UHGV virus genome: UHGV-0277504
DNA: 64,000 nt
Origin: a virus
Direction: 5' to 3' (one strand)
In this document: one piece after another, positions 1-64,000 of the stretch
Position numbering within the stretch: position 1 is the first letter of the stretch
How the letters are laid out: the number at the start of each line of letters is the position of its first letter
Program-made: the position numbers and the translations under genes
Notes under the pieces: model-generated
Databases searched by the model: none
Told to the model about the DNA's origin: nothing
Seen by the model: only the letters and a program-made list of their open reading frames with translations

Positions 1-402
1 ATCATAACTACTTTTTTGAACTTCGTAATCTTCAGTTAAATCATCAACATACCACTCTTCATATTTTTCACTATAGATTAATTTAACTACTATAAAATAT
101 TTTATTAAAGAATTATAATATTCCACATCTCTATGAACATAATGTGATACTAAGAAATTAGCTTTTACAGTCGCTTCATCCCCTATAATATCCTCTTCTC
201 CAACATTCACTTTAGAAACAACCATACCTGATATAACACCAGGATATGGTCGTGCTCTACCTCTATCTATAGCAAATTCATGTGTACAAAAATCAAATAG
301 TTTTTGATTCTTATAAGATATAATATCATTAGTTACTTGATAAAAATTATATACATTATCTATTAAATTTGTTACTTTAGTATTAATTTCTTGTATCATA
401 AC
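1..402 (-). CDS. hypothetical tail/baseplate-module protein (partial; 5' start at 402, continues past window start)
   Basis: Open minus-strand frame from ATG at 402 (MIQEINTKVTNLIDNVYNFYQ...) running off the window; follows the CHAP tail lysin in the late operon. Confidence 0.5.
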
Positions 403-413
403 TCATCTCTTTT

Positions 414-3020
414 CTAATATATAAAGTGATAATTTCCCTTAGGTAGACTACTTACTTTAAGCGTTCTCTCACCATAAGTATGGTAAGCTGAATAATTATA
501 TTCAGATATATGGATTGTTTTACCATCTTTAGAGACACCTTCTACAAAAGCAACATGACCTGTTCCGTGGTCTCCACTTTTGTAAGCTTCCCAGTTAAGA
601 ATAGCACCACGTTTAGGTGTTGTTCCTACACCTATACCCTGTGCTCTGGCGGCGTTGTCGTAATTATGAGCATCACCCCATGCTCCACAGGAAAGCCCAA
701 ACTGTTTACGTCTATTATATACATACCAAGTACATTCACCTACTAAACCACCTACTTGTGGATTTCCTGGGTAAGTTTTCTTATCCCACTTAGGTAAATC
801 ACCTTTGTACTTTTCTAATTTTTTAAGAGATTCTCCTCCACTAGCGTCTCCTCCTTCATCATCTCCGCCACCATCTTTACCTTTATTTTTTTCAGCTATG
901 GCTTCTGATTTCATGTCTGCTAGTGATTTCTCTCCTAATAAACCTCCGATAAAGTCTGATGATTGACCCCAAGGAGGTGCAAATCTAACAGGACTTCCGT
1001 CTGGTACTTCAGCTTCTTTAAGTCCTCTAGTTACTCCTATAGTTGTATAGTATCCTTGTTTGTAATCAAATTTATGTTCTACTGATTCAATATAGAATTC
1101 CCAAACATCATTACGTTGTTCATCTTTAACAAACAATCGTTTTCCTAAATCATATTTATGGTGTCCTAGAACAATTATATCTCCTGAATAGAAGTTAGGA
1201 TTATTGTAATACCAATTATAAAGCATTTTACTAAATATCAACATAGGACTGTCTGTAGCATCTGCTCCTACATCTGCACTAGCATTACTAATCTCCTCTA
1301 ATGCCTTAATATAGTCTTTATATATCTGGTCGTCAGGAGGTGTTCCTTTATATTCCATATATTTTTCTACAAGTTTTTCAGCATCTGCTTTACTACCAAA
1401 TCTAAAATTATTTGCTAAATCATCAATAGCTTTTTTCTTATTCTTTTTACCATCTTCTCCTTCAAAAGATTTATTATCAGGGAAGTGTTTTTTAAGTTTC
1501 TCTTTAATCTTAGGTACAGTAGCTATAGGTCTATTATCTATTTGTTGTTCTGTTCCTGGATTATGACCTGTAACTTCTTTATACTTACTTTCAGAGATAC
1601 TTCCATTTTTTGAAAATTCTGCTACTAACTTTTTAGCTTGGTCTTTAGTTAAATCATGGTATCTACTAGATAGTATCTTAGCCCAACCCTCTTGTTTTGC
1701 ATTTACTTCTTGTTGTCCTTGGTTTTTAAGGTCTTTTAATACCTTATCATAAGTACCTTTTTGAGCTCCAGCATCTCTTTTATCAATAATCTTTTTATAA
1801 TCTTCTTCACTTAGTTTACCATCTTTTGAGAATTTGTCAACTATTTCTTGAGCATTTTCTTTTGTTAATCCTTTATATTTACTGGATAATTTTTTAACCC
1901 ATTTATTTTTTGCTTTTGATACTTTATCTTTACCTTCTTTTTTAAGGTCTTTCATTACTTTATCGTAAGATTCTTGCTCATCTCCAGCATCATTGTTATC
2001 ATCTTCTGTAGATGAGTTCTCTTCAATAGGTATATACATATTTTCTACTTCTAATTTAGAATAACCATATCTATCAACAAGCTCTTTATGATATTGTGGT
2101 TTAGAAAATACATCAGCTTCCATTGTTTTAAGCATTTGTGGTGTTGTAACTGTAAAAATAGAATATGTCTCTACATCAGATTTACCTACATCTTCTTCTA
2201 CAAAGTCTTCAGAACTTACTGTCTCATAATCTAAAGCTTTCCACTGAGATTCATTAAAAGGTGTCTTACGCATAACTAATTGTGTTTTATCAGCGTTTTT
2301 ATCTTGTCCGTTTCTAAAGAATAATTCATTAAATGGTTTAGCTGTAATCATATCCATCATTTGCTTTAAGCTACCGTCAAAATTAGTTAATTGAGTGGTG
2401 TCTTTAAGATTCTCAAAAGCTGTCCAACTATCTAATCCATCCCAAGCAAAATGGTCGGATATAGTTTTATTATGATTACCTTTACCATCATCATATTTAT
2501 ATTTCATAAATGGAATAAAGTAATCTAATACTTCTTTCATTATTTGACTAGCATTAGAACCACTAAATTTTATTTTCTCACCATCTACTAACCATCCTGT
2601 TGCTGGTAATACAGCTTGAACCTCTTGGATTACACCTAATCCAAATTTAATAAAAGGTTTAGAGAAAGCTTGACCTGTTATTCTATATGTGGTTTGGTCG
2701 TTGCTGTAACTTCCTATTTTAGATACTTGAGAAATCATACCTACTAATACTAGTCCTTCTTTATCATCTGCTGGATTAGGATTAATATAAATCTTAACAA
2801 TATCATTAATCATTAAAGCTTTATCCCAATTTGTATCCCCTGCTAAAGTAATAACAAAAGTAGCACTATCATCTGACATAGCATTTTTAGTTTGGAAACC
2901 TAGGACTTTATTTCCTACTTGCTCTCCTGTAACTTCTACAGCATTACTATATCTTAAAGTAAATATATTTTCATCTGTAACGAATTCTAATCTTATATCA
3001 GGTCTTCTTATCCTTTTCAT
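414..3020 (-). CDS. tail-associated cell-wall hydrolase with C-terminal CHAP peptidase domain (tail lysin/TAME)
   Basis: 868-aa ORF; C-terminus has CHAP Cys/His motifs (GECTWYVYNRR...GDHGTGHVAFV); K/E-rich repeated central modules; located just downstream of TMP as in K/Twort-like phages. Confidence 0.8.
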   Translation of the reverse strand: MKRIRRPDIRLEFVTDENIFTLRYSNAVEVTGEQVGNKVLGFQTKNAMSDDSATFVITLAGDTNWDKALMINDIVKIYINPNPADDKEGLVLVGMISQVSKIGSYSNDQTTYRITGQAFSKPFIKFGLGVIQEVQAVLPATGWLVDGEKIKFSGSNASQIMKEVLDYFIPFMKYKYDDGKGNHNKTISDHFAWDGLDSWTAFENLKDTTQLTNFDGSLKQMMDMITAKPFNELFFRNGQDKNADKTQLVMRKTPFNESQWKALDYETVSSEDFVEEDVGKSDVETYSIFTVTTPQMLKTMEADVFSKPQYHKELVDRYGYSKLEVENMYIPIEENSSTEDDNNDAGDEQESYDKVMKDLKKEGKDKVSKAKNKWVKKLSSKYKGLTKENAQEIVDKFSKDGKLSEEDYKKIIDKRDAGAQKGTYDKVLKDLKNQGQQEVNAKQEGWAKILSSRYHDLTKDQAKKLVAEFSKNGSISESKYKEVTGHNPGTEQQIDNRPIATVPKIKEKLKKHFPDNKSFEGEDGKKNKKKAIDDLANNFRFGSKADAEKLVEKYMEYKGTPPDDQIYKDYIKALEEISNASADVGADATDSPMLIFSKMLYNWYYNNPNFYSGDIIVLGHHKYDLGKRLFVKDEQRNDVWEFYIESVEHKFDYKQGYYTTIGVTRGLKEAEVPDGSPVRFAPPWGQSSDFIGGLLGEKSLADMKSEAIAEKNKGKDGGGDDEGGDASGGESLKKLEKYKGDLPKWDKKTYPGNPQVGGLVGECTWYVYNRRKQFGLSCGAWGDAHNYDNAARAQGIGVGTTPKRGAILNWEAYKSGDHGTGHVAFVEGVSKDGKTIHISEYNYSAYHTYGERTLKVSSLPKGNYHFIY

Positions 3021-3076
3021 TTAAATCTGTCCTTTGTTAAAAAATATGTATAAAAGGTGGTTTATAAACCACCTTA

Positions 3077-3874
3077 TTAAACTCTTCTATATTGATTGGA
3101 GAAGATACTTAAATCTGTATTCATAACATTATTAAACTTACTTTCTACAGCTTCTCCTAATTCTTCAGAATTATTTTGATTACCTTGTACATTCACATTA
3201 ACTCTAACATTATTGTTATTATTCACGTTACTAGACATTGAATTACTATTAGAGCTTCTTGTAGGTAAAGGTGCTGTATTGTTAAGTAAAGCACTTGTCA
3301 CAGGACTTACAGGTTCTTGTGGTGCTGAGAATCTACCACCTTTACCTCCTTTAGCTCTTCCTCCTGTAGGAGACCAACCACCGTTAGGGTTATAGTCGCT
3401 CTTCCAGTTTTTATTATTAAAGAAAGCTAATAATTGGTCGTATCCATTATGAATGTTTCCATGTCCTTTTACTTTATAGTTGTTGAAAGTACTAGGAACA
3501 TATTGTAAAAGACCTTGTGCCTCATTACCGCCACTGTTTATATCTTTAATTTGTTGTTTTATTTTAGGGTCTCCACCAGATTCTTTTTGAATAAGACTTG
3601 CTATTCCGTCTACATCTTTATCTGATATTTTAACACCCATTGCTTTGGCGGCTTTTCTAATATCATCTTTCCATTTATCAGCTGATTTTTTCTTATCTCC
3701 ACCTGCTGAATCCCCTACGTCAGAGTCATCAGAACTACCTGAATCACTTCCTCCTCCGTCTAAAGATTTAGCATCATTTATTAATTGTTCAGCTCTATCT
3801 AATAAACTTTTATAAGTTTTAAGGTTTTTAGTCTCAGAAGCATTATTTTTCTCTCTGAGTTGTTCGGTAGTCAT
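3077..3874 (-). CDS. tail-associated lytic transglycosylase (SLT-domain) protein
   Basis: 265 aa; SLT-like motif (ESGGDP...GLLQYVPSTF); N-terminal LREKN + SDSG/D-rich linker; GGKGGRFS motif shared with the upstream paralog; strong RBS before ATG at 3874. Confidence 0.7.
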   Translation of the reverse strand: MTTEQLREKNNASETKNLKTYKSLLDRAEQLINDAKSLDGGGSDSGSSDDSDVGDSAGGDKKKSADKWKDDIRKAAKAMGVKISDKDVDGIASLIQKESGGDPKIKQQIKDINSGGNEAQGLLQYVPSTFNNYKVKGHGNIHNGYDQLLAFFNNKNWKSDYNPNGGWSPTGGRAKGGKGGRFSAPQEPVSPVTSALLNNTAPLPTRSSNSNSMSSNVNNNNNVRVNVNVQGNQNNSEELGEAVESKFNNVMNTDLSIFSNQYRRV

Positions 3875-3936
3875 TTTACCTTTTTTCTTTTTATCTCCTA
3901 GTATGCCATACGTTAAAGTATATAAGTTTTTAAATA

Positions 3937-4842
3937 TTAGTATTGTAAATTTTTATTCATGTAATTAACTACTTCATTTACAATCATATCACTTGCTTTA
4001 TCTACATCATAACCTTCTGGAATAGTTAAATTTAAGTCTAAATTCTTACTTCTTGTTGTTGATTCTACTGTTTCTGTCTGTGGAGGTGAAAACCTACCAC
4101 CTTTACCACCTTTTAAGAATTTATCTGAACTACCCATTATACTAGCAATCATTGTATCCCAGTTTCCTGCTGTTGCATATTCATGTTGTCCTCCATTATG
4201 ACGCATTTTGTGTAGTGTTTTTTGTCCTCTACTATAGAAATTTTTAGCTATCCACTTAGCTCCACCAACAATACCTAAACCATAATTAAATCCGTTATTA
4301 GGATTGTTATCAAACGCACCAATTCCGTACCAGTTACCTTTTTTAGGGTCTCCTCCATGTGATAGGTTGGAAGTACCCCAAGCTGTTTCTACAGCACTAT
4401 GTGCTACTAAGTAACGAGGGTCTAATCCAGATGCTTTACCTGCTTTCATGTATATTTCTCCTAAACCACGCATTTTAGAATTTTTAGGAGCCATAGCGTC
4501 AATCCATTTATTTAACATCTTAGCATTAACGCCCTTAGCTGTTTTACCTAAATCGTGTTTAGTTATATCTGAATTAGTAAAGTTTTTACCATTTAAGTAA
4601 TCTAGTTCACCTACAGAACCGCCTTCATCATCTCCTCCAGAGTCTGATGATTCTAGGTTAGCTATTACGTTATCAAAGAATTGGCTTAATACAGGTATGT
4701 TTTTATTTTGTTCTCGTGCATTTTTCTCTCTTAAAGTTTCAAGTCTAAATCTTTCTTTTAGATTATTTCTCTTCTTACCCTTCTTCTTACCATAGGTTAA
4801 AATATATAAAACATTTATAAATTTTATCCTTTTATATAGGTC
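3937..4842 (-). CDS. muramidase (glucosaminidase-like) domain reading frame with no start codon for 108 codons; probable 3' exon of the tape measure gene
   Basis: Frame open from 4842 to 3937 (302 codons). First ATG/GTG/TTG in frame is at 4518 only. Upstream codons are protein-like (…RLETLREKNAREQ…SSDSGGDDEG…) and parallel the N-terminus of paralog 3077..3874. Glucosaminidase-type motif LVAHSAVETAWGTS. A group I intron lies immediately upstream. Confidence 0.55.
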   Translation of the reverse strand, partial: DLYKRIKFINVLYILTYGKKKGKKRNNLKERFRLETLREKNAREQNKNIPVLSQFFDNVIANLESSDSGGDDEGGSVGELDYLNGKNFTNSDITKHDLGKTAKGVNAKMLNKWIDAMAPKNSKMRGLGEIYMKAGKASGLDPRYLVAHSAVETAWGTSNLSHGGDPKKGNWYGIGAFDNNPNNGFNYGLGIVGGAKWIAKNFYSRGQKTLHKMRHNGGQHEYATAGNWDTMIASIMGSSDKFLKGGKGGRFSPPQTETVESTTRSKNLDLNLTIPEGYDVDKASDMIVNEVVNYMNKNLQY

Positions 4843-5268
4843 TTAGAAGGATAGTTATTTTTTTAAAAATATAAAGTTGGAATAAAATTTAAAAACTTAT
4901 ATATTTTAACTTTATTTAGCTATAGAACGCTACTTCTAAGCCCTAGGTCTATTCCTAGTCACTAGCTTTCACTACGTGTGTAGACTATTTGACTTCCCTA
5001 TTATTATAGGGTGGGTATTTTTCTTCCACCAATAGCTTGTGGTTTTACTCTCCCGTCAGGAGATAGTCGTTGAGGGTCTTCCTTATCTTTTGACTTAGGA
5101 CTTTCCCTGCTAAAGACCGATTACGTATACCTTAGGGTTTAACCTTAGCACATCTAACTTATTTTTTCTACTTTCGTAACTTTTCCATTTATCCTTTCGG
5201 ATTCTGTTTTAGTTAAGTTAGCTTTACGGATTCTTAGCATTTAACACCCGATACTAGCAACTTACGCT
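4790..5268 (-). ncRNA. group I intron at the 3' end of the tape measure gene (3' boundary uncertain, 4790-4830)
   Basis: Minus-strand core homologous to the other introns in the window (…GUUACGAAAGUAGAAAAAAU…UAGAUGU…CAACGACUAUCUCCUGACGGGAG…AAUAGUCUAC…). Candidate P1 is exon GCUAGU paired with intron GCUAGU (U.G at the splice site), placing the 5' splice site after …CTA GT, 5 nt before the TMP stop. Confidence 0.6.
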
Positions 5269-8200
5269 ACTAGCAAGGCAATTTGTTTGTAACAATCGTT
5301 ACCTCTAAATCCTGAAATTCCTTTTTTATTTTCTTTATCTCCCTCTTTTTCAAATTCACTTAAACCTTGATGACTTAATTGTGGTGCCATACTAATAAGT
5401 GCTGGATTTCTTTTTACTTTATCATCTGAAGGTGAACCCATTCCACCTTTTCCAGCTCCTCCTAAAAATCCTATTTTGGTAGGGTCGTTTGTTGGTATGT
5501 TTTTATTTTTACCTTTTTTGCTTCCAAATAATCCATGCCATGCTTTTCCTACAAGACCAAAGTCTTTATAAGATTTAGGTTTAGTCCATCCGATACCTAA
5601 AGATTTTTTCAATCCTTTTTTACCGACTTCTGAGCCAGCTTTATCTCCAACTATTCCTCCTATTGTACTTCCAGCAATACCACCTATAGCTGTTCCTAAT
5701 CCTGGTATTACAGAACCTATAGTAGCACCAATAGCTCCACCTGCGGTAGCTCCTGTAGCTCCACCGATGCTTCCTCCTATAGCTTCTTTGTTACCGCTCT
5801 TAAGAGAACTACCTATATCTAATGCTGATATACCTAATCCTAATAATGGAATTCCTTTTCCTAATCCTTTAAGACCTCTAGCTCCTGCTGTTATACCACT
5901 TGTTCCGCCTTTGCCTTTAGGTATTTTAGATAAAAGACCTTTTCCTTTAGAGACTATACCTTTTCCTGTTGTCTTGGCATTACTTCCTATTCCTTTCCAG
6001 TCAATTCCTCGACCTTTAGAAACAACTCCTCTACCAATGTTTTTAGCATTGTTTCCGAGTCCTTTCCAATCAATTCCTTTAATGCCTTCTCCTGCTCTAG
6101 TTGTTCCACCTTTTATTTTCTTACCTAAATCTCCTAAACCTTTTATCTGTCCGCCTCGGCTTGTATCGGTAGGTTTATATTCTCCAACTTGAATAAGTCT
6201 TTTACCAAAATCACCAACTCTTCCAAGTCTTCCACCTTTTCTACCTGTTGAACCTTTGTGGAATGTTCCACCTCCATCACCATTAGGTTTTTTAGGGGAA
6301 CCTCCACCACCTATTGGAGTTCCAGAACCATTATCTGTTCTTCCTCTACGACCTCCTGCTCTTCCATTTCTACCTTTTCCTCTACCTCTTCTTCCTAATA
6401 AAGATTCTCCGTTAGCTCTTCTACCTAACATCTCAGAACCTTTCATCATTGCTATAGATTTCATTAAAGAAACAGCAAAAGCCATGGCACTAGCTCCTGC
6501 TAAGTAGAAAGGTGCTGGAAGACTCATTAATGCTGTATTAACATTTCTTATTTTTCCAGTCATATCGTAAAGGTTTTCTGCTAATCTATCAGCTTTAGCT
6601 TTTCCTTGGTCGTCTTTACCTTCTTGTGATTCTTTATAATCTTTAGAGTTTTTATCTCTTTCTTTAGAACCTTCTTTAGATGTTTTCTTTTTATAGTCTT
6701 CTAAAGCTTTCTTAGTTAGCTTACCTTCTTCAGCCATTTTAAATAACTCATCAGACTGTTCTAAGGTAGCATCTACACCCATTTGTTTTAGGCTTTCATT
6801 AAAGGCTATCTTTTGTCCTTTTTTAGAGCTTGATACTTGAGTAGCTTGTTGATAAAGGTCTGATACATTTTCAGGGTCGGCAATACCTTTATCCATACGT
6901 TTTTGTAAATCATACCTACCTTCTAAACCTTGGTATTGTGAGCCCCAACCCATTGCATTTCTAATATAAGGGTCTTGCATACCATTTCTAATTCCATCAT
7001 TAAGGCTTGACATGAATTCTGCACCTTGTTGTCCTTGTAATCCTTTAGAACCTGAAGATGCTAACATAGATTGCATAGATGATACATTACTTAAATCATT
7101 TTTTGTCATCGTTCTTCCTTGACCGACTGACTCAGCAATTGAAGATAAAGCTTTTAATTGCTCTTCATTTCTTCCAACCATTCCTGATTCTTTTAGTCCG
7201 CCTAAGAAAGCACTTTGTATATCTTTAATATCTGCTCCAGAATCAATAGCACCAGTGTGCATTAATGTATTCATAGAGTCTCTATAAGCTTGGTCGTCTG
7301 CGATACCCATCGCTTTTCCACCTGTAGCTAGCTCTTTAACTCCACTATTTACATTGTCTTGACCTTTATATCCTACACTTCCCATGTAGTCTGAAGCAAA
7401 TTTAAGCATATCAGTACTATTATAACCTAGATGATTATCTATTGACATCTCTTCAAAATTATGTCTTACTGATTTATAATCACTTGTACCCATTTGCTGA
7501 CCTAAGGCTATTTTTTGTGGTCGGTTTGTTTCACTTAAAGACTTACCTTTCATGTACATACCGCCACCAACAGCCATGCCTGCCATTACACCGTGTGAAG
7601 CAATGGAAGGTGCACGTTCTCTAAAGATACCTTTAAACGTTCCTCTAGCTGGGTCTATTCTTCGGTCATTCATCTGTTTACTAGCTACATTATCAAAGTA
7701 GTTAGATGTAGTATCCATTTGTCGTATTAATTTTTCAATGGAATCAATCTCTTTAGCTCTAGCTTTATTGTTAGCTTCTATTTGTGCTCTTTCTTGTTGA
7801 TAGGTAGATTTATCAATTTCTTTATTTGTAAATCTCCTATTAAGATTAGACATTGATGTATCGTTTTTATCTCTATTACGTAAATCAGCTAATTGTTTTT
7901 TTAAATCAGCTGAATCTCTACGCATAAATTGAGATTTACCGATTGCTGATTTAGTTTGAGTACCAGTATCATAAGACATTCTACCTGATATTTCTGATTT
8001 ATCTAAATTACGTCTTACTCTATACTCAGAAGCTCTTATCTGTTTCATCTTTTGCTGAGCTGTCATAGCATTATTTAAAGATTCATAATAATCATCTGTA
8101 GCTTCACCTAGACGCTTCATGTCTTGTATACGTGTATTAATACCACTATCGGTACCTACAGTTTTAGAAGAAAACTCATCTAGATTTTCAGTCATAGATT

Positions 8201-8579
8201 CTAAAGTATTATTTAATTTTTCATATGATTTTTGTAAATTTGTATTAGGTGCTTTACCCATTGCTATTTGTTCTTTTTGAGCATCGGATATAGCATCTTT
8301 AAAATCATTAATTTCTTTAGTAGCTTTTCTTGTAGAATCTACTACTGTATTCATATCTTTAGAAGATATAAAAGCACTACCATCAGTTTTATCAGCAATA
8401 TCTTTAATTCTTTTAAATTGAGATGCTATAATTTTTAGTTTATCAGCCATACCGTCAATCGGTTTGTCAAGCTCCATATTTTCTATAGCATCCATATAAG
8501 CTTGTATGATTTTTAAACTACTCTCTAACTGAGAGCTATCACCTGATATATTCAATCTATAATTATCATTCATTGCCAT
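5262..8579 (-). CDS. tail tape measure protein (exon 1 if spliced)
   Basis: 1105 aa; long coiled-coil region; Gly-rich GxxGxG/KGKG repeats; position between tail chaperones and muralytic tail proteins. Confidence 0.85.
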   Translation of the reverse strand: MAMNDNYRLNISGDSSQLESSLKIIQAYMDAIENMELDKPIDGMADKLKIIASQFKRIKDIADKTDGSAFISSKDMNTVVDSTRKATKEINDFKDAISDAQKEQIAMGKAPNTNLQKSYEKLNNTLESMTENLDEFSSKTVGTDSGINTRIQDMKRLGEATDDYYESLNNAMTAQQKMKQIRASEYRVRRNLDKSEISGRMSYDTGTQTKSAIGKSQFMRRDSADLKKQLADLRNRDKNDTSMSNLNRRFTNKEIDKSTYQQERAQIEANNKARAKEIDSIEKLIRQMDTTSNYFDNVASKQMNDRRIDPARGTFKGIFRERAPSIASHGVMAGMAVGGGMYMKGKSLSETNRPQKIALGQQMGTSDYKSVRHNFEEMSIDNHLGYNSTDMLKFASDYMGSVGYKGQDNVNSGVKELATGGKAMGIADDQAYRDSMNTLMHTGAIDSGADIKDIQSAFLGGLKESGMVGRNEEQLKALSSIAESVGQGRTMTKNDLSNVSSMQSMLASSGSKGLQGQQGAEFMSSLNDGIRNGMQDPYIRNAMGWGSQYQGLEGRYDLQKRMDKGIADPENVSDLYQQATQVSSSKKGQKIAFNESLKQMGVDATLEQSDELFKMAEEGKLTKKALEDYKKKTSKEGSKERDKNSKDYKESQEGKDDQGKAKADRLAENLYDMTGKIRNVNTALMSLPAPFYLAGASAMAFAVSLMKSIAMMKGSEMLGRRANGESLLGRRGRGKGRNGRAGGRRGRTDNGSGTPIGGGGSPKKPNGDGGGTFHKGSTGRKGGRLGRVGDFGKRLIQVGEYKPTDTSRGGQIKGLGDLGKKIKGGTTRAGEGIKGIDWKGLGNNAKNIGRGVVSKGRGIDWKGIGSNAKTTGKGIVSKGKGLLSKIPKGKGGTSGITAGARGLKGLGKGIPLLGLGISALDIGSSLKSGNKEAIGGSIGGATGATAGGAIGATIGSVIPGLGTAIGGIAGSTIGGIVGDKAGSEVGKKGLKKSLGIGWTKPKSYKDFGLVGKAWHGLFGSKKGKNKNIPTNDPTKIGFLGGAGKGGMGSPSDDKVKRNPALISMAPQLSHQGLSEFEKEGDKENKKGISGFRGNDCYKQIALLVA

Positions 8580-8633
8580 TAAGTAATCACCGCCCTATAC
8601 TTTAAAAAAAGGTGGTAGTAACATCCTACCACC

Positions 8634-9143
8634 CTACATATATAAATCATCATCGTCAAACTCATTAAGTGCGTCTTCAATACTTTGTTGTGAGTACTCT
8701 TCTTGATTATCACTAGTATTGTTAACTTGTTTGTCAAGCTCTTCAATATTCTTTTGAATTTGTGCCATTTTATTTTTATGAATTTCTCTTGCTTCCTCAT
8801 CATCTTCTTCAGCTTCTACACGTTCAGTCATCTTAATACGTTCTGATTCTGAAAGTCTGTCATAGGCTTGTTTTGCTAAGTCTTCAGCATCTAAGAAGTC
8901 TGGTACTGGCTCGAATTCTTCTTGTGATTCATCATACCATGAAGTATCATCATCTTCAACTGTACTATCGTAACCTTTATTTCGTCTTTCCATTTCTCTA
9001 TTATCTAAATTCATACTTTCAATAATAAAGTGTATTTGGTAGGCATCTAAATTTTTGAAATTAGGGTCTGTAGGCAATACTTTAAACTCTCTCATAATAG
9101 CCCACATATTCCTGGATAAAGGTCTCTTAACAAGTGCTTGCAT
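8634..9143 (-). CDS. tail assembly chaperone-like acidic protein
   Basis: 169 aa, highly acidic C-terminus; immediately upstream of TMP (canonical chaperone position). Confidence 0.45.
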   Translation of the reverse strand: MQALVKRPLSRNMWAIMREFKVLPTDPNFKNLDAYQIHFIIESMNLDNREMERRNKGYDSTVEDDDTSWYDESQEEFEPVPDFLDAEDLAKQAYDRLSESERIKMTERVEAEEDDEEAREIHKNKMAQIQKNIEELDKQVNNTSDNQEEYSQQSIEDALNEFDDDDLYM

Positions 9144-9174
9144 CCCGCCTGAATCAGAAATTTCTTTATCTCTG

Positions 9175-9585
9175 TTACCTACGAAAGGTTCCTAGGAAGT
9201 CAATCCAATCATCGTAAACTCGTACTAAAGGTATTAAGTTATATATTTTTTCTGGGTCACTTAACTCATCAGGTACTTCTACACCTACGACTTGAATTGT
9301 TGCTAACATTTGATACGCTTTATAAATCTCATCGCTTTGGTATAAATCCATACCTCCTAAGTAATTTGAACGCATAGCGTTAATTGTACCTTGCTCTAAT
9401 GCATTAGGTACTCTTAATTTAATATTGAAATCTAATTTAATTTCTTTAAAATTATAATATTTCTCAAAAACATCATTTACTCCACGAATAACTCTTGAAA
9501 CTGTATTGTCTTGTTCTTGTTCTTTCTTTCTCTTTAACTCCTGTAATTCATCAGTGTTATTATTTTGTGTATTATTTTCAGCCAT
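9175..9585 (-). CDS. tail assembly chaperone-like protein
   Basis: 136 aa; gene pair preceding TMP. Confidence 0.45.
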   Translation of the reverse strand: MAENNTQNNNTDELQELKRKKEQEQDNTVSRVIRGVNDVFEKYYNFKEIKLDFNIKLRVPNALEQGTINAMRSNYLGGMDLYQSDEIYKAYQMLATIQVVGVEVPDELSDPEKIYNLIPLVRVYDDWIDFLGTFRR

Positions 9586-9710
9586 AATAAATTTACCTTC
9601 CTTTTTAACGTAAAATAAACCTATACTATTTAATTATTCATAATTAATATAACAGATAGTATAGGTTTTGTATTAATTTTATTATATCACACTTTAATCA
9701 AATATCAAAA

Positions 9711-10004
9711 TTACTTTTCCAAGTTTTTTGTATACTCTACAATTTCTTCTAGTCCTTGTTTTATTCCTTCTTTATTATGTAGTAAATAATCATAATATTC
9801 TTGTAAAGAATCATAGTACTTATAATCAATAGTCAATACTTCTTGCCCCTTAATATATTTACGAGTTATCTTTTCAACCTTTTTAACAGATTCTTTAAAA
9901 ATATCTAAAATACTATTTACTTTAATTGCATCATATTTACTATTACCTTCTGGGAAATCTTTTAATTCTTTTTCCATTTCAAATCTTACTTGTGTTAATT
10001 TCAT
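9711..10004 (-). CDS. hypothetical protein
   Basis: 97-aa ORF, RBS present. Confidence 0.5.
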   Translation of the reverse strand: MKLTQVRFEMEKELKDFPEGNSKYDAIKVNSILDIFKESVKKVEKITRKYIKGQEVLTIDYKYYDSLQEYYDYLLHNKEGIKQGLEEIVEYTKNLEK

Positions 10005-10069
10005 TTAAATCAATCTCCTTTAATTATTTATAAGTTTATTATATCTTCTCTTTATTAGTTTGTCAACAT

Positions 10070-10267
10070 TTACATGTAAAAAATTACGATAATCCAATAT
10101 GGTATATTAGTAATAATCCATGCAATAATTAATCCAATAGAAATACCATAATACTTACTTACGTCTCCTCTATCTTTATTAATAATTGTAAACGATATTA
10201 ATACTATGTTAGATACAATAATAATAAGTACATTCAGAATAATAAAATAAATTTCTATTAACTCCAT
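10070..10267 (-). CDS. small membrane protein
   Basis: 65 aa, two hydrophobic segments. Confidence 0.45.
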   Translation of the reverse strand: MELIEIYFIILNVLIIIVSNIVLISFTIINKDRGDVSKYYGISIGLIIAWIITNIPYWIIVIFYM

Positions 10268-10271
10268 ATAA

Positions 10272-10733
10272 TCACCTCTTAATAATTTTTAAACTCTCAT
10301 CGTAATAACTTAAATCTAATGTTTTATGACTATCATGTGTTTTATTATAATACACTGTAATTATCTTACCTGTTTGAATTTCTATTACACAGTATTGATA
10401 ACATACTTGATTTTCCACTGTGACAATTTCTGGATGTCTAACTAATACTCTTTTATATGTATTTTCACCTAAGACTGTTTCATTATATTCTATAATATTA
10501 TCTAAATTAAAACTATCTGAATAAATCATACCTTTTAATTTTCCTAAGTTAAGGAATGTTTTAAGTTTATCTTTAGTGTGTTTTGTTAAAATGAACTTAT
10601 CATTAATCATCAAAGAATACTGTAATAAATTTTTACAATGAAGTAATTCTAATGTTGTCATTTGATTTATATGTTTCTTTTTTTGTCTACTTTTACAAGT
10701 TGTTCTTCTTTCTGAATAAAATGTTTTACCCAT
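10272..10733 (-). CDS. hypothetical protein
   Basis: 153-aa ORF. Confidence 0.5.
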   Translation of the reverse strand: MGKTFYSERRTTCKSRQKKKHINQMTTLELLHCKNLLQYSLMINDKFILTKHTKDKLKTFLNLGKLKGMIYSDSFNLDNIIEYNETVLGENTYKRVLVRHPEIVTVENQVCYQYCVIEIQTGKIITVYYNKTHDSHKTLDLSYYDESLKIIKR

Positions 10734-10840
10734 TAATAATCATCTCTTTTCTTATGTTTTCTTTTTCTAGTATATTTAGTCTTATCTTTTTTAACTTGAG
10801 TATATGGTTTTATATGCCATGTTGCTCTTGTCTTACTCAT
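10733..10840 (-). CDS. small basic peptide (35 aa, MSKTRATWHIKPYTQVKKDK...)
   Basis: ATG at 10840; stop overlaps the start of the next gene (TAATGG); not in the ORF track (below length cutoff). Confidence 0.3.
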   Translation of the reverse strand: MSKTRATWHIKPYTQVKKDKTKYTRKRKHKKRDDY

Positions 10841-10856
10841 CTTACCAATACTTTTT

Positions 10857-11015
10857 CTATTTGTCAATATATTTCTTCCTTTCTTTTTGTAAATCTTTTT
10901 TTAATTCTGTTCTTGATTTACGTTTCATTATTTTCTTAAATTTACCTTTAATTATAGGATAATCATAATAATGAAACATATTATAACCTTTAATTTTTGC
11001 TTGTCTATTATTCAT
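10857..11015 (-). CDS. small basic peptide (52 aa, MNNRQAKIKGYNMFHYYDYP...)
   Basis: Strong SD AAGGAGAG 6 nt before ATG at 11015; follows the hairpin terminator AACCCTTGACAATAATCAAGGGTT of the upstream endonuclease gene. Confidence 0.35.
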   Translation of the reverse strand: MNNRQAKIKGYNMFHYYDYPIIKGKFKKIMKRKSRTELKKDLQKERKKYIDK

Positions 11016-11076
11016 GTATTTCTCTCCTTAATTATAATTTAACCCTTGATTATTGTCAAGGGTTATTTGTTATTTG

Positions 11077-12027
11077 TTATTTGTTTTTAAACTTTCTTTT
11101 TAAATTTTTACCTATAGAACTTACTAAATTCTTAACATCATTTAAAGTTATATTAAAATAATTGCTAATTTCATATTTATCCATATATTGATATTTTTCA
11201 ATAAAATCATCAATATCTATCTCTAGTCCATTATAAAATGTAAACACACTAGGTCTTTTTGAAACTATCCCTAATCTATTTAATTTATTAAAAATCTCTA
11301 GTACAGTATCTTTATACGTAAATATAATAAGTTGTATACCATTTTCTTTACAGTAATCTTCTTTTTTAGTATCCCATTCCTTTTGTTTTTCTTTTGTAGT
11401 GTTTCTATAGTCTCTATAATGTTGCTGTCCGTTATATTCTATACAATACTCCATTCCTTTATGTTTAATATAAAAATCCATTCTCTGATTTGAATTTTTT
11501 AAGAGGTACTCTCTTTCATATACTGTACCATTGTAATCTAGTATATCTTTAATTATCTTCTCTCCTATAGATAATTTATATCCATTATTCTTTTTATTTC
11601 TAATAGTCTTTATATAGTCTATATAGCTAATAGCGTTTAATACAGTTAATTTCTCTTCTTCTGTAGCTTCTCTAACAGTATATCCTTTTGCAGTAGTTCT
11701 TGGAAACCCATCCCTATGCCCTCTTGACACGTTTATCAATTCTGACTTACTGATACCATATAAATTTTGTATCATTTCCATAGGTAACTTTATAACTTCA
11801 TTACCTTTAGTTAATACATATACCTTTATGCGTTTATCAGTAATTGTTTTTGCTTTTTCACTAAAATCAGAATCTTCGTACCTAAACAACCATCCTTTAG
11901 TAGATTTTATTTTACCTTCTAAACACCTATTAACCGTACCCGTATTACCTACTAAATTTTGTGCTTCTTTTACACTAATGAATTCTTTACTTTCTCCTGT
12001 TTTAGTGTTTAAACCTATAATTTTCAT
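11077..12027 (-). CDS. free-standing homing-endonuclease-like protein (N-terminal DNA-binding modules + C-terminal DUF559/Vsr-like nuclease motif)
   Basis: C-terminus has the DFY..IEYNGQQH motif shared with the three other paralogs in the window. Real start is probably MKIIGLN (12027), preceded by AAAGGAGG. Sits next to intron-containing tail tube region. Confidence 0.6.
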   Translation of the reverse strand: MKIIGLNTKTGESKEFISVKEAQNLVGNTGTVNRCLEGKIKSTKGWLFRYEDSDFSEKAKTITDKRIKVYVLTKGNEVIKLPMEMIQNLYGISKSELINVSRGHRDGFPRTTAKGYTVREATEEEKLTVLNAISYIDYIKTIRNKKNNGYKLSIGEKIIKDILDYNGTVYEREYLLKNSNQRMDFYIKHKGMEYCIEYNGQQHYRDYRNTTKEKQKEWDTKKEDYCKENGIQLIIFTYKDTVLEIFNKLNRLGIVSKRPSVFTFYNGLEIDIDDFIEKYQYMDKYEISNYFNITLNDVKNLVSSIGKNLKRKFKNK

Positions 12028-12097
12028 TATATATCCTCCTTTATTTTTATCTTTAAATAAATTATACCATGTCATTAGTGTTTTGTCAAATTAAAAA

Positions 12098-12125
12098 AGA
12101 CCTGAGATAACTCAGGTCTTATAAT
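12098..12125 (-). terminator. rho-independent terminator after tail tube/intron region
   Basis: Minus strand AAGACCUGAG-UUAUC-UCAGGUCUUUUUU. Confidence 0.6.
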
Positions 12126-12127
12126 CG

Positions 12128-12833
12128 AATTAAGCTTTGTCACTTGCTGTCCTTTGTACCCTATCTCTCGATATATTTTAAAGGGAGTAGACTATACCAT
12201 AATCTTTAATGTAATTTAAAGACTCACCTATTATAGTCGTTGAAGCTTCCCACTTTGTAGGCTTGCCTGCGTATCATCTATTGCTTTAAGTACTTAGGAT
12301 TTAACCTTATACCATACTAGATATTTTTTCTGATTTCTCAACCTTCAAGCTTATCTTTTAGGATTACTTTGTAGTTATCTAGTCTTTAAGACTTTCACGC
12401 AATTTAAGGTGTTTTCTATGCTTGTCACCAAACATAGCCTCTATAAATTAAAGGTAGCTAAATTCAATTTCTTCTGTTACGATTTCGTTTGTACGCCCTT
12501 TTATACCGTTGGTTTCCCAATACTTTAACACTTTTTTATTAGTCGGAATAGACTATACCATAATCTTTAATGTAATTTAAAGACTCACCTATTATAGTCG
12601 TTGAACCTTCTTCTTATCTTTAGACTTAGAAGCTTGGATGCTGATTACCTATTACTTAGTCACTTAGTACCTTCTGTTTAAGGCTTTTATCTCAACATAT
12701 GACATCTAATCAATTTTTTCTACTTTCGTAACCTTCACATTTACCTTTTCAAGTTTTGTTGTGGTTTGATTAGCTTTAAGGTTTTCCAGCAATTTAAGGT
12801 GTTATTCGATTATCTATTACTAGATAAAAGGAG
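12128..12833 (-). ncRNA. two tandem group I intron-like elements (plus candidate micro-exon) downstream of tail tube exon 1
   Basis: Two copies (approx 12815-12490 and 12425-12130) share UUCAACGACUAUAAUAGGUGAGUCUUUAAAUUACAUUAAAGAUUAUGGUAUAGUCUA (P7-P8-P7'). Both open with an ACACCUUAAAUUGC box. Copy A has P2-like UUAUCUAGUAAUAGAUAAUCGAAUAAC and a GUUACGAAAGUAGAAAAAAUUGAUUAGAUGU core. Confidence 0.6.
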
Positions 12834-13202
12834 CTATATTTTTTCTAACTCTTCATTGTAGTTATTAGCACTACAGCCATGGTAACTGATAATCACTTGT
12901 TTAGTTAAATTATCAATAACAAGAATGTCGATAATATCTTTCTTAAGAATTTCTTCACCTAGTGAAGCATATCCTAATTTTGCAAAGTTTTCTTTTTTCA
13001 TACGTAAACGTTCTACTGTTAACGTACCTTCATATTTTAAGTAAACGTGTTCTTGTGGCATGATTGAACCAATTTCATACACACCAGTAGTTCCGTATTC
13101 ACGTCTACCACTTGCTGATTGTGCTCTTCCTACTGGTTTACCTTTAATATACAACAATACGGTATTACCAGTATGGACTGTTTGTTTAGCTTGTGATGCC
13201 AT
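12834..13202 (-). CDS. tail tube protein (probably exon 1 of an intron-interrupted gene)
   Basis: 122 aa directly after the sheath gene; ORF stop lies at the beginning of the intron-like sequence. Confidence 0.7.
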   Translation of the reverse strand: MASQAKQTVHTGNTVLLYIKGKPVGRAQSASGRREYGTTGVYEIGSIMPQEHVYLKYEGTLTVERLRMKKENFAKLGYASLGEEILKKDIIDILVIDNLTKQVIISYHGCSANNYNEELEKI

Positions 13203-13261
13203 TTAATTCACTCTCCTATATTTTATATAGAGGAGCCATTAGGCTCCTCAATAGAGCCTAA

Positions 13262-15046
13262 TTAGGCTTGTAATGCTTGTTGTTTATAAACAAGACTTAC
13301 AGAAATTTTCTTAATGCTTCTGATAGGGTAAATAGTTAATGAGATTCTAGCTTCTTTACCTTCGATAATAACTTGTACATCTTCTGGTGGGAAGTCTTGA
13401 ATTTCATTGTCACGTTTCTTACGTTCTAGGTAAGAGATTACAAAGTCTTTCATAATTGAAGCACTTGTATTAATTGTTCGTGTACCAATGAACTCATCTT
13501 CTAATTCTCTCTTCAATTCAGAAACTAAGAAGTCATTAGCTTCCCCTACAGCCATTTCTGACTTAATAGGGTCAGACATGTCATTGTAAGTAGTTACGTC
13601 TTCTACAATACGGAAGTTTGTAACAGTTCTATTACGAACAAACTCGATACTAATAATACCATTTTCATTTAATTCATCAAGGTCAGTAGAATCATAAATG
13701 TTATCTAAACCATTGACATGCAAGTGTTTAAATGTAATTGATTCTCCGATACCTAAACCTGAAGCTAGACCTGCTACAGCACTTGCTACCATGTAAGCTG
13801 GTGCATGCAATTTACGACCATTTTCCATACCTAAAGTAGCACTGTTAGCGATTAGAGATACTCGAGGATTCATTAATGAAGAAGCTCTTCCATAAAGTTT
13901 TTCTTTATGTTCTGCTATTCCTCCACCTACTATAGCTCTCATAGGTTCCCCTGCATCTGAACGTTCTCTAACAAAGTGAGCTACTTCTGCATGTACAGAT
14001 TCACGAGAAGATAATGGTACGATATAGTATCCACCTAAGTGAGCAAATTTCTCGAATTTATCAGCCCAGCTTGTAGGCTCTTCTCCGTTAGTACCACCTT
14101 CAAGTTTAGTTAACTCGAAAGGTTCAATAGTTTTAAATTTTGCACCTTCTTCTGTTGTTGCTGTTACTGTGGCATTGTCTTCTCCAGCATCTACTGTTAC
14201 ATCACTTGAATTAGATACGTCTTCTGGTACTCGTTCAAAATGAATTAAACCATTATATTCAGTTTGTTTTTGTAAGTCACCAAAAATAGCTGTTACATAA
14301 GCACCTTTATCTGTAACATCTAAATCTTCTACTGGGTCAAGTAATGTACTTTCAATGTTTTTATCTCCAAAAGGTGATAACTTAGCTTCAAAGTCTGGTA
14401 GTTGATTAATATCTGTAATAACTTCGTTAGTGTATTTATATAAACCACCACTTAAGTCATACGATTTAACAACATTATCTCCAACTTTTAATACTAGACT
14501 TTCAGCTTTTTGTGTTTCATCATCATGGATTACAGAAACAGTAGCTTTAGGCTCTTCACCAGTATATTTAACTGTAAAGATATTACCAATGTTGTCATAA
14601 ACTTCATTAAATCTGTCGTTTTCAAAAATCAAACGCAAACGTAATGATTTACTTAAGTTGTTTTTCTCTAGAGCTACTTGAATATTATTAGACGCATTAC
14701 CGTAAATATCTGATACGATACGTAAACCGCCTTTTTCAACAGATGCTGGTTTAGCGTCTTCTACACGCATTGCAAAAATTTGACCTGCTGTGTAGTTAGG
14801 ATTAGAACCCCAAGCTAATTCAATAGCGTCTAAAAGCTCACCTGAACGGAAAGTACGTTTTGCTTGTGAATAGTTACGTAATTTATAAACTTGGTTAGGT
14901 TCCCCGCCTTCAGCTTTACCAATTAACATTAAAGTTTTTTCACTGGCACTTGCTGAACCGCCGATACCTGATGAATCTACTTCAATAGTAGCATGAGGTC
15001 TCGTAATAGGTCTACGTGGGAATACTTCTTTATAATCATTTGCCAT
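13262..15046 (-). CDS. tail sheath protein
   Basis: 594 aa; size and position (after head-tail connector genes, before tube) match myovirus sheath proteins. Confidence 0.85.
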   Translation of the reverse strand: MANDYKEVFPRRPITRPHATIEVDSSGIGGSASASEKTLMLIGKAEGGEPNQVYKLRNYSQAKRTFRSGELLDAIELAWGSNPNYTAGQIFAMRVEDAKPASVEKGGLRIVSDIYGNASNNIQVALEKNNLSKSLRLRLIFENDRFNEVYDNIGNIFTVKYTGEEPKATVSVIHDDETQKAESLVLKVGDNVVKSYDLSGGLYKYTNEVITDINQLPDFEAKLSPFGDKNIESTLLDPVEDLDVTDKGAYVTAIFGDLQKQTEYNGLIHFERVPEDVSNSSDVTVDAGEDNATVTATTEEGAKFKTIEPFELTKLEGGTNGEEPTSWADKFEKFAHLGGYYIVPLSSRESVHAEVAHFVRERSDAGEPMRAIVGGGIAEHKEKLYGRASSLMNPRVSLIANSATLGMENGRKLHAPAYMVASAVAGLASGLGIGESITFKHLHVNGLDNIYDSTDLDELNENGIISIEFVRNRTVTNFRIVEDVTTYNDMSDPIKSEMAVGEANDFLVSELKRELEDEFIGTRTINTSASIMKDFVISYLERKKRDNEIQDFPPEDVQVIIEGKEARISLTIYPIRSIKKISVSLVYKQQALQA

Positions 15047-15065
15047 ATTCTAAATTCTCCTATCT

Positions 15066-15287
15066 TTAAATATCAAATTTCTTACCTGTATACTCTTCCA
15101 GGTAAGGTAAAAAATCTTCATCTTTATACTGGTAATGTTTACCATTCATATATGCTTTAAATCCTTCAGCTTGTCCTGGTGTTAAACCGAACATAACTTT
15201 AGCAATATCAATAAAAGTATCAATATGAATATAACCATTAAAAGATGATTTGTTATTTTTTTTAGTTGTTTTCCTTGCTTGTGCCAT
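15066..15287 (-). CDS. hypothetical structural-module protein
   Basis: 73 aa. Confidence 0.45.
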   Translation of the reverse strand: MAQARKTTKKNNKSSFNGYIHIDTFIDIAKVMFGLTPGQAEGFKAYMNGKHYQYKDEDFLPYLEEYTGKKFDI

Positions 15288-16119
15288 TACTTACAGCCCT
15301 CTCTTTAAAGGTTATCTTATTTATTTCTTGTGTTATTGTATAATCTAAATCAGAAGATGAAGTATAACTAATAATTGTAGGTCTTCCAAAAATATAATCA
15401 CTACCGTTATCAATAATTGGTGCTAAATCACCAAAACTTAACTTCTGTAGTTGAAATGTTTGTTGCTCTTCAATACTATCACGCATAGATATTAATATCA
15501 TTCTTAATACAGCATCCATACATCTAGCAACATCAACATTATATGATAATCCTACTACTGTAATACTTTCTTCTACATTCATACCTTTTACAATACCTTT
15601 AGTATCATCTGTTTTTTCAACGTAAGTAATTATAGCATTATACCCTTCATAATCTTCATTAAAGTTGTAATTAAAGTAGATTTTATTATCTTTAACTTTC
15701 ATATCATCATCTTTAGCAAATACTACATCATCTACATTAATTACTGAATGAATTGGATTACTTACTGTAAATACTAGCTTATCTCCTTCTCTTTGTGCTA
15801 CTGAATTCTCAACATAAGTATTATTACTATTTTCAAAATAACTACCTTGAACTCCACCAAGAGCTGTTCCTACTTCTTGTCCTTGCCCTAATTGGATAAG
15901 GTAGTGAGCTTCGTGATTAGTTTTAAATTCTGGAAAGTTATATCCTATAGTAATTTCATGTTGTGCATTTTTACCACAAAAAGATTCTATAAAGTTATTT
16001 CTAGCTTGCTCATCAAAGTCTTTTAAAACTTCATTTATAATATAACAATTGTCTAGCACTGTACGTAATCTAGGCTTAATTTCTTTTAATAAATATGAAT
16101 CTACTGATGATATAGCCAT
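15262..16119 (-). CDS. structural-module protein (tail terminator/neck-like position)
   Basis: 285 aa, between connector genes and sheath. Confidence 0.5.
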   Translation of the reverse strand: MAISSVDSYLLKEIKPRLRTVLDNCYIINEVLKDFDEQARNNFIESFCGKNAQHEITIGYNFPEFKTNHEAHYLIQLGQGQEVGTALGGVQGSYFENSNNTYVENSVAQREGDKLVFTVSNPIHSVINVDDVVFAKDDDMKVKDNKIYFNYNFNEDYEGYNAIITYVEKTDDTKGIVKGMNVEESITVVGLSYNVDVARCMDAVLRMILISMRDSIEEQQTFQLQKLSFGDLAPIIDNGSDYIFGRPTIISYTSSSDLDYTITQEINKITFKERAVSNGTSKENN

Positions 16120-16134
16120 TAATATACCTCCTTA

Positions 16135-16770
16135 CTATCTTATATTTCTCATTTTCCAGTTCATTAAGTTTTTAACGTTATTTAAAGTAGTTTTAGAAAA
16201 ATTATCACTATTTACTTTATCTCTGTTTAATACCCAAGCACTAGAAGGTGATTTACTTGATACTGTTCTGAATATAAAGTATGAAGCTTTCTTCTTAGGT
16301 TTACGTCTTACCTTAGTCATGTTATTACTAGGTGATTTAGGTTTCATTGACGGGTGAGTTATATTTCTACCTTTACTCACTGCTTGTAAATATGATGTTA
16401 AAGAACTAGCTGAACTTTTACCTGAAGGTATTTGTAACTTACGCATATCTTGATAAGTATCCCTGTTCATTCGACTGGTTTTTATACGTATTGGTACAAT
16501 CAAGTACCAGCCACCATTTTTAGTTCTTCTTTTTTTAGAAGATTTAGCAAAGGCTTTTTTTAAGTCTATTACTCCTTTTTCTTCTAATTTCTTTTCTGTC
16601 ACTTCTAAATAAGTAGGCATACGTTTGATATAAACATCATCTACTTGCTGTGCGGTTGCTTGTAGTTTATCGAGTATATCAGAACGCATTGAATCTATAG
16701 TCTTCCTACTTACCTGCTTACCATTCTTAAATATAGTAGGTTTTTTAGTAGCTTTTACTTTTTTAGCCAT
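16135..16770 (-). CDS. structural-module protein (head-tail joining region)
   Basis: 211 aa, basic. Confidence 0.5.
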   Translation of the reverse strand: MAKKVKATKKPTIFKNGKQVSRKTIDSMRSDILDKLQATAQQVDDVYIKRMPTYLEVTEKKLEEKGVIDLKKAFAKSSKKRRTKNGGWYLIVPIRIKTSRMNRDTYQDMRKLQIPSGKSSASSLTSYLQAVSKGRNITHPSMKPKSPSNNMTKVRRKPKKKASYFIFRTVSSKSPSSAWVLNRDKVNSDNFSKTTLNNVKNLMNWKMRNIR

Positions 16771-17645
16771 TATTTAAATGCTCCATTAAAGAATCCACCT
16801 AATGAACTTTGTCCTGATTTTGCTTTAGGGTCTTCAACTTGTAATTCAATATCTTCTTCTAAAGCATCATTAACTACATACGGGTCTGGTAGTACAATAA
16901 CGTCTTCACGTTTAAGAAGTAATTTTTGAGGTAAGTTTTCAAATCTCGGTTTTGATTCATTAAATGTTGTATATTGGTATCTACTTTCTTTTAAAATATC
17001 GGATACAACATATCTTAAAGTCATTAAAATATTTAATGAAACAGTTGAATTTTTAAATTGTTCATTTAAAAATAATCTACCATTCTCTATCTTATAATCA
17101 TTTTCATTTAATACTTTTTCTTGTGTAGTTATAAATGTTACTTCCTTAACGTCATAGTATAAAGGTATACCTTTTTTAATACGTTCACCATTTACAAAAT
17201 AAACTAATGATTGAGGCATTAACACTTCAGGTACTGTAAACCTATCTCTATAAGAAACTCTAGTTTCTAATTTTGTTGTTCCTATAGCTGTACCTGTATC
17301 TACTAAACCGATGTCTATATTTTGTGTTCCTTTCTCTTGTGATTGTATCATCATATGAGTTTCTTCTGCTGGTAAATATGCAATACCTTTGCCATGACAT
17401 CTAGGACAATCTAGTCTAGGAGAACCTGTCTCTGGGTTTAGACAAGTACAAAAATATGCACGCTCCCACAAGACTTTAATACCTCTATCTTTTGTAAATC
17501 TTCTCATATCTTTGGTATCAAATTCTAATCTTGCTGTTTTATTTTCTTTCTCTACTTGGTCTACTTCACCTGAGTAAGCATAAGAAGTAGACTTATTGAA
17601 TACATTTCCGTTAAATCCTTGGCTAATCATATATGGTTTTTCCAA
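16770..17645 (-). CDS. structural-module protein (head-tail connector region)
   Basis: 291 aa; contains CxxC…CxxC. Confidence 0.5.
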   Translation of the reverse strand: MEKPYMISQGFNGNVFNKSTSYAYSGEVDQVEKENKTARLEFDTKDMRRFTKDRGIKVLWERAYFCTCLNPETGSPRLDCPRCHGKGIAYLPAEETHMMIQSQEKGTQNIDIGLVDTGTAIGTTKLETRVSYRDRFTVPEVLMPQSLVYFVNGERIKKGIPLYYDVKEVTFITTQEKVLNENDYKIENGRLFLNEQFKNSTVSLNILMTLRYVVSDILKESRYQYTTFNESKPRFENLPQKLLLKREDVIVLPDPYVVNDALEEDIELQVEDPKAKSGQSSLGGFFNGAFK

Positions 17646-17658
17646 TTAAATCCACTCC

Positions 17659-18567
17659 TTAAACACCTATCATATTAGTTCCAAAATAAGAACGTAAAGC
17701 GTCTAATAACTCTTTTATATCTGAATCTATTTGAATTATCTGAGCACTAGCTCCACCATACATAGCTGATTGTGTAGTACCTATAGTCTCAGAAATTCCG
17801 TCTATTTCTAATGATTTATTTGCTATTCCTGCACCAATAATTAAGTTACCCCATACTTGGTAAATCTCTTTTAATGCATACTTAACAACTAATTGCTCTA
17901 GCTCTGGTGGTATCTCCCAAGGTTTAGTTCTACCTGCTCGTTTACGAGGTAGCATACCTGATATATAATCAAGTTTTATCATTTGTGGAGCAAAAGTAGC
18001 ACCACTAGGAGGATATACACCTGCCAATTGAGGATACCCACTAAATACAGCATCATAACTCATAGATTGTCCTGTCTGCATTAAAGCTGTAGGAAATAAT
18101 TGAACATGTCCTGCTAAGTGTTCTACTTTCCACCAGTTAGCTGGGTATTGATATATTGGTCTACCATTAAATTGTAATTGTAAATTCTCTACTTGTAATA
18201 TTGGTTTCTTATAAGCATGTACAAACATATAACTATTAAATTCTGTCTCATAGTAATCTCTAGACTCATTTTGAATATCTGGTAATATAGATATATCTAA
18301 TATATGCTCTGCTTTACTTATTGCTCTTTCTAAAATATGATAATAAAATTCATCACCCATAGGTTGTCCTGTATCAGGATTCTGTACAGTTATACCAAAC
18401 ATATAAGCTTTAACAGCATCAGGAGTCCATCCATAATCTGCTATAGTTATATTATCAATCTCACTTACATCAATATGTTTAGGATTACCTGCTGGGTGGT
18501 AAGGGTACTCATAATTCATAGAGCCTTCATAAGGGTCTAAACCCCCTCCAAACATTGAGTTTACCAT
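17659..18567 (-). CDS. structural-module protein (capsid/connector-associated)
   Basis: 302 aa, downstream of the major capsid gene. Confidence 0.5.
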   Translation of the reverse strand: MVNSMFGGGLDPYEGSMNYEYPYHPAGNPKHIDVSEIDNITIADYGWTPDAVKAYMFGITVQNPDTGQPMGDEFYYHILERAISKAEHILDISILPDIQNESRDYYETEFNSYMFVHAYKKPILQVENLQLQFNGRPIYQYPANWWKVEHLAGHVQLFPTALMQTGQSMSYDAVFSGYPQLAGVYPPSGATFAPQMIKLDYISGMLPRKRAGRTKPWEIPPELEQLVVKYALKEIYQVWGNLIIGAGIANKSLEIDGISETIGTTQSAMYGGASAQIIQIDSDIKELLDALRSYFGTNMIGV

Positions 18568-18576
18568 ATTATCACC

Positions 18577-18843
18577 TTACTTATTTTCTGATTTTTTAGT
18601 TGTTGTTTTACGTGTGCTTGTTTTTCTTGTAGTTGTTTTAGGTTTAGTATCTTCTTTTTTAGATTCTTCTTTAGTTTCTTTCTTAGGTTGTGATTTTTTA
18701 TCTTCAGTATAAGTGAAACCATTTAAATTAGCAAATTCTTTTTCTTGTTCTTTAGTTAAACCATTTACTTTACCTTTATCATCAATTGTAACTTTTCCAT
18801 ATGGAGTTGCCATTTCAATATTAGTTTTTGTATAATTAAGCAT
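18577..18843 (-). CDS. hypothetical protein with K/T-rich basic tail
   Basis: 88 aa. Confidence 0.45.
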   Translation of the reverse strand: MLNYTKTNIEMATPYGKVTIDDKGKVNGLTKEQEKEFANLNGFTYTEDKKSQPKKETKEESKKEDTKPKTTTRKTSTRKTTTKKSENK

Positions 18844-18942
18844 AGATTTTAATTTCCTTTCATGTTATAATAAAAAAAGAGGATAAACAAAGTTTACCCT
18901 CTATAAAATTTTATTAAATTTTTCTTATTTTACTAAGCTATC

Positions 18943-20334
18943 TTAGTATGCAATATATTTAACGTTTTTGATACGAGCCCATTTTTTAGGAGCACGTAAT
19001 GCCAATGCACCATACCATAATACAGCAAATGTAATTGAAGCATTAATTTGTGCTAATGGTAATTTCATCATTGGTAGTAATTCGAATAAGTGAATTACTT
19101 GTGGAGACATTTCACCAACAAATACGTCTGCTGTTTCTGGTAATGTTTCGTTAAGGTCTAAGAATTCTAATTTGCCTTCTTCATTAACGTCTTTCAATGG
19201 AATACGTTTGATTAAGTAGAATTGACCTGTTACTTTACCTTGACGGTATACAGAAACGAATTGTGGTTGTTGTTGATACATAGAGTTTACAGAGATTGTT
19301 AATTTAACAGCGTCTGTAGCATCTGTTACAGTAGCTTCTACTGCTTCTGAAGGAGCTGATTGAGCTTCATCAGAGTTAACTACAACTTTGTAAACTAAAC
19401 CAGAACGGTCTTCCTCTTTAATAAATTTACCTTTTTTACCTTTTTCTACTGTAGCTTCTACTTTAGCTGGTTGTGGAGCGTTTGGTAATGGTTGTAAACC
19501 TTCATCTAAGATTAATTCATTTTCCATTACTGTAGAACCGTGTAAACGGATAAATCCACGAGCTGAATAGAAACCTTGCACACTGTATCCAGTGTTAACG
19601 TTACCGTTATTATCTTGCATTAATTGTACTTGGCGACCTAAAATATTATTAACAAAGTCAGCGTGTACACCAATAGGCATGTAAGCATCTGTAGCTGTAC
19701 CAAAGCCTTTACCGATACGTACTGAAGCTTCGTTTAATGTTTTCTCATCTAATGATTCACCATGAGCGTCAATTACGTTATCTTTATCAATTAATTTAGC
19801 TAATCCGTCAAATTCAAGACCTTCTCCACCTGGTTCTGAAGTTAATGAAGCATCACCATAGAATGAAGCCCACTCAATTGTTTTAGCAACAACTGCGATA
19901 GCATCTTCTGTTAAGATTTGTGCTGGGTCTTGAATGTTGTTAACTAAACCACTAGCAATTGACATGTTTTTAGTATCAGAAACGTATTTCATTGATACTG
20001 TTCTTTGACGAATGTTAGGGTCACTTACTGGTGCTACCCCTACTTCACGAACAAAACGTGAATGTCCTACATTACCGTGACGTAAATAAACATCGTATTT
20101 AACTACTGTTGATTCAGCTGGTCTACGTGCAATATCACGATAGAAAATCAAATCATCATTAGTCCATGTTAACATAGAGATTTGGTCGTCTAAAATTTCT
20201 CGTCTTAAAGCTCCTGCATCAATTTGTGTTTCAGGAGTAATACCGTGTCCTGTTTGGAACGATTTAACTACTTCTTCTTGGAACGCATCAGCATATTGGT
20301 TTTGCTGAGCATTTAATTTTTTTCCGTTAGCCAT
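18943..20334 (-). CDS. major capsid protein (HK97-fold)
   Basis: 463 aa; size and position identical to Twort-like major capsid protein; N-terminal region shares a 20-aa motif with the prohead protease. Confidence 0.85.
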   Translation of the reverse strand: MANGKKLNAQQNQYADAFQEEVVKSFQTGHGITPETQIDAGALRREILDDQISMLTWTNDDLIFYRDIARRPAESTVVKYDVYLRHGNVGHSRFVREVGVAPVSDPNIRQRTVSMKYVSDTKNMSIASGLVNNIQDPAQILTEDAIAVVAKTIEWASFYGDASLTSEPGGEGLEFDGLAKLIDKDNVIDAHGESLDEKTLNEASVRIGKGFGTATDAYMPIGVHADFVNNILGRQVQLMQDNNGNVNTGYSVQGFYSARGFIRLHGSTVMENELILDEGLQPLPNAPQPAKVEATVEKGKKGKFIKEEDRSGLVYKVVVNSDEAQSAPSEAVEATVTDATDAVKLTISVNSMYQQQPQFVSVYRQGKVTGQFYLIKRIPLKDVNEEGKLEFLDLNETLPETADVFVGEMSPQVIHLFELLPMMKLPLAQINASITFAVLWYGALALRAPKKWARIKNVKYIAY

Positions 20335-20460
20335 AAAAGTTAATCACCTTTCATCTTTTATTATATAAGGTAGGAAGTAGGGTGATTAACCCCTAAATCC
20401 TTTTAGTTTTTTTATTTATTAATTACATTGTATAATATAACACAATTTTGTATACTTTTA

Positions 20461-21483
20461 TTATTTAATAAAATCTTTGATTAATTCTACGTCATTTTCT
20501 GTAGCTCTTTCAGGACTAGCTGTTACGTTAGTGTAAGCTTGACGTAATTTATTTAAATGAGCATAGTTCTTATCTTTACGTGAAGCTTGCTCTTTAAATT
20601 TATCCATAAACACTTTTCGTTCTTCTTGAGTTAATCCTTCTTCTGAAGTTTCTGCTTCTTCTTGTGAGCTTTCTGTTGATTGTTCTGATTTACCTTCGGA
20701 TACTTCGTCAGCTTCTGATGTTTCAGTATCAATAGACTTATTAACAAAGCCTTCAGCTTTACCTTCGTTTTCTTGTGTAGTTGAAGTTACAGATTTTTGA
20801 GTTGTTTCTTCTTCTTGGTTTCCATCTTCTTTAGTTTCTTCAACATTTGTTGCTTCTGTTTCTTTTTTATCTAATACAGCATCTAACTTATCATTTAATT
20901 CTTTAAACTCAGATTTAGTAACAAATTGTTCTTTTTCTTGTGAAAGAGCTTCTAAAGATTTTAAAACTGTAGAGAAACCTGTAAGAATATCTTCATCAGA
21001 AATTGATTTAGAAGTTTTTTCTTTTCCTTCTTTTTTATCTTCTTTAGAGTCCTTAGAGTCTTTATCTTCTTTCTTATCTTCTTTATCCTCTTTGGAATCT
21101 TCTTTTTCTTCTGAATCTTTATCTTCTTTTTTGTTTTTACGTTTCTCGTTATCTTTATCTTCTGTCTTAGTATCTTTATGGTCTACAGGGTCTTTTGATT
21201 CTTTAGTAGACTTTTCTACTGTATCGTCTTTCTCTGGACTTACATCTTCAGTACCTTCTGATTCTAATTTCTCTCCTTCTTCTTGAGCTTCTTTAGAATC
21301 TTCTTCAGTTACCTTTTCAGGTTCTTTATTTTCTGTAGCTTGAGTTTCAGCTGTTTGTGTTTCTGTTTCTTCTACCACATTATCTTTTGTTTCTGTATCT
21401 TCTGTTTTGTCTTCTTGAGACTTAGTGATAGATTCATTAAGTTTATCATATTCTTCTAAGATATTTGATAATCCTTTAGCCAT
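20461..21483 (-). CDS. acidic low-complexity protein, putative scaffold-like protein
   Basis: 340 aa, E/D/K/T-rich disordered, between prohead protease and major capsid gene. Confidence 0.4.
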   Translation of the reverse strand: MAKGLSNILEEYDKLNESITKSQEDKTEDTETKDNVVEETETQTAETQATENKEPEKVTEEDSKEAQEEGEKLESEGTEDVSPEKDDTVEKSTKESKDPVDHKDTKTEDKDNEKRKNKKEDKDSEEKEDSKEDKEDKKEDKDSKDSKEDKKEGKEKTSKSISDEDILTGFSTVLKSLEALSQEKEQFVTKSEFKELNDKLDAVLDKKETEATNVEETKEDGNQEEETTQKSVTSTTQENEGKAEGFVNKSIDTETSEADEVSEGKSEQSTESSQEEAETSEEGLTQEERKVFMDKFKEQASRKDKNYAHLNKLRQAYTNVTASPERATENDVELIKDFIK

Positions 21484-21485
21484 TA

Positions 21486-22256
21486 TTATAAATGCTCCTT
21501 CCTAATTTGCATTACCGCTAACTCAGCGTCTTTTCTTGAAAGACCTTTAGCAAGCTGTAATGTTATAATGGATTCTTCATAACCCATTTGATTAGATTTA
21601 TTCAAATCTTCTACAATATTATTCCAAGTATCATTAAATTTTTTCAAATCTTTAATCTTAGTTACATATGTTAAGTTTGTAATACTAGATGCTAAAGATT
21701 CTCTACGTAATGCTCCTGCGTCTGTTTGCGTTTCAGGTGTAGTTCCATGTCCTGTTAAGAATGATTTAACAAAACTTTCCCATGTTGCCTCAGGGTTTGC
21801 TGGATTTTTAACTAAAGCGACACCTGTAATTGTTACTTCATCAATAACTCTGTTATCATTTACATTACGTTTTTTTACTGCACCTTCAATACTAAAACCT
21901 AACTTACGACCACTTCCAGATTTTTCTAATTTCTCTGCTAAGTCTAACATCTTAATAACATTTTCGTTATCTTTAAATAAGTTAGCTTCGATATATAATC
22001 CTTTTTCAACATCAACATAGCAATTATCTGTAGGGAAACCTACTACTTCATCTTGATTATGCTCATAGTTAACATAACCGTGCTCTTTAAAATAACTTAT
22101 GTCAATTCCTTTAGGGTTTATAATATCTGATTGTAAATCTAATGCTGGTGTACTAGCCCAGCCTGAAACTTTAGAAAATTGTTCTGTATCCTCTTTTGTG
22201 CTTACAGATTTTGATAAGTCCATAGGAACAAAAGCATTAAACTTCATTTCTTCCAA
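21486..22256 (-). CDS. prohead protease (HK97/S78 family)
   Basis: 256 aa, GWASTP…D motif; immediately after portal. Confidence 0.75.
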   Translation of the reverse strand: MEEMKFNAFVPMDLSKSVSTKEDTEQFSKVSGWASTPALDLQSDIINPKGIDISYFKEHGYVNYEHNQDEVVGFPTDNCYVDVEKGLYIEANLFKDNENVIKMLDLAEKLEKSGSGRKLGFSIEGAVKKRNVNDNRVIDEVTITGVALVKNPANPEATWESFVKSFLTGHGTTPETQTDAGALRRESLASSITNLTYVTKIKDLKKFNDTWNNIVEDLNKSNQMGYEESIITLQLAKGLSRKDAELAVMQIRKEHL

Positions 22257-22397
22257 AGGTTTTTACACCTCACTTGTCTAGTTAATTTTATTATTTTCTA
22301 TGTATAATATAACACTTTAAGTTTAATATAATAAAAATAACTAACTAATATGTATATTATACCACATATTAGTTAGTTTACAAAATTAATTTAATAA

Positions 22398-24128
22398 TTA
22401 TTTTTTAAAATCTTCAGGTTTTTCGTTATTAGGATTTTTACTTGTTGTCATACCTTGTTGATTTGTATTTGTTTGATTTTTAACTTGTCCGTCTTTACCT
22501 ACTTCATTACTTTCTTGTTCTGTATCTTGCTCATTTGTTGTTTCTGTATTTTGGTCTTCTCCTTCTGAGCTTAATACATTTTGCATCATTTCTAATTTTT
22601 CTTTTCTTTGTGCATCTTCATATTGATTTTGTTGGTATATTTGTCCTACTCTTTGTACATATACACCGTTAAGTATAGTGTCTCCGCCTTCGATTGGTGG
22701 TTCACCTAATTCTTTTCTTACTTCATTAACAGTTAAAGCTACTTCTGCTTTAGCTTTAAGTATTTCTATTTTATCTTTTTCAGATTTAGAATCTCCACCA
22801 ACAAATTGGAATGTATATTTATCTCCATACTCAGATACAATATGTCTATTTATTAAGTCTTCTATAAATCTTAATAAAGGTTGTAATCCTTTATTTTGAG
22901 AAGCTTGGTGTTTTTTAGACGGGTCTGCTTCGTTTAATGTATTTCCACCTTTAGAACTTGTAGCTCCTCCTCTGTTAGGGAAGTTAATTTCAGCGGGGTC
23001 AATTCCATACAGACTTGAAATAATATTAATAAGATAGTTTAACCATTTCTCAAATTGCATATCATTTGCTGTAGGTGTCATATTTACAAAGTTAACGTCA
23101 TCAGCCATCATTACAGGCACTTGCCAACTTCCATTAATACCAGAGAAACTAGATTTCCATTCTCTTTTAAAATTTTCTAATGCATGTTGAGATTGTTGTT
23201 GGTCTGCTTTTATTTGTAATATACCTCTAGTTGTTCCTCCATGACTAAAGAATCTGTCATTAAAGTTTTCAGTATTATTATAAGCTATAAATTCTTTCAT
23301 AGCTATCTCTACTTCAGAAAGTCCATATCCAGAAGCATTAATATCTGTTCTAGGGTTTCTTATACCCATAGCAAGTTCTCTAGAAGTAAAATAAGCTACA
23401 ACTTTTTTATCTATAACTTGTACAAATCTTTTACCACCTTTTATAATTTTACCCTTCTTATCAGTAGCATAGAATATTGTACTAGGGTCAACAGCTATGA
23501 ACTTATCTAACTTAGTACCATTCTTTTTATTAAATACTTTTTCAAAATTAACTTGGTCGTATAAATAAGTATCTCTAACTATTTTCCTACAGAAAGTTTG
23601 AAAAGAATCTCTATCTACATCCTTATCTCTTCCTGTATTTAATATAAATTCTTCAATTCTTTTAATTTCTTCTTTTTCTTTTTTACCAGGTTCTGCTTCT
23701 AAATCACGCATACGTACTTCAAAACCTAATCCTCTTTCAGAATATCTAGAAGGTTGACAATACATAGCTACCTGATTTGCTCTAGTAAGTATAATTGCAT
23801 TTAGTATAGGATTATTACCAAACTTTTTAAGAACATCATGTAAATTATGCTCATTCTTTGTATAACTTCTTTTATCTCTAAACTCTGGATTAGTATCCAT
23901 TAAAGACAAAAAAGGTTCTGCATATGCCTGCTGATTACCATATAGAGATTTTGATATGCTCTTATTTAAATTAACATTATCTTGTTCTATTTTTTTTATA
24001 TTAGCTTGTAAATCATTATCTATAGGTACCGCTCCATAACTATCGGTATAGTCTTTACCTAGTCTTAAACTCTTAAATAAATCTGCCAAGTTATTTGTCA
24101 CCACCATTTCTAACCACTGATAATACAA
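22398..24128 (-). CDS. portal protein
   Basis: 576 aa, acidic C-terminal tail; position between terminase and protease. Confidence 0.8.
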   Translation of the reverse strand: MYYQWLEMVVTNNLADLFKSLRLGKDYTDSYGAVPIDNDLQANIKKIEQDNVNLNKSISKSLYGNQQAYAEPFLSLMDTNPEFRDKRSYTKNEHNLHDVLKKFGNNPILNAIILTRANQVAMYCQPSRYSERGLGFEVRMRDLEAEPGKKEKEEIKRIEEFILNTGRDKDVDRDSFQTFCRKIVRDTYLYDQVNFEKVFNKKNGTKLDKFIAVDPSTIFYATDKKGKIIKGGKRFVQVIDKKVVAYFTSRELAMGIRNPRTDINASGYGLSEVEIAMKEFIAYNNTENFNDRFFSHGGTTRGILQIKADQQQSQHALENFKREWKSSFSGINGSWQVPVMMADDVNFVNMTPTANDMQFEKWLNYLINIISSLYGIDPAEINFPNRGGATSSKGGNTLNEADPSKKHQASQNKGLQPLLRFIEDLINRHIVSEYGDKYTFQFVGGDSKSEKDKIEILKAKAEVALTVNEVRKELGEPPIEGGDTILNGVYVQRVGQIYQQNQYEDAQRKEKLEMMQNVLSSEGEDQNTETTNEQDTEQESNEVGKDGQVKNQTNTNQQGMTTSKNPNNEKPEDFKK

Positions 24129-24462
24129 TTGTATTATTAAATGTTAATTCACTTATATTTTTAGGTAAATTAATTTTATATTCAAATGGTTCTTCTATAT
24201 AATAAAACATTTTTTTACTTTCTGTTACTAAATCATAATCCTCTAATAATATGTTGTTGTCTTTGTCTAATAAAATAACTCTATTATCTTTTGTAGCTTC
24301 TAATATCATATACTTTTGTTTATCTATAGCAATAAATACAGCAACATGTCTTCCACCAATTTGTCTGTAATAATCAACTATTTCTATCCAATTATCTTGC
24401 ATACCTTGTTGTTTAATAAATTCTTTAGCTTCATCCCATTTACTATCTTTTGAATATATCAC
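24091..24462 (-). CDS. hypothetical protein
   Basis: 123 aa. Confidence 0.45.
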   Translation of the reverse strand: MIYSKDSKWDEAKEFIKQQGMQDNWIEIVDYYRQIGGRHVAVFIAIDKQKYMILEATKDNRVILLDKDNNILLEDYDLVTESKKMFYYIEEPFEYKINLPKNISELTFNNTIVLSVVRNGGDK

Positions 24463-24829
24463 TATTATCTTCTTCCTTTTTCGTTGCTTTTATATTTCTC
24501 TCTTTAACGTACTTTTCCATTTTATACCATACAAAACCAATAATAGTACCTATCGTTCCTGTTCCTACGATAACAAATGGATTATAAAAGCCATTATATT
24601 TTTCTGTATTTTCTATAGTATTTATAACGTCTATTTTAATAATATCAGATGTTTTTTGAAACATTGAAACTAAAAAATAAAATGATACTAATAGTATAAC
24701 ATAATTAATTAATTTTACAAAAAAGGATTTATTTTTTTTAGCACAAGAATATATAAGTATATATAATACACTCAAACTAAGGACAATAACTGATAGAGAA
24801 GTTATTAAATTAAAATCTATACTGAGCAT
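24443..24829 (-). CDS. membrane protein
   Basis: 128 aa, 3 hydrophobic segments. Confidence 0.45.
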   Translation of the reverse strand: MLSIDFNLITSLSVIVLSLSVLYILIYSCAKKNKSFFVKLINYVILLVSFYFLVSMFQKTSDIIKIDVINTIENTEKYNGFYNPFVIVGTGTIGTIIGFVWYKMEKYVKERNIKATKKEEDNSDIFKR

Positions 24830-24905
24830 ATACCCACCTCAAATATGTTATTATACTATATATAATATAACATGCAAAAAAAGGGTAGTATATCTACCCT
24901 TTAAA

Positions 24906-25397
24906 TTACTTATTATCTTCCATTAATTTCTCTTTTTCTTTTTTTAATTTTAACTCTTCTTCCTCTTTAATTCGTTGCTTTTCTTCGTAATTTTCTCTTA
25001 ACATAAAGTTTAATCCTAATTGAACTTCATTTCCAGATAGTACATTACTCATATAAAAGTCTTCAATTACAATGTCACCTAAAGGAAGTGCTTTACCTTT
25101 TTTAACATCTTCTTTAATTTTCTCTGTATACTCATCTAAATTAAGACGTTTATTAAATGCAATCTCAAACATTTTATTATGATACTCACCTGTAAGCTCA
25201 TCATTTAATCTTGTTTGGAATAATAACATATGTGAATCAAGTTTATTTGGTGGGTCTTGTCTAAACAAGTTTAAAGTCTCATACAGGGTAGCCATAAGTT
25301 TACAAGCTAAATCACTAAACTCCTGTAATGCTTTTTCTTTTTCTTCACCCCTAATAGGTGTAATAGATTCTTCTAATGTTAATGTATTTTTTTCCAT
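24906..25397 (-). CDS. hypothetical protein
   Basis: 163 aa. Confidence 0.5.
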   Translation of the reverse strand: MEKNTLTLEESITPIRGEEKEKALQEFSDLACKLMATLYETLNLFRQDPPNKLDSHMLLFQTRLNDELTGEYHNKMFEIAFNKRLNLDEYTEKIKEDVKKGKALPLGDIVIEDFYMSNVLSGNEVQLGLNFMLRENYEEKQRIKEEEELKLKKEKEKLMEDNK

Positions 25398-25558
25398 AAT
25401 AAATCTCCTTTTAATTTAATAAATCTTTTATATCTTTTTCTATTGATTTTAGTTCTCTTGCAATATTAATTTCATAAATTTTACTTTTTTCTCTTTTATA
25501 ATAAAACCTAATATCAATTAAAATAAATAGTATAAGTAAAACAGTATAGACAATAAAA

Positions 25559-26362
25559 TTAAACAAAAACATCATTATCACCTACAAAATTTTGAACTTC
25601 TTTTTTAGTCATTAAATATCTATCTTTAACTTTTTTAAAACCTAGATAATCTATATAATTAATAGCTTCTTTTAATTGTATATCATATATAGATATTGCC
25701 ATTTCATTATCTATACCTAGTTTTATAAGTTCAAATATAGAACGTAATCCTACTCCGCTAGATTCTGGTGAACTAATATATGATTCTAATTTTATTTCTT
25801 TGTCATATAAATTATATTCTGCTATACCTATAACATCCTCACCGTTATTGAATACTTTATAAATAGAAGATGTTTCTTTTAAATGAGATGTATTTACACC
25901 TTTATTTTTAAGTATAGACAAAGATGTAGCTAATCTTTCTGGATTTACTTTTTCATTTATACCACCATTATCTTCAACTGAAGAACCTATAGCTGAGTTA
26001 TTATTAGTTTCAGGTTGTTTATCTTGTTGCTCTTTATCTTTTGAATTTCCGTCTTCGTAAATAGTCATTTCTACTTCTTTGCCGTTTCTAATTACTTTAC
26101 GTTTAACTTTATTCAAATTAGATAAATCTTTATCTCCGCCTTTGGTTATTTTTTCAGTATTTGATTTACAAAACAATACCATATCATAAAAGCTATTAAA
26201 ACCATTTGGTTTGTATAAATGTTTATATTTTTTGTTTAATGTTTCTTCGTTATTAATAACTTCATCAAAACTAAAATATTTACCTGTAAGAAAGTATAGA
26301 TTATTTTCATCCATACTTTCATTATCTTTTTTCATTATATCATAAATAAACTCATTTGTCAA
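25559..26362 (-). CDS. hypothetical protein
   Basis: 267 aa. Confidence 0.5.
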   Translation of the reverse strand: MTNEFIYDIMKKDNESMDENNLYFLTGKYFSFDEVINNEETLNKKYKHLYKPNGFNSFYDMVLFCKSNTEKITKGGDKDLSNLNKVKRKVIRNGKEVEMTIYEDGNSKDKEQQDKQPETNNNSAIGSSVEDNGGINEKVNPERLATSLSILKNKGVNTSHLKETSSIYKVFNNGEDVIGIAEYNLYDKEIKLESYISSPESSGVGLRSIFELIKLGIDNEMAISIYDIQLKEAINYIDYLGFKKVKDRYLMTKKEVQNFVGDNDVFV

Positions 26363-26375
26363 ATTAAATCACTAC

Positions 26376-27146
26376 CTAATCTATATAATAGTTTGTATTA
26401 CTATTTCCTGAATTATAATTAGTAGTAACAAAAGTAGAATTAAACGCTGTACCATTTCCTTGTTGTATTAACTGTTGTATTCGTGTTAATCCGATATTTG
26501 CATATACACTTGCCTGTGCCCAGTGGTCGTCACCTTTACGTTTAATTACTTGATACATTTCTTCTTTTTTCTCGTCTTCCTCATCCATAATTAAAACATT
26601 TTGCCAATGTTTTAAATATGTTCTAAGGTCATCATCTACTTCTTGATACATACGTATATTTTTTGTTTTTAGTCCTTGGATATAAATCTTATTTTGCATA
26701 AGCTTATCAACAGTTACCGTATTATCTTTTTCATTAAATTTAGGTCGTAACTGTCCTGTAGAACGTGGACTGGAATTGTAAGTACATCCAAAAACTTTAT
26801 CTTCTCCAAAATGGTTTATAAGTTTTAGGACATTATTACCACTATCCCCATTATCTGCTATGATAATGTCTGGTTCATATTTAGAAATTTCCCATATAAT
26901 TGTTTCTAAATCAGCTTCAACCATATTAGGTCTTGTATTTTTCTTAACAGAAAATAATCTTATTAAGTCTTTTTTACCATCAGGCAATACACCATGGACT
27001 GTAACCCAGTGGTGATTTCCCCAATCAATTCCTACAGAAATATAAGAATAATTACCTCTGTTAAACATTTGTTTTTTAGCAACAGGTGATTTATTTTCAA
27101 ATACATCTTCTTCAAGAACACGCATTTTAACATCTTCATATGGCAT
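26376..27146 (-). CDS. terL: terminase large subunit, exon 4 (C-terminal nuclease domain)
   Basis: …ISVGIDWGNHHW…IIADNGDSGNN… RNase-H-like terminase nuclease motifs. Begins at ATG 27146 directly after omega-G 27147 of the upstream intron, in frame with exon 3. Confidence 0.8.
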   Translation of the reverse strand: MPYEDVKMRVLEEDVFENKSPVAKKQMFNRGNYSYISVGIDWGNHHWVTVHGVLPDGKKDLIRLFSVKKNTRPNMVEADLETIIWEISKYEPDIIIADNGDSGNNVLKLINHFGEDKVFGCTYNSSPRSTGQLRPKFNEKDNTVTVDKLMQNKIYIQGLKTKNIRMYQEVDDDLRTYLKHWQNVLIMDEEDEKKEEMYQVIKRKGDDHWAQASVYANIGLTRIQQLIQQGNGTAFNSTFVTTNYNSGNSNTNYYID

Positions 27147-28444
27147 CAATTACTACCGTTACTTTCGTAATACTTTAACATTCATTTAAGAATCGGTTTA
27201 GACTATATCATAACCCTTATTTTTGGTTAAGGGTTCCTTGCTTTACACTAATAACTTTTCATTTAAATAATCTTCAATATCTTTATATTTTCTTTTACTA
27301 TAATCTACTTCAAGAAGTAAGTAACCGTTATATTCTGCATAACTTTTCTTTAGCTCATCTCTTAATTTTTGGTTTTTAAATGCCTTCTCTCCACCAAAAG
27401 ATTTTACTGGTTGATAATGTTGTATTCCTTGATACTCTATTAATATATCATACTCAGGTAAATAAAAGTCATAAGATAGTGGCTTATTGTAGATTAAATC
27501 ATCAAACTTTTTCTGTGTTTCATATTTAATATTATTATTAATTAAATATTCTTCTACAAACTTTTCTCCAATAGGCATTTTACATTTAGGACACATATCT
27601 CTCTCCATAAGATGAGAAGCTCTTATTTCCCATGTTAAACCACATTTATGTCTAACTAAAACTTTAGATTTAGAATTAGTATACTCTGATAACACTTCAT
27701 AATCATTACCGTATTTTTTCTTAACTTCATCTAAAAACTGTTGATGAGTTCTTCTTTGTTTTAAGTTATGGTTTTTTATTCTACAATGAAAACATCTACT
27801 GTTCTTTGATAGAAACTCATTAGGTTTAACTTCCCATTCTTTTCCACATACATTATGAATTAATTTTACTTTATTAGTGGCTCCTGTATAATCACCAATT
27901 AAAGTATATTCATCACCTACTAAATCATGGAGTTCTTTTTTAAATTGTTTTGTAGTTTTAGATTTCCTACCTTTTCTTTTATCATTACAAGCAGGACATC
28001 TGTTACCATCTAAAAAAGATTTAGGCTTTATTAAGTATTCATGATTTCCACAAGTCTCAGAATTATGTCTCATAAGTATTTTTGTTTTATTATTTACATA
28101 TTCTCCTAAAACTTCATATTCATTTGATACCTTATCATATACTCTTTTCTTAAATTCTTCTGTAGTTATCTTCCTTGTCATTTTTAACCCCCCTTCTTTA
28201 TACATTTTTTTATTAAAAGTTATTAGTTTTTATCTAGTTCTCACTATATCCATTTATATAGTTACCTAGAAATTTAGTCGTTCGGCATTTACTATAATCT
28301 AATTATACCATACATTGTTATTCTGTCAATAATTAAATTATAGATTTAGCACAGGATTGCTTTATGCTTTTTCTAGCACTTAAGGTTTCCCTGTTTAACA
28401 AGGTTATTCGATATATATTACTATATAAAGGGGCTATGCCATTA
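27147..28444 (-). ncRNA. group I intron 3 in terL (contains endonuclease ORF)
   Basis: P1 GGGU|UAAUGGCAUAGCCC (U.G at splice site; exon ends …YSLG, stop UAA is the first 3 nt of the intron). P2-like UUAUAUAGUAAUAUAUAUCGAAUAAC. P7 5' AACGACUAAA before the ORF. S-element AUGAUAUAGUCUAAACC plus 3' module after the ORF. Confidence 0.75.
27243..28181 (-). CDS. intron-encoded homing endonuclease-like protein (Cys4 zinc-ribbon repeats + DUF559/Vsr-like nuclease motif)
   Basis: Start MTRKITTEEF after AAGGGGGG SD; three CxxC…CxxC ribbons; C-terminal YDFYLPEYDILIEYQGIQH; paralog of 29214..30155. Confidence 0.7.
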   Translation of the reverse strand: MTRKITTEEFKKRVYDKVSNEYEVLGEYVNNKTKILMRHNSETCGNHEYLIKPKSFLDGNRCPACNDKRKGRKSKTTKQFKKELHDLVGDEYTLIGDYTGATNKVKLIHNVCGKEWEVKPNEFLSKNSRCFHCRIKNHNLKQRRTHQQFLDEVKKKYGNDYEVLSEYTNSKSKVLVRHKCGLTWEIRASHLMERDMCPKCKMPIGEKFVEEYLINNNIKYETQKKFDDLIYNKPLSYDFYLPEYDILIEYQGIQHYQPVKSFGGEKAFKNQKLRDELKKSYAEYNGYLLLEVDYSKRKYKDIEDYLNEKLLV

Positions 28445-29170
28445 ACCCAACGAATAGTTATAAAATGCTTGCTTAGAATCTGTGTTCATTTCTTTTTCTA
28501 CTAATTGGTCTGCTGAAATCCATACAGCGTTCATTTGAGATATATAATATCCTCTAATACCTGAATTATTTTTTGTTCGTTCAGGATAACGACATTCCCA
28601 CACACCATTATACCATCTATCTAAAGGTTTACCACATTTTTGACATACATATTGGTATGTTCCATCTTGTACCGTTTTTGCTTGTTCATCAATACCTTCA
28701 GGATTAACCAATAATAAATTACCGCTTTGTTCTAAATTATTCTCATCATAGGGAGCATATTTCATCTCGTTATGGTAATCACAATGTTGGCAAACATGTG
28801 CATAGTACCATTGGTCTGATTGTTGATATAATTTATGAATACCTACACCTGGAGCTGAAGGTGTTGAGAATCTTCTAACAATGTGTAATGGTGAACTTGA
28901 CATAGATTCAAGTGCTGATGATTCAGCAAGTGAGTTAACACGTTCATATTCATCCATAGCTAAAAAGTCAATATCCACACCCTCAACTGAACCTGGTTTA
29001 CTACTCGTTCTAAAGAATAGACTAGAGTTTCTTATTTGTTTATACCCTAAAGAATCTTTATCCCAATTTACTATATCTTTAAAATATGATTTTTCTAAAA
29101 CAGGATTAAGCCTTGACTGAACAAATTTCTTAAGTTGCTCTTGTGTCGATTCTACCGCTATTTTCATAGT
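28445..29170 (-). CDS. terL: terminase large subunit, exon 3 (ATPase Walker B/motif III region)
   Basis: VDIDFLAMDEYE (Walker B-like), RRFSTPS; 5' end lies 0-15 nt upstream of ATG 29167 (in-frame stop 6 codons upstream sits inside the intron S-element/P9). Confidence 0.7.
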
Positions 29171-30428
29171 ATTTAAAACGGACTAGACTATATCTTAACT
29201 CAACATTTAGGTGTTAAGTTCTCTGCTTTACTTCTAAAACTAACTTTAATATATCTTTCTCTATACTCATTTCATTTTGTGTATAAGGTATTCTAATAAG
29301 TCTGATATTGTTATCTTGTGCATACTTATTTTTTATGCCATCCCTTATTTGTATTTCTCTTAGATAATCTTCTCCTCCAAAAAAATCCACTACTTTAGTA
29401 TGTTGTAATCCATCAAATTCAATAAGAGTATTTATAGAAGGAATATAAAAATCAAAAGGTAATTCTCTTTTATATCTACATTCTTTAAATCTTTTTTCTC
29501 TTTCAAATTCTACATTGTGTTTATTAAGTAAATCTTGTATTAACAACTCTCCTTTTGATGATTTACAATAAGGACACCCTGATAAGCGTATCACTTGATT
29601 AGGTTCAGATTTAAACGTATTTGAACATTCTGTACATCTAAAAGTAGTTTTTGTATGTGTATTTACATACTCTCCTTCTAATAAGATACGAGTTCCATGC
29701 TTATCTTTTAAATCTTTAAGTAACTTATTAATATCTTTTTTCTGTTTATCATGATTATACTCATTTACACATTTAGGACATAAAAACTTTTTATGTTGTC
29801 TTAATGCATTTGTAGGACTTACTAAAAAAGTATGGTTATGTTTTAAACATCTATGTTTAATTTTTACATCATGGGTTTTATAAATACCTTCTATTACTAT
29901 ATTTCCTTTATATTTGTTTTCTAATTCTTTACTATATTTTTCATAACTCTTAACCCTTTTTAGTTCTCTACAATGTTTACATCTGTTACCGTTCATAAAA
30001 TTGTTTGCTTTTACTTCCCATTCTTTACCACACTTATTATGTCTAAGTAAAACTTTATTTTTACTTAAAGTATACGTACCTATGACAGTATACTCATCTC
30101 CTACTAAATTATAAACATCTTTAACAAATTCTTCATGCGTTTTTTTCTTAGTCATTATATACTACCCTCCTTATACCTTATAATTTAATCTAGTTTTATT
30201 AAAGTTAGTTAGTTTTCTTATCTAGTTCTCACCTACACCTTTTTGTAAGTTACCTAGAAATTTAGTCGTTAGGCATTTACCTTAATTTAATTATATCATA
30301 CATTATTATTTTGTCAATAATTAAATTAAAGATTTAGCACGGTATCGGCTCTATCCGTTAGGACTTAGCTTCTCTTACCAGGTTATTCATTATTCCCCTG
30401 TGACCGTTTAACAGAGTTTTAATTCCCC
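29171..30428 (-). ncRNA. group I intron 2 in terL (contains endonuclease ORF)
   Basis: 5' core 30420-30180 homologous to introns 1 and 3 (CUCUGUUAAACGG…GUGCUAAAUCU…AACGACUAAAUUUC). S-element AAGAUAUAGUCUAG at ~29190 overlaps the ORF 3' end. Upstream exon ends U|UAA. Confidence 0.65.
29214..30155 (-). CDS. intron-encoded homing endonuclease-like protein (Cys4 zinc-ribbon repeats + DUF559/Vsr-like nuclease motif)
   Basis: 313 aa; MTKKKTHEEFVKDVYNLVGDEY parallels 27243 paralog; C-terminal FDFYIPSINTLIEFDGLQH; AAGGAGGG SD. Confidence 0.7.
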   Translation of the reverse strand: MTKKKTHEEFVKDVYNLVGDEYTVIGTYTLSKNKVLLRHNKCGKEWEVKANNFMNGNRCKHCRELKRVKSYEKYSKELENKYKGNIVIEGIYKTHDVKIKHRCLKHNHTFLVSPTNALRQHKKFLCPKCVNEYNHDKQKKDINKLLKDLKDKHGTRILLEGEYVNTHTKTTFRCTECSNTFKSEPNQVIRLSGCPYCKSSKGELLIQDLLNKHNVEFEREKRFKECRYKRELPFDFYIPSINTLIEFDGLQHTKVVDFFGGEDYLREIQIRDGIKNKYAQDNNIRLIRIPYTQNEMSIEKDILKLVLEVKQRT

Positions 30429-30569
30429 AAAGATTTAGGGAATGTGTAAAGACATTTTACATTTTTAAAACTATACATATCTGCAAAATGTACCATTTCC
30501 ATTACAGACATTTCACTTAATCCTAGCTGACGTGACTTAATTACTGCTTTATTAGGATGAGTATCATTT
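30429..30569 (-). CDS. terL: terminase large subunit, exon 2 (mini-exon with deviant Walker A KSRQLGLS)
   Basis: ~47 codons NDTHPNKAVIKSRQLGLSEMSVMEMVHFADMY… with stops flanking. Joins exon 1 (ending …AAA AUC GU) in frame via the first A after omega-G 30570. KSRQxGxS matches the deviant terminase Walker A of the lambda gpA KSARVGYS type. 3' boundary is ±10 nt. Confidence 0.6.
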
Positions 30570-30917
30570 CAATTACTACCGTTACTTTCGTAATACTTTA
30601 ACATTCATTTAAGAATCGGTTTAGACTATATCACAACCCTTATTTTTGGTTAAGGGTTCTCTGCTTTACGGAATATTATTCCTCTTATCTATTAAAATAG
30701 AAATTTAGTCGTTAGGCTTTTACTATAATCAAATTATATCATATATTATTATTTTGTCAATAATTAAATTATAGATTTAGCACGGTTGGTTCCCACTGTC
30801 TGTGTATAGTCAGATTTAGGGTTTCTTACCAGTATATTGGTTTTCTATACATTATTTTACTATGCCCGTTTAACAGAGTTATTCAATACATATTACTACA
30901 TAAGGTCGCAAATAATT
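30570..30917 (-). ncRNA. group I intron 1 in terL (no ORF)
   Basis: ~345 nt; P1 UCGU/GCGA with U.G; P2-like UUAUGUAGUAAUAUGUAUUGAAUAAC; core and 100-nt 3' module near-identical to intron 3. Confidence 0.7.
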
Positions 30918-31131
30918 ATACGATTTTAACTTGCCAAGGTCTATGTGCTTGTGCTTTACTTCTATCTCTATTAGGTATACTGAATGTAATAGGATGTCCT
31001 CTTAGTGTATGATACTTTAACATATACGTACTCGGATTAAGCATATTCAATATATGGTCTAACTGTTCTCTAGTAACATTTTTTGTTTTAAAAGTTTCCT
31101 GTGTCATTTTTATTAATTCTTTACCATCCAT
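30916..31131 (-). CDS. terL: terminase large subunit, exon 1 (N-terminus)
   Basis: AGGAGG SD + ATG 31131; ORF stops 2 codons into intron 1. Confidence 0.6.
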   Translation of the reverse strand: MDGKELIKMTQETFKTKNVTREQLDHILNMLNPSTYMLKYHTLRGHPITFSIPNRDRSKAQAHRPWQVKIV

Positions 31132-31141
31132 AAATATCCTC

Positions 31142-31561
31142 CTAAAATGTTTCTGAGTTTTCTTGGTTCATTACTTGCTCTTTTTCTGAAATCATATTAG
31201 CTATATCGTCTGCTGATAACTCAGATAATTTTTGTAAATCTAGTTGATTACTTTCTTCACTATCACTATCTTGGTCTATAACATTTTCAAAGAGTTCTTG
31301 CTGTTTAACTGATATTTCAGGTATTGCTCCTCCACCTTCTGTAGTAGCTCCTGATAGTTCTTGCATTTGTGAGAATATAACAAAAAGCTTATACAAATCA
31401 TTAGGGTCTTTAACCTCTATTTGATTAGACTCTACTTTATTATTAAAGTCTATCATTAATTTTTGTATGCTAGACATAAAACCGTCTGCTATCATTTTTC
31501 TAGCGTCTTCTTGTTCTGATTTTTTCTTATTTACATTTGTTCTTATATCTTTAACTCCCAT
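31142..31561 (-). CDS. acidic hypothetical protein (possible small terminase-associated position)
   Basis: 139 aa, immediately upstream of terL; identity as terS not demonstrable from sequence. Confidence 0.4.
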   Translation of the reverse strand: MGVKDIRTNVNKKKSEQEDARKMIADGFMSSIQKLMIDFNNKVESNQIEVKDPNDLYKLFVIFSQMQELSGATTEGGGAIPEISVKQQELFENVIDQDSDSEESNQLDLQKLSELSADDIANMISEKEQVMNQENSETF

Positions 31562-31565
31562 AATA

Positions 31566-31829
31566 TCACACCAATCCTAAATTTTTATAACACGTGTTAA
31601 TGTCTTGACAAATATCTATATACAGAAGATTGGAGTATCTTATGTGATAGTGATTCTTTTTTGCAAATACTTGACCGTTACTATACTTCATTCCAGACAA
31701 AGGTTCTCCACAAATACCACATACTCTAGTAGGACTAGATATTCTCTTATCACCTTTTCTAATAAGTGTTTTTTTAGGTGCGTCTTTAAAAATACTTCGT
31801 CTCTTCTCTTTAATATCTATCTTCTTCAC
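31566..31829 (-). CDS. zinc-ribbon-containing small protein
   Basis: 87 aa with CGICGEP…. Confidence 0.4.
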   Translation of the reverse strand: MKKIDIKEKRRSIFKDAPKKTLIRKGDKRISSPTRVCGICGEPLSGMKYSNGQVFAKKNHYHIRYSNLLYIDICQDINTCYKNLGLV

Positions 31830-32181
31830 GTTTTAATCTTTCCTTTACTTTAGCTCTTACTTTTACTTCTTCATAAGATACACCTAATTGCTCTTCTATT
31901 ACTTCTTTCATTATCTCTACTTCTTCTCTAGTAACATTTGTTTCTTTTAAAATGTATTCTGGTAGAGGGTCTTCTTTCTTTAAGTATATCTTATCTATAA
32001 AGTTTGAGCTAGTATATGATAATGCTATACCTGTTATAGCATATATAAGTACTGCTTGAGGTCTTAAACTAAATAATATTGAAAGTACATTTGCTATAGA
32101 TAGTAGTAAAATCAACAAATCTAATACTATTAAAAACTTAAATATAAAATATTTCATGTTATTAGTCAAAATATTTGTCAC
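31810..32181 (-). CDS. membrane protein
   Basis: 123 aa, 2 TM segments; first gene of minus-strand late block after divergent region. Confidence 0.45.
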   Translation of the reverse strand: MTNILTNNMKYFIFKFLIVLDLLILLLSIANVLSILFSLRPQAVLIYAITGIALSYTSSNFIDKIYLKKEDPLPEYILKETNVTREEVEIMKEVIEEQLGVSYEEVKVRAKVKERLKREEDRY

Positions 32182-32287
32182 TTCCTAATGTTAAAAAATG
32201 TAATACATATACTAATCTAACAAAAAGGTCTTACTATGTTATATTATTGTTGTAATAAAAAATATAACTAATAGGGGTTGCTATATA

Positions 32288-32551
32288 ATGTCAATATTAT
32301 TATTAATAGTATCACTACCCCTTGTCTTTTTTTATTTTACATCAATATCAAGATTAAACTATAGGATAGCTAAAGATATAGTATATAAAAATAATATAAA
32401 TTTACTAAAAAATATTATTTTTATTTTTTTTATATACTTACTATCTATATGTAATCTATATTTTATATTTACACATAAATTATTACCTATTGTATGTATG
32501 AATTTAGTTATTTTATTATCTGTTGTTATTGTCTTCTTAACCCAGGATTAA
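32288..32551 (+). CDS. membrane protein
   Basis: 87 aa, hydrophobic. Confidence 0.4.
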   Translation: MSILLLIVSLPLVFFYFTSISRLNYRIAKDIVYKNNINLLKNIIFIFFIYLLSICNLYFIFTHKLLPIVCMNLVILLSVVIVFLTQD

Positions 32552-32579
32552 ATAAAAAATTAAGGAGGGTTGTTTTGAA

Positions 32580-32903
32580 GTGACAAAATACAAAGATATT
32601 TTAAAAGTAGAATTTGTGGATGCGTTAGCTCACTTTGATACTAATAGAGAGTACTTCCATATTTATCGAATCACTAGGTTACTATCTAATGGCTCTATTA
32701 TTTCATTCGATTATTATTACCTTCCTTCCGATGACCCTAATATAGTTAATATAGAGATAGATTTAAAAGAGTTCGGTAAATTAAGATTTGCTATTGATGT
32801 TAAAACTTCTTATGGTAAAATAGTATCTGAAAAGCATAATAAAGTCATCCAGAATTTTATAGAAAATTATGATGTTCACTCTGTAGCCCCGTTGAAAGTT
32901 TAG
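32580..32903 (+). CDS. hypothetical protein
   Basis: 107 aa; AAGGAGGG SD upstream, GTG/TTG start. Confidence 0.5.
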   Translation: MTKYKDILKVEFVDALAHFDTNREYFHIYRITRLLSNGSIISFDYYYLPSDDPNIVNIEIDLKEFGKLRFAIDVKTSYGKIVSEKHNKVIQNFIENYDVHSVAPLKV

Positions 32904-32913
32904 GTGAAAGAAA

Positions 32914-33246
32914 TTGGAAAACGACATTGATACACTATTAAATCAAATAGATAAAATAAGAAATCAAATACAAGAAAAAGGCTACATTGATAAAGATACT
33001 TATTCAAACCTAGAAAAAGAAGTTTCAGAATTACGTAGTATGATTCTTAACCTAGATAAAGATTTAGCTGTTACTAGTGAGAAGCAATCAACAATCTATA
33101 TACAATTAGAAAGATTAGATGAAAAAATAAAAGAATTATCTGAAAGTACAAAGGTAAAAGACGATAAGAAACGTGATACTACAGAAAAAGTATTACTTTT
33201 GATACTAGGTGCAATATTATCGTTTATATTCAATAAATTTAGTTAG
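32914..33246 (+). CDS. coiled-coil protein with C-terminal TM anchor
   Basis: 110 aa. Confidence 0.5.
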   Translation: MENDIDTLLNQIDKIRNQIQEKGYIDKDTYSNLEKEVSELRSMILNLDKDLAVTSEKQSTIYIQLERLDEKIKELSESTKVKDDKKRDTTEKVLLLILGAILSFIFNKFS

Positions 33247-33256
33247 GAGAGTTTTT

Positions 33257-33466
33257 ATGGTAAAATCAATTGAATTAACAATGAATAGTGGTAAAACATT
33301 CTTTTTAATAAGTACTGAAGATGAAAAATACACTCATTCTTCTGTGAACGCAATGTTAAGAGGAAATAGTAATCCTTCTGTAAAAGTCCATACTAGTAAT
33401 GATATTAATTCTGATGTGGTTTATATTAACCCTTTCTTTATTGAATCATTTAAGATGAATTATTAA
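33257..33466 (+). CDS. hypothetical protein
   Basis: MVKSIELTM… after GGAGAG SD (track ORF 33209 extended). Confidence 0.45.
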   Translation: MVKSIELTMNSGKTFFLISTEDEKYTHSSVNAMLRGNSNPSVKVHTSNDINSDVVYINPFFIESFKMNY

Positions 33467-33569
33467 AGGCTAACTTATGTTAGTCTTTTTTTATATATCT
33501 ATTATACCATAAACATCTTGAATATTAAAATTAAACTATCTCAATTTCCAACACTACTAAATATTAATT

Positions 33570-33770
33570 ATTTATTGTTAATATATTGATTATTAATAAT
33601 TAATATATATAAATATATATATTAGAGTAATCCTTATTTTCCAAATATACAAATTACCTAAATATTCAGAATTCTTTTTCCTTATATATAAATATTGTTA
33701 ATATATTTGTTATTAATAATTAGTATTAGTATATATAAATAATAGTTATTAGAACTGGTCTTATTTGCCA
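33570..33770. repeat. two ~34-bp direct repeats, each containing the palindrome TTATTAATAA, in an AT-rich intergenic region
   Basis: TATTGTTAATATATTGATTATTAATAATTAATAT (33575) vs TATTGTTAATATATTTGTTATTAATAATTAGTAT (33694), each followed by CTTATTT(T/G)CCAAATA. Confidence 0.6.
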
Positions 33771-33846
33771 AATAGTTAAAAAAACCTCTAAAACACTTGA
33801 TATTAAAGGATTTTAATCAAAAATTTAAAAAAGTTTATAAAAAGTG

Positions 33847-33875
33847 TTGACATTTATCAAAAATAAGATTATAAT
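33847..33875 (+). promoter_or_regulatory. sigma-70-type promoter (TTGACA-17-TATAAT) with upstream AAAAGTG
   Basis: Exact consensus hexamers, 17-nt spacer. Confidence 0.65.
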
Positions 33876-33914
33876 AAACTTAACAATAAAAAATTAAGAA
33901 AAGGATTGATATAA

Positions 33915-34796
33915 ATGGAATTAATCAAAAAATTTAATTATGAAGATAATAAAGTAAGAGTTGTTGAAAAGAATGGAGAAATTTACTTTGTTGGTAAAGA
34001 TATAGCAAATATCTTAGGGTATACAAATTCAAGAAAAGCATTATTAGACCATGTCGATGAAGAAGATAAGCTGGTGTCACGAATCGTTACGGCAGGTCAA
34101 AATAGAAATATGATAATTATTAATGAATCAGGATTATATAGTTTAATATTTTCTTCAAAATTAGATAAAGCTAAAGAATTTAAACGATGGGTAACTAAAG
34201 AAGTATTACCTGATATTAGAAAATATGGAATGTATATTGATGATTCTTTTATCAAAACAATTATAGATAATCCTCAAAGTGCAAGAGAAGAAATGCTTAA
34301 GTATTTTAATGAATCTCAAAGATTACAAAAAGTAGTAAAAGACTTAGAACAAGAAAATGATATGTTAAGAGAACTAGAAAACGAAGTAGGTGTTTTAGAG
34401 AGTAAAGTAGAATTACTTTCAAATAAACCAAATAACTCAGATTGGAAAAAAGAAGCAAATAAAAGAGTTAGACAATTAACACCAAAATTAACAAGTATTA
34501 TATATCCTAATTTTGGTAAAGCATGGAATGAAGTATACAGAGAAATGTTATATTCAGAAAACATTAATATTAAATCTAAACATACAAGAAGATTAAAAAG
34601 AATGGAAAACAATAATGTATCTCAAAGTGAGATTAATAACACAACAATTTTGGATACAATTGGAACTGATGTAGAATATATTGACAAAATGTTCAATGCA
34701 ATATCTAACTTAGAACAGAGAAATATTAACTCAGAAAATAATTTTAATGAAAAACCTTTTTATGATTCAGGTAATTTTAGTGGTTTACTTATTTAA
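33915..34796 (+). CDS. Bro-N domain protein (anti-repressor-like)
   Basis: N-terminus VRVVEKNGEIYFVGKDIANILGY matches Bro-N/KilA-N fold motif. Confidence 0.65.
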   Translation: MELIKKFNYEDNKVRVVEKNGEIYFVGKDIANILGYTNSRKALLDHVDEEDKLVSRIVTAGQNRNMIIINESGLYSLIFSSKLDKAKEFKRWVTKEVLPDIRKYGMYIDDSFIKTIIDNPQSAREEMLKYFNESQRLQKVVKDLEQENDMLRELENEVGVLESKVELLSNKPNNSDWKKEANKRVRQLTPKLTSIIYPNFGKAWNEVYREMLYSENINIKSKHTRRLKRMENNNVSQSEINNTTILDTIGTDVEYIDKMFNAISNLEQRNINSENNFNEKPFYDSGNFSGLLI

Positions 34797-34809
34797 TTTA
34801 AAAAAAGTA

Positions 34810-34838
34810 TTGACATTAACAATTAAACATGTTATGAT
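34810..34838 (+). promoter_or_regulatory. sigma-70-type promoter (AAAAAGTATTGACA-17-TATGAT)
   Basis: Consensus -35, 17-nt spacer. Confidence 0.6.
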
Positions 34839-34875
34839 AAATATATCAAAAATTAAGAAAAGGATTTGATTAAGT

Positions 34876-35097
34876 ATGAGAAAACAAGTAATGGTATATT
34901 CAAAACTAAATTGTAAAGAATGTGGGAACCACTTTATGGTTCCTAGAAAAAGAGCAAAAAGAAGAGAAGAAGGTCATATCAAAGACTTATATTGTGTAAA
35001 ATGTAAAAAAACAACAAAACATATTGAGGATAACAGAAGTGAAACAGAAAAATTCTGGGATGAATTCCATTCAAATAGAAAATATCAAAAAAATTAA
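34876..35097 (+). CDS. zinc-ribbon protein
   Basis: 73 aa, CKECGN…CVKCKK. Confidence 0.5.
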   Translation: MRKQVMVYSKLNCKECGNHFMVPRKRAKRREEGHIKDLYCVKCKKTTKHIEDNRSETEKFWDEFHSNRKYQKN

Positions 35098-35127
35098 TAA
35101 AAAATTTAAAAAAGTTTTAAAATAAAC

Positions 35128-35156
35128 TTGACACAGGGTTATTTTTATGTTATGAT
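35128..35156 (+). promoter_or_regulatory. sigma-70-type promoter (TTGACA-17-TATGAT) driving the 35160-35990 non-coding region
   Basis: Consensus -35, 17-nt spacer. Confidence 0.6.
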
Positions 35157-35159
35157 ATA

Positions 35160-35990
35160 TGTATCAAATAAAACAAATCCCTTACACAACTGTTTTTTCA
35201 TTACGTTGTTTTCCAGTTCAAACAATAACAGCGTTTGCCTATAACTAATGATTAGACTATAAACAAATCAAGAGGAAATTAGTCTATTCCTCTAATATAA
35301 TTTTAATACAACTAAACATCTGAACATAGTGACTGAATAAGTGAGTGATGTCACTAAGGTGTAAGAATGTCTTAGGAAGCCTACTAAAGTGTGAGAACCT
35401 TTAGAGGTATCCTCAGAGGGATATTTATTCCGAAAGGATTGCTTAGCACTTGGATATAAGGATTATACGGTAGAGAGACTATCAGTGATGAATCACTAGT
35501 CAAGGTCTTAGCGGAATCTTGACTAGTTACGCTACTAAAATCATTTACGTGGTTGGAGCCTAGAAATAGGTTTGATAATGATTGTCTTTCGTACAAGTAG
35601 CACAAACCCACGATAAAGCTAAAGAAAACAAAAAATATATGTTATTTTAATTCTTCACATCGTGTGAAAGTTGGTAAGTAACTGTCCTTACCCCTATACT
35701 GTGGAAACACTCATAAAAGTGGACTATGGCTAGCTACCATATAGAACTTTCTATGACTAGGTTACCTAATAATAATTCTTGTATTTCAGGTTCCCCGTGA
35801 AAAGGGATATGTTTGGATGTTTAGTTGTATTATACAACTAACTTCTCTTTCATTTTAATATTCATATCAATGGTTTTTGACTCCTTTACCATTGATAGAG
35901 AGAAACCCCTTATAAGAACATATTCATTTGTACAAACAAACACCTCCTTATAAAAAACAAAAAAACTTATAAGGGGTTTTTACATACACA
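35160..35990 (+). ncRNA. candidate large structured non-coding RNA / intron-derived element
   Basis: ~830 nt without credible ORF, locally GC-richer with many hairpins; contains group-I-like GACUAUAA…UAGUCUAUUCC pair; ends with long-range stem CCCCTTATAAG…CTTATAAGGGG + TTTTT. Confidence 0.4.
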
Positions 35991-36085
35991 TAACCCTAAT
36001 AACCTGAATATAATTTGCTTGATATTTATATTCAAAAAAAATAAGGTAAGTACTTTTTAAAGGTTTTTGTCTCACCTATACATAA

Positions 36086-36451
36086 ATGAAAAAAGGAATT
36101 GTTATTGTGGCAAAGAAAAAAACATTAGCTCAAAAAACATATGAAGATACAGTAAAAGCTAGAAGATGGTTTGCAGGTACTCGAAATGAATTTAATACAG
36201 CAAGAGCAAAAAAGAAAAATACTGAATCTTTTTTAAAACAATCAAAAGAAGATATTAAAACAGCTAGTGAAAAAGGTAGATTTAGTTGTATATTGTATTA
36301 TAAAGTATTTAAGTTTAAAGAACCTGTAGAAGGGTATAATAAACAAGAAATATTATCAGCACTTAAAGAGTTGGATAAAGAAGGATTTAAAACAACATAT
36401 GAGGATACTCAAGATGGTGTATTAGTGAGTGCTAGATGGGATAACGAATAA
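36086..36451 (+). CDS. hypothetical protein
   Basis: 121 aa. Confidence 0.5.
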   Translation: MKKGIVIVAKKKTLAQKTYEDTVKARRWFAGTRNEFNTARAKKKNTESFLKQSKEDIKTASEKGRFSCILYYKVFKFKEPVEGYNKQEILSALKELDKEGFKTTYEDTQDGVLVSARWDNE

Positions 36452-36665
36452 ACAAAAAGGAGTTTTTAATATCGCTACTCAAAAACAACTTTACTTTGTA
36501 AATGGACTAATAGGTAAAGCTATTGTTAATGACAAAGTATTAAATAAAAGAGATTTATGGAATCAGTTAGACTTATTAAATGATACTAAATTAGAAGACT
36601 TAGATAATAAACAAATGTCAAATGTTATTAGTAAATTAAATGAAATTAATAATGATATAGAATAA
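36429..36665 (+). CDS. hypothetical protein
   Basis: 78 aa, start overlaps upstream stop. Confidence 0.45.
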   Translation: MLDGITNKQKGVFNIATQKQLYFVNGLIGKAIVNDKVLNKRDLWNQLDLLNDTKLEDLDNKQMSNVISKLNEINNDIE

Positions 36666-36763
36666 CCACCTATTTATGTAGGTGGTTTTCTTATATTAAA
36701 ATAATTAACGCTTTTTTTGTTATATTAGTTAGTACAAAAATATAATAGAAAGGGCGTTTTTTA

Positions 36764-37324
36764 ATGTCTAATAAAGATATGAAAAAACCTACTGTTGTAG
36801 GTGGTGTAAACTTATCCACACGTGTACGCAGTAAGACTTTTTGGGTATCACTTGTAGGTATACTAGTTGGTGTAGTTACTCAAGTAGGTACACTTTTTGG
36901 TCTTGATTTAGAAGACCAAGTAGGACAATACTCTGAATTAGCTACAGGTATTATTACAGCTTTAGGTATTTTAGGTGTTTTACAAGACCCTAATACTAAA
37001 GGAATTAAAGATAGTGGTATTGCACAAACATACACTTCTCGTAGAGATAGTAAAGACCCTGAACAAGCAATAGATTGGCAAAATAATACAGAATTTGATT
37101 TAGGTGTAAAGAAACCTCAAGAGTTTGATACTTCTGAATCTTTCTCTGATGATAGTGATGAAGAAGAAGTAGATTTAGAAGAAGAAGTAGCTAAAGATGA
37201 TTCTGTACAAGAAGACACAAATAAACCCCTTGGAGCTGGAAAAGGAGAGTCTGTAGACTCTATGAAAAACACACCTCTAAATGTAGGTAGTCAATCAGCT
37301 AAATCAAAAGGCGGTGAAAAATAA
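36764..37324 (+). CDS. holin
   Basis: 186 aa; N-terminal TM helices (FWVSLVGILVGVVTQVGTLFGL; ITALGILGVL), acidic C-terminus; immediately precedes the endolysin. Confidence 0.7.
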   Translation: MSNKDMKKPTVVGGVNLSTRVRSKTFWVSLVGILVGVVTQVGTLFGLDLEDQVGQYSELATGIITALGILGVLQDPNTKGIKDSGIAQTYTSRRDSKDPEQAIDWQNNTEFDLGVKKPQEFDTSESFSDDSDEEEVDLEEEVAKDDSVQEDTNKPLGAGKGESVDSMKNTPLNVGSQSAKSKGGEK

Positions 37325-37326
37325 TA

Positions 37327-38058
37327 ATGAAAACTAAAAAACAAGCTTTAAAATGGATTTTAAATACTATAGGTCAAGGTATAGATTGGGATAAAATGTA
37401 TGGGTTTCAATGTATGGATTTAGTTGTTGCTTATTTATATTACGTTACTGATGGGAAAATAGCAATGTGGGGAAATGCTATTGATGCTCCTAAAAATAAT
37501 TTTAAAGGTACTGCTAAAGTAATTAAAAATTACCCTGCTTTTAGACCTGAAGCAGGAGATATAGTAGTTTGGTCTTATGGTAATTTTAGTACTTACGGAC
37601 ATATTGCTGTAGTTATAGATGGAGACCCTTACGGTGACTTGCAGTATATCACAGTAGCTGAGCAAAATTGGAATGGTTTAGGACTATACAAACAAGAAGT
37701 TACTACAAAACGTATTCATAATTACGATGGTGTATCTCATTTCATAAGACCTAAGTTCAAAAAAACAGTTAAAAAAGAAGATAACACTCTTACAAAAGAA
37801 AAAAACAACAAAAAAACAAAAGGAAAAAAATTAAAAGTATCAACACAAAGAATAAACTACACTATGGATAAAAGAGGTTATAAACCTAAATTTGTTGTAA
37901 TACACAATGATGCTGGTAGTTCTTCTGCACAACAGTATGAACAAGGATTAAAAAATGCAGGATACAGTAGATATGCTCAAGGAGTAGCACATGCATACGC
38001 TTCTGATGGTTATGTGTGGGAAGCAATATCAGAAGATAGAATAGCTTGGCATACGGGT
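37327..38058 (+). CDS. endolysin exon 1 (CHAP domain + start of amidase_2 domain)
   Basis: CHAP motifs (FQCMDLV…GHIAVV); amidase start VVIHNDAG…AWHTG; exon ends at GGGU of P1. Confidence 0.8.
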
Positions 38059-38410
38059 AAATAGTTGCCCTGTTATATAGTAATGTATAATTAAAATTCT
38101 TTTAATTGACTGGGAGGCTAAGGCTATCAAGCTATGCTAATCAGCATCCAAGAATATTGTTTAAAAAAACTACTTGACAACATAATAACTTTTGGAAACA
38201 ATATTAAGGTTCAACGACTATCCTTATAGACGAGTGCCAATAAAAAATAAATCGTCAACAGGAGTAGGGCTCAAGTTAATGGAGTAGGTGAGAATCCTTT
38301 AAATCGAAATGGAGAACCCCTAAAATAATTAGGGTGAAGATATAGTCTAGACTTATAGGAAACTATGAGAAGTTCATAAGAGAACTGGTAGAGTGTTACG
38401 AACTCTATTG
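38059..38410 (+). ncRNA. group I intron in endolysin gene (352 nt, no ORF)
   Basis: P1 GGGU|AAAUAGUUGCCC; P2-like GUUAUAUAGUAAUGUAUAAUUAAAA; P7 GGUUCAACGACUAUCC; S-element GAAGAUAUAGUCUAGAC; P9 AGAGUGUUACGAACUCU; omega-G 38410. Confidence 0.8.
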
Positions 38411-39142
38411 AATATATCGGATGGAACAAATCCAGGAACAGGTAACTTTGAAGGATATGGAATTGAAGTTTGTCAATCTTTAGGAGATAGAAATACTTTC
38501 TTAAAAAATGAGCAAACTGTATTCCAATTTATTGCAGAAAAATTGCAAAAATGGAACTTACCTGCAAATAGAAATACCATCAGACTTCATAATGAATTTA
38601 TACAAACAGAATGTCCCCATGCTTCAGCATATTATCATGCAGGTATGAATACTAAAGTAGATGCTTATACAAAAGAAAGACAATTAAAAATAAAAGATTA
38701 TTTCATAAAACAAATTAGAGCATACATGAAAGGAAGTACACCTAAATCTACAGTAGTAAAATCTAGTAAAAGTAGTGGTTCTTTACCTAAGAAACAAGGT
38801 AAAAAACAAAAATTTAAATCAAATATTGGTAAAACATTCGACTTTAATGGATTAAATACCAATACTTGGGGTACTAAATGGTATTATGAAAATAATACAT
38901 TTACATGTAATGCTCGACAAGGTATCATAACAAGAGTAGGTAGTCCGTTTACAAACGCACCTCAAGCAGGTGTTTTATTCTACGGACAAACTGTAACATA
39001 TAATCAAGTAGCTGTTAATCCAAAAGAGCCATTTGTATGGATTTCATGGATTACAAATAATGGTACTGAAGTATGGATGCCTATTGAAGTCTTAGACAGT
39101 AATAATAAAATTATTGAGCAGTGGGGTACTTTTGGTTGGTAA
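38411..39142 (+). CDS. endolysin exon 2 (rest of amidase_2 + SH3b cell-wall binding domain)
   Basis: Spliced junction …AWHTG|NISDGTNPGTGNFEGYGIEVCQS restores a contiguous N-acetylmuramoyl-L-alanine amidase domain; C-terminal SH3b-like WYYENNTFTC…. Confidence 0.8.
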   Translation, partial: NISDGTNPGTGNFEGYGIEVCQSLGDRNTFLKNEQTVFQFIAEKLQKWNLPANRNTIRLHNEFIQTECPHASAYYHAGMNTKVDAYTKERQLKIKDYFIKQIRAYMKGSTPKSTVVKSSKSSGSLPKKQGKKQKFKSNIGKTFDFNGLNTNTWGTKWYYENNTFTCNARQGIITRVGSPFTNAPQAGVLFYGQTVTYNQVAVNPKEPFVWISWITNNGTEVWMPIEVLDSNNKIIEQWGTFGW

Positions 39143-39162
39143 AAATAATATTTATTTTTAGA

Positions 39163-39192
39163 CTAGGATTAAATTCCTAGTCTTTTTTTATT
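39163..39192 (+). terminator. rho-independent terminator after endolysin
   Basis: AGACTAGGATTAAATTCCTAGTCT + TTTTTTT. Confidence 0.7.
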
Positions 39193-39251
39193 GATTTATT
39201 TAAAACATTATGATAAAGTAATTATATAGACAAGAAAAGTTAAATATTTAG

Positions 39252-39280
39252 TTGACTTTTAAGTTTATATGTGTTATAAT
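39252..39280 (+). promoter_or_regulatory. sigma-70-type promoter (TTGACT-17-TATAAT)
   Basis: hexamers and spacing. Confidence 0.55.
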
Positions 39281-39312
39281 GTAATTAATAAATAAAAAAG
39301 GAGTGTAAAAAT

Positions 39313-39534
39313 ATGAATAGACTTAAACACTGGTTTAATAAAAGTGTTCTTAAAAAAGAAAAAGATAAGTATAAAGTATATTTTATTCATAAGAAGTTTG
39401 ATAGTAGAGTACCTGTAGTTATAGATGTTGAAGCTACAAGTAAAGTAGACGCAAAAAAGAAGACTTTAAAATTTATTAAAAAGTATGCTTCAGATTCTGG
39501 AAATTATAAATTTTTGAAAGTAGAATATAAATAG
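39313..39534 (+). CDS. hypothetical basic protein
   Basis: 73 aa, AAGGAG SD. Confidence 0.5.
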   Translation: MNRLKHWFNKSVLKKEKDKYKVYFIHKKFDSRVPVVIDVEATSKVDAKKKTLKFIKKYASDSGNYKFLKVEYK

Positions 39535-39765
39535 GTGATGTTTATGGAAAAAGAGAATAAACCATTAGTATTAAAAAAAGTAAGAGAAGAAAAAGGATAC
39601 ACATTAAGAGAATTAGCTTCAGAATTAGGTGTTAATTATTCTGTAATATCATACTGGGAATATGGAAAGAAAAAACCTAGAACAAATAACCAATTAAAAT
39701 TAGAAAAAACATTAGGTGTTCCTTTCGAAGAATTATCAAAGGAGTGGGAAGAGCAAGATGAGTAA
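39535..39765 (+). CDS. XRE-family helix-turn-helix transcriptional regulator
   Basis: GYTLRELASELGVNYSVISYWEYGKKKP HTH motif. Confidence 0.65.
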   Translation: MMFMEKENKPLVLKKVREEKGYTLRELASELGVNYSVISYWEYGKKKPRTNNQLKLEKTLGVPFEELSKEWEEQDE

Positions 39766-40354
39766 ATTATCGAAATCAATATTAACAAACAAAAAAATAG
39801 AAGATTTAATAGATATGGTAGATTCTTTTGAATTACAACAAGTAAGAAAAGTAATCGGTGATGATAATTTTTCTAATATTATTACAATTGTAAATTCTTT
39901 AGATAATGATTACTCAAAAGTATTACTTGTCGGTGTATTAGATAAATTATTACATTCTACACCTTTAGTAGAGTATGATGACGTGTATACTACGTTACGT
40001 AAATACGATGAAGCAGAGCTAAAAGAAGAGACAGCTAATTTAATAGTTCAAAATACATTATATGATAATTGTACTATTATACCTGAAAAAGAATTACCTA
40101 ATATAGGTGATTTAGAATCAGTGCAGAATTTAATTAAAGTTATTAATGTACTATCAATTATAGAAACTCCTAGTACAAAAGATTTATTTTCTGTAAGTGA
40201 AGAATTTTTAAGTATAAAAGAATTAATGAATAACTATGACTTAAATGTAGAAGGTATTATAGATAAATTATATAATTTAGATAAAAATATTGAAGATAAA
40301 GATAGTTTACCTAAAGATTTAGAAGAATTAATAAAGTATGTAATTGAATATTAA
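39716..40354 (+). CDS. hypothetical protein (probable true start at MSKLSKSIL ~39758)
   Basis: 212-aa ORF; internal ATG overlaps upstream stop. Confidence 0.5.
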   Translation: MFLSKNYQRSGKSKMSKLSKSILTNKKIEDLIDMVDSFELQQVRKVIGDDNFSNIITIVNSLDNDYSKVLLVGVLDKLLHSTPLVEYDDVYTTLRKYDEAELKEETANLIVQNTLYDNCTIIPEKELPNIGDLESVQNLIKVINVLSIIETPSTKDLFSVSEEFLSIKELMNNYDLNVEGIIDKLYNLDKNIEDKDSLPKDLEELIKYVIEY

Positions 40355-40361
40355 AATATAG

Positions 40362-40565
40362 GTGGTTATGTGTATTATGAAAAATTTATTTAAAGTGTTT
40401 TTAGATAATTATGAAGTATTTGTGGTTGCTAATAATGATAAAGAAGCAGAAAACCATTGTTTTAAATTTTTAGATTTTAATAAAATTAGTATAAGTAAAG
40501 TAAAGCAAGTTAAAAGTGATGATATTTATCCTTATTTTGTTAGGGGTAAAAGTTATGCAAGCTAA
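40362..40565 (+). CDS. hypothetical protein
   Basis: 67 aa. Confidence 0.4.
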   Translation: MVMCIMKNLFKVFLDNYEVFVVANNDKEAENHCFKFLDFNKISISKVKQVKSDDIYPYFVRGKSYAS

Positions 40566-40971
40566 ATTATACACAGACGGTAGTTCTAACTATAAATTAG
40601 GTAAAGTTGGAACAGGTGCAGTAATTGTAGATAATAGTAATAACATTTTATCAGAAATAAGTAAGGAAGTTGACAAACCAGAACTCTTAAAGTATAATAA
40701 TGTTGCAGGTGAAATACTAGCTTGTTGTTACGGTATAGAAAAGTGTATAGAACTAGGTGTCAAACAAGTAGAAATACATGTAGATTATATCGGATTAATT
40801 AAGTGGTATGATGGAACATGGCGTACAAAAAATAATTTTACTAAATTATACGTTAATATGTTAAGAGAATATGGTAAATTTATTGATTTTAATTTTATTA
40901 AAGTTAAAGCACACTCAAACGATAAGTGGAATGAGTACGCTGATAAACTTGCAAAAAAATCTATAAAATAA
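40552..40971 (+). CDS. rnhA: ribonuclease H
   Basis: YTDGSS…GAG…E…KVKAHSNDKWNEYADKLA: classical RNase H1 DEDD motifs; start MQAKLYTDGS. Confidence 0.7.
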   Translation, partial: VMQAKLYTDGSSNYKLGKVGTGAVIVDNSNNILSEISKEVDKPELLKYNNVAGEILACCYGIEKCIELGVKQVEIHVDYIGLIKWYDGTWRTKNNFTKLYVNMLREYGKFIDFNFIKVKAHSNDKWNEYADKLAKKSIK

Positions 40972-40985
40972 AAGGAGAAAAAGTT

Positions 40986-41498
40986 ATGAGAAAAATTAAT
41001 CCAGTTGTTAAATTTGAAAAATTAATAAGAACGAGTGATGTAGAAAAGGTTAGTAATTACATTCAAAATAATAATTTACCATTAAATGTAGAAGATAATA
41101 ATGATATTAATGCTATTAATAGATATTTAGTTAGTGATGATGGTAAGTTTATTGCTAAATACAATAAAGATAAAAACGCAGTAGGTTTTTATAAAGAAGT
41201 AGGAGATACTGTTAAACATTTAACACATGTTACAAGAGAAGAGCTAGGTAATACTACTTTCACTATTAAAGAAAAAGAATATATTAATTTAGTAACAGAA
41301 GTATTACCTCAAGGAGATATTTTATTAAAAACAAGTTATGAAATAGTAACTATTGATAACGATTCTGTATTAGGTTTTATTTCAGATGTAATGTATGATG
41401 TAGATGATGTTGAAGAGATTATTTACACAGGATTGTCTAGAGGTAGAACTGAAAATGTTATTTTAGATTTTCAATTAGATAAATATTTAAGTAACTAA
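40986..41498 (+). CDS. hypothetical protein
   Basis: 170 aa. Confidence 0.5.
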   Translation: MRKINPVVKFEKLIRTSDVEKVSNYIQNNNLPLNVEDNNDINAINRYLVSDDGKFIAKYNKDKNAVGFYKEVGDTVKHLTHVTREELGNTTFTIKEKEYINLVTEVLPQGDILLKTSYEIVTIDNDSVLGFISDVMYDVDDVEEIIYTGLSRGRTENVILDFQLDKYLSN

Positions 41499-41525
41499 AA
41501 AAATAATTTTTAAGGTGGAACTTCG

Positions 41526-42263
41526 ATGTCAAAAGAATTAGAATATAAATTAAGAGAGTATCCTAATGTTAGATATAATATGTTAGAACATACAGTATTT
41601 AATGAATTTTTAAATAAAGCTACACAAGAACAATTACAGTTTTGTGAGGACTTCTTTAATGATGAAGTAGAGATTTTATTTAACGAAAGTCCAGCGGGAA
41701 CAGGTAAAACTATGTGTAGTGTTGCATGTGCTTATGCAGATTGGTTAAATAAAGGAAAGAAATTAGTATTTATTATTGCTCCAGTTTCAGAAGATTTAGG
41801 TAGTAGACCAGGAAATCAAACAGAAAAAGAAATGGCATATTTTATGGGATTACACGATGCTATTACAGAACTAAATATGGTACCAGAACAAGTTATAACA
41901 GAAATGTTACTCATGGATGAAAACCATAAAGAAAACGACTTAGTAGAATGTTGGGTATCTCAAATCTCTCATTTATTCTTACGTGGTGGTAATTTGAAAA
42001 ATGTAACAGTAGTTATAAATGAAGCTCAAAACTTTAAACGTTCTGAATTAAAAAAAGTATTGACAAGACTACATTCTAATTCTAAATGTATTGTTGAAGG
42101 TAACTATAGACAAATTGATTTAAGACAAAATAATAAATCTGGATTTGAACCTTATGTAGATTACTTTAAATCAGAGAATTATCAAGGTGCAGTATATCAT
42201 CACTTTACAACTAATTTTAGAAGTAAAATAGCACAGTTTGCAGACAATTTTAATTGGAAATAA
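41526..42263 (+). CDS. phoH: PhoH-like ATPase
   Basis: Walker A SPAGTGKT; PhoH-type VVINEAQN box. Confidence 0.7.
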   Translation: MSKELEYKLREYPNVRYNMLEHTVFNEFLNKATQEQLQFCEDFFNDEVEILFNESPAGTGKTMCSVACAYADWLNKGKKLVFIIAPVSEDLGSRPGNQTEKEMAYFMGLHDAITELNMVPEQVITEMLLMDENHKENDLVECWVSQISHLFLRGGNLKNVTVVINEAQNFKRSELKKVLTRLHSNSKCIVEGNYRQIDLRQNNKSGFEPYVDYFKSENYQGAVYHHFTTNFRSKIAQFADNFNWK

Positions 42264-42283
42264 AAAATATTAAAAAAAGTATA

Positions 42284-42312
42284 TTGACATTTATATCTCC
42301 CTGTTATACAAT
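42284..42312 (+). promoter_or_regulatory. sigma-70-type promoter (AAAAGTATATTGACA-17-TACAAT)
   Basis: hexamers and spacing. Confidence 0.55.
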
Positions 42313-42334
42313 ATATCATACAGGGAGGCTTTTT

Positions 42335-42433
42335 ATGAATAAACTAACAAAGGAAGAAGTCAAACAAATATATACAAGCACTAAGACACAAGATGACAAA
42401 TATAAAAAGAGTAGAAAGATTAAAAGAATATAA
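42335..42433 (+). CDS. small basic peptide (32 aa, MNKLTKEEVKQIYTSTKTQDDKYKKSRKIKRI)
   Basis: GGGAGG SD 6 nt upstream; lies between promoter and first methyltransferase gene; below ORF-track cutoff. Confidence 0.35.
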   Translation: MNKLTKEEVKQIYTSTKTQDDKYKKSRKIKRI

Positions 42434-42447
42434 AGGAGAGTAAACTT

Positions 42448-43029
42448 ATGAGTGAAAAATATTTAACAGGAACATCTTTATCAGGAACATCAACTACAAG
42501 AGATAGGGTAGAGAATGATTATTATGCTACTCCACCAGAGAGCACTTTAAAATTATTAGAAGTAGAGGAATTTAAGGGGAATGTATTAGAACCCTGTTGT
42601 GGAGAAGGACATATATCAGAAGTATTAAAGAAAAAAGGGTTTGAAGTACACTCCAATGATTTAATAAACAGAGGTTATGGGGAAGATAACAAAGACTTTT
42701 TAAAAGAAGGTTTTAGAACTTATGACAATATTATTACAAATCCACCTTATAAGTATGCTAAGGAATTTATTGAAAAGGCATTAAAAATAACAACAGGAAA
42801 AGTAGCTATGTTTTGTAAGATTCAATTATTAGAAGGTGTATCTAGATATGATATGTTTCAAAATTCTCCTTTAAAAACAGTCTATGTATTTACTAAAAGA
42901 CAGAACCCTTGGCGTAATGGTAGTCCAGTAGATGAGAATGGTAAAAAATGGGCTAGTACAATGTGCTTTGCATGGTTTGTTTTTGAACATGGTTATGATG
43001 GAAAACCAACGATAGAATGGTTATTATAA
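42448..43029 (+). CDS. DNA N6-adenine methyltransferase (NPPY motif)
   Basis: TNPPYKY catalytic motif, EPCCGEGH AdoMet-binding-like motif. Confidence 0.65.
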   Translation: MSEKYLTGTSLSGTSTTRDRVENDYYATPPESTLKLLEVEEFKGNVLEPCCGEGHISEVLKKKGFEVHSNDLINRGYGEDNKDFLKEGFRTYDNIITNPPYKYAKEFIEKALKITTGKVAMFCKIQLLEGVSRYDMFQNSPLKTVYVFTKRQNPWRNGSPVDENGKKWASTMCFAWFVFEHGYDGKPTIEWLL

Positions 43030-43037
43030 AAAAAGTA

Positions 43038-43066
43038 TTGACATTGATATAAAAATGATGTAAAAT
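43038..43066 (+). promoter_or_regulatory. sigma-70-type promoter (AAAAAGTATTGACA-17-TAAAAT)
   Basis: hexamers and spacing. Confidence 0.5.
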
Positions 43067-43099
43067 AAAGATATAATAAAAATAAAGGAGATTTAAACT

Positions 43100-43789
43100 A
43101 TGATTAATTTATTACAAGGAGATTGTATAAAACTTATTGAAAAATTAGAGGACAACAGTGTTAATGCTATTATTACAGACCCACCGTATAACATTGCAAA
43201 AAAGAATAATTTTACTACTATGGGTAGAGCAGGTATTGATTTTGGAGATTGGGATAAAGAATTTGATGAAATTGCATGGATTGAAAAAGCAATTCCTAAA
43301 ATAAAAAAAGGTGGTAATATTGTAGTATTCTGTGATATGAGACAATTTACACCTATTATAGAAAAAATGGAAAGTTTAGGTTGTGAATTTAAAGATGTTA
43401 TCCGTATGGTTAAGTCAAATCCTATGCCTAGAAATAGGGATAGACGTTTTATTTTTGATACAGAATTTGCATTATATTTTATTAAAAAAGGCGCTAAATG
43501 GACTTTTAATAGATTAGATGAGAAATATGAAAGACCTTTAATTGAGACAACTGTTACACCTAAATCGCAAAAGGTCGATAAAGGACACCCAACACAGAAA
43601 CCTCTATATGCTATGGAATGGTTATTAGAGAGACTTACAAATGAAGGCGATACTATTCTTGACCCGTTTATGGGTAGTGGTACTACTGGAGTAGCTTGCC
43701 AAAAATTAAATCGTGATTTTATTGGTTGTGAATTATCCGATGAATATTTTAAAATGGCACAAAAGAGATTACAATATGGACTTAAATAG
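43100..43789 (+). CDS. DNA methyltransferase, beta-class (DPPY…SGTT)
   Basis: ITDPPYN motif IV followed by C-terminal FMGSGTTGVAC motif I (circularly permuted N6A/N4C class). Confidence 0.7.
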   Translation: MINLLQGDCIKLIEKLEDNSVNAIITDPPYNIAKKNNFTTMGRAGIDFGDWDKEFDEIAWIEKAIPKIKKGGNIVVFCDMRQFTPIIEKMESLGCEFKDVIRMVKSNPMPRNRDRRFIFDTEFALYFIKKGAKWTFNRLDEKYERPLIETTVTPKSQKVDKGHPTQKPLYAMEWLLERLTNEGDTILDPFMGSGTTGVACQKLNRDFIGCELSDEYFKMAQKRLQYGLK

Positions 43790-43802
43790 GAGGATAATTT
43801 AA

Positions 43803-44618
43803 ATGGAATTAAATAAAATTTATAATGAAGATTGTTTAGAGGGTATGAATAAAATACCTGATAAATCAGTAGATATGATACTTTGTGATTTACCCTATGA
43901 AGTTACTGCTTTAAAATGGGATAAGATTATACCTTTAGATAAATTATGGGAACAATATGAAAGAATTATTAAAGATAATGGTGCTATTGTTTTAACAGCT
44001 ACTCAACCCTTTACAAGTAAACTTGTAATGAGTAATTCTAAATTATTTAAACATGAATGGATTTGGGAAAAACAAAAAGCAAACAACTTCATGGGTGCTA
44101 AGTATCAACCATTAAAATATCATGAGAATATATTGGTTTTTGGTAAGGGTAAAGTAAATTATTATCCTCAGAAATATAAAGTGTTAGAAGTAGAAGAAAT
44201 AATTGAAATGAATAAAAAAGAATTAACAAACTTAATGAAAACTAGAGATTATGATAGATTTGGAAAAGTAGACAGACGTAAGACAATTAATAACTCTAAA
44301 AGTAATAAAGATTATTTAGGAACAAAAGTAACTAGAAATAGAACAAAAGATACAGGTTATAGAAATCCTAAAAGTGTTTTGAAAATTAATAAAGAGATTA
44401 ATGGTTTATTACACCCTACACAAAAACCAGTAGCTTTATTTGAATACTTAATTAAAACATACTCTAACGAGGGAGATACTGTTTTAGATAACTGTATGGG
44501 AAGTGGTACTACTGCTATTGCTTGTTTAAATACTAATAGAAATTATATAGGATTTGAATTAGATGAAGAATATTATAATAAATCTTTAGATAGAATAGAA
44601 GAACACAAAGGAGAATAA
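43803..44618 (+). CDS. DNA methyltransferase, beta-class (DLPY…SGTT), paralog of 43100
   Basis: CDLPYE motif IV, CMGSGTTAIAC motif I. Confidence 0.65.
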   Translation: MELNKIYNEDCLEGMNKIPDKSVDMILCDLPYEVTALKWDKIIPLDKLWEQYERIIKDNGAIVLTATQPFTSKLVMSNSKLFKHEWIWEKQKANNFMGAKYQPLKYHENILVFGKGKVNYYPQKYKVLEVEEIIEMNKKELTNLMKTRDYDRFGKVDRRKTINNSKSNKDYLGTKVTRNRTKDTGYRNPKSVLKINKEINGLLHPTQKPVALFEYLIKTYSNEGDTVLDNCMGSGTTAIACLNTNRNYIGFELDEEYYNKSLDRIEEHKGE

Positions 44619-44622
44619 AATT

Positions 44623-44883
44623 ATGAAAAAACTATCATACAGTTTTCAAAAAGGTAATTTTTGGAGTAAGTTGTTATGGATTGTTGGATTAACATTATCT
44701 CTAATTGTTGGTTGGTGCGTAATTGAGAGTATAGGTTTCTTCTTACAGACAACTGTAGGTACAATAGGATTGTTGTGTATTAGTCCTATTGTAGCTTTAG
44801 GTATTATTGCTTTCAGTATTGTAAAATATCCTAGAGTACGTGACCGAGATAGCTACTCTGACTATGTTAAAAAATACTTATAA
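44623..44883 (+). CDS. membrane protein
   Basis: 86 aa, 2 TM. Confidence 0.45.
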   Translation: MKKLSYSFQKGNFWSKLLWIVGLTLSLIVGWCVIESIGFFLQTTVGTIGLLCISPIVALGIIAFSIVKYPRVRDRDSYSDYVKKYL

Positions 44884-44895
44884 AGGAGGCATACG

Positions 44896-45951
44896 ATGGA
44901 ATTACAAGAAGTAACTTTATTAACTCCTTTAGATAATTTTGTAGTGTATAAAAACGGAAGAAGGAGAGTTTATGTAAATTGTTTATGTATATGTGGTAAT
45001 AAAATATGTGTCAGAGAAGATTCTTTTAAAACAAAAACAATAAAGTCTTGTGGTTGCTATAAAAAATATATTTATAATAAAGTGAAAAACCAACCTTTTC
45101 CTATAAATATAAAACGTATAAAAAATAATATTTACTATCCTATATATGGTTTTATAGGTTATTATATATCTATGAATGGTAAAATATATAGTGAATTTAC
45201 AGACAGATTTATAAAAAGAAGAAAAAACAAGAAAAATTATGTTATAGTTTCTATAATGGAAAGTGATAAAACAAAGTCTGAGCCTGTATTGTTGCATAGG
45301 TTATTAGCAAAGACGTTTATACTTAATAAAGATAATAAAGAAACAGTAAATCATAAAGATTTTAACACGTTAAACTACTCTCTATCTAACTTAGAGTGGG
45401 CAACACAACAGGAAAATAACAGTCATAGGAATAACGCAAATTATAGTGGAGAAAGAAATAATAAATCCTTTAAATTAAAACCAGAAGATGTTAAAGAAAT
45501 TTACGAATCCACCCTACCATATGAGGAGTTAGAATCATATTACGGTGTTAAAAAACAAATGTTATACAAAATAAAAAATGGCAAGTGTTGGTATGAAGTA
45601 ACAAAAGATTTAAAAAAAGGAAATTCAGATAAAAACTACTTAGACAATGAAACAATTAAAAGAATTTATAAAGAAGAAGGAAAAATAAAAGATATTGCTA
45701 AAAAATACAACGTATCAAGAGAAACTGTATCAAAAATTAAGCAACGTAAAATACATTCCAATGTTACAAAAGACTTAGTAAAAGGAGAATCTACTCACAA
45801 TCATTTCACTAAAGAATTAGTTAAGAGTATATATCTGTGTGAAGGAACGCAAAAGTATATTGCAAATAAATTTAATATCAGTCAGTCAGCTGTATCAAAT
45901 ATAAAAAGTGGAAAAACATATAGTAATATTACAAAATATATTAAGAAATGA
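44896..45951 (+). CDS. free-standing HNH homing endonuclease with C-terminal NUMOD-like HTH repeats
   Basis: HNH_3-type motif VNHKDFNTLNYSLSNLEWATQQEN; three repeated ~35-aa modules ending …KIKxGKxxxNVTK. Confidence 0.65.
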   Translation: MELQEVTLLTPLDNFVVYKNGRRRVYVNCLCICGNKICVREDSFKTKTIKSCGCYKKYIYNKVKNQPFPINIKRIKNNIYYPIYGFIGYYISMNGKIYSEFTDRFIKRRKNKKNYVIVSIMESDKTKSEPVLLHRLLAKTFILNKDNKETVNHKDFNTLNYSLSNLEWATQQENNSHRNNANYSGERNNKSFKLKPEDVKEIYESTLPYEELESYYGVKKQMLYKIKNGKCWYEVTKDLKKGNSDKNYLDNETIKRIYKEEGKIKDIAKKYNVSRETVSKIKQRKIHSNVTKDLVKGESTHNHFTKELVKSIYLCEGTQKYIANKFNISQSAVSNIKSGKTYSNITKYIKK

Positions 45952-45995
45952 GTATTCAGAGTATACAAGAAAATATTTATAAAGGAGAATAAATT

Positions 45996-46589
45996 ATGGT
46001 AAATGAAATTAAAGACAAGAAAGTATATTTAGGAGGGCATCTACTTAACCAAGCAATGGTAGAATATAGACAAAAACAACATGATGAAGTGGAAGGTATT
46101 ATAGGTATAACACCTTATTCTCCTATTAATGATAAATCAATTAATGATAAGGAAAATGCTGTACAAGAAGGTCTTGCAGAAAGGATTCTTAACAATGATT
46201 TTAGAGCTATGCAAGAATCTGATATTTTTGTATTTGATGTATTAAATGAAGGTATTGGTACCATTGCTGAATTAAGTATTGTTCTAGGTATGAAACATCA
46301 AGCAGATAGAACCTTAGCATTAATTGAATCTCAATTACACTATGACCACCCAGAATATTATAATGTACATCAAATTGCATCTGAATCTAAAAAAATATTA
46401 GAGAAACCTGTTCTAATTTACTGTTCAGATATTCGTCAAGGACATGGTAAACCATATAGTGACCCAGACAGAGCTGAATTTAGTACGAACCAATTCGTTT
46501 ATGGCATGATTTTATCATTAACCAATGGCAAAGGATTTATGTCTTGGGAAGAGGTTAAAGAAGAATTAGAATATTTAGGAGGAAATTAA
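45996..46589 (+). CDS. nucleoside 2-deoxyribosyltransferase-like protein
   Basis: N-terminal VYLGGHL… and FVFDVLNEGIGTIAELS motifs resemble NDT family. Confidence 0.45.
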   Translation: MVNEIKDKKVYLGGHLLNQAMVEYRQKQHDEVEGIIGITPYSPINDKSINDKENAVQEGLAERILNNDFRAMQESDIFVFDVLNEGIGTIAELSIVLGMKHQADRTLALIESQLHYDHPEYYNVHQIASESKKILEKPVLIYCSDIRQGHGKPYSDPDRAEFSTNQFVYGMILSLTNGKGFMSWEEVKEELEYLGGN

Positions 46590-46590
46590 T

Positions 46591-46893
46591 ATGGATAATG
46601 TATCTAATAATGTAATTGAAAAAGTATCCAATGCATTAGGGTATAGTTGGAGTACTTTAGTACATCAGCAAATATGGAATGGTATTCTATTTTTACTAGT
46701 GGGCTTAGTTGTAGCTTTTGTAATTTATTTACTATGGTATAAATTTAATTTGAAATTAACAACTTCAAATGTAATTATAACATACTTACTGTTAGGGGTA
46801 TTATGTGTATCTTTATCTATATATGGTTTAGCTCATATTGTAAATCCTAGTTACTTTGCACTACAAGAAGCTAAAACCATAATTGCAAAATAA
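46591..46893 (+). CDS. membrane protein
   Basis: 100 aa, 2 TM. Confidence 0.45.
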   Translation: MDNVSNNVIEKVSNALGYSWSTLVHQQIWNGILFLLVGLVVAFVIYLLWYKFNLKLTTSNVIITYLLLGVLCVSLSIYGLAHIVNPSYFALQEAKTIIAK

Positions 46894-46962
46894 GTCAAAA
46901 GAGTAATCATTTTGATTACTCTTTTATTATATTAAGAAATAAAAAAGAATAGAGGAGACGTT

Positions 46963-47598
46963 ATGATAGCTCAAATAATATACAAGGATATACCTATATT
47001 ACTTGCTATGCTATATGGTATTTTAGTAATTATAGGATATATACCAGCTTTAATATCGTTAGTAAAAGATAAAAATCTAAATGGAGTTAGTAGTAGTTTT
47101 TGGTACTTAATAAGTGTAACTGTAGGTATTAGTTTTTATAATATAATATTAACTGGAGGAACACGATTTCAAGTAGTATCAATATTCTTAAACTTTCTTT
47201 TAGGTGTTGTTTGCTTACTAGTACTTAATTATCGTAAATTTAAATTTCATGGTATAGTTTATACAGTTATATTCTTATTAGCATTATATTTATTTTTAGG
47301 ATTATTAACTAGTATAGAAATTACACAAACAGTAGCTAGTGTATCTATTGTACTAGCTTATGTAGGACAAATATATAAATTTGTTAAATCTAAATCTTCT
47401 AGTGGTACTAATAAATGGTTATACTTACTTATAGGTGTAGGTTTATTAAGTTTAGTTACAAGTATGGTTTTAACTGATGTGTCTAATCATATTATTATAA
47501 CAGAATTAATTAATTTTATTTTAATATTAATTTGTTATTTTATGTCTAATTATTACTATAAAAGTGGGGTAGATATAAGTGAAAGACGAAGTAAGTAA
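46963..47598 (+). CDS. polytopic membrane protein (possibly PnuC-like transporter)
   Basis: 211 aa, ~6 TM segments; family assignment tentative. Confidence 0.4.
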   Translation: MIAQIIYKDIPILLAMLYGILVIIGYIPALISLVKDKNLNGVSSSFWYLISVTVGISFYNIILTGGTRFQVVSIFLNFLLGVVCLLVLNYRKFKFHGIVYTVIFLLALYLFLGLLTSIEITQTVASVSIVLAYVGQIYKFVKSKSSSGTNKWLYLLIGVGLLSLVTSMVLTDVSNHIIITELINFILILICYFMSNYYYKSGVDISERRSK

Positions 47599-47845
47599 AA
47601 CGGAAGTAATTTCAAATAATGAAATTATATTTTTAAGTACAATTAATAATATGTACATTAAAAGTGTAGATGAAGATAACATACCTATAGAATACACTAA
47701 AGATATTAAATATGCTCTATCTATGCCTAATACAATTAATTTTAAAAATTCAACTAAATATTTAACTTTAATAACAAATAAATCAGTAATACCTATAAAT
47801 AAAGTTACAGCTAAAACAACTACTATTACTACAGAAGAACTTTAA
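47579..47845 (+). CDS. hypothetical protein
   Basis: 88 aa. Confidence 0.4.
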   Translation: MKDEVSKTEVISNNEIIFLSTINNMYIKSVDEDNIPIEYTKDIKYALSMPNTINFKNSTKYLTLITNKSVIPINKVTAKTTTITTEEL

Positions 47846-47923
47846 AAAGTTCTTCTTTTTTTGTTGACAACTTTATAAGTAAATGTTATAGTAGATATAA
47901 GATAAATAAAGGAGGAATTTAAA

Positions 47924-48097
47924 TTGAAACCACTTATCACATTAACACAAGAAGAAACTAAGTTATTATTAGACTACTTAGAAACATTACAAGATGATAT
48001 GAGAAATTATGAAGGTATGAGAGAGTTGTATAACCATATACAATCAAAATACAAAATTTCTAAAGGTATTATAGTTGACAAAAATGAATATCTATGA
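47924..48097 (+). CDS. small protein with TTG start (57 aa, MKPLITLTQEETKLLLDYLETLQDDMRNYEGMRELYNHIQSKYKISKGIIVDKNEYL)
   Basis: Perfect SD AAGGAGG 8 nt before TTG at 47924; not in the ORF track. Confidence 0.45.
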   Translation: MKPLITLTQEETKLLLDYLETLQDDMRNYEGMRELYNHIQSKYKISKGIIVDKNEYL

Positions 48098-48136
48098 TAT
48101 ACTTAAAAAGTAATAAATAAAAAAGGAGATATAAAT

Positions 48137-48439
48137 ATGGATAAATTAGTTAAACTAGTAGAAGAATGGTCTAAAAATAAAGGATTAGATAAGTCTGATA
48201 GTTTTAGACAGTTAGCTAAAGTGCTCGAGGAAGTAGGAGAGGTAGCTTCAGCTTTAGCTAGAGCAGATAAGGAATTACTTGAAGATGGTATCGGAGATAC
48301 TATCGTAACCTTAATTATCTTAGCTCAACAGCAAGGACTAAAAATAGAAGATTGCTTAGCAACCGCTTATGGGGAGATTAAAGGCAGAACAGGTGAAATG
48401 AAAGACGGAATATTTGTTAAAAGTGAAGACCTTAAATAA
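48137..48439 (+). CDS. MazG-like nucleotide pyrophosphohydrolase
   Basis: EEVGEVASA…EDGIGDTIV MazG EExxE/D motifs, 100 aa. Confidence 0.65.
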   Translation: MDKLVKLVEEWSKNKGLDKSDSFRQLAKVLEEVGEVASALARADKELLEDGIGDTIVTLIILAQQQGLKIEDCLATAYGEIKGRTGEMKDGIFVKSEDLK

Positions 48440-48562
48440 GGTTAGATAAGGTAAATATTGTTATATTATGGGTGTATAAATTATTTATACATTCCATAAT
48501 ATCTTTCCTTTTCCCTTATTACTTATGTAGTAAGGGTTTTATTTTTATATTGGAGGTATATT

Positions 48563-48979
48563 ATGGATATTAAAGAATTTCTAGAAGGTCAACCTAAATC
48601 AGAGTATAAGGATAAACAGAAGTTAAAAGAAAGTATTATTAATACAAGTATTGAGATTACAAAAGTAAACCTAGATGATTTCAGAGAATTAGAAAAGTTA
48701 TTTGATGACTTAAAAGAATACATCCATATTTTAGAAATTAATTATGGTAAAGAAACAAATATAGAAATTCCTAGCCACTATTCAGGAACAAAAGATGTTA
48801 TATCATTTTTAGAAGAGCAATTTACAGCTGAAGCTTTTGTTAGTTCTATGGTGTTTAATATTGTTAAGTATACTACAAGATTAGGTAGAAAAGATGAAGA
48901 GGCAAAAGAAATCAGTAAAATTAAAAACTACTACTTAAGAATGCATAACTTTTTCTTAACAGGTGACTCACTTGGATAG
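48563..48979 (+). CDS. hypothetical protein
   Basis: 138 aa. Confidence 0.5.
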   Translation: MDIKEFLEGQPKSEYKDKQKLKESIINTSIEITKVNLDDFRELEKLFDDLKEYIHILEINYGKETNIEIPSHYSGTKDVISFLEEQFTAEAFVSSMVFNIVKYTTRLGRKDEEAKEISKIKNYYLRMHNFFLTGDSLG

Positions 48980-49289
48980 CCAAACATTCAATAATTTAAT
49001 CTATCTATGTAAGTCTACCTTTAACAGTTTAAGTAGTTACGATGTAGTAGACCATAATGTTACAACACACGCCACTGACGAAGGAGTTAAAAACTTCTAT
49101 ATAGCTTATATAAGATTAGAAGGTCACTTTATTTCAGTTCAAATTGACTTAGAAAAGTTATTAAATAATGATTCTATAGAAAATATGTATAAATATATAA
49201 TTAAATGTATAAAAATAGAAATACAAAAACACTATTTTAAAACATTTAATCAAAAAATAGATATTGATAGAATGTTAGATGAGGTATAG
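48963..49289 (+). CDS. hypothetical protein
   Basis: 108 aa. Confidence 0.45.
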   Translation: MTHLDSQTFNNLIYLCKSTFNSLSSYDVVDHNVTTHATDEGVKNFYIAYIRLEGHFISVQIDLEKLLNNDSIENMYKYIIKCIKIEIQKHYFKTFNQKIDIDRMLDEV

Positions 49290-49302
49290 TATATGAAAAA
49301 AA

Positions 49303-49455
49303 TTATTATTTTATTGAGTGTGATTGTTTTAGGTTCTTTAGTATATAGACATTACTATAAATCTGTATTAGAACAAGATGATATAGATACTTATTCAGAT
49401 ATTGATTTTAATAAAAACGACCATATACATTTAAATAATTTATAAAAGGACTATT
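49303..49455 (+). CDS. small membrane/secreted peptide (50 aa, MKKIIILLSVIVLGSLVY…)
   Basis: GAGGTA SD, hydrophobic N-terminus; below ORF-track cutoff. Confidence 0.35.
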
Positions 49456-49568
49456 AATTTAGTCCTTTAGTATTTAATAGACGCTTAATGTTTTTGTTAC
49501 TTCTTTGTAATAGTTTTATGTTATATTGGTACAGTAGAAAATTTGAAGAACGAAAGGATTTTTATTTT

Positions 49569-50231
49569 ATGTTTAAAAAATTAGTAGCTCCAATTGTAGT
49601 AGCAGGAGCATTATTTACAGTAGGACACTCAGCAGATGCTAGTGAAGTTAATTTTGAAGATTTAGCTAATAAAGCTCAACATAATAGCCCTGAATTAGTA
49701 CAACATCCAGTACATGCAGGAGCATACGATTATAATTTTACACGAGAAGGTATTAATTATCATTTTTATAGTGATGGTACTTACTTTGGATATGAATGGC
49801 ATAATACTTTAGTAGAAAATCCAACACAAGACCATTTAACACCTAATCCTAAAGCTACTAGTTCTAATACAGTAGCTAAACAAGAACAAGCACCTACAAA
49901 AGAAGTAGTTAAACGAGACGAAGTTGTTAAATCTTATAATACACCAGCTCAATCAACTTCATCAGTTAAATTAGCAAATGGTAACACACCAGGTGCTACT
50001 GGTTCAAGAGTAGCTCAAGAAATGGCTAAACGCACAGGCGTGTCAGCTTCAACTTGGGAGCACATCATTGCTAGAGAATCTAATGGAGACCCTAACGCAC
50101 ATAACCCTTCAGGAGCACATGGCGTGCTACAGACGATGCCAGGTTGGGGAGATACTTCAACAGTACAAGGACAAATTAACTCAGCAGTTAAAGCTTTCAA
50201 TGCTCAAGGTTTATCAGCTTGGGGTATGTAA
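49569..50231 (+). CDS. secreted transglycosylase-like domain protein (IsaA/SceD-like)
   Basis: Signal peptide MFKKLVAPIVVAGALFTVGHSADA; C-terminal WEHIIARESNGDPNAHNPSGAHGVLQTMPGW transglycosylase-like motif. Confidence 0.6.
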   Translation: MFKKLVAPIVVAGALFTVGHSADASEVNFEDLANKAQHNSPELVQHPVHAGAYDYNFTREGINYHFYSDGTYFGYEWHNTLVENPTQDHLTPNPKATSSNTVAKQEQAPTKEVVKRDEVVKSYNTPAQSTSSVKLANGNTPGATGSRVAQEMAKRTGVSASTWEHIIARESNGDPNAHNPSGAHGVLQTMPGWGDTSTVQGQINSAVKAFNAQGLSAWGM

Positions 50232-50317
50232 TATAAGTATTTAGACTTATGTAATAACTAATTACATAGGTCTTTTTTTTTGTTATATTAACCTTAGATA
50301 AACAATAGATTGGAGAC

Positions 50318-50665
50318 ATGATAATGGCAAAAGTTTTACGATTGTATGATAGTACAGATAAACTACTTGCAACGTCTGAAGAAGTCATTTCTAATTCAGC
50401 ATCTGTTCGTATTGATGACCTTAAACCTAATACATCTTATGAAGAAGGAAGTTTTAAAATTTCTTGGGTTATTAATGGTTCAGAATCAAGTAAAATAGAT
50501 GTTCCAGAATTCAAAACATTACCTACTACAAATGATAATTCAGATGATTCAGTAAGTCATACTTTAACATTTAACATGTTAAATTTTGATGATAATAACA
50601 TAACTATTAGTGAAGAAGAACCAGAAGATAAATCTAAAATTTGGTTTAAACCAGTAGAACAATAA
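50318..50665 (+). CDS. Ig/FN3-like domain protein (paralog of 51732..52010)
   Basis: Shared motif MAKxL…LATxExV…L.P.T.Y..G……G.E..K.DVPEF.T. Confidence 0.5.
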   Translation: MIMAKVLRLYDSTDKLLATSEEVISNSASVRIDDLKPNTSYEEGSFKISWVINGSESSKIDVPEFKTLPTTNDNSDDSVSHTLTFNMLNFDDNNITISEEEPEDKSKIWFKPVEQ

Positions 50666-50684
50666 GTAAAGGGGATATAATTTA

Positions 50685-51263
50685 ATGGCAAATTTATTAC
50701 CAAGTGTGTTTAATAAAGAAACAGGTAAATGGGAAACAATCATTGCTCGACCTGTAGCACAAGAAGTATTTAAAATTATGAAAGAAGATTATTTAAGAAG
50801 TAAAGGTGAAATTGGATATATTTTTGTTTCACATGATGAAGGAGATATGCCTGTAAACCTAGTATTATTCTATGATACTTCTAAAACAGGAACTGAAATA
50901 GTAGATAACCCTGAACGTGTTAAAGAAAATATTAAGTTTAATCTAGACCAATACCTATTAACTAAAAATAATAATGCTAAGCAATTCCGTATATCAGAAT
51001 TCAGACAAAGAATTGAAGATTTACATTTAGTTGATATTGATTCTGAATTCTATGTAGAAGTTATAGATACTGAAGGAGAGAAACACGTTATACCTTCAAC
51101 AAAAGCATTAACAAATAACTTTGAAATCACAAACGCTCTCTTAGAGGCAGGGAATGAAATTAAAGTTAAATATTTCTACAATGGTAATCCTATAGATGAC
51201 TTCATGTTAGATAAGAAAGTAACAGAAGAAAATAGAGATAGATACCCTAGTGAATCACAATAA
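50685..51263 (+). CDS. hypothetical protein
   Basis: 192 aa. Confidence 0.5.
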   Translation: MANLLPSVFNKETGKWETIIARPVAQEVFKIMKEDYLRSKGEIGYIFVSHDEGDMPVNLVLFYDTSKTGTEIVDNPERVKENIKFNLDQYLLTKNNNAKQFRISEFRQRIEDLHLVDIDSEFYVEVIDTEGEKHVIPSTKALTNNFEITNALLEAGNEIKVKYFYNGNPIDDFMLDKKVTEENRDRYPSESQ

Positions 51264-51286
51264 TAAATTATTTTTTTAAAATAAAC

Positions 51287-51315
51287 TTGTAAAAATAACA
51301 AATGTATGTTATAAT
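51287..51315 (+). promoter_or_regulatory. sigma-70-type promoter (TTGTAA-17-TATAAT)
   Basis: hexamers and spacing. Confidence 0.5.
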
Positions 51316-51319
51316 GTGA

Positions 51320-51670
51320 TTATCAGTATCCTAACACCTCTTAATAATGTGAAACACAGGGTGCAGTTTTTACTTAAAACCTTTTAAGGTTTGACTTACT
51401 AGAGAGTACAGTAAGTTGCTTGCATATTGGCTTTGTAAATATGTGTTGGTTCCGACATGAAACTTCTTCATTGTCCGTACTCTATTGACCTATCTACCAT
51501 GTTGTAGAAAAGGACTACATTAACGTTAATAGAAAATGACCTTAAACCTGCAATTACTTATCATAGGAAAACTATGATAAGTCCCTGCTATATAGGTATA
51601 CTTTAATCAATGTAACCTAGGGACATACGATTGAGTATACTATTATATAGTATACATTGCAGGTTTTTTA
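51320..51670 (+). ncRNA. candidate long structured leader/ncRNA
   Basis: ~350 nt non-coding, GC-richer, multiple hairpins; closing long-range stem CCTGCAAT…ATTGCAGG + TTTTTTA (51540-51668). Confidence 0.35.
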
Positions 51671-51731
51671 TATAATTAATGTTATATTATCTAGTGTAAG
51701 AAAAAATATACGATAAGGGATGAATAACAAC

Positions 51732-52010
51732 ATGGCAAAAAAACTAATAGCTTACAACAAACAAGGTGAGAAATTAGCAACAGGAGAACCAGTAGAATCA
51801 GGTAAAGCAACAGTACAATTAACAGGATTAACACCAGAAACTACTTATGCTAAAGGTGATTACCAAGTAGCAATTGATGTAGATGGTCGTGAAGGTAACA
51901 AAGTAGACGTACCTGAGTTTACAACACAAGCTACACCAGTAGCGGAGCCTGAAAATGTAGAAGCTGGAGAAACAACAGATACTACAGCTGACATTTCAGC
52001 AGATGTATAA
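51732..52010 (+). CDS. Ig/FN3-like domain protein (paralog of 50318..50665)
   Basis: start MAKKLIAYNKQ after TAAGGGA SD. Confidence 0.5.
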   Translation: MAKKLIAYNKQGEKLATGEPVESGKATVQLTGLTPETTYAKGDYQVAIDVDGREGNKVDVPEFTTQATPVAEPENVEAGETTDTTADISADV

Positions 52011-52040
52011 CTTAGAAAAAGTCGTTTAATGACAAGTAAT

Positions 52041-52077
52041 TACTAGGACTGGGATTTATTCCTAGTCCTTATTTTTT
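52041..52077 (+). terminator. rho-independent terminator
   Basis: ACTAGGACTGGGATTTATTCCTAGTCC + TTATTTTTTT. Confidence 0.6.
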
Positions 52078-52109
52078 TAAAAAGTTGAATATAATGTAAG
52101 AAAAATTAA

Positions 52110-52137
52110 AGACTAGTTTGTAACTAGTCTTTTTTTA
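52110..52137 (+). terminator. rho-independent terminator
   Basis: AAGACTAGTT-TGTA-AACTAGTCTT + TTTTT. Confidence 0.65.
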
Positions 52138-52144
52138 TTTGTAG

Positions 52145-52173
52145 TTGACAGATAAAGTTATCTATGGTATACT
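52145..52173 (+). promoter_or_regulatory. sigma-70-type promoter (TTGACA-17-TATACT)
   Basis: hexamers and spacing. Confidence 0.55.
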
Positions 52174-52204
52174 CTATTTAGTAACTAATAAGAGAGGTGT
52201 AGTA

Positions 52205-52513
52205 ATGAGTAATTTAGGTTATAAACTTAACCAAGTAACAAAAGAGAAGATAAGCAATCAATGTTTATCAGAATACAAAGATAAAATTTTAAAATTTATA
52301 ACTAACAAATTATATGAAGAAGCAAATGAAGGGAAATATAGTACAAATATAAGCTTATATCATGTTTATTCACATTTTGATATTCATCCTTCTAGTCAAT
52401 TTACATTTGATATTTTAAATTATTTTAGACGTAATGGTGTTAATGTTATTATGAAGTGTACAGATTCTGAATACCCTTACCCTATATATTATGAATTTAG
52501 TTGGGAAAAGTAA
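52205..52513 (+). CDS. hypothetical protein
   Basis: start MSNLGYKLNQ after AGAGGTG SD (track ORF start 52145 lies inside the promoter). Confidence 0.5.
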   Translation: MSNLGYKLNQVTKEKISNQCLSEYKDKILKFITNKLYEEANEGKYSTNISLYHVYSHFDIHPSSQFTFDILNYFRRNGVNVIMKCTDSEYPYPIYYEFSWEK

Positions 52514-52552
52514 CTTTAAATTAGTAAAAAATAATAGAAAGTAGGTATAGTA

Positions 52553-53137
52553 ATGTATATTATTGTAGGACAAGATTTTGATGTATTTGATTACCAAGAG
52601 GTTTATACTGATTATAATGTATGTTTAGCAAACACAGAAAATGAAGCAAAAAAAATTGTAGATTATTTAAATAAAAATAATTATGAAGAAGGTTTATTTA
52701 AGTATATTAAAATATCTAGTTATTCTTTAGAGGAATTAAAAAATAAACATAGATATTACCATGTTTATGGTTATGTTACTTTAGAACGTCAAAACCATGT
52801 ATTTAAAGTTAAAGATAGTTCAATTAATAATTTAGACTATTACCCTTGCTTAGAGTATTTAAATGAAGATGAAATTCTAGAAAATAATGAATACTATATG
52901 TATGAGTCTGGTGATGATAGGGTGCCATATAAAATACATTGTTACAGTGTAAGTAAAAATAAAATTGATGTTAATATTGAACTACCTTTATCTCAAGATA
53001 AAGAAAAAACAAATAAACAATTTAAATTACTAGAAAATAAAATAAAATCAATTGTAGATAATATAGCTAAAGAAGATATACGTTCATCAAACAAATATAA
53101 ACAAGATATTGAAAATTTAAGTAAGGGAGAATTATAA
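52553..53137 (+). CDS. hypothetical protein
   Basis: 194 aa. Confidence 0.5.
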   Translation: MYIIVGQDFDVFDYQEVYTDYNVCLANTENEAKKIVDYLNKNNYEEGLFKYIKISSYSLEELKNKHRYYHVYGYVTLERQNHVFKVKDSSINNLDYYPCLEYLNEDEILENNEYYMYESGDDRVPYKIHCYSVSKNKIDVNIELPLSQDKEKTNKQFKLLENKIKSIVDNIAKEDIRSSNKYKQDIENLSKGEL

Positions 53138-53139
53138 TT

Positions 53140-53394
53140 ATGCGTTTATATCAAGCAGAACACGATAATTGTGAGCAATATGAAGACAATTATTCTTATA
53201 GAGAAAATAAAGCTTATACAAATAAGGATAACTTAATTAAACGTATTAAAGAAGAAGGGTACGAAGAAAAAAGAAGCGGTTACCTTCAAGATGGGTACAT
53301 TTATTACCATAAAGATAATATAGAAGATGTACCTCTTTTTAAGGAAGATATGATTATAATCCATGAATTAGAAATTGTTAAAGAAAATACTTAA
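53140..53394 (+). CDS. hypothetical protein
   Basis: 84 aa. Confidence 0.45.
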   Translation: MRLYQAEHDNCEQYEDNYSYRENKAYTNKDNLIKRIKEEGYEEKRSGYLQDGYIYYHKDNIEDVPLFKEDMIIIHELEIVKENT

Positions 53395-53452
53395 CATAAA
53401 GATATTTTTTATAGTATAATAAAGGAAAAGATACTAGAAGGAGAGAATTATA

Positions 53453-53926
53453 ATGAGTAAATATGAAAAAGAAATAGAACAATTTTTAGAATCAGAAAGT
53501 GTAAAAATAGATTATGGTACTTTTGAATTAGAATTTGAAAAAGGTAAATCTCCATTTATTCATTTACTATATAAAGGATTACCAATTGATACACTAGAAA
53601 ATTATCTTATTATTACAGAAGAGTATTTACAACAACTATTTGAAAAATATGAATATTATCCTAAGGAATACTTTGAAGATAAGTTAACTAAAACAGATAA
53701 AAGAATTAAAAAAAGAAAAATAGGAAATGAAATACTAAATAAAACTAAAGACCTACATGAATTATCTTCAGAAATAGAAAAAATTATTAAGCTTTATGAA
53801 GAAGCATTTAATACAAAAGAAGAATATTTATTTAAAGAATATGAAATAGGTTTATATATTACACACTTAGATGAAGTTATCCAAAAGTTAAATAAGTATA
53901 CAGAATATAATAATAATGACTTTTAA
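53453..53926 (+). CDS. hypothetical protein
   Basis: 157 aa. Confidence 0.5.
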   Translation: MSKYEKEIEQFLESESVKIDYGTFELEFEKGKSPFIHLLYKGLPIDTLENYLIITEEYLQQLFEKYEYYPKEYFEDKLTKTDKRIKKRKIGNEILNKTKDLHELSSEIEKIIKLYEEAFNTKEEYLFKEYEIGLYITHLDEVIQKLNKYTEYNNNDF

Positions 53927-53947
53927 TACTTATATTTTATAAATAAA

Positions 53948-53976
53948 AGCAAGAGTTTTTATCTCTTGCTTTTTAA
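53948..53976. terminator. bidirectional terminator between convergent genes
   Basis: AAAAGCAAGAG-TTTTTATC-TCTTGCTTTTT. Confidence 0.6.
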
Positions 53977-55437
53977 ATTATCTATTTTATTTTTCAATAT
54001 ATCTATTTCTTTTTGATAATCTCTTATTTCAAATTCATAAGCTTCATATTCTATCTGATTTAATTTTTTTAATTTATTTACATATTCTCTTACAATTTTT
54101 TTATTTAATTTAGATTCTATAGATATTTCTTTTAAAGTTAAATTTTTTTCATATAATTTTTTAACTAATAAAATATTATCTATATCATAAAAAGAATTTT
54201 TAAAAACGTTAAACCAATTAACATTAGGATTATATAAAGAGGAATTCTTAATACTAGTTTTAATGTATTCAAAGTCAGAAAGCTCAGCATTTATTTCTAT
54301 ATAGTTAATACCATTATTAATAACCGCTTCTTTTTTCTCTTTATCTACTCTTTGTTGTTCTTCTAAAGTTAGTTTAAATCTAGCACCTTCTCTTAACTCT
54401 TTATAATGTTGAGCACCATGAACTTCTATCACACAATTTAAATTTGGTAAATAGAAATCATACCTTCTTCTTTTTAAGAAATCAAAAGTTTTTTCTTGTA
54501 TATAAAAAATACCTAATTCATCTAAGTAAGCTTTAACGACTTTTTCTGGATAACTTCTTTTTATATTAAATTTACTTTTGTTTTCTTTATTTTTACTTTT
54601 TAATTCCGCACAATAACCACAATTTTTTTGTACTCCATTTAAAAAATGGTCTACTCTAACCTTCTTAACTGTACCGCAAGTTAAACACTTAACTTTAAAC
54701 ATATTTCTTGTATTTATAGTACCATCCTTATTTATAAACTCTTCATTAAAATAATCAACTATCTCATAGTTATTATTTACTTCACCTATTAAATTTTTAT
54801 TAGCATCAGAATCTTTATTAGCTAAATAAGATATATTACAAGTAAAGAAATTATACTCATTATATAATCTATTTTTATTATCATGTTCTAATCTTATATA
54901 ACCAATTTCTTTACCTTTATTATTGTACTTAGTAAAATAGTCTAAGATAGTGACGTAACCCTTATAGTTATTAAATTCAAAGTAAACATCACAACCAATA
55001 CTATTTTTTAAATCTACTTTACCATTATTTTTTAGCGGTAAACTTTCATAATACATCTTTCTTTTAGTTGATTCTTTACTGTGTTTTAATTTATCACCTA
55101 CTATACTTTTAAGTGATACATTTAAAAAACTTTCTTTATTTATAACATAATAGTTATTATCATACTTTAATTTTAAACGAGCTTTTTTATTATCTTTAGT
55201 ACTAGGTAAATATTCTTCTATTACTATATAACCTTTAACACTTATATACTCAAAAGGAACTTCTGTATTATTACATTTTTTAAAATCATATACTTCTTTT
55301 CCTGATGGCTGTGTTTTAGTAGGTACATTAGTTAAGTCTATGTAACAAGGTTTATTATTTTTATATACTTTAATTATTTTATCCATTAAATATTTCTCCT
55401 TACTATTTTTTATCCTAGGTACACTATAATATAACAA
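53959..55437 (-). CDS. free-standing homing-endonuclease-like protein (zinc ribbons + DUF559/Vsr-like nuclease motif), largest paralog
   Basis: 492 aa; C-terminal RYDFYLPNLNCVIEVHGAQHY…; CLTCG…CGYC zinc ribbon. Confidence 0.6.
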   Translation of the reverse strand: MLYYSVPRIKNSKEKYLMDKIIKVYKNNKPCYIDLTNVPTKTQPSGKEVYDFKKCNNTEVPFEYISVKGYIVIEEYLPSTKDNKKARLKLKYDNNYYVINKESFLNVSLKSIVGDKLKHSKESTKRKMYYESLPLKNNGKVDLKNSIGCDVYFEFNNYKGYVTILDYFTKYNNKGKEIGYIRLEHDNKNRLYNEYNFFTCNISYLANKDSDANKNLIGEVNNNYEIVDYFNEEFINKDGTINTRNMFKVKCLTCGTVKKVRVDHFLNGVQKNCGYCAELKSKNKENKSKFNIKRSYPEKVVKAYLDELGIFYIQEKTFDFLKRRRYDFYLPNLNCVIEVHGAQHYKELREGARFKLTLEEQQRVDKEKKEAVINNGINYIEINAELSDFEYIKTSIKNSSLYNPNVNWFNVFKNSFYDIDNILLVKKLYEKNLTLKEISIESKLNKKIVREYVNKLKKLNQIEYEAYEFEIRDYQKEIDILKNKIDNLKSKR

Positions 55438-55727
55438 AAATTAACGGGGCGGGGTATGAGTACATAAGAAAGTTATTTATTATTATTTTGTTGACTTTTG
55501 TAGATTATAGTTTATTTTTAAGGTGGTTTATAGGGAACCTGAGGTAGGTATACTAGGGTATTATTACACCCCCTGTTTATGGCAATTTATAACGGGGCGT
55601 ATATATAAAAAAATTATACAATATAATAATAACATTATATCATTGTTTATTTATTTCTTTTTATTTATTTTCTTAATTTTTTTATTTATTTTTTTATATT
55701 TTTAAAAACAAAAAAATACAAAGGGAA

Positions 55728-56006
55728 TTATTCCACTTTGTACTCTCTTACTAATATCTCTAGTTCTTCATCTTCTATTGTTTCTAAGTCTTCTAGTTGT
55801 TCATCTATTGAAGCATTTTCAATGCTTAACGCTTCTGTTAGCTCTTCATATGTTAAGCTCTCATTGATAGCTTCTAATCGTTCTGTAGCAAGTTCTTTTA
55901 GTTCTTCTAATAGTTCTTGTTGTCTTCTTTCTTCCTCTCTGTCCTGTTCCTCCTGTTCTCTCTCAGATTGTAAATATTCGATTTCGTATTGGTTTAATGT
56001 TTTCAT
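55728..56006 (-). CDS. acidic small protein
   Basis: 92 aa, E-rich. Confidence 0.45.
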   Translation of the reverse strand: MKTLNQYEIEYLQSEREQEEQDREEERRQQELLEELKELATERLEAINESLTYEELTEALSIENASIDEQLEDLETIEDEELEILVREYKVE

Positions 56007-56273
56007 AATTAAGCAACTCCTTTGATTTGTTAATTATATTATAGCATTATAACATAGAAACTGTCAACAGGTTTTTTAATCTTTTTTAATAACATATTTA
56101 ACAATGTTATCATCGAGTTTGTTCTCAATATCTACCATTGAACAGTTAGGAGTTACCTCTTCACGTGTGACTCTCACAGCCTCGACAAGAGCTTTTTTTG
56201 TTTCCTCGTTCATTTATATGTTTTCCTTCCTTCTTTCTTTAATATGAAGCTATAAGGTGCCTTATAACTAATA

Positions 56274-56621
56274 CTAGAATTCTTCTACCTCTTCAACCAT
56301 TTCAAAATATTGTTCTTGCTCTGCTGTTGGTTCTTGTCCTTGTTTTACTAAAATCCAACCACTCTCTGGCACATGTTGAATCATTCCTGTTCTTTCATGT
56401 GCTTGTTTCCAAAAGTCTTCTGTGTATCTGTCTATATCGTCAAACAATACCTCAATTATACGATGGTCTTCTGTACGACAACCGTCATAAAACATGCCAC
56501 TGATTAAAGTACCATCATCTAAGATGTAAATTGCTTCATCTAAATTCTCTGTAGTTTCTACGCCTTCCGCTTCAAATAGTTCAATAATTTCTTCATTTGT
56601 TAATGTTCTCATTACTAACAA
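56274..56621 (-). CDS. hypothetical small early protein
   Basis: 115 aa; own TTGACA-17-TATTAT promoter at 56643-56671 (minus). Confidence 0.5.
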   Translation of the reverse strand: MLVMRTLTNEEIIELFEAEGVETTENLDEAIYILDDGTLISGMFYDGCRTEDHRIIEVLFDDIDRYTEDFWKQAHERTGMIQHVPESGWILVKQGQEPTAEQEQYFEMVEEVEEF

Positions 56622-56642
56622 CTCCCTTTTCTTTATATATCT

Positions 56643-56671
56643 ATAATAACATGATATATAAATGTTGTCAA
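56643..56671 (-). promoter_or_regulatory. sigma-70-type promoter (AAAAAGTGTTGACA-17-TATTAT)
   Basis: same family as plus-strand early promoters. Confidence 0.55.
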
Positions 56672-56701
56672 CACTTTTTTATTTAAAATATGAAACGGAA
56701 A

Positions 56702-56986
56702 TTATTCCGCTTCTTCTTGCATAGCAATAAAATCATTATATTTTTCTTCATTATCTGTATAAGTAATTATCAAATCTGAAGACCATTCATTTAAATAAAC
56801 CTCTTCAATAATTGCATATTTACGAACGATACGACCAAATTTTATTTTTTCTTGGCTATTGTCTATTGTGAATTCATCCGCAAGTGAGCCGATGAATCTA
56901 TTAACCTCTAACCCCCAATCTGAACATTGTTCAACTAAATTTTCCGCAATTTCTAGTGTAATTTGTTTCTTAATATCTTTTTTCAT
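56702..56986 (-). CDS. hypothetical small early protein
   Basis: 94 aa. Confidence 0.5.
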   Translation of the reverse strand: MKKDIKKQITLEIAENLVEQCSDWGLEVNRFIGSLADEFTIDNSQEKIKFGRIVRKYAIIEEVYLNEWSSDLIITYTDNEEKYNDFIAMQEEAE

Positions 56987-57057
56987 TTGTAATAATTCCT
57001 TTCTTAACTTTCTATAATTATAATATCATGTTATAGTTACGTTGTCAATAGTTTTTT

Positions 57058-57387
57058 TTAAATTTCTAAATATCTTTTTTTGTCTGTATCTGGGTTGTGA
57101 ATTTCAATTTTTAAAGTTGTATCATTATTAAATACTGAGCAAATTGTTTCATTATCTAAATTCATTAATTTGTTGTTAATTACATAATCAAAAATTTCAT
57201 CCATTAGTTTATCTTCTTTTTCAGTGTTTGGCTTATCTTCATATAAATCCTTACCATCGTTAAAGTTTTCAATATCCATAAAGTTATAGTTTGATAAAAA
57301 TTTATTTTTGAAATTTGTCATAGTAATCAATTCCTCTCTTGTTTTAATTTCTATATTTATATTAACATGTATTATGTAAGGTGTCAA
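57058..57387 (-). CDS. hypothetical small early protein
   Basis: 109 aa. Confidence 0.45.
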   Translation of the reverse strand: MTPYIIHVNINIEIKTREELITMTNFKNKFLSNYNFMDIENFNDGKDLYEDKPNTEKEDKLMDEIFDYVINNKLMNLDNETICSVFNNDTTLKIEIHNPDTDKKRYLEI

Positions 57388-57495
57388 TACCTTTTTTTAT
57401 TTTTTTCTGTAAGGTGTGGGAGTTTTCCGCTCCCTTAACCTTACATCTTTATATTATCATAGTTTCAAATTATTGTCAATAGTTTTTTTTAAAAT

Positions 57496-57825
57496 TTATT
57501 CTACAAATTCTATAGGCTCAATTTCCCCGTCTTCTAGTAGTTCATTGTAGCGTTCTACAATTTCATTGTAATTGTCTTTCAATAGTTCTTTATAGTCTAG
57601 GTTGTCTAAGCTGTCTAAGTTACCGTAAACGTTAATCGTGAAATAATCATCATTCCAATCAAACTCTCCAAAGTGTGCCATTCTTAAAATTTCTGTAACT
57701 GATATGCCTACTAAAATCTCGTCTAGTTCATCCATTGGATTATAGTCAAATTCTTCTAAACTGTCATCCCATGCGTTAACCTCTCTTACGATTTCTTTTA
57801 ATTGTTCTACTGTGTATTTTTTCAT
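57496..57825 (-). CDS. hypothetical small early protein
   Basis: start MKKYTVEQ after AAAAGGAATTGATTAGA leader. Confidence 0.5.
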   Translation of the reverse strand: MKKYTVEQLKEIVREVNAWDDSLEEFDYNPMDELDEILVGISVTEILRMAHFGEFDWNDDYFTINVYGNLDSLDNLDYKELLKDNYNEIVERYNELLEDGEIEPIEFVE

Positions 57826-58141
57826 TCTAATCAATTCCTTTTCTTTGTTTTGTTTTTCTTTCTATAATTATAATACCATGTGCTTTAGTTTCTGTCAATA
57901 CTTTTTTTAAAGTTTTTTTTTATTTTTTTCTGTAAGGTGTTTCCTTAACCTTACAACTATATAATATCAAATAGTGAAGAGATTGTCAACACTATTTGAT
58001 AAAAATATTTATACTATCTTGAATACTAATCAAGTAATCAAGAACAGTAATAACTGTTGTACCACCTACTAAGGTAGCCAAAGCGTCAGTTAATTCTGTG
58101 CTTTTATATGATTTGTTTTTATATTTAAATTTAATCATTTT

Positions 58142-58381
58142 TTAAGCTCCTTTTTTTATATATTTTGTTTTATTATCATTAAGAATAAGTTTAACACATT
58201 TAGGAGTAGTTGAGATTTCTTTTGCTCCTGTGCCATATAGATTTAAACATGATAAATTTATTTTATAGAACAAGTCATCACATTCTTCAATGTTAGACCA
58301 TTGAGAAACATCAGGTGTTATAGTTCCCTGCTCTTTAATTCTTTCGTATGTGTCGGCTATATAGTTTTTATATTCTTTCAT
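58142..58381 (-). CDS. hypothetical small early protein
   Basis: start MKEYKNY after AAAGGAATTGTTACAA leader. Confidence 0.45.
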   Translation of the reverse strand: MKEYKNYIADTYERIKEQGTITPDVSQWSNIEECDDLFYKINLSCLNLYGTGAKEISTTPKCVKLILNDNKTKYIKKGA

Positions 58382-58460
58382 TTGTAACAATTCCTTTCTT
58401 TATTTGTTAAGTTAATAATAACATGTGTAGGGGTTGATTGTCAACCCCTTTATTTAATTT

Positions 58461-58601
58461 TTATTTTTGTAACTCTTCTAGTTCTTTTTTAGCTTTCTTA
58501 ATCTCTCTTCTTGCTTCCGCTTCTTCTTTCTTAGTAAGGTCTTGGAATTCCAATTCCATTTCTAAGTTCTCGATAATGCTTTCTAGTTCTAATTCTCTCA
58601 T
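58461..58601 (-). CDS. small coiled-coil peptide (46 aa, MRELELESIIENLEMELEFQDL…)
   Basis: Identical leader AAAGGAATTGTTACAAATG as the gene at 58381; below the ORF-track cutoff; plus-strand ORF 58438..58638 is probably its shadow. Confidence 0.4.
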   Translation of the reverse strand: MRELELESIIENLEMELEFQDLTKKEEAEARREIKKAKKELEELQK

Positions 58602-59487
58602 TTGTAACAATTCCTTTCCTTATTTGTTAACTCTATAATAACATGTTGTGTTTAAGTTGTCAATAGTTATTTTGAATATTTTACAATTTTATTTGCTTTC
58701 AAAAATGTAACATCTTGACGGTAGCTTTTTAATTCTTCTGCAAAATTTTCATTATTTTTCATACCGATTAATTTTAAAGTTGTTGTAATTTTTTTCATTT
58801 AAATCAATTCCCTTCAAATTCTATAATTTTTTTATTTAATTTCTTTAGGTTAGAAGCGGTTGACCGCTTCCTTAACCTTACAATTATATAATATCATAGT
58901 TTCAAGTGACTGTCAACACTTTTTAAAAAATTAATTCTTTTTCTTTTTTACTATCCATATACATTTTTATTTCACAACATAACCAAAGTGTTATCATTTG
59001 TAACAACCCCTAATTAATAATTTTTTTATATAATTCTTGTAAGGTTTGTTATTGCTTTCCCTTACAACTATTATATTACTACACATTAAAAACAATTGCA
59101 ACCCCTAAATGCAAATTTTTTTAAGAAAAAAAAATAAAAAAAATTTGTAAAACCCCTTTACAAATACCGTAGAATTTGTTATTCTATATATATAGAAAGA
59201 AAGCGGTGACCTGCATCCATGTCCGCTATATAAATGAAGTTGTAGGGGGAAAGACTAGCCCTAAACCTTTTAATATAAAAAAGTTATTTAATTTTATTTT
59301 TATATTAAAAAAAGATTCCCACTCTATTATAGCATTTTTAATATAATATTGTCAAGTACCAATTTTACACCCTTTTATTTATTATATAATTTTTTTATAT
59401 AAATATAAAACAAATAAAAAACCTAGGAATTTAATCCTAGGTAAATTATTATTTAATATAATTTTTTTATTTAATTCAGAAGCGGTT

Positions 59488-59769
59488 TTATTTAACCGCT
59501 TCTTTTTCTTTAACTGTTTCTAGTGCCCATTTGATAGTTTCTTCAATGTTGTAGCTTTGGAATACTACACCGCCACCGAACCATTTAGCAGTGTACTTTT
59601 TAAAACCATATAGCTTATTAATCTCATCATAATCCCAAAGGCTAATACCTAGGTCGCTAAAGTGTACTACATATCTAGGGTTTCCGTTATTATCATTTTC
59701 AATTCTGAAAGCTGTAATCTCGTTTCCATTTACTGTCACTGTTTCTTCATATTTAAAATTCTTTTTCAT
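59488..59769 (-). CDS. hypothetical small protein
   Basis: 93 aa; followed by minus-strand terminator at 59440-59465. Confidence 0.5.
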   Translation of the reverse strand: MKKNFKYEETVTVNGNEITAFRIENDNNGNPRYVVHFSDLGISLWDYDEINKLYGFKKYTAKWFGGGVVFQSYNIEETIKWALETVKEKEAVK

Positions 59770-59979
59770 TTAAATCAAATCCTTTTCTATATATTTTTTA
59801 TTAAATTTCCTTATTTGCTTTAAGTTATTTCCTTAACCTTACATCTTTATATTAACATGTTTCTTATAAGCTGTCAACACCTTTTTAAAACTTTTTTTTT
59901 AATTTTTTTCTTGCTGTTGTTTCCTTTCCCTTACAAGTATTATTATAGCAAAAAGGGGCTATGATTACAACCCCTATTT

Positions 59980-60297
59980 TTAAATAATTTCATCTAAAAC
60001 AATTTCCCCGTTATCAATAACGATAACACCACCTTGAATAATAAAGAAAATCAATCCTTTATATTCCCGTGCTATTCCGTAATCATAAGGCGTTTTACCA
60101 AATAGTTTGTTACGTTTATAGAATGTAATATCTTCACTGTGTAAACCACCAGGTACGTGTACAGTTAGTTCAGGATGCCAACCTGTGCCCCCTAAATCAT
60201 TTCTGTATAAGTTTTTGGACTTATACCCATCATAACCAAATGTTTCCATTATATTATTTGCAATTAATTCTATATTATTTTTATACAATATTATCAA
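59980..60297 (-). CDS. hypothetical small protein
   Basis: 105 aa. Confidence 0.45.
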   Translation of the reverse strand: MIILYKNNIELIANNIMETFGYDGYKSKNLYRNDLGGTGWHPELTVHVPGGLHSEDITFYKRNKLFGKTPYDYGIAREYKGLIFFIIQGGVIVIDNGEIVLDEII

Positions 60298-60858
60298 TTC
60301 CCTTCTGTGAATTACTGTAATTATATATTATCATTTATCTTATGATTAATCAATAGATTTACATAAATTTATTTAACTTTTTTCGTTGGTCTATTTTCTA
60401 CTATTATATGAAGAAACTGGAAAATAGGTTAAAATAAAATTAGATTGTGTACAACAAGATCTCACCATAAAAAAATTATTATATAAAAAAATTATAGTTA
60501 TGCTAAATAATAAAATAAATAAGCAGGTGTAAAATTGACTATTGATTTTGAACATGGTTTATTATATAATGGAAGTGATGACTATCTTTAAGTTAATAAA
60601 TATATTATATAAAAAAATTATATAATACCCTTTTTTTATAACCCACCCACCACTCCAATTATTATGTTAAGGCATTTTTGCCAATTTGTCAAGAGGTAAA
60701 TTTTACACTTTTTTCTTTTGTAAATAGTGTAAAATTGCCCTAAAAACTTTTAAAATTATATTTACAAATACGGTAATATGCTGTAATATATTAAGTGTAG
60801 TAAGCAAGGGAAACAAATTCCCACTACAAATATTATATAAAAAAGGAATTGATTAAAA

Positions 60859-61080
60859 ATGAAAAACGTTAAAAATTTAAAAAATTGGTTAAAAAGAAAC
60901 AATTATGATTTTGAAGAATACAACACGCCAGACGGTTGTGGGAGCACATTGAAAGGGATTATTATTCATAACATTGAATTTGCTACTGAGAATGATGAAC
61001 TAGTTGCTCTATTCCCTGATGGTGATTATGAACACATGACAAACAGACAAGCTTATAACTTTATTAGAAAAAACATTTAA
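60859..61080 (+). CDS. hypothetical small protein
   Basis: AAAAGGAATTGATTAAAAATG leader. Confidence 0.5.
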   Translation: MKNVKNLKNWLKRNNYDFEEYNTPDGCGSTLKGIIIHNIEFATENDELVALFPDGDYEHMTNRQAYNFIRKNI

Positions 61081-61112
61081 TAAAAAAATTAATTAAAAAG
61101 GAATGAATTAGA

Positions 61113-61313
61113 ATGACACATATTAAAGTAGATAAAAGAAAATCATTAAATAAAAATATAAAAGAAAATGGATTAAAAAAAGAATTAAATAAAAATAGTG
61201 GAAAAATAAAAATAAAAGAAAGTTTATTAAGAAAAGCAAAAAGAAATAATGATATAGAAAAAATTAATAAACTAGAAAATGAATTAAAAAAATTATATAA
61301 TCAATTAGACTAG
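61113..61313 (+). CDS. lysine-rich small protein
   Basis: AAAAGGAATGAATTAGAATG leader. Confidence 0.45.
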   Translation: MTHIKVDKRKSLNKNIKENGLKKELNKNSGKIKIKESLLRKAKRNNDIEKINKLENELKKLYNQLD

Positions 61314-61335
61314 GGAAAACCCTAGTCTTTTTATG
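61305..61335 (+). terminator. rho-independent terminator
   Basis: AGACTAGGG-AAAA-CCCTAGTCT + TTTTAT. Confidence 0.65.
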
Positions 61336-61359
61336 TTCTATATCTTATATCTTTTTTAG

Positions 61360-61545
61360 GGGAAATCCGTACGATACTACTTGCTATTTTTAGGGGAAAA
61401 TCGACACCAGACTACTTGAAACAACTAGCCTTTTTCATACAATACTACTTACTAATTATGTATATTTATAAGAATATTTGAATAAAATTCATACAATACT
61501 ACTTACATTATATAGGTAAAATATAGACAATACTACTTGAATATA
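61360..61545. repeat. iteron-like array: five copies of (A)ATACTACTT(G) spaced 35-50 bp
   Basis: GATACTACTTGCT (61371), AGACTACTTGAAA (61408), AATACTACTTACT (61441), AATACTACTTACA (61491), AATACTACTTGAA (61526). Confidence 0.55.
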
Positions 61546-62162
61546 TAATAGTATTCAGGAAGGTAGTGGGTAGATTAACCCCCTAGTATTAAAAAAGATA
61601 TTAATACTAGAGCTAAATCATATTTCAGTTTAGGCTAGGTCTAGTTTCATTTTTGTTAATATTTTTACACGCACTCTTATCCACGCAACCTAAATTAATA
61701 GGTTAATACTACCCCGTTCATATTGAACCTAAGAGTCCTCCCTGTCCTTTATTGCTTGGTAGACATCACCAACTATGGTAGAAGGTATAGTGTATCTATA
61801 CCTACAAAGTATAAGCATTGCATATCTTATACCCGCCCTGTGAGTTTTATGCAGGTGCTCGTGGCTCACTACCACCACATCGTTGTCGCTATTCCTATAG
61901 GTTCCTATGCATGACCTATACTCATCAGCTCTTTATCTTATTGTACTTATACTATACCATACTTTTAATATCAGGTCAAGTAAAAAATGATAACTTTTAC
62001 TTATTATTTGATATAAGTTTATCTTATTATAAATAAAACTTTTTTGAAATTTTTAAGCAACCTATCGTAAAAATTTTTAAGGGGGTATCATCCTAAATTT
62101 TTTAAGGTCTTCATCCTAAAATAACAAACCGCTTCGAGAATTTAATCTGAAGCGGTTTGTTA

Positions 62163-62363
62163 TTATAAAGTATTGTTAACTTCTTTAAGTAATTTTAATA
62201 ATTCATCATATTTTTCATCTGTCAATCTACTATTTTCTTTTAAAGTTTTATCTAAGAAGTTAGGTAATTCTTCATCAGAATAAGATGTTCCTTTACCTAA
62301 TTCTTCTAAATAACGTTTTACTATATACTCTACTGTTTCTAATTCTTTTAGTGATTCTCTCAT
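62163..62363 (-). CDS. hypothetical small protein
   Basis: 66 aa; hairpin CCGCTTC…GAAGCGG downstream. Confidence 0.45.
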   Translation of the reverse strand: MRESLKELETVEYIVKRYLEELGKGTSYSDEELPNFLDKTLKENSRLTDEKYDELLKLLKEVNNTL

Positions 62364-62387
62364 ATAAACACTCCTTAATTATAAACA

Positions 62388-62723
62388 TTACTTCATACCT
62401 TTAAAAAATTTATTTAATTTAATCTTTTCTTTTTCTTCTTTTTCAAGTCTTTCTTTATTTTTTTCATCATAGAAATCAATTAATTCGTAAATAGTATCAA
62501 ACTTAGTTAATTTCTTTTTAAAATTTCTACCTTTAAGTGTGTTTAATTCAAACATTTCAACATAGTTACCCTTTGATATAGTAACAATACCTCCTTCTTT
62601 ATCAAAAACACACTCTACACCATACTCATCATTAGTTATAGTATAATAAGTATTATACCCTACATAACTTTTTCTTCCATGTTCTTTAATATAATTTTTA
62701 AATCCAAGAATATCAATATCCAT
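62388..62723 (-). CDS. small protein, distant member of the 62864/63207 paralog family
   Basis: MDIDILGFKNYIKEHGRKSY…. Confidence 0.5.
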   Translation of the reverse strand: MDIDILGFKNYIKEHGRKSYVGYNTYYTITNDEYGVECVFDKEGGIVTISKGNYVEMFELNTLKGRNFKKKLTKFDTIYELIDFYDEKNKERLEKEEKEKIKLNKFFKGMK

Positions 62724-62863
62724 TTGTATAATCTCCTTTATATTTAATACCCTTAGCTTAAGGACTTTAAAAGTCTATATGAAGCGGTAATATTTTTCTA
62801 GTACTATTTATCCTAGAAACAATACCGCTTCTATATAAGGCTCTAAATAGCTTTAGAATTAAT

Positions 62864-63205
62864 CTAGCTTAAAAAGTCTTTAACACTTGATTCAATTCTT
62901 CTTTGTTTTCTCTTTTTTTCATTTTCTTTTCTAGTAAGGTCTTCATGTAATTCATCAATTAAATCAAATACACTAGAGTGTAATTCAATATCTTTGTTAA
63001 GTTGTTCTAATTTATTTAAATCACTAAGTTCTACCTCTAATACAGTTTTTCCATTTTTACAAAATAGTAAATAATTAGAAAAAACATTTGGTTTTTTATA
63101 TTGTATCTCATAACCTTTACCTAAGTCAATATTTTTAATTCCTTTATCATTCATTCTACCATACTTATCAATGTAATTTTTTAAGTCTATACTATCAAAT
63201 CTCAT
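62864..63205 (-). CDS. small protein, tandem paralog
   Basis: MRFDSIDLKNYIDKYGRMNDKGIKNIDLGKGYEIQY…. Confidence 0.55.
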   Translation of the reverse strand: MRFDSIDLKNYIDKYGRMNDKGIKNIDLGKGYEIQYKKPNVFSNYLLFCKNGKTVLEVELSDLNKLEQLNKDIELHSSVFDLIDELHEDLTRKENEKKRKQRRIESSVKDFLS

Positions 63206-63206
63206 C

Positions 63207-63554
63207 TTATAAACCTCCTAAAAAGTCTTTAACTTTTGATTCAACTTTTCTTTGTCTTCTCTCTTCTTCACTTTCTTTTTTAGTACATTCTTCATATAAA
63301 TCATCAATTAAATTAAATACATTAGGGTATATTAAAATATTTTTATCAAGACATGTTACTTCAACCATATTATCAAGGTCTACCTTTAATACTTCTTTTC
63401 CATTTTTACAGAATAATAAATGGTTGGAAAAAATAATTGGTTCAAGATATTGTATTTCATACCCTTTTCCTAAATCAATAGTTTTAATTCCTTCATCATT
63501 TACTCTACCATACTTATCAATATAATTCTTTAAGTCTATACTATCAAATTCCAT
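63207..63554 (-). CDS. small protein, tandem paralog
   Basis: MEFDSIDLKNYIDKYGRVNDEGIKTIDLGKGYEIQY…. Confidence 0.55.
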   Translation of the reverse strand: MEFDSIDLKNYIDKYGRVNDEGIKTIDLGKGYEIQYLEPIIFSNHLLFCKNGKEVLKVDLDNMVEVTCLDKNILIYPNVFNLIDDLYEECTKKESEEERRQRKVESKVKDFLGGL

Positions 63555-63787
63555 AATATAATCTCTCCTTTAAACTTTATACTTAAATTGTACTATAATA
63601 CTTATATTTTGTCAACACTTTTATTTAAACCGCTTCTATAAAAACACTAATTTAAGTAATTTTTACACAATGTTCGTGTTTAATGCAAAATTAAGTACTT
63701 TTTCTCTAGAGAAAAGTTACATTAATTACCTATAAAAGTGAACGATACATACTACAATTATGTATAAATATTCGTATAAAAATATAC

Positions 63788-63816
63788 TTGACAACTAATA
63801 TTACTTATGCTATAAT
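63788..63816 (+). promoter_or_regulatory. sigma-70-type promoter (TTGACA-17-TATAAT)
   Basis: exact consensus. Confidence 0.6.
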
Positions 63817-63846
63817 AGTAGTATAATCAATAAGGAGGAATAATAA

Positions 63847-64000
63847 ATGGAATTTACATTAGATGATTTTGTACAATACATTCAACTTAAAGGAAATGAA
63901 GGAACTAAAGAAAAAAATGGAGTTACGTCAATAACATACCTAGTAAGTGAACACTATAGTGTAACTTATAATAGTTTTAATAAAGGTATATTGCTATTAT
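63847..64000 (+). CDS. hypothetical protein (partial, runs off window)
   Basis: AAGGAGG SD at 63832, ATG 63847, MEFTLDDFVQYIQLKGNEGTKEK…. Confidence 0.5.
   Translation, partial: MEFTLDDFVQYIQLKGNEGTKEKNGVTSITYLVSEHYSVTYNSFNKGILLL

What the first reader, a model, noticed from the sequence alone, without database searches (positions are those of the whole stretch)
3937..8579. Group I intron between the tape measure ORF and a 300-codon start-less muramidase-domain frame: probable spliced TMP-lysin fusion
The frame encoding the glucosaminidase-like domain is open for 302 codons (4842→3937) but has no ATG/GTG/TTG for its first 108 codons. Those codons look coding and parallel the N-terminus of the neighbouring paralog 3077..3874 (LREKN…SDSGxDD…K-rich). 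Immediately upstream, starting 5 nt before the TMP stop, is a group I intron core homologous to the others, with a candidate P1 GCUAGU/GCUAGU. The TMP ORF ends …ALLVA* just inside the intron, the same exon-stop-in-intron pattern as terL and the endolysin. TMP 1103 aa + ~300 aa ≈ 1.4 kDa-scale, comparable to K-like tape measures carrying a C-terminal muralytic domain. In-frame omega-G candidates are 4829 or 4790. The alternative is that the distal frame is a separate gene with a non-canonical start and the intron sits in the extreme 3' end of the TMP gene. Either is unusual.
Basis: partly seen in the sequence, partly recalled or inferred. Interest (0 to 1): 0.75.

Follow-up and report, generated by a model that had tools for sequence, protein, structure and literature searches.

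The report
Group I intron splitting tape-measure gene
A 479-base self-splicing-type (group I) intron interrupts the tail tape measure gene of this Staphylococcus epidermidis phage, so that splicing should join the tape measure to a cell-wall-cutting domain; the intron was already reported for this phage, but its exact borders can now be given.

Summary
The window is a Sepunavirus (S. epidermidis Twort-like myophage, 100% identical to Quidividi/BE05 here). The tape measure ORF (8579..5262, 1105 aa) is followed by 479 nt of structured non-coding RNA. After that comes a frame whose first 90 conserved codons have no start codon.

The insert folds as a canonical group I (IA2-like) intron. On 13 family members, 92.6% of cells pair against 75% in shuffles, 55 of 96 pairs covary, and the splice-site U·G is invariant. 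I place the 5' splice site after T5269 and omega-G at G4790. This gives a 1387-aa in-frame product (…QIALLV|KKKGKK…) that aligns end to end with uninterrupted tape-measure–lysin proteins of Bacillus phage Goe3 and Listeria phage A511.

It is not new. The Quidividi/Terranova/Twillingate genome paper states that introns interrupt the tape measure gene but that the borders could not be determined. The phiIBB-SEP1 RefSeq record already annotates a two-piece joined CDS over the same span.

What this analysis adds is the exact borders, the secondary structure, and the link to an IStron-like intron family whose relatives carry TnpB. Splicing itself is inferred, not shown.

The parts
5269..8579 (-). 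Exon 1: tape measure protein body, codons 1-1103 plus the first two bases (GT) of codon 1104
   Evidence: ORF list and translation. Collinear with the A511, Goe3 and Twort tape measure proteins. Twillingate annotates the two upstream genes as the tape measure chaperone pair.
4790..5268 (-). Group I intron, 479 nt, without an ORF (intron position n = window 5269-n)
   Evidence: Borders from P1 covariation, the conserved 3' motif and reading frame. About 76-84% identical copies lie at the same site in Silviavirus and Alsa-type phages and in other genes.
5253..5274 (-). P1 hairpin: exon GCUAGU plus intron AGC pairs with GUUGCUAGU. The loop is a GUAA tetraloop. The splice-site pair is U5269·G5258.
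   Evidence: 8 of 9 pairs covary across 13 family members, and the U·G pair is invariant 13/13.
5262..5264 (-). TAA that ends the exon-1 frame on unspliced RNA. It lies inside the P1 GUAA tetraloop.
   Evidence: Read directly from the sequence.
5245..5249 (-). P3 5' strand (intron 20-24). Its partner is 5013..5017.
   Evidence: 5 pairs, 4 covarying, 100% of cells paired (helix 2).
5013..5017 (-). P3 3' strand (intron 252-256)
   Evidence: helix 2.
5073..5238 (-). P4-P6 domain. P4 is intron 31-36/155-160. The P5 extension has two GAAA-capped hairpins and a hairpin resembling the 11-nt tetraloop receptor (CUAAGG...CCUAAG). P6 is intron 161-196.
   Evidence: helices 3-12. P5a has 7 of 7 pairs covarying and P5b has 4 of 4.
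5063..5068 (-). P7 5' strand GACUAU (intron 201-206), preceded by J6/7 CAAC
   Evidence: Invariant in all members (helix 13). The motif TCAACGACTAT is found 4 times in the window against 0.87 expected.
5026..5062 (-). P7.1 (intron 207-219) and P7.2 (intron 227-243) hairpins, the hallmark of subgroup IA
   Evidence: helices 14 and 16: 3 of 3 and 3 of 4 pairs covary, 100% paired.
4996..5011 (-). P8 hairpin (intron 258-273)
   Evidence: helix 17. ECP3 and PT94 lose similarity at this point (match ends at intron ~262), where I infer their ORF insertion.
4983..4988 (-). P7 3' strand AUAGUC (intron 281-286), preceded by J8/7 AAGUCAA
   Evidence: Invariant (helix 13). It forms the pseudoknot with P3.
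4919..4978 (-). P9 (GAAA loop), P9.1 and P9.2 (conserved GUAGCG loop)
   Evidence: helices 18-20. P9 is 100% paired with 4 covarying pairs.
4896..4910 (-). 5' strand of the long-range helix (GUUAAAAUAUAUAAG). Its partner is 4796..4810.
   Evidence: A 15-21 bp helix is present in all copies, with compensatory differences in Romulus.
4811..4895 (-). A/U-rich 85-nt loop enclosed by the long-range helix. Relatives carry a TnpB/transposase ORF at this position.
   Evidence: Loop is 53-110 nt in the tape-measure copies and 1470 nt with an IS605 OrfB ORF in the Romulus portal copy.
4796..4810 (-). 3' strand of the long-range helix (UUUAUAUAUUUUAAC)
4790..4790 (-). Omega-G, the last intron base. The 3' splice site lies between 4790 and 4789.
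   Evidence: The terminal motif UUUUAACYNAU(U)GG is conserved at the same site in five other phages and after TnpB in the Romulus portal intron. It is the only G at the end of that motif that restores the frame.
3937..4789 (-). Exon 2: third base of codon 1104 (GT+T = Val), then KKKGKKRNNLKERF... to the stop at 3939..3937 (283 codons)
   Evidence: the joined CDS is 4164 nt, a multiple of 3, with one terminal stop. One search gives the coding signature.
4129..4458 (-). Glucosaminidase domain (Pfam PF01832), residues 1215-1324 of the fusion
   Evidence: E 5e-9, 37.3 bits against a cutoff of 30.2.
4516..4518 (-). ATG used by several GenBank records to start a stand-alone 193-aa 'glucosaminidase' (residue 1195 of the fusion)

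Best explanation
A 479-nt ORF-less group I intron (IA2-like, with P7.1/P7.2, an extended P9 and no P2) sits in the tape measure gene. It lies at the boundary between the tape measure body and its C-terminal lytic module.

On the pre-mRNA, the last six exon bases (GCUAGU) and the first three intron bases pair with the internal guide sequence to form P1, with U5269·G5258 at the cleavage site. An exogenous guanosine bound in P7 attacks after U5269. The long-range helix 4910..4896 / 4810..4796 then brings the 3' end to the core, omega-G (G4790) replaces the cofactor, and the exons are ligated.

The mature mRNA encodes one 1387-aa protein (…CYKQIALLV|KKKGKKRNNLKERF…). This is the tape measure with a C-terminal glucosaminidase domain, the normal architecture in Herelleviridae. 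Ribosomes that translate unspliced RNA stop at the UAA in the P1 tetraloop, 4 nt into the intron.

Shown here: the RNA structure with covariation, the borders, the in-frame junction and the collinearity with uninterrupted homologues. Inferred: catalysis and the existence of the fused protein.
For: Identity of the locus. The region is 100% identical to Quidividi/BE05.

RNA structure. A hand-derived structure was tested on 13 family members taken from tape measure, portal, tail tube and exonuclease genes.
- 92.6% of cells pair, against 75.0% in 500 shuffles (0/500 reach it) and 32-45% when partners are slid by 1-3 columns.
- 55 of 96 pairs show changes on both sides.
- P1 follows each host exon by compensatory changes, and the splice-site U·G is 13/13.
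- P7 and its flanking joints are invariant, and P7.1/P7.2 covary.

3' end. The motif UUUUAACYNAUGG and the 15-21 bp helix before it are conserved, including in a Romulus portal intron that carries TnpB.

Reading frame. The junction is in frame and in the same codon phase in Sepunavirus, Alsa-type, CF5 and Silviavirus copies. The joined CDS has no internal stop.

Collinearity. The fusion aligns in one BLASTP alignment, residues 1-1381, with the uninterrupted Goe3 protein (E 7e-166), and across the junction with A511. Twort has an uninterrupted 1269-aa tape measure with a lytic C-terminus.

Coding signal. The 90 start-less codons behave as coding sequence.

Prior reports. Tape measure introns are reported in this phage (PMC6597688), and a joined CDS is annotated in phiIBB-SEP1.

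Internal control. The endolysin intron in this window splits one Amidase_2 domain and shares the same P7 motif.
Against: - Rfam's group I model gives no hit here, even at E up to 10. It also misses the endolysin, terminase and other introns reported for this phage, so this reflects the model's sensitivity and is not evidence about this locus.
- There is no P2 and only a weak P10.
- No RNA or protein data were available to me.
- Several GenBank records annotate two separate proteins.
- A product starting at M4518 would still contain the whole catalytic domain.
- blastn found no similarity to the experimentally studied Twort orf142 introns.
Confidence: 0.88

Rival explanations
1. The insert is a group I intron relic that no longer splices. 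The gene is effectively split: a 1105-aa tape measure ending at LLVA*, and a separately translated lytic protein starting at M4518 or at a non-canonical codon.
For: Many records annotate two proteins. A product from M4518 keeps the complete PF01832 domain. The neighbouring paralogue 3077..3874 is a free-standing protein that begins with the same LREKN module. Silviavirus copies have an ATG in the intron's 3' part that gives a 289-aa ORF.
Against: The ribozyme core is intact, with compensatory changes maintained across genera, which implies selection on the RNA fold. The 90 codons upstream of M4518 are conserved as protein and have no start codon in this phage. The reading phase across the junction is preserved in every lineage. 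No promoter-like site above chance lies in front of exon 2 (3 found, 6.2 expected).
Confidence: 0.05
2. Both products are made. Incomplete splicing yields a short tape measure that stops in the P1 loop and a long tape-measure–lysin fusion, and their ratio is set by ribozyme efficiency.
For: The in-frame UAA lies 4 nt inside the intron, so unspliced mRNA gives a defined 1105-aa product. Twort-type introns are known to give heterogeneous products, for example exon skipping in orf142, as cited in PMC11878797.
Against: Nothing in the sequence requires it. An early stop codon inside the intron is common in phage group I introns and is usually explained as keeping ribosomes out of the ribozyme core (my own knowledge, not tested here).
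Confidence: 0.07

Closest known systems
Group IA2 introns of phages (T4 td/nrdB/sunY, SPO1 DNA polymerase, Twort orf142 and nrdE)
   Same: It has a P1 with U·G at the splice site, the P3/P7 pseudoknot, a P4-P6 domain, P7.1 and P7.2, an extended P9 and a terminal G. It sits in an essential phage gene, and a stop codon follows the 5' splice site closely (class features as described in PMC4227781).
   Different: There is no P2 between P1 and P3. Rfam RF00028 does not detect it. blastn finds no similarity to the first 50 kb of Twort, which contains the orf142 introns. Self-splicing has not been tested.
IStrons (CdISt1, BcISt1, CbISt3/4 of Clostridium phage c-st): an IA2 group I intron with an IS element in its 3' part, including ORF-less derivatives
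   Same: Close relatives of this intron in Silviavirus and Fi4S2 carry an IS605 OrfB/transposase ORF in the 3' loop closed by a long helix. The query matches phage c-st at 85.7% over 110 nt. ORF-less IStron copies that keep only the stem are described for BcISt1 (PMC4227781).
   Different: This copy has no ORF. Its insertion sites (after ...CTAGT...CTTAT...CATGT) and its 3' end (...ATGG) fit neither the group A nor the group B pattern given in that survey. That survey does not mention Staphylococcus (0 occurrences).
Uninterrupted tape measure proteins with a C-terminal peptidoglycan hydrolase (Listeria A511 gp028, Bacillus Goe3 gp225, Twort ORF002, Kayvirus TmpC)
   Same: The spliced product has the same order and similar length: 1387 aa against 1242, 1274, 1269 and 1341-1376 aa. 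It aligns end to end (TmpC data from PMC5526547).
   Different: Here the gene is interrupted. Twort carries a different lytic module after the shared LREKN linker.
phiIBB-SEP1 gp028 (YP_009600953.1), 'tail associated lysin'
   Same: The same locus at 99.6% identity, annotated as a two-piece joined CDS running from the tape measure start to the lysin stop.
   Different: I could not read its join coordinates. Four guessed junction proteins, including mine, are absent from the protein collection, so I do not know whether its junction equals 5269|4789.

Membership tests
Group I intron | P1 helix formed by the 5' exon end and an internal guide sequence, with a U·G wobble at the 5' splice site | tested here: met
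   9-bp P1. 8 of 9 pairs covary with the different host exons, and U·G is invariant in 13/13.
Group I intron | Conserved core: P3-P8 with the P3/P7 pseudoknot, and a P4-P6 domain | tested here: met
   96 pairs, 92.6% of cells paired against 75% in shuffles (0/500). Slid controls give 32-45%.
Group I intron | Guanosine at the 3' end of the intron (omega-G) | tested here: met
   G4790 ends the family-conserved motif UUUUAACYNAUGG and restores the frame.
Group I intron | Guanosine-binding site in P7, and GTP-dependent self-splicing | not testable with these tools
   The P7 sequence is invariant, which fits a functional site but does not show catalysis.
Group I intron | Match to the curated covariance model Rfam RF00028 | tested here: not met
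   No hit at gathering score or at E up to 10. The same search misses the endolysin intron that splits an Amidase_2 domain, so the model is blind to this family. This is a detection criterion, not a defining feature.
Subgroup IA2 | P7.1 and P7.2 hairpins between P7 and P3', and an extended P9 (P9.0, P9.1, P9.2) | tested here: met
   P7.1 and P7.2 are 100% paired and covary. P9, P9.1 and P9.2 are present. The criteria are as stated in PMC4227781. The lack of P2 is atypical. Only a 2-bp P9.0 can be drawn (by eye, not tested).
IStron | IS element (TnpA and/or TnpB ORF) embedded in the 3' part of the intron | tested here: not met
   The loop 4811..4895 is 85 nt and has no ORF. Relatives do carry such ORFs. 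At most this copy is an ORF-less derivative.
Tape measure protein with C-terminal lytic domain | One polypeptide with the tape measure body followed by a peptidoglycan hydrolase domain | tested here: inconclusive
   The predicted spliced CDS has this architecture (PF01832 at residues 1215-1324; collinear with Goe3 and A511). The protein itself has not been observed.

The most novel reading that the evidence does not exclude
The tape measure intron is an ORF-less member of a family of IStron-like elements (group I ribozyme plus IS605 TnpB). I did not find this family described as IStrons in what I read. It has spread among structural genes (tape measure, portal, tail tube) of Staphylococcus and Enterococcus Herelleviridae. 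Here the intron sits exactly at a module boundary where lytic domains have been exchanged. Incomplete splicing could in addition give two tape measure isoforms, with and without the lysin.
Probability: 0.2. Interest if true: 0.55.

Novelty: already known. Interest (0 to 1): 0.3.

Why it matters
Most deposited genomes of these therapeutic-candidate phages annotate the locus as two genes: a 'tail lysin' or hypothetical protein, plus a 193-aa or 289-aa 'glucosaminidase' or 'endolysin'. Annotating the join would change three things:
- the predicted virion protein, a tape measure of about 150 kDa carrying a wall-degrading domain;
- orthologue clustering in Herelleviridae taxonomy;
- the list of stand-alone lysins that people mine from these genomes.

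The exact junction (5269|4789, peptide QIALLVK) resolves what the genome announcement left open and makes the splice directly testable.

The case also shows that Rfam-based intron screens miss a whole family of phage group I introns. There are at least four copies in this 64-kb window alone.

Tried and rejected
- Rfam cmscan, at gathering threshold and at E up to 10, found nothing for this or any other intron in the window. I treated this as a sensitivity failure.
- The search for homologous proteins with a junction-spanning query returned only stand-alone 242-319-aa ORFs and no fusion.
- I looked up four guessed phiIBB-SEP1 junction proteins by exact sequence. None is in the collection, so the record's join coordinates remain unknown.
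- I expected similarity to the experimentally studied Twort orf142 introns. blastn against Twort 1-50000 found none.
- I expected 'PG-2021_27, host S. aureus Twort' to be phage Twort, but Twort itself has an uninterrupted tape measure.
- I first read the conserved GTTAAAATATATAAG as an extended -10 promoter inside the intron. It is instead one strand of a 15-21 bp long-range helix with compensatory changes, and the promoter scan shows nothing above chance.
It is in frame but lies inside the loop enclosed by that helix, and the sequence after it is RNA-conserved in copies from other genes.
- G4778 is also in frame, but it does not lie at the conserved terminal motif.
- The plain minimum-free-energy fold of the intron does not give the group I topology. 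Only the comparative structure does.
- The two Landthaler & Shub papers on Twort introns are not held in the library.
Full report
**What the window is.** Bases 3800-5500 are 100% identical to Staphylococcus phages Quidividi and vB_SepM_BE05, and 99.4-99.9% identical to phiIBB-SEP1, phiIPLA-C1C, Twillingate and Terranova. These all belong to the genus Sepunavirus (Herelleviridae, Twortvirinae). The tail genes lie on the minus strand.

**The observation.**
- The ORF 8579..5262 encodes 1105 aa ending ...CYKQIALLVA*.
- The next listed ORF is 4518..3937 (193 aa), but its frame is open back to 4842, and none of those 108 upstream codons is ATG, GTG or TTG.
- The neighbouring gene 3077..3874 shares its N-terminal 'LREKN...SDSG..DD' module and its 'KGGKGGRFSxPQ' tail with this frame (BLASTP E 5e-9). 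It carries an SLT domain where this frame has a Glucosaminidase domain.

**Is the start-less stretch coding?** Yes.
- tblastn matches from Silviavirus, Alsa-type Twortvirinae and Listeria A511 begin about 75-95 codons upstream of M4518.
- The 90 codons from 4788 to 4519 are open in five other phages.
- Differences are most frequent at third codon positions, for example 24/23/44 against CF5. Indels between phages are whole codons.

**What lies between the two frames.**
- Rfam finds no group I intron, or anything else credible, in the region or in the whole window.
- Nevertheless, the 479 nt from 5268 to 4790 recur at 74-84% identity at the same place in Silviavirus, CF5 and Alsa phages. Related copies sit in other genes of Staphylococcus and Enterococcus phages: portal, tail tube and recombination exonuclease.
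- Inspection of these copies gave a complete group I fold. In intron numbering, where position n equals window 5269-n:
  - P1 is the exon bases GCUAGU plus intron 1-3, paired with 8-16, and capped by GUAA.
  - P3 is 20-24/252-256.
  - P4 is 31-36/155-160.
  - A long P5 extension has two GAAA hairpins and a hairpin resembling the 11-nt tetraloop receptor.
  - P6 is 161-196.
  - P7 is 201-206/281-286.
  - P7.1, P7.2 and P8 follow the usual order.
  - P9, P9.1 and P9.2 complete the 3' domain.
  - There is no P2.

**Test of the structure.**
- On a MAFFT alignment of 13 family members (A1), the structure pairs 92.6% of cells. This compares with 75.0 ± 0.8% in 500 column shuffles (0/500 reach it) and 32-45% when the 3' partners are slid by 1-3 columns.
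- 55 of 96 pairs change on both sides.
- P1 is the most telling helix. Its exon strand differs between host genes, and the guide sequence follows it in each case (GCUAGU/GCUAGU, GCUUAU/GUAAGU, GCAUGU/GCAUGU, GCUCAU/GUGAGU, GCUUGU/GCAAGU). The U·G pair at the cleavage site is kept in all 13.
- P7 and its flanking joints never vary.
- P7.1 and P7.2 together with an extended P9 are the features that define class IA2 in the literature I could read (PMC4227781).

**The borders.**
- The 5' splice site follows U5269. This leaves exon 1 ending ...ATT GCC TTG CTA GT.
- At the 3' end, every copy ends with UUUUAACYNAU(U)GG. This includes the Romulus portal intron, where the motif follows a 1.25-kb TnpB gene.
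- The UUUUAAC part is the end of a 15-21 bp helix with GUUAAAA... just after P9.2. In the window this is 4910..4896 paired with 4810..4796. The helix shows compensatory differences in Romulus and encloses 53-110 nt in the tape-measure copies against 1470 nt in Romulus.
- Taking the last G (G4790) as omega-G, exon 2 starts at T4789. GT+T makes Val1104 and the frame runs on as KKKGKKRNNLKERF....
- The joined CDS is 4164 nt with a single terminal stop, giving 1387 aa.
- The same codon phase and an open frame result in the BE06, Alsa, CF5 and Silviavirus copies.
I reject it.

**Does the fusion make biological sense?**
- In Listeria A511 (1242 aa) and Bacillus Goe3 (1274 aa), one uninterrupted gene encodes the tape measure plus the same lytic domain.
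- The predicted fusion aligns with Goe3 in a single alignment from residue 1 to 1381 (E 7e-166), and with A511 across the junction.
- Phage Twort has an uninterrupted 1269-aa tape measure. Its C-terminal part begins with the same LREKN linker but continues with a different lytic module.
- Kayvirus TmpC proteins are 1341-1376 aa with a lysozyme-like domain near the C-terminus (PMC5526547).
- The Pfam Glucosaminidase domain falls at residues 1215-1324 of the fusion.

**Mechanism, shown and inferred.**
- Shown: a conserved RNA with group I architecture, its borders, and an in-frame junction that restores the ancestral gene.
- Inferred from the established group I pathway: guanosine attack after U5269, docking of G4790 in P7, and exon ligation.
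- On unspliced RNA the exon-1 frame stops at UAA 5264..5262, which is part of the P1 GUAA tetraloop.
- I put 0.88 on splicing producing the fusion, 0.05 on a dead intron with two separate proteins, and 0.07 on both products being made in meaningful amounts.

**What is already known.**
- The RefSeq record of phiIBB-SEP1 annotates gp028, 'tail associated lysin', as a CDS joined from two pieces over exactly this span.
- Other records (BE05, Silviavirus, Alsa) keep two or more separate ORFs.
- The finding is therefore a rediscovery.
- I did not find the following in the papers I could read: the exact junction, the covariation-supported structure, and the placement in a mobile family whose ORF-bearing members look like IStrons.

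**Limits.**
- There are no expression data.
- I could not read the join coordinates of the SEP1 record.
- I could not access the primary Twort intron papers.
- The alignment used for covariation was not fitted to the structure. However, the structure was derived by eye from some of the same sequences, which inflates the contrast with the slid controls somewhat. The double-sided changes and the exon-tracking of P1 do not depend on that.

Noticed in passing
window 12080-12835 (- strand): Two tandem introns of the same family follow the 122-aa tail-tube ORF 12834..13202. Their P7 motifs TCAACGACTAT lie at 12594-12604 and 12233-12243. The second is followed by ORF 11077..12075, which has an I-HmuI-like NUMOD domain (PF22083). 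This recalls the three-intron orf142 (tail tube) of Twort. In the first copy, the U I took as the splice site pairs with A rather than G, so its 5' border is unclear.
   Followed up: partly
window 38065-38392 (+ strand): An intron splits the endolysin inside its Amidase_2 domain. Exon 1 (37327..38064) carries CHAP plus Amidase_2 profile positions 3-66. Exon 2 (38393..39142) carries Amidase_2 positions 68-130 plus SH3_5. It has the same J6/7-P7 motif at 38211-38221, and Rfam misses it too.
   Followed up: partly
L012 1478-3382 (Romulus portal gene); L004 9003-10783 (CIFT_MFB_MRSA12); L014 1182-2699 (Fi4S2): Close relatives of the tape measure intron (77-80% identity) carry an IS605 OrfB/'transposase' ORF in the loop closed by the long-range helix. 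That makes them look like IStrons residing in phage structural and replication genes. The 2014 IStron survey I read does not mention Staphylococcus, and the insertion and terminal motifs differ from its groups A and B.
   Followed up: partly
window 3077-3874 (- strand) and L018 21272-25081 (Twort ORF002): The gene after exon 2 is a modular paralogue. It has the same LREKN linker head and KGGKGGRFSxPQ tail, but an SLT domain instead of a glucosaminidase. In Twort the LREKN module with another lytic domain is fused directly to the tape measure, with no intron. The intron therefore sits at a boundary where lytic modules have been swapped or duplicated.
   Followed up: partly
window 5270-5282 and the equivalent 5' flanks in L012, L004, L014, L015, L016: The last 10-14 exon bases before the intron are similar in unrelated host genes. 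Examples are ATTGCCTTGCTAGT (tape measure), TTTGCCGTGCATGT (portal), ATGCCCTGCTTATT and ATAGCTGTGCTAGT. The Romulus portal copy and the second CIFT12 copy share about 40 nt upstream. This may reflect target-site preference or co-conversion of flanking exon sequence.
   Followed up: no
window 5131-5151 (- strand; intron 118-138): The hairpin CUAAGG-UUAAAC-CCUAAG matches the layout of the classical 11-nt GAAA-tetraloop receptor. The canonical UAUGG/CCUAAG form is present in the CF5 and PT94 copies. The intron also has three GAAA-capped hairpins and a GUAA-capped P1, so tetraloop-receptor docking is likely but was not assigned.
   Followed up: no
whole window: Rfam release 15 reports no group I intron anywhere in the 64 kb, at gathering score or at E up to 5. 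Yet at least four introns are present, and the phage's genome paper lists introns in terminase, ribonucleotide reductase, repair, endolysin and polymerase genes.
   Followed up: yes
window 8634-9585 (- strand): The two ORFs upstream of the tape measure (9175..9585 and 8634..9143) are annotated in Twillingate as the tape measure chaperone and its programmed-frameshift product. RefSeq calls the second one 'RNA polymerase beta subunit', which looks like a propagated misannotation. Neither has a Pfam hit.
   Followed up: no

What the first reader, a model, noticed from the sequence alone, without database searches (positions are those of the whole stretch)
11077..55437. Four-member family of zinc-ribbon + DUF559/Vsr-like endonuclease genes, two intronic and two free-standing
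ORFs 27243..28181 and 29214..30155 (both 313 aa, inside terL introns), 11077..12027 (next to the tail tube introns) and 53959..55437 (492 aa, free-standing) share a C-terminal DFY(L/I)P…(I/V)E(Y/F/V)(D/N/Q/H)G.QH motif. This is characteristic of DUF559/very-short-patch-repair-like PD-(D/E)xK nucleases rather than the usual HNH/GIY-YIG/LAGLIDADG homing enzymes. Three members also have repeated CxxC…CxxC ribbons. This is a plausible novel homing-endonuclease family that has moved between intronic and intergenic locations within one genome. A classical HNH/NUMOD enzyme (44896..45951) is also present.
Basis: partly seen in the sequence, partly recalled or inferred. Interest (0 to 1): 0.6.

Follow-up and report, generated by a model that had tools for sequence, protein, structure and literature searches.

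The report
Vsr-like (EDxHD) homing endonuclease genes

Summary
The window is a Sepunavirus (Herelleviridae) genome segment, 98-99% identical to phages 80A, Quidividi and Terranova. All four ORFs exist at the stated coordinates. They share a ~105-aa module with invariant E…DFY…IE-x-G-x-QH…D-x-x-K. Leave-one-out profiles recover each member at E 2e-12 to 9e-23, and no fifth ORF matches.

Pfam DUF559 and Vsr models do not match. A four-sequence profile hits only PDB 3R3P, the I-Bth0305I catalytic domain. AlphaFold models of P2 and P4 match I-Bth0305I and/or E. coli Vsr best.

The fold call is therefore right, but the novelty claim is not. EDxHD has been a recognised family since 2009-2011. The zinc-finger-repeat plus EDxHD architecture was described in 2025. 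GenBank already labels the P2 ortholog "VSR homing endonuclease".

The four are not recent intragenomic copies: they are 25-35% identical, have different DNA-binding modules, and P1-P3 have closer relatives in other phages and metagenomes.

Modest new points:
- P4 is an unannotated member with a rare architecture.
- P3 is a new allele replacing an HNH gene in the same intron.
- P1's alleles at its locus have permuted domain order.

No cleavage activity was tested.

The parts
11077..12027 (-). P1: free-standing EDxHD homing-endonuclease gene (316 aa). N-terminal I-HmuI NUMOD-like region, nuclease domain aa 152-255 (nt 11263..11574), C-terminal HTH-like tail. Catalytic positions E156, D184, E197, x=N199, H203, D219, K222.
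   Evidence: PF22083, 27.9 bits; phrog_7140, E 9e-115. It lies after the tail-tube stop and a terminator hairpin.
27243..28181 (-). P2: EDxHD homing-endonuclease gene inside terL intron A (312 aa). Three H/C…CxxC zinc modules, then nuclease domain aa 202-312 (nt 27246..27578). E206, D238, E249, x=Q251, H255, D275, K278.
   Evidence: (AlphaFold pLDDT 92.5; Foldseek top hits 3r3p_B and 1vsr). The ortholog is annotated 'VSR homing endonuclease'.
29214..30155 (-). P3: EDxHD homing-endonuclease gene inside terL intron B (313 aa). Three zinc modules, then nuclease domain aa 199-313 (nt 29217..29561). E203, D235, E246, x=D248, H252, D272, K275.
   Evidence: (DUF4379 49.4 bits, CapR 29.1 bits). No deposited phage relative above 47% identity. 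The exact protein is listed in 66 blocks of public assemblies, most of them metagenomes or sequencing runs.
53959..55386 (-). P4: free-standing EDxHD gene (475 aa from the ATG at 55386; the ORF extends to a TTG at 55437). Beta-rich N-terminal repeats, one CxxC…CxxC ribbon (C234/C237/C256/C259), nuclease domain aa 277-387 (nt 54226..54558), helical HTH-like C-terminus. E281, D310, E321, x=H323, H327, D348, K351.
   Evidence: phrog_4538, function unknown; AlphaFold pLDDT 84.7; Foldseek top hits Vsr 1cw0_A and 1vsr. Replaced by another gene in Terranova.
27147..28444 (-). terL intron A (1298 nt), carrying P2. The core is about 97% and 88% identical to the ORF-less intron C; the P2 cassette (27247..28253) replaces 15 nt of C.
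   Evidence: Precisely absent from phiIPLA-C1C. The 5' exon ends in U, with P1 pairing GGGU/GCCC; the intron ends in G. Core S-element string GATATAGTC at 27201..27209. Paralogy.
29147..30436 (-). terL intron B (1290 nt; boundary ambiguous by 1 nt), carrying P3. In phage 80A the same intron at the same site carries an HNH gene instead.
   Evidence: Absent from Quidividi and C1C. The ends 29147..29231 and 30339..30437 are shared with 80A while the middle differs. The 80A ORF is HNH_3, E 1.5e-9. UCCCU/GGGGA P1 pairing and terminal G. GATATAGTC at 29186..29194.
30570..30919 (-). terL intron C (350 nt), ORF-less paralog of introns A and B.
   Evidence: Absent from Terranova. Required for a continuous TerL. 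GATATAGTC at 30624..30632.
26376..31131 (-). terL gene. Exons 30920..31131, 30437..30569, 28445..29146 and 26376..27146 splice to a 605-aa large terminase.
   Evidence: GpA_ATPase Pfam hit on the homologous exons.
12130..13202 (-). Tail-tube gene with two ORF-less introns. Exon 1 is 12848..13202. Intron is about 12498..12847. Exon 2 is about 12451..12497. Intron is about 12151..12450. Exon 3 is 12130..12150. The spliced product is 140 aa.
   Evidence: tblastn with the intronless phiSA12 tail tube. Splice reconstruction gives …NYNEEWRTNEIVTEEIEFSYLTASDKA*.
11072..12858 (-). Cassette exchanged as one block between Sepunaviruses: the 3' end of the tail-tube gene with both introns, the terminator, and P1.
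   Evidence: Phages 110 and C1C are 97-99.8% identical outside 11072..12858 and essentially unrelated inside, apart from a few short 72-85% patches. Inside they carry different introns and a different EDxHD gene.
44896..45951 (+). Free-standing HNH endonuclease with repeated HTH modules. It is not part of the EDxHD family.
   Evidence: phrog_59, E 2e-43.

Best explanation
The four ORFs are homing endonuclease genes of the EDxHD (Vsr-like) family, in a Sepunavirus genome. Each joins the same ~105-aa catalytic module to a different DNA-binding module:
- P2 and P3: three CapR/DUF723/DUF4379-type zinc fingers.
- P1: a NUMOD-like N-terminal region plus a C-terminal HTH-like tail.
- P4: beta-rich repeats, one zinc ribbon and an HTH-like tail.

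Inferred mechanism, by analogy with I-Bth0305I and Vsr. In a mixed infection the DNA-binding module recognises the allele that lacks the element, at or near the insertion site. The catalytic residues (D of DFY, E of IE, H of QH, D of DxxK, and the upstream E) coordinate Mg2+ and cut the DNA. Repair from the element-bearing genome then copies in the gene, together with its intron or neighbouring cassette.

P2 and P3 sit in peripheral insertions of small group I introns in terL, so splicing keeps the terminase intact. P1 and P4 are free-standing.

Shown here: homology of the four, the predicted fold, conservation of the catalytic residues, exact intron boundaries, and presence/absence and replacement polymorphism.

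Inferred only: nuclease activity, target sites and self-splicing.
For: Family:
- Invariant E/DFY/IE/G/QH/D/K in the four proteins.
- D, E, G, H, D and K are invariant in all 270 top domains, and the upstream E in 266 of them. The x position is D 119, Q 118, N 26, H 7.
- Leave-one-out E values of 2e-12 to 9e-23.

Link to EDxHD:
- The only PDB sequence hit of the four-sequence profile is 3r3p, I-Bth0305I (E 0.031).
- hhalign against wild-type I-Bth0305I gives E 2.5e-4 and puts the family's E, DFY, IE-x-G and D-x-x-K in register with I-Bth0305I E170, D196, E206/N208 and D222. H213 falls within one residue of the family His; the 270-domain HMM alignment pairs the two. Residue numbers are from PMC3239194.
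- Foldseek on the P2 model: 3r3p_B first (probability 1.00, TM 0.67), 1vsr second, then other Vsr-like folds such as AbaSI, PvuRts1I and mitoribosomal proteins.
- Foldseek on the P4 model: Vsr 1cw0_A and 1vsr first.

Mobility signature:
- Intron A is absent from C1C. Intron B is absent from Quidividi and C1C. Intron C is absent from Terranova.
- Exact P3 occurs in metagenomic terL genes with four different intron combinations.
- P4 is replaced by another gene in Terranova.
- The P1 cassette is exchanged as a block.

Prior art: the same architecture is described as an EDxHD/Vsr outgroup in PMC12350094, and the P2 ortholog is annotated 'VSR homing endonuclease'.
Against: - No enzymatic data exist for any member of this zinc-finger plus EDxHD subgroup, as far as the papers read here show.
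- Sequence similarity to I-Bth0305I is weak: hhalign probability 43%, and 11.3 bits with the 270-domain profile.
- Pfam has no model that catches the nuclease domain.
- Rfam RF00028 does not recognise introns A to C. The best match is 11.4 bits at E 2.1. Group I status therefore rests on splice-site hallmarks, a conserved core string, and the annotation of relatives.
- Every Sepunavirus examined, and Kayvirus phiSA12, has some EDxHD gene at the P1 locus. No empty site was seen there, which is less typical of a purely sporadic selfish element.
Confidence: 0.85

Rival explanations
1. They are Vsr/DUF559-type nucleases used by the phage for another purpose, such as host DNA degradation, exclusion of competing phages, repair or anti-defence. 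Their intron or island location would then be incidental.
For: Some EDxHD gene occupies the P1 locus in every Sepunavirus examined and in Kayvirus phiSA12. No empty site was seen there, which could mean it is retained for a function. P4 lies in a variable region that contains small genes annotated as phage K BofL and TreN homologues, and no target gene is evident. Domesticated homing-endonuclease domains are documented in phages (PMC10055350).
Against: P2 and P3 are embedded in introns whose presence varies independently among 97-99% identical genomes. The alleles at the P1 locus are replaced as cassettes rather than conserved. There is no match to Pfam DUF559 or Vsr.
Confidence: 0.08
2. They are decaying or inactive homing-endonuclease remnants, or proteins retained as splicing helpers (maturases) rather than as active nucleases.
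For: Homing endonuclease genes commonly degenerate after fixation. Intron C and the tail-tube, endolysin and tape-measure-region introns of the same family are ORF-less.
Against: All four ORFs are full length with every catalytic position intact. P2 and P3 are found 100% identical on independent metagenomic contigs. The models are high-confidence, compact domains.
Confidence: 0.05
3. One reading: a novel homing-endonuclease family whose members spread between intronic and intergenic sites within this one genome.
For: All four share one nuclease module within one genome. P2 and P3 share about 80% nucleotide identity over their leader and first codons (28152..28352 against 30126..30340).
Against: The family is known (PMC3239194, PMC12350094) and very large. 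Pairwise identity is 25-35%, with different DNA-binding architectures. P1, P2 and P3 each have closer homologs in other phages or metagenomes than in this genome.
Confidence: 0.02

Closest known systems
I-Bth0305I, prototype of the EDxHD (Vsr-like) homing endonuclease family (Bacillus phage 0305phi8-36 recA group I intron; PDB 3R3P; PMC3239194)
   Same: Predicted catalytic fold (top Foldseek hit for P2). The composite E…D…x…H…D motif aligns in register. Encoded in a phage group I intron. Modular design with a separate DNA-binding region. P1 also has a NUMOD-like DNA-binding region.
   Different: Sequence similarity is marginal (E 0.031 against the whole PDB). P2 and P3 use zinc-finger repeats rather than NUMOD2/HTH. 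The window family additionally has invariant Q-H and D-x-x-K, and a longer H-to-D spacer. No biochemistry exists for the window proteins.
[quoted passage not shown]
   Same: P2 and P3 have exactly this architecture: three ~60-aa CapR/DUF4379/DUF723-like modules followed by a ~100-aa EDxHD-like domain. They sit in phage introns and have homologs elsewhere in the same genome.
   Different: In this window they sit in small group I introns of terL. P1 and P4 combine the same nuclease with other DNA-binding modules, and P1's allelic forms have the nuclease at the opposite end.
E. coli Vsr very-short-patch repair endonuclease (PDB 1VSR, 1CW0) and Pfam DUF559
   Same: Fold-level resemblance (probability 1.00 for P2 and P4). 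The overall pattern E…DF…E-x-(D/N/Q/H)-G…H…D resembles DUF559, from my own recollection of that family's motif.
   Different: No Pfam Vsr or DUF559 match at E<=1. No evidence for a mismatch-repair role. The context is mobile elements.
T5orf172 (GIY-YIG-type) phage homing endonuclease genes with CapR/DUF723/DUF4379 zinc-finger repeats (PMC10055350)
   Same: The same family of repeated zinc-finger DNA-binding modules. The same theme of domain shuffling, and location at boundaries of genetic exchange.
   Different: The nuclease domain is unrelated (GIY-YIG-like versus Vsr-like).
Quidividi_076 and Terranova_079 'VSR homing endonuclease' (GenBank MH321490, MH542234)
   Same: Ortholog of P2, in the same terL intron within a region 99.4% (Quidividi) and 98.7% (Terranova) identical in DNA.
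   Different: Those genomes lack intron B and P3.

Membership tests
EDxHD (I-Bth0305I-type, Vsr-like) homing endonucleases | Catalytic domain with the Vsr-like nuclease fold | tested here: met
   AlphaFold model of P2 (pLDDT 92.5): Foldseek top hits 3r3p_B and 1vsr, both probability 1.00. Model of P4 (pLDDT 84.7): 1cw0_A and 1vsr on top. These are predicted structures, not solved ones. P1 and P3 were not modelled; they are inferred by homology.
EDxHD (I-Bth0305I-type, Vsr-like) homing endonucleases | Composite motif E…D…x…H…D, corresponding to I-Bth0305I E170, D196, N208, H213 and D222 | tested here: met
   All four keep E, D, H and D, with x = N, Q, D or H. The alignments place E, D, x and the last D in register with I-Bth0305I; the His is offset by one residue in one alignment and paired in another. 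Residue numbers are from PMC3239194.
EDxHD (I-Bth0305I-type, Vsr-like) homing endonucleases | Statistically significant sequence similarity to established members | tested here: inconclusive
   Four-sequence profile against PDB: only 3r3p, E 0.031. hhalign pairwise E 2.5e-4 but probability 43%. The 270-domain HMM gives 11.3 bits. The 38-sequence full-length profile gives no PDB nuclease hit. This fits a 'distant outgroup'.
EDxHD (I-Bth0305I-type, Vsr-like) homing endonucleases | Encoded in self-splicing introns or inteins, or free-standing, with sporadic distribution among close relatives | tested here: met
   Introns A and B are precisely absent from close relatives. Intron content is combinatorial in metagenomes. 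P4 is replaced in Terranova. The P1 cassette is exchanged.
EDxHD (I-Bth0305I-type, Vsr-like) homing endonucleases | Site-specific double-strand cleavage of the element-less allele next to the insertion site | not testable with these tools
   Requires protein expression and cleavage assays on the C1C and Quidividi terL junction sequences.
CapR-like repeat plus EDxHD/Vsr-like outgroup (PMC12350094) | Three to five ~60-aa modules related to Pfam CapR, DUF4379 or DUF723, N-terminal to the nuclease | tested here: met
   Met for P2 and P3: CapR 32.5 and 29.1 bits, DUF4379 26 and 49.4 bits, all above their cut-offs, with three H/C…CxxC modules each. Not met for P1, which has no Cys ribbon. P4 has only one ribbon and no Pfam hit.
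Pfam DUF559 (PF04480) and Vsr (PF03852) | Match to the family HMM at or above the gathering score | tested here: not met
   No DUF559 or Vsr hit at E<=1 for any of the four. There are only weak hits to other PD-(D/E)xK families: CoiA_nuc E 0.01 and TnsA-like E 0.34. NCBIfam has nothing relevant.
Group I introns (for the elements carrying P2 and P3) | Match to Rfam RF00028 | tested here: not met
   No hit at the gathering threshold or at E<=1. Intron C searched alone gives 11.4 bits, E 2.1. Positive control: the alternative tail-tube introns of phage 110 score 106 and 68.6 bits.
Group I introns (for the elements carrying P2 and P3) | 5' exon ending in U that forms a U·G pair in P1 with an internal guide; intron ending in G; conserved core elements | tested here: met
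   From the junction sequences: GGGU/GCCC (A), UCCCU/GGGGA (B), UCGU/GCGA (C), and all three end in G. GATATAGTC occurs once in each of A, B and C, 39 to 54 nt from the 3' splice site. It occurs 4 times in the window against 0.79 expected. That this string is the core of the group I 'S' element is from my own knowledge. No group II hallmarks were seen.
Group I introns (for the elements carrying P2 and P3) | Self-splicing in vitro or in vivo | not testable with these tools
   Indirect support only: excision restores a continuous 605-aa TerL. [quoted passage not shown]

The most novel reading that the evidence does not exclude
Sepunavirus terL and the tail-tube locus may form a natural exchange system, in which the EDxHD nuclease module, its DNA-binding modules and a family of near-identical small group I intron cores recombine freely.

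Observed:
- One intron carries either an HNH or an EDxHD gene.
- Alleles at one locus have circularly permuted domain order.
- A free-standing EDxHD gene (P1) is inherited as one block with two ORF-less introns in the adjacent tail-tube gene.

The speculative extension is that P1 mobilises those ORF-less introns in trans. That would resemble 'collaborative homing', which I recall from my own knowledge for cyanophage psbA and T3-like phages.
Probability: 0.2. Interest if true: 0.5.

Novelty: new member of a known kind. Interest (0 to 1): 0.3.

Why it matters
Mostly this is a matter of correct annotation. Automated pipelines label these proteins 'HNH endonuclease' (PHROG 559), 'intron encoded nuclease' or 'hypothetical protein'. 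They are in fact EDxHD/Vsr-like homing endonucleases.

The zinc-finger plus EDxHD subgroup is very large. The domain matches more than 40,000 representative clusters, yet no biochemical characterisation of it appears in the papers read here.

This phage group offers convenient natural substrates. Near-identical genomes with and without each intron define the presumptive target sites to the nucleotide. That would make a first cleavage and specificity study of the subgroup straightforward.

The HNH/EDxHD swap in one intron and the permuted alleles are small but clear examples of how homing-endonuclease modules are reshuffled.

Tried and rejected
- Pfam and NCBIfam scans of the four proteins gave no DUF559, Vsr or other nuclease family match.
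- Single-sequence phmmer of P2 against the PDB gave only chance hits.
- A 38-sequence full-length profile against the PDB gave no nuclease hit; only the more diverse four-domain profile reached 3r3p.
- Rfam found no intron family. This was tried at the gathering threshold on the whole window, at E<=1 on terL, at E<=5 on the tail-tube region, and on intron C alone.
- The minimum-free-energy fold of intron C was uninformative (z = -2.3).
- A fifth family member in the window: none found.
- Group II intron identity: rejected. The non-ORF parts are only about 290-350 nt, there are no GUGYG or AY ends, and Rfam gives no hit.
- Recent intragenomic duplication: rejected on identity values.
- P1 as intron-encoded, as RefSeq names its orthologs: rejected. 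It starts about 100 nt after the tail-tube stop codon and beyond a terminator hairpin.
- Collaborative homing by P1: left open and considered unlikely, because Kayvirus phiSA12 has a P1 ortholog next to an intronless tail-tube gene.

Full report
**Identity of the window.** The region is from a Staphylococcus epidermidis myophage of the genus Sepunavirus (Herelleviridae, Twortvirinae). It is 98-99% identical in DNA to phages 80A, 80B, Quidividi, Terranova and phiIPLA-C1C, apart from insertions and replacements.

**The observation.** All four ORFs exist on the minus strand.
- P1: 11077..12027, with an alternative ATG at 12075.
- P2: 27243..28181, or 28205.
- P3: 29214..30155.
- P4: 53959..55386. 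The ORF opens at a TTG at 55437. Twillingate annotates the ATG that gives 475 aa, with an RBS.

A four-way alignment shows one shared ~105-aa module with invariant E, DFY, IE, G, QH, D, K and N. Pairwise BLASTP E-values range from 2e-5 to 3e-49. Leave-one-out HMMs recover each omitted member at E 2e-12 to 9e-23 among 271 six-frame ORFs of the window, and no other ORF matches. The family relationship is therefore real, and the window holds exactly four members.

The zinc-ribbon remark needs a small correction. P2 and P3 each have three H/C-x(1-4)-C…CxxC modules, P4 has one CxxC…CxxC, and P1 has none.

**What the nuclease module is.** Pfam gives no DUF559 or Vsr match at E<=1. There are only faint hits to other PD-(D/E)xK families (CoiA_nuc, TnsA-like), and NCBIfam has nothing relevant.

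PHROGs place the proteins in phrog_7140 ('intron encoded nuclease', P1), phrog_559 (P2 and P3, labelled 'HNH endonuclease') and phrog_4538 (P4, function unknown). All four cross-hit phrog_9084 'homing endonuclease'.

Evidence linking the module to I-Bth0305I and Vsr:
- A profile of the four domains hits a single PDB sequence, 3R3P, the catalytic domain of the homing endonuclease I-Bth0305I (E 0.031).
- I recovered wild-type I-Bth0305I from Bacillus phage 0305phi8-36. hhalign gives E 2.5e-4 (probability 43%). It puts GE(K) on E170, DFY on D196, IE-x-G on E206/N208 and D-x-x-K on D222.
- A 270-domain HMM gives the same register and also pairs the family His with H213.
- The AlphaFold2 model of P2 (mean pLDDT 92.5) has 3r3p_B as its best Foldseek match in the PDB (probability 1.00, TM 0.67 on the target). 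E. coli Vsr 1vsr comes second, followed by other Vsr-like folds: mitoribosomal proteins, AbaSI, PvuRts1I and 3hrl.
- The model of P4 (pLDDT 84.7) has Vsr 1cw0_A and 1vsr on top.

According to Taylor et al. 2011 (PMC3239194), the family is defined by the composite motif EDxHD: E170, D196, N208, H213 and D222 in I-Bth0305I, corresponding to D51, H64, H69 and D97 of Vsr. In the 270 best domains from a 1.8-billion-protein library, D, E, G, H, D and K are invariant, and x is D 119, Q 118, N 26 and H 7.

**DNA-binding modules.** The repeats of P2 and P3 match Pfam CapR and DUF4379 above their cut-offs. Their homologs also carry DUF723. Barth et al. (PMC10055350) describe these three zinc-finger profiles as the repeated DNA-binding domains of phage T5orf172 homing endonucleases.

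P1 has an I-HmuI NUMOD-like N-terminal region (27.9 bits) and a C-terminal helical tail that resembles the tail of P4.

The N-terminal 230 residues of P4 are beta-rich repeats with no significant structural match. Full-length relatives of P4 number only about seven clusters, and where an organism is recorded it is a staphylococcus.

**Introns.** Comparison with relatives gives nucleotide-level boundaries.
- 27147..28444 (intron A, carrying P2) is absent from phiIPLA-C1C.
- 29147..30436 (intron B, carrying P3) is absent from Quidividi and C1C.
- 30570..30919 (intron C, ORF-less) is absent from Terranova.

Removing all three gives an uninterrupted 605-aa TerL.

Each 5' exon ends in U. That U can form a U·G pair within a short P1 helix with a nearby internal guide (GGGU/GCCC, UCCCU/GGGGA, UCGU/GCGA). 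Each intron ends in G (sequences).

The string GATATAGTC occurs once in each of A, B and C, 39 to 54 nt from the 3' splice site. It occurs four times in the window against 0.79 expected. From my own knowledge, this string is the core of the group I 'S' element.

Rfam's RF00028 nevertheless does not detect these introns, although it does detect the alternative tail-tube introns of phage 110. The announcement paper for Quidividi, Terranova and Twillingate reports group I introns in terL (PMC6597688).

Introns A, B and C are paralogs. The 3' 100 nt of A are 97% identical to C. The P2 cassette (27247..28253) replaces 15 nt of C.

**Free-standing members.** The tail-tube gene has two ORF-less introns. 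With the splice sites that obey the U/G rule, the spliced product is 140 aa and ends …NYNEEWRTNEIVTEEIEFSYLTASDKA. P1 starts about 100 nt after the tail-tube stop, beyond a terminator hairpin. RefSeq names its orthologs 'intron encoded nuclease'.

P4 lies between convergent gene blocks and, in the relatives' annotations, has its own RBS and terminator. It is replaced by an unrelated 142-aa gene on the other strand in Terranova.

**Evidence for mobility.**
- The exact P3 protein is listed in 66 blocks of public assemblies. Four terL contexts were read: the window arrangement with P2 100% identical; P3 without intron A; P3 with a different EDxHD ORF in an upstream intron; and P3 with yet another EDxHD ORF at another site.
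- In phage 80A, intron B is present at the same site with the same ends (29147..29231 and 30339..30437). Its ORF is an HNH_3 endonuclease rather than P3.
- The block 11072..12858 (tail-tube introns, terminator and P1) is replaced as a unit in phages 110 and C1C by different introns and a different EDxHD gene.
- The C1C allele is a clean circular permutation of P1. Its residues 3-177 align with P1 149-311 (nuclease plus tail, 36% identity). Its residues 177-312 align with P1 2-143 (NUMOD-like part, 49% identity).
- The 110 and BE25 alleles also have the nuclease at the N-terminus.

**Comparison with what is known.** The Vsr-like EDxHD family is one of the recognised homing-endonuclease families (PMC3239194; listed as such in PMC6083498). 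[quoted passage not shown] It reports thousands of UniProt hits and calls it a large unrecognised outgroup. That is the architecture of P2 and P3. GenBank records for Quidividi and Terranova already call the P2 ortholog a (group I intron-associated) VSR homing endonuclease. The nuclease profile matches 41,779 representative clusters at E<=1e-3.

**Verdict on the interpretation.** The fold and family-level guess, and the intronic versus free-standing layout, are correct. The novelty claim and the idea of recent movement within this genome are not.

The four proteins are 25-35% identical over their BLASTP matches and have different DNA-binding modules. P1, P2 and P3 each have closer relatives elsewhere: P1 58% to Kayvirus phiSA12, P2 about 61% to metagenomic proteins, P3 46-47% to Staphylococcus, Bacillus and Enterococcus phage proteins.

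What is modestly new:
1. P4, 'hypothetical' in the annotated relatives examined, is an EDxHD member with a rare architecture.
2. P3 is an allele not present in 50,697 deposited phage records.
3. One intron carries either an HNH or an EDxHD gene.
4. The alleles at the tail-tube locus have permuted domain order.

**Mechanism.** By analogy with I-Bth0305I and Vsr, the conserved acidic residues and the histidine would coordinate Mg2+ and activate water for strand cleavage. The appended DNA-binding modules would give long-site recognition near the insertion point of an element-less genome during co-infection. Recombinational repair would then copy in the gene with its intron or flanking cassette. 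The fold, motif and polymorphism are shown here. Cleavage, target sites and splicing are inferred.

Noticed in passing
window 29147..30436; L002 (phage 80A) 4648..5475: The same terL intron at the same site, with shared ends, carries the EDxHD gene P3 in the window but a 172-aa HNH_3 endonuclease in phage 80A. The homing-endonuclease gene has been swapped inside one intron.
   Followed up: partly
window 11077..12027 vs L008 1225..2163 (C1C gp020), L006 1361..2350 (110_00024), L017 1514..2374 (BE25_0100): Alleles at the locus downstream of the tail-tube gene are circular permutations of each other. P1 is ordered NUMOD-like, nuclease, tail. The C1C, 110 and BE25 proteins have the nuclease first and the NUMOD-like region last.
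   Followed up: partly
window 11072..12858: The 3' part of the tail-tube gene (two introns, exons 2 and 3), the terminator and P1 are exchanged as one block between otherwise 97-99.8% identical Sepunaviruses. This may reflect a co-conversion tract or collaborative homing.
   Followed up: partly
window 38065..38392 (+): The endolysin is split within its amidase domain: CHAP plus Amidase_2 in 37327..38064, SH3_5 in 38393..39142. The ~330-nt ORF-less gap carries GATATAGTC (38339..38347) and similarity to terL intron C, so it is probably another intron of the same family.
   Followed up: partly
window 4519..5261 (-): The gap between the 1105-aa ORF (5262..8579) and a glucosaminidase-domain ORF (3937..4518) contains a copy of the tail-tube intron family (5063..5244). 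This is likely the tape-measure-region intron whose boundaries the Quidividi paper could not define.
   Followed up: no
window 12151..12847, 27147..28444, 29147..30436, 30570..30919: Rfam RF00028 misses this whole intron family (best 11.4 bits). It scores the alternative tail-tube introns of phage 110 at 106 and 68.6 bits. Automated annotation will therefore miss these introns and split terL and the tail-tube gene into fragments, as in several GenBank records.
   Followed up: partly
window 27243..28181 and 29214..30155; PHROG 559: PHROG 559, which holds the zinc-finger plus EDxHD proteins, is labelled 'HNH endonuclease'. The label is propagated into records such as 80A_00004 and several RefSeq entries. 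No HNH motif or Pfam HNH hit is present in P2 or P3.
   Followed up: yes
L012 1533..2504; L015 4847..5809: Metagenomic Sepunavirus terL genes carry two further distinct zinc-finger plus EDxHD ORFs (32-38% identical to P2 and P3) in other intron positions. The terL pan-gene therefore hosts at least four EDxHD genes and one HNH gene.
   Followed up: partly
window 42448..44618 (+): Three consecutive ORFs carry (D/N)PPY-type motifs (TNPPYKY, TDPPYNI, CDLPYEV), which suggests DNA methyltransferases. They lie immediately upstream of the free-standing HNH gene.
   Followed up: no

What the first reader, a model, noticed from the sequence alone, without database searches (positions are those of the whole stretch)
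12075..13202. Tail tube gene followed by two tandem group I intron-like elements and a candidate micro-exon
Downstream of the 122-aa tube ORF lie two ~300-nt minus-strand copies. They share an identical P7-P8-P7' block and homologous starts, and copy A carries the same P2 and core sequences as the terL/TMP introns. Between them is a short open frame GIKGRTNEIVTEEIEFSYL* that would bring the product to ~142 aa, consistent with a multi-intron small structural gene (Twort orf142-like arrangement). A strong terminator follows at 12098-12125 and a free-standing endonuclease gene lies just beyond. Exact splice sites are unresolved (a candidate P1 is GAGU/GCUC). Tandem near-identical introns also create potential for exon skipping.
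Basis: partly seen in the sequence, partly recalled or inferred. Interest (0 to 1): 0.65.

Follow-up and report, generated by a model that had tools for sequence, protein, structure and literature searches.

The report
Two self-splicing introns in tail-tube gene
The tail-tube gene of this Staphylococcus epidermidis phage is split by two ORF-less group I introns that leave a 47-base micro-exon. This arrangement is already known from phage Twort and phage 812, but public records of this phage group annotate only a truncated 122-aa protein.

Summary

**Gene structure (minus strand)**
- The tail-tube gene is the orthologue of Twort orf142 and the phage 812 tail-tube protein.
- exon 1: 13202-12848
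- intron A: 12847-12498 (350 nt)
- exon 2: 12497-12451 (47 nt)
- intron B: 12450-12151 (300 nt)
- exon 3: 12150-12130
- Splicing gives a 140-aa protein.

**Evidence for the splice junctions**
- The 140-aa product aligns end to end with the solved phi812 tail-tube protein.
- It is identical to the protein of natural intronless Sepunavirus alleles.
- All nucleotide differences from those alleles are synonymous.

**Evidence that both elements are group I introns**
- Rfam RF00028 gives E 1e-10 and 3e-5, though both scores are below the curated cut-off.
- An alignment of 22 related tube-gene introns from five insertion sites has 68 consensus pairs. Of the cells, 99.4% are paired, and 39 pairs show compensatory changes.
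- The guide sequence co-varies with the exon at each site, always placing a U·G pair at the 5' splice site and a G at the intron end.

- The micro-exon starts at GG-CGT; 'GIKG' is intron.
- A third exon (TASDKA*) was missed.
- The two introns are only 69% identical overall, but they share a 57-nt identical core block.

**Novelty**
This is a new member of a known kind and amounts to an annotation gap. Interest is modest.

The parts
12848..13202 (-). Tail-tube gene exon 1 (355 nt). Encodes M1-E118 plus the first base of the Trp119 codon and ends ...GAA GAG T.
   Evidence: ORF listing and splice model. SEP1 and the intronless alleles read gaa gaa/gag tgg cgt without interruption at this point.
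12498..12847 (-). Intron A, an ORF-less group I intron of 350 nt, inserted after nt 355 of the coding sequence (Trp119 codon, phase 1). Helices: P1 GAGU|UA with guide UAGCUC; P2 12826-12811 (GUAA loop); P3 12801-12797 / 12590-12586; P4 12791-12786 / 12644-12639; P7 12599-12594 / 12556-12551; P8 12585-12562; P9 12546-12506. It ends ...UAUAAAAG.
   Evidence: RF00028 gives 29.7 bits, E 2.9e-5. All 68 consensus pairs are standard in this sequence. P1 table. Helix coordinates.
12451..12497 (-). Exon 2, a 47-nt micro-exon: GG CGT ACA AAC GAA ATC GTA ACA GAA GAA ATT GAA TTT AGC TAC CTT, encoding (W)RTNEIVTEEIEFSYL.
   Evidence: It differs from SEP1 and the intronless alleles at 6 positions, all synonymous. 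The two variant sites among metagenomic copies are also synonymous.
12151..12450 (-). Intron B, an ORF-less group I intron of 300 nt, inserted between the Leu134 and Thr135 codons (nt 402/403). It begins with an in-frame UAA. Helices: P1 CCUU|UA with guide UAGAGG; P2 12434-12419 (GUGA loop); P3 12411-12407 / 12229-12225; P7 12238-12233 / 12195-12190; P8 12224-12201; P9 12185-12159. It ends ...UACAAAGG.
   Evidence: RF00028 gives 47.9 bits, E 9.7e-11. Copies about 91% identical sit at the same site in many Kayvirus and Silviavirus phages. 67 of 68 consensus pairs are standard.
12130..12150 (-). Exon 3 (21 nt): ACA GCA AGT GAC AAA GCT TAA, encoding TASDKA plus stop.
   Evidence: Identical to the uninterrupted sequence in SEP1. 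Aligns to residues 135-140 of the solved phi812 tail-tube protein.
12549..12605 (-). 57-nt block (J6/7-P7-P3'-P8-P7') in intron A, identical to 12188-12244 in intron B.
   Evidence: The sliding-window comparison shows this segment is 100% identical to the Sepunavirus site-g introns but only 41-72% identical to all other classes, which indicates gene conversion from intron B.
12188..12244 (-). The matching 57-nt core block in intron B.
12097..12120 (-). Intrinsic-terminator-like hairpin (10 pairs) followed by a T run, starting 10 nt after the exon 3 stop codon.
   Evidence: A terminator is annotated at the equivalent place in Quidividi.
12061..12089 (-). Perfect consensus promoter-like site (TTGACA, 17 nt, TG-TATAAT) in front of the nuclease gene.
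   Evidence: 12 of 12 matches.
11077..12027 (-). Free-standing putative homing-type nuclease gene (316 aa, start MKIIGLN). It has an N-terminal NUMOD-like DNA-binding domain; the C-terminal part resembles phage homing and HNH-annotated nucleases.
   Evidence: PF22083 at 27.9 bits against a cut-off of 27; CoiA_nuc is weak and below its cut-off. phrog_7140 E 8e-115. Annotated 'intron encoded nuclease' in phage 80A and SEP1. No solved relative by sequence.

Best explanation
The window comes from a Sepunavirus, a Twortvirinae myovirus that infects Staphylococcus epidermidis. Its tail-tube gene is interrupted near the 3' end by two ORF-less, self-splicing group I introns.

**Inferred mechanism (standard group I chemistry)**
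1. The gene is transcribed as a single RNA that ends at the terminator at 12120-12097.
2. Each intron folds into the P3-P9 catalytic core.
3. Each intron pairs its internal guide sequence with the last four exon bases plus its own first two bases. This P1 helix has a U·G wobble at the cleavage site.
4. An external guanosine attacks the 5' splice site.
5. The freed exon end then attacks the bond after the intron's terminal G, joining the exons.

**Result of splicing**
- Removing both introns joins 355 + 47 + 21 nt into a 423-nt reading frame. It encodes the full 140-aa tube protein ending ...NYNEEWRTNEIVTEEIEFSYLTASDKA.
- Unspliced RNA gives a 122-aa product that lacks the last 22 residues.
- RNA that retains only intron B gives a 134-aa product.

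**Shown versus inferred**
- Shown here: the exon junctions, the conserved and covarying ribozyme structure, and the orthology with Twort orf142 and the phi812 tube protein.
- Inferred: that splicing actually occurs in this phage. The inference rests on the gene being essential in viable isolates and on established group I chemistry.
For: **Identity of the phage and the annotation gap**
- The region is 99-99.9% identical to Sepunavirus phages BE05, 80A, 80B, Quidividi and Terranova.
- In the four of these records whose annotation was read (BE05, 80A, Quidividi; 80B from the hit table), only a 122-aa CDS is annotated and no intron.

**Match to the intron family**
- Both elements match RF00028 full length, with E 9.7e-11 and 2.9e-5.

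**Exon junctions**
- In SEP1, both insertion sites are uninterrupted and the sequence reads exactly as the predicted junctions.
- The exact 140-aa product exists in public data on five contigs that carry an uninterrupted tube gene in a Sepunavirus context.
- Those contigs differ from the window's spliced coding sequence at 7-24 positions without changing any amino acid.
- The 140-aa product aligns over residues 1-140 with the solved phi812 tail-tube protein 8q01_A, E 5e-85.

**Ribozyme structure**
- Alignment A2 holds 22 tube-gene introns from five insertion sites. It gives 68 consensus pairs with 99.4% of cells paired.
- 39 of these pairs carry compensatory changes. Controls with the partner slid by 1-3 columns pair only 33-42% of cells.
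- Intron A keeps 68 of 68 pairs and intron B keeps 67 of 68.
- P1 has the same geometry in all five classes: four exon pairs, a U·G at position -1, and two intron pairs.
- The guide hexamer changes with the exon sequence at each site, and every intron ends in G.

**Precedent**
- Twort orf142 is the same gene and is annotated as a four-piece join with group I introns.
Against: - No RNA or protein data exist for this phage.
- Both Rfam scores fall below the curated gathering score of 50. Whole-window scans report nothing.
- Single-sequence folding is only weakly better than shuffled sequence, with z-scores of -1.3 and -2.2.
- No convincing P10 pairing was seen for either intron.
Confidence: 0.9

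Rival explanations
1. The two elements are decayed, non-splicing intron relics or other repeats. The phage would then build its tail from the colinear 122-aa protein.
For: Public records annotate exactly this 122-aa CDS. Both Rfam scores are below the curated threshold.
Against: - All consensus helices are intact in both elements, and the family shows abundant compensatory change.
- Exons 2 and 3 are conserved at the protein level, with only synonymous differences from intronless alleles.
- The terminator follows exon 3, not the 122-aa stop codon.
- The missing 22 residues are part of the solved tube protein.
Confidence: 0.03
2. Only intron A has to be removed. Intron B is often retained, because it starts with an in-frame UAA that yields a 134-aa tube lacking just TASDKA. 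Splicing of intron B would then be dispensable or partial.
For: - The isoform calculation gives 134 aa for the RNA with only intron A removed.
- phiSA039 and relatives are annotated with a 134-aa product that ends at this point.
- The extreme C-terminus varies among homologues: TASDKA, TASDKART, SADKASR, SAANVK.
Against: - The intron B structure is conserved, and the same intron (about 91% identical) sits at the same site across three genera.
- Exon 3 is identical to the uninterrupted SEP1 sequence.
- The transcript terminator lies after exon 3.
Confidence: 0.06
3. The two introns cooperate as one large hybrid ribozyme. The 5' part of A would pair with the identical P7-P3'-P8-P7' block of B, skipping the micro-exon and joining exon 1 to exon 3, as reported for Twort orf142 introns 2 and 3. 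This would be a significant, possibly regulatory, splicing outcome.
For: - The two introns share a 57-nt identical core block and identical P3 strands.
- Exon skipping between two similar introns flanking a 23-nt exon was reported for Twort orf142 (PMC10136302, citing Landthaler and Shub 1999).
Against: - The skipped product is frameshifted...NYNEEYSK*, 121 aa. It lacks the conserved C-terminus, so it can only be a by-product.
- P4, P5 and P6 are distinct in each intron and complete within each intron, which favours independent folding.
- No RNA data are available.
Confidence: 0.1

Closest known systems
Staphylococcus phage Twort orf142, with three self-splicing group I introns (Landthaler and Shub 1999; GenBank AF132670)
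   Same: - It is the same gene: directly downstream of the tail sheath gene and similar to A511 Orf8.
- Multiple ORF-less group I introns are packed into the last roughly 85 nt of the coding sequence.
- Very short internal exons result.
- Two neighbouring introns are similar to each other, and exon skipping has been reported.
   Different: - The insertion sites differ. In Twort they are after Tyr115, within Ile129 and within Ser137. Here they are within Trp119 and after Leu134.
- The Twort introns carry an inserted P7.1/P7.2-type region between P7 and P3'. The window introns have only AUA there and instead have a 130-170-nt multi-hairpin extension of P5.
- BLAST with either window intron matches the Twort genome only over a 54-nt stretch under its terminase gene. 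The separate orf142 record appears in none of the rows listed.
Kayvirus 812 / 676Z / A3R tail-tube gene (tmpA), with two non-coding introns and an adjacent putative endonuclease gene (Lobocka 2012; Botka 2019, PMC6445280)
   Same: - Two ORF-less introns lie in the tail-tube gene, followed by a nuclease gene.
- 676Z intron 1 lies after nt 355, the same position as window intron A.
- The CDS is annotated as a three-piece join.
   Different: - The 676Z introns are of the Twort-like structural type, not the type found here.
- The second 676Z intron lies in the Phe131 codon rather than after Leu134.
- The adjacent nuclease (Ioh, 467 aa) is a different protein.
Site-g intron of Kayvirus and Silviavirus phages (phiSA039, pSco-10, SA3, RODI, Romulus, LSA2311)
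   Same: Intron B is the same intron, 91-93% identical, at the same site with the same guide sequence.
   Different: The Sepunavirus copies (window, Quidividi, BE25) carry a distinct P8 variant (GAGUCUUUAAAUUACAUUAAAGAUU). In this phage that variant has also been copied into intron A.
Free-standing homing endonuclease plus ORF-less intron ('collaborative homing', cyanophage S-PM2 psbA intron and F-CphI; recalled from memory, not checked here)
   Same: ORF-less introns lie next to a free-standing nuclease gene, and sequence divergence is concentrated around the insertion sites.
   Different: No cleavage specificity is known for the nuclease here. Introns also occur in phages with no nuclease gene at this position, such as Romulus and LSA2311. 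The nuclease also occurs next to intronless tube genes.

Membership tests
Group I self-splicing intron | Conserved core helices P3-P9, including the P3/P7 pseudoknot, supported by covariation | tested here: met
   68 pairs, 99.4% of cells paired, 39 pairs with compensatory change, slid controls 33-42%. Intron A keeps 68 of 68 pairs and intron B keeps 67 of 68.
Group I self-splicing intron | P1 helix formed by an internal guide sequence, with a U·G wobble at the 5' splice site | tested here: met
   GAGU|UA with UAGCUC for intron A, and CCUU|UA with UAGAGG for intron B. The related introns at three other sites have the same geometry with matching guide changes.
Group I self-splicing intron | Terminal guanosine (omega-G) at the 3' end of the intron | tested here: met
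   The introns end ...UAUAAAAG and ...UACAAAGG. In the classes with the standard P9, an 8-nt tail follows P9 and ends in G.
Group I self-splicing intron | Score at or above Rfam RF00028's curated gathering threshold (50 bits) | tested here: not met
   47.9 and 29.7 bits, with E 9.7e-11 and 2.9e-5 in a 1.5-kb scan. Nothing is reported in whole-window scans.
Group I self-splicing intron | Precise removal restores a conserved reading frame | tested here: met
   The spliced product is identical to the protein of intronless alleles and aligns over residues 1-140 with the solved tube protein.
Group I self-splicing intron | Guanosine-dependent self-splicing activity | not testable with these tools
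   This needs an in vitro splicing assay or RT-PCR. Contigs L019 and L020 show SEP1 sequence with its related intron exactly absent. These may be RNA-seq assemblies, but the library type could not be checked.
Twort orf142-type introns (structural type with P7.1/P7.2) | Extra helices inserted between P7 and P3' | tested here: not met
   Only AUA separates P7 (GACUAU) from P3' (AGGUG) in both introns. The Twort introns have a long insert at that position.
Twort orf142-type introns (structural type with P7.1/P7.2) | Same host gene | tested here: met
   AF132670 orf142 follows the sheath gene. Its first 115 residues are 89% identical to the K-like phage vB_Sau_Clo6 tube protein.
Twort orf142-type introns (structural type with P7.1/P7.2) | Same insertion sites | tested here: not met
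   Twort sites lie after Tyr115, in Ile129 and in Ser137. Window sites lie in Trp119 and after Leu134.
Mobile group I intron carrying its own homing endonuclease gene | An ORF for a nuclease inside the intron | tested here: not met
   No sense-strand ORF of 30 aa or more lies within 12151-12847. Only two short antisense ORFs are present.
Free-standing homing endonuclease (the downstream ORF) | A recognisable nuclease catalytic domain plus a DNA-binding module | tested here: inconclusive
   The NUMOD-like domain just passes its cut-off (27.9 against 27 bits). CoiA nuclease-like is below its cut-off (16.5 against 20.3). PHROG families annotated as intron-encoded, homing or HNH nucleases match strongly. 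There is no solved relative by sequence.

The most novel reading that the evidence does not exclude
The last roughly 85 nt of the Twortvirinae tail-tube gene is an exceptionally dense hot spot for intron insertion.

- I mapped ten distinct insertion positions, used by two structurally different intron lineages.
- At least six configurations occur within the genus Sepunavirus alone, counting the intronless one.
- The position just downstream of the gene is occupied by interchangeable free-standing nuclease genes.

The most novel reading is that these nucleases cut intronless tube alleles and so drive ORF-less introns into new neighbouring sites. Retargeting would occur by change of the guide sequence. 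The tandem introns would exchange core segments by gene conversion, as the 57-nt identical block suggests. Such exchange could in turn allow hybrid-ribozyme exon skipping.
Probability: 0.2. Interest if true: 0.55.

Novelty: new member of a known kind. Interest (0 to 1): 0.3.

Why it matters
**Practical consequence**
- An essential structural gene is mis-annotated as a truncated 122-aa protein in this group of therapeutic-candidate S. epidermidis phages. The annotation read in records for BE05, 80A, 80B and Quidividi shows this.
- The same truncated ORF occurs on many metagenomic contigs.
- This distorts protein clustering, core-gene phylogenies and proteomic searches. The Herelleviridae reclassification paper already noted introns as a confounder for such analyses.

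**Biological interest**
- Intron A is a distinct, mosaic member of a family of related introns that has moved between at least five neighbouring sites by changing its guide sequence.
- Together with Twort and phage 812, this gives a natural series for studying intron retargeting, gene conversion between tandem ribozymes and exon skipping.
- It does not reveal a new kind of element.

Tried and rejected
- **Rfam on the whole window.** Neither the gathering nor the E-value threshold reported any intron. The 8-10-kb scans of terL and the tape-measure-protein (TMP) gene, and a 1-kb scan of TMP, also reported none. Only the 1.5-kb scan of the finding worked. I therefore used an nhmmer profile of my own alignment to locate the other introns.
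- **Spliced alignment.** A nucleotide-level dynamic-programming alignment against the intronless cDNA of the K-like phage vB_Sau_Clo6 gave only approximate boundaries and spurious terminal blocks. I fixed the boundaries by eye, using the U/G rule and the intronless alleles.
- **IMG/VR search.** An exact-pattern scan for the 5' end of intron A found nothing.
- **Landthaler and Shub 1999** (PMC22036) is not held in the library.
- **Are the five contigs spliced mRNA of this phage?** I considered this and rejected it. The contigs carry the SEP1/Twillingate or another synonymous pattern, not the window's.
- **P10 pairing.** I looked for it between the guide region and the 3' exons and found none convincing.
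- **Subgroup.** I did not assign one (IA, IB and so on). The only conclusion is that these are not the Twort orf142 type.
Full report
**What the window is**

The 1.2-kb region is 99-99.9% identical to the Staphylococcus epidermidis myoviruses vB_SepM_BE05, 80A, 80B, Quidividi and Terranova (genus Sepunavirus, subfamily Twortvirinae). I read the annotation of BE05, 80A and Quidividi, and the hit table covers 80B. In these records the gene after the tail sheath is annotated as a 122-aa 'tail tube' or hypothetical protein. About 800 nt of unannotated DNA follow, then an 'intron encoded nuclease'. The same layout is present here on the minus strand: sheath 15046-13262, the 122-aa ORF 13202-12834, and a nuclease-like ORF ending at 11077.

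**Checking the observation**

A scan of 11900-13400 against Rfam gave two full-length matches to Intron_gpI (RF00028) on the minus strand:
- 12169-12460, 47.9 bits, E 9.7e-11
- 12540-12856, 29.7 bits, E 2.9e-5

Both scores are below the curated cut-off of 50 bits. Neither match appears when the whole 64-kb window is scanned.

The two copies share two identical segments, each occurring exactly twice in the window:
- a 57-nt block (TTCAACGACTATAATAGGTGAGTCTTTAAATTACATTAAAGATTATGGTATAGTCTA) at 12605-12549 and 12244-12188
- the P3-P4 start ACACCTTAAATTGC

Overall the copies are only 69% identical. The terminator-like hairpin at 12120-12097 and a perfect TTGACA-17-TATAAT promoter-like site at 12089-12061 are also present.

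**Exon-intron structure**

The intronless tube protein of the K-like phage vB_Sau_Clo6 ends ...GCSANNYNETWTTNEIVTEEIEFSYLTASDKART (142 aa). I read the window against it and applied the group I rule: the 5' exon ends in U, which pairs with G in P1, and the intron ends in G. This gives the following structure:

| Part | Coordinates (minus strand) | Length |
|---|---|---|
| exon 1 | 13202-12848 | 355 nt |
| intron A | 12847-12498 | 350 nt |
| exon 2 | 12497-12451 | 47 nt |
| intron B | 12450-12151 | 300 nt |
| exon 3 | 12150-12130 | 21 nt |

The product is 140 aa and ends ...NYNEEWRTNEIVTEEIEFSYLTASDKA.

Three independent comparisons fix these junctions.

1. In phage SEP1 (same genus), both sites are uninterrupted. 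The sequence reads gaa gaa tgg cgt acg aat, then SEP1's own intron at another site, then gaa atc ... agc tat ctt aca gca agt gac aaa gct taa.
2. The exact 140-aa sequence is present in the public protein collection.
   - It lies on five contigs that carry an uninterrupted tube gene in a Sepunavirus context.
   - Those contigs differ from the window's spliced coding sequence at 7, 10 or 24 nucleotides. None of these differences changes an amino acid.
   - That pattern is strong purifying selection on exons 2 and 3 in the predicted frame.
3. The product aligns over residues 1-140 with the solved tail-tube protein of phage phi812 (8q01_A, E 5e-85).

The junction at intron A cannot be slid without losing the conserved Trp. 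At intron B a 1-nt slide is protein-neutral. The position of the U·G pair in P1 and the CTT codon in SEP1 favour the stated junction.

**Are they real ribozymes?**

I collected the tube-gene region from 18 related phages and defined 23 introns of the same family, at five different insertion sites. In an alignment of 22 of them, RNAalifold recovered P2, P4, P5 with a multi-hairpin extension, P6, P7, P8 and P9. Of 65 predicted pairs, 37 showed compensatory change.

Adding the P3 pseudoknot gave these figures:

| Measure | Value |
|---|---|
| Consensus pairs | 68 |
| Cells forming standard pairs | 99.4% |
| Pairs with changes on both sides | 39 |
| Covariation score (shuffled mean) | 0.498 (0.185) |
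| Shuffles reaching the observed score | 0 of 500 |
| Cells paired when partners are slid 1-3 columns | 33-42% |

Intron A keeps 68 of 68 pairs and intron B keeps 67 of 68. Helix coordinates are given.

P1 is especially informative. In all five site classes it consists of four exon base pairs, a U·G at the splice site and two intron base pairs. The guide hexamer changes to match each exon:

| Exon end and intron start | Guide hexamer |
|---|---|
| GAGT\|TA | TAGCTC |
| CCTT\|TA | TAGAGG |
| GAAT\|TG | CAGTTC |
| GGTT\|TA | TAGACC |
| CAAT\|AA | TTGTTG |

Single-sequence folding reproduces most helices but is only marginally better than shuffled sequence, with z-scores of -1.3 and -2.2. Among eight further copies of the window-type allele from genomes and metagenomes, the few intron variants fall in loops or convert a C-G pair to U·G. 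The two exon 2 variants are synonymous.

**Relation to what is known**

- **Twort orf142.** GenBank AF132670 follows the sheath gene, is annotated as similar to A511 Orf8, and is a four-piece join 'containing group 1 introns'. It is the same gene.
  - Its three introns lie after Tyr115, within Ile129 and within Ser137. One of the internal exons is 23 nt long.
  - They are of a different structural type, with a long insert between P7 and P3'. The window introns have only AUA there.
[quoted passage not shown] Both features were lost together in 812a-derived mutants (PMC6445280).
  - 676Z tmpA is annotated as a three-piece join.
  - Its first intron lies after nt 355, exactly the position of window intron A. 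It is nevertheless a Twort-like intron.
- **Intron B** is the Sepunavirus copy of an intron found at the same site in many Kayvirus and Silviavirus phages, at 91-93% identity.
- **Intron A** is no more than 74% identical to any other class, and only five phage records match it at 95% identity or more. It is mosaic.
  - Its 5' two-thirds resemble the site-b and site-e introns.
  - Its P3'-P8 segment is 100% identical to the Sepunavirus form of intron B but only 41-72% identical to all others. This indicates gene conversion between the tandem neighbours.

**Isoforms**

| RNA form | Product |
|---|---|
| Unspliced, or only intron B removed | 122 aa |
| Only intron A removed | 134 aa (intron B begins with an in-frame UAA) |
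| Both introns removed | 140 aa |
| Exon 2 skipped | 121 aa, frameshifted (...NYNEEYSK*) |

Exon skipping is structurally conceivable because P3, P7 and P8 are identical in the two introns. It can only yield a defective product.

**The neighbouring gene**

The ORF at 12027-11077 (316 aa) has a NUMOD-like DNA-binding domain. It matches phage families annotated as intron-encoded or homing nucleases. It is free-standing, with its own promoter-like site. Across the phages examined, this position holds at least three or four different nuclease-like genes, or none.

Between the window and the contigs with an uninterrupted gene, divergence is very uneven:
- The 3.3 kb upstream is 99.25% identical.
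- The last 70 nt of the coding sequence carry 7 synonymous differences.
- The region downstream is 90-95% identical.

This is the pattern expected at a boundary of homing or recombination. A causal role for the nuclease remains untested.

**Verdict**

It is a further example of an arrangement first described in Twort in 1999 and later in phage 812, here unannotated and with one intron of a distinct lineage. I rate it as a new member of a known kind, of modest interest.

Noticed in passing
window 26376-31131 (-): The large terminase gene is split into three ORF pieces (30916-31131, 28442-29167, 26376-27149) by two long insertions. Each insertion carries a nuclease-like ORF (29214-30155 and 27243-28205) with CapR/DUF4379 zinc-finger domain hits. 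A profile of the tube introns hits 30563-30675, 29139-29219, 28337-28455 and 27140-27255. P2-like GUAA hairpins lie at 30887-30902 and 28412-28427.
   Followed up: partly
window 4518-5262 (-): The tape-measure-protein gene appears to be interrupted. The 1105-aa ORF ends at 5262 and a 193-aa ORF follows at 4518-3937. The tube-intron profile matches 5061-5246 with E 2.5e-24, and a CAACGACUAU...AAUAGUCUA core is visible. Rfam reports nothing, even on a 1-kb scan.
   Followed up: partly
window 37327-39142 (+): The endolysin gene looks split, with ORFs at 37327-38064 and 38393-39142 separated by about 330 nt with no ORF. There are weak intron-profile hits at 38041-38372 and a P2-like hairpin at 38074-38089.
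   Followed up: no
tube genes in L006-L018, L024, L029, L030: I mapped ten different intron insertion positions within nt ~329-410 of the tube gene across Twortvirinae: Cys110, Asn113|Asn114, Tyr115|Asn116, Trp119, Asn122|Glu123, Val125, Ile129, Phe131, Leu134|Thr135 and Ser137. Two structurally different intron lineages use them. Sepunavirus alone shows at least six configurations, counting the intronless one. LSA2311 has three introns.
   Followed up: partly
L024:2956-3260 (phage 676Z tmpA intron 1): This Twort-like intron sits at the same position as window intron A. The only in-frame junction makes it end in A (..AACA|GGCAG) rather than the universal terminal G, even though P1 (GAGACAU/GUGUCUC) and P10 (GGCAGA/UCUGCU) fit that junction.
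   Followed up: no
L019 and L020 (Logan contigs from SRR27723745 and SRR27723736): These contigs are 100% and 99.9% identical to SEP1 on either side of the tube-gene intron, and they lack the 337-nt intron exactly at the predicted junction. The run numbers are close together, and a SEP1 RNA-seq study (GSE254200) was published in 2024. The contigs may therefore be assembled spliced mRNA. The library type could not be checked.
   Followed up: partly
window 12130-12500 compared with L019-L023: Synonymous differences between the window and the contigs with an uninterrupted tube gene cluster in the last ~100 nt of that gene. The upstream 3.3 kb is 99.25% identical and the downstream nuclease region is 90-95% identical. 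The end of the tube gene looks like a recombination boundary.
   Followed up: partly
whole window: Method note. Rfam cmscan finds no group I intron when given the whole 64-kb window at either threshold, although the window holds at least two and probably six or more. Intron detection here depended on giving a short sub-region or a home-made profile.
   Followed up: yes
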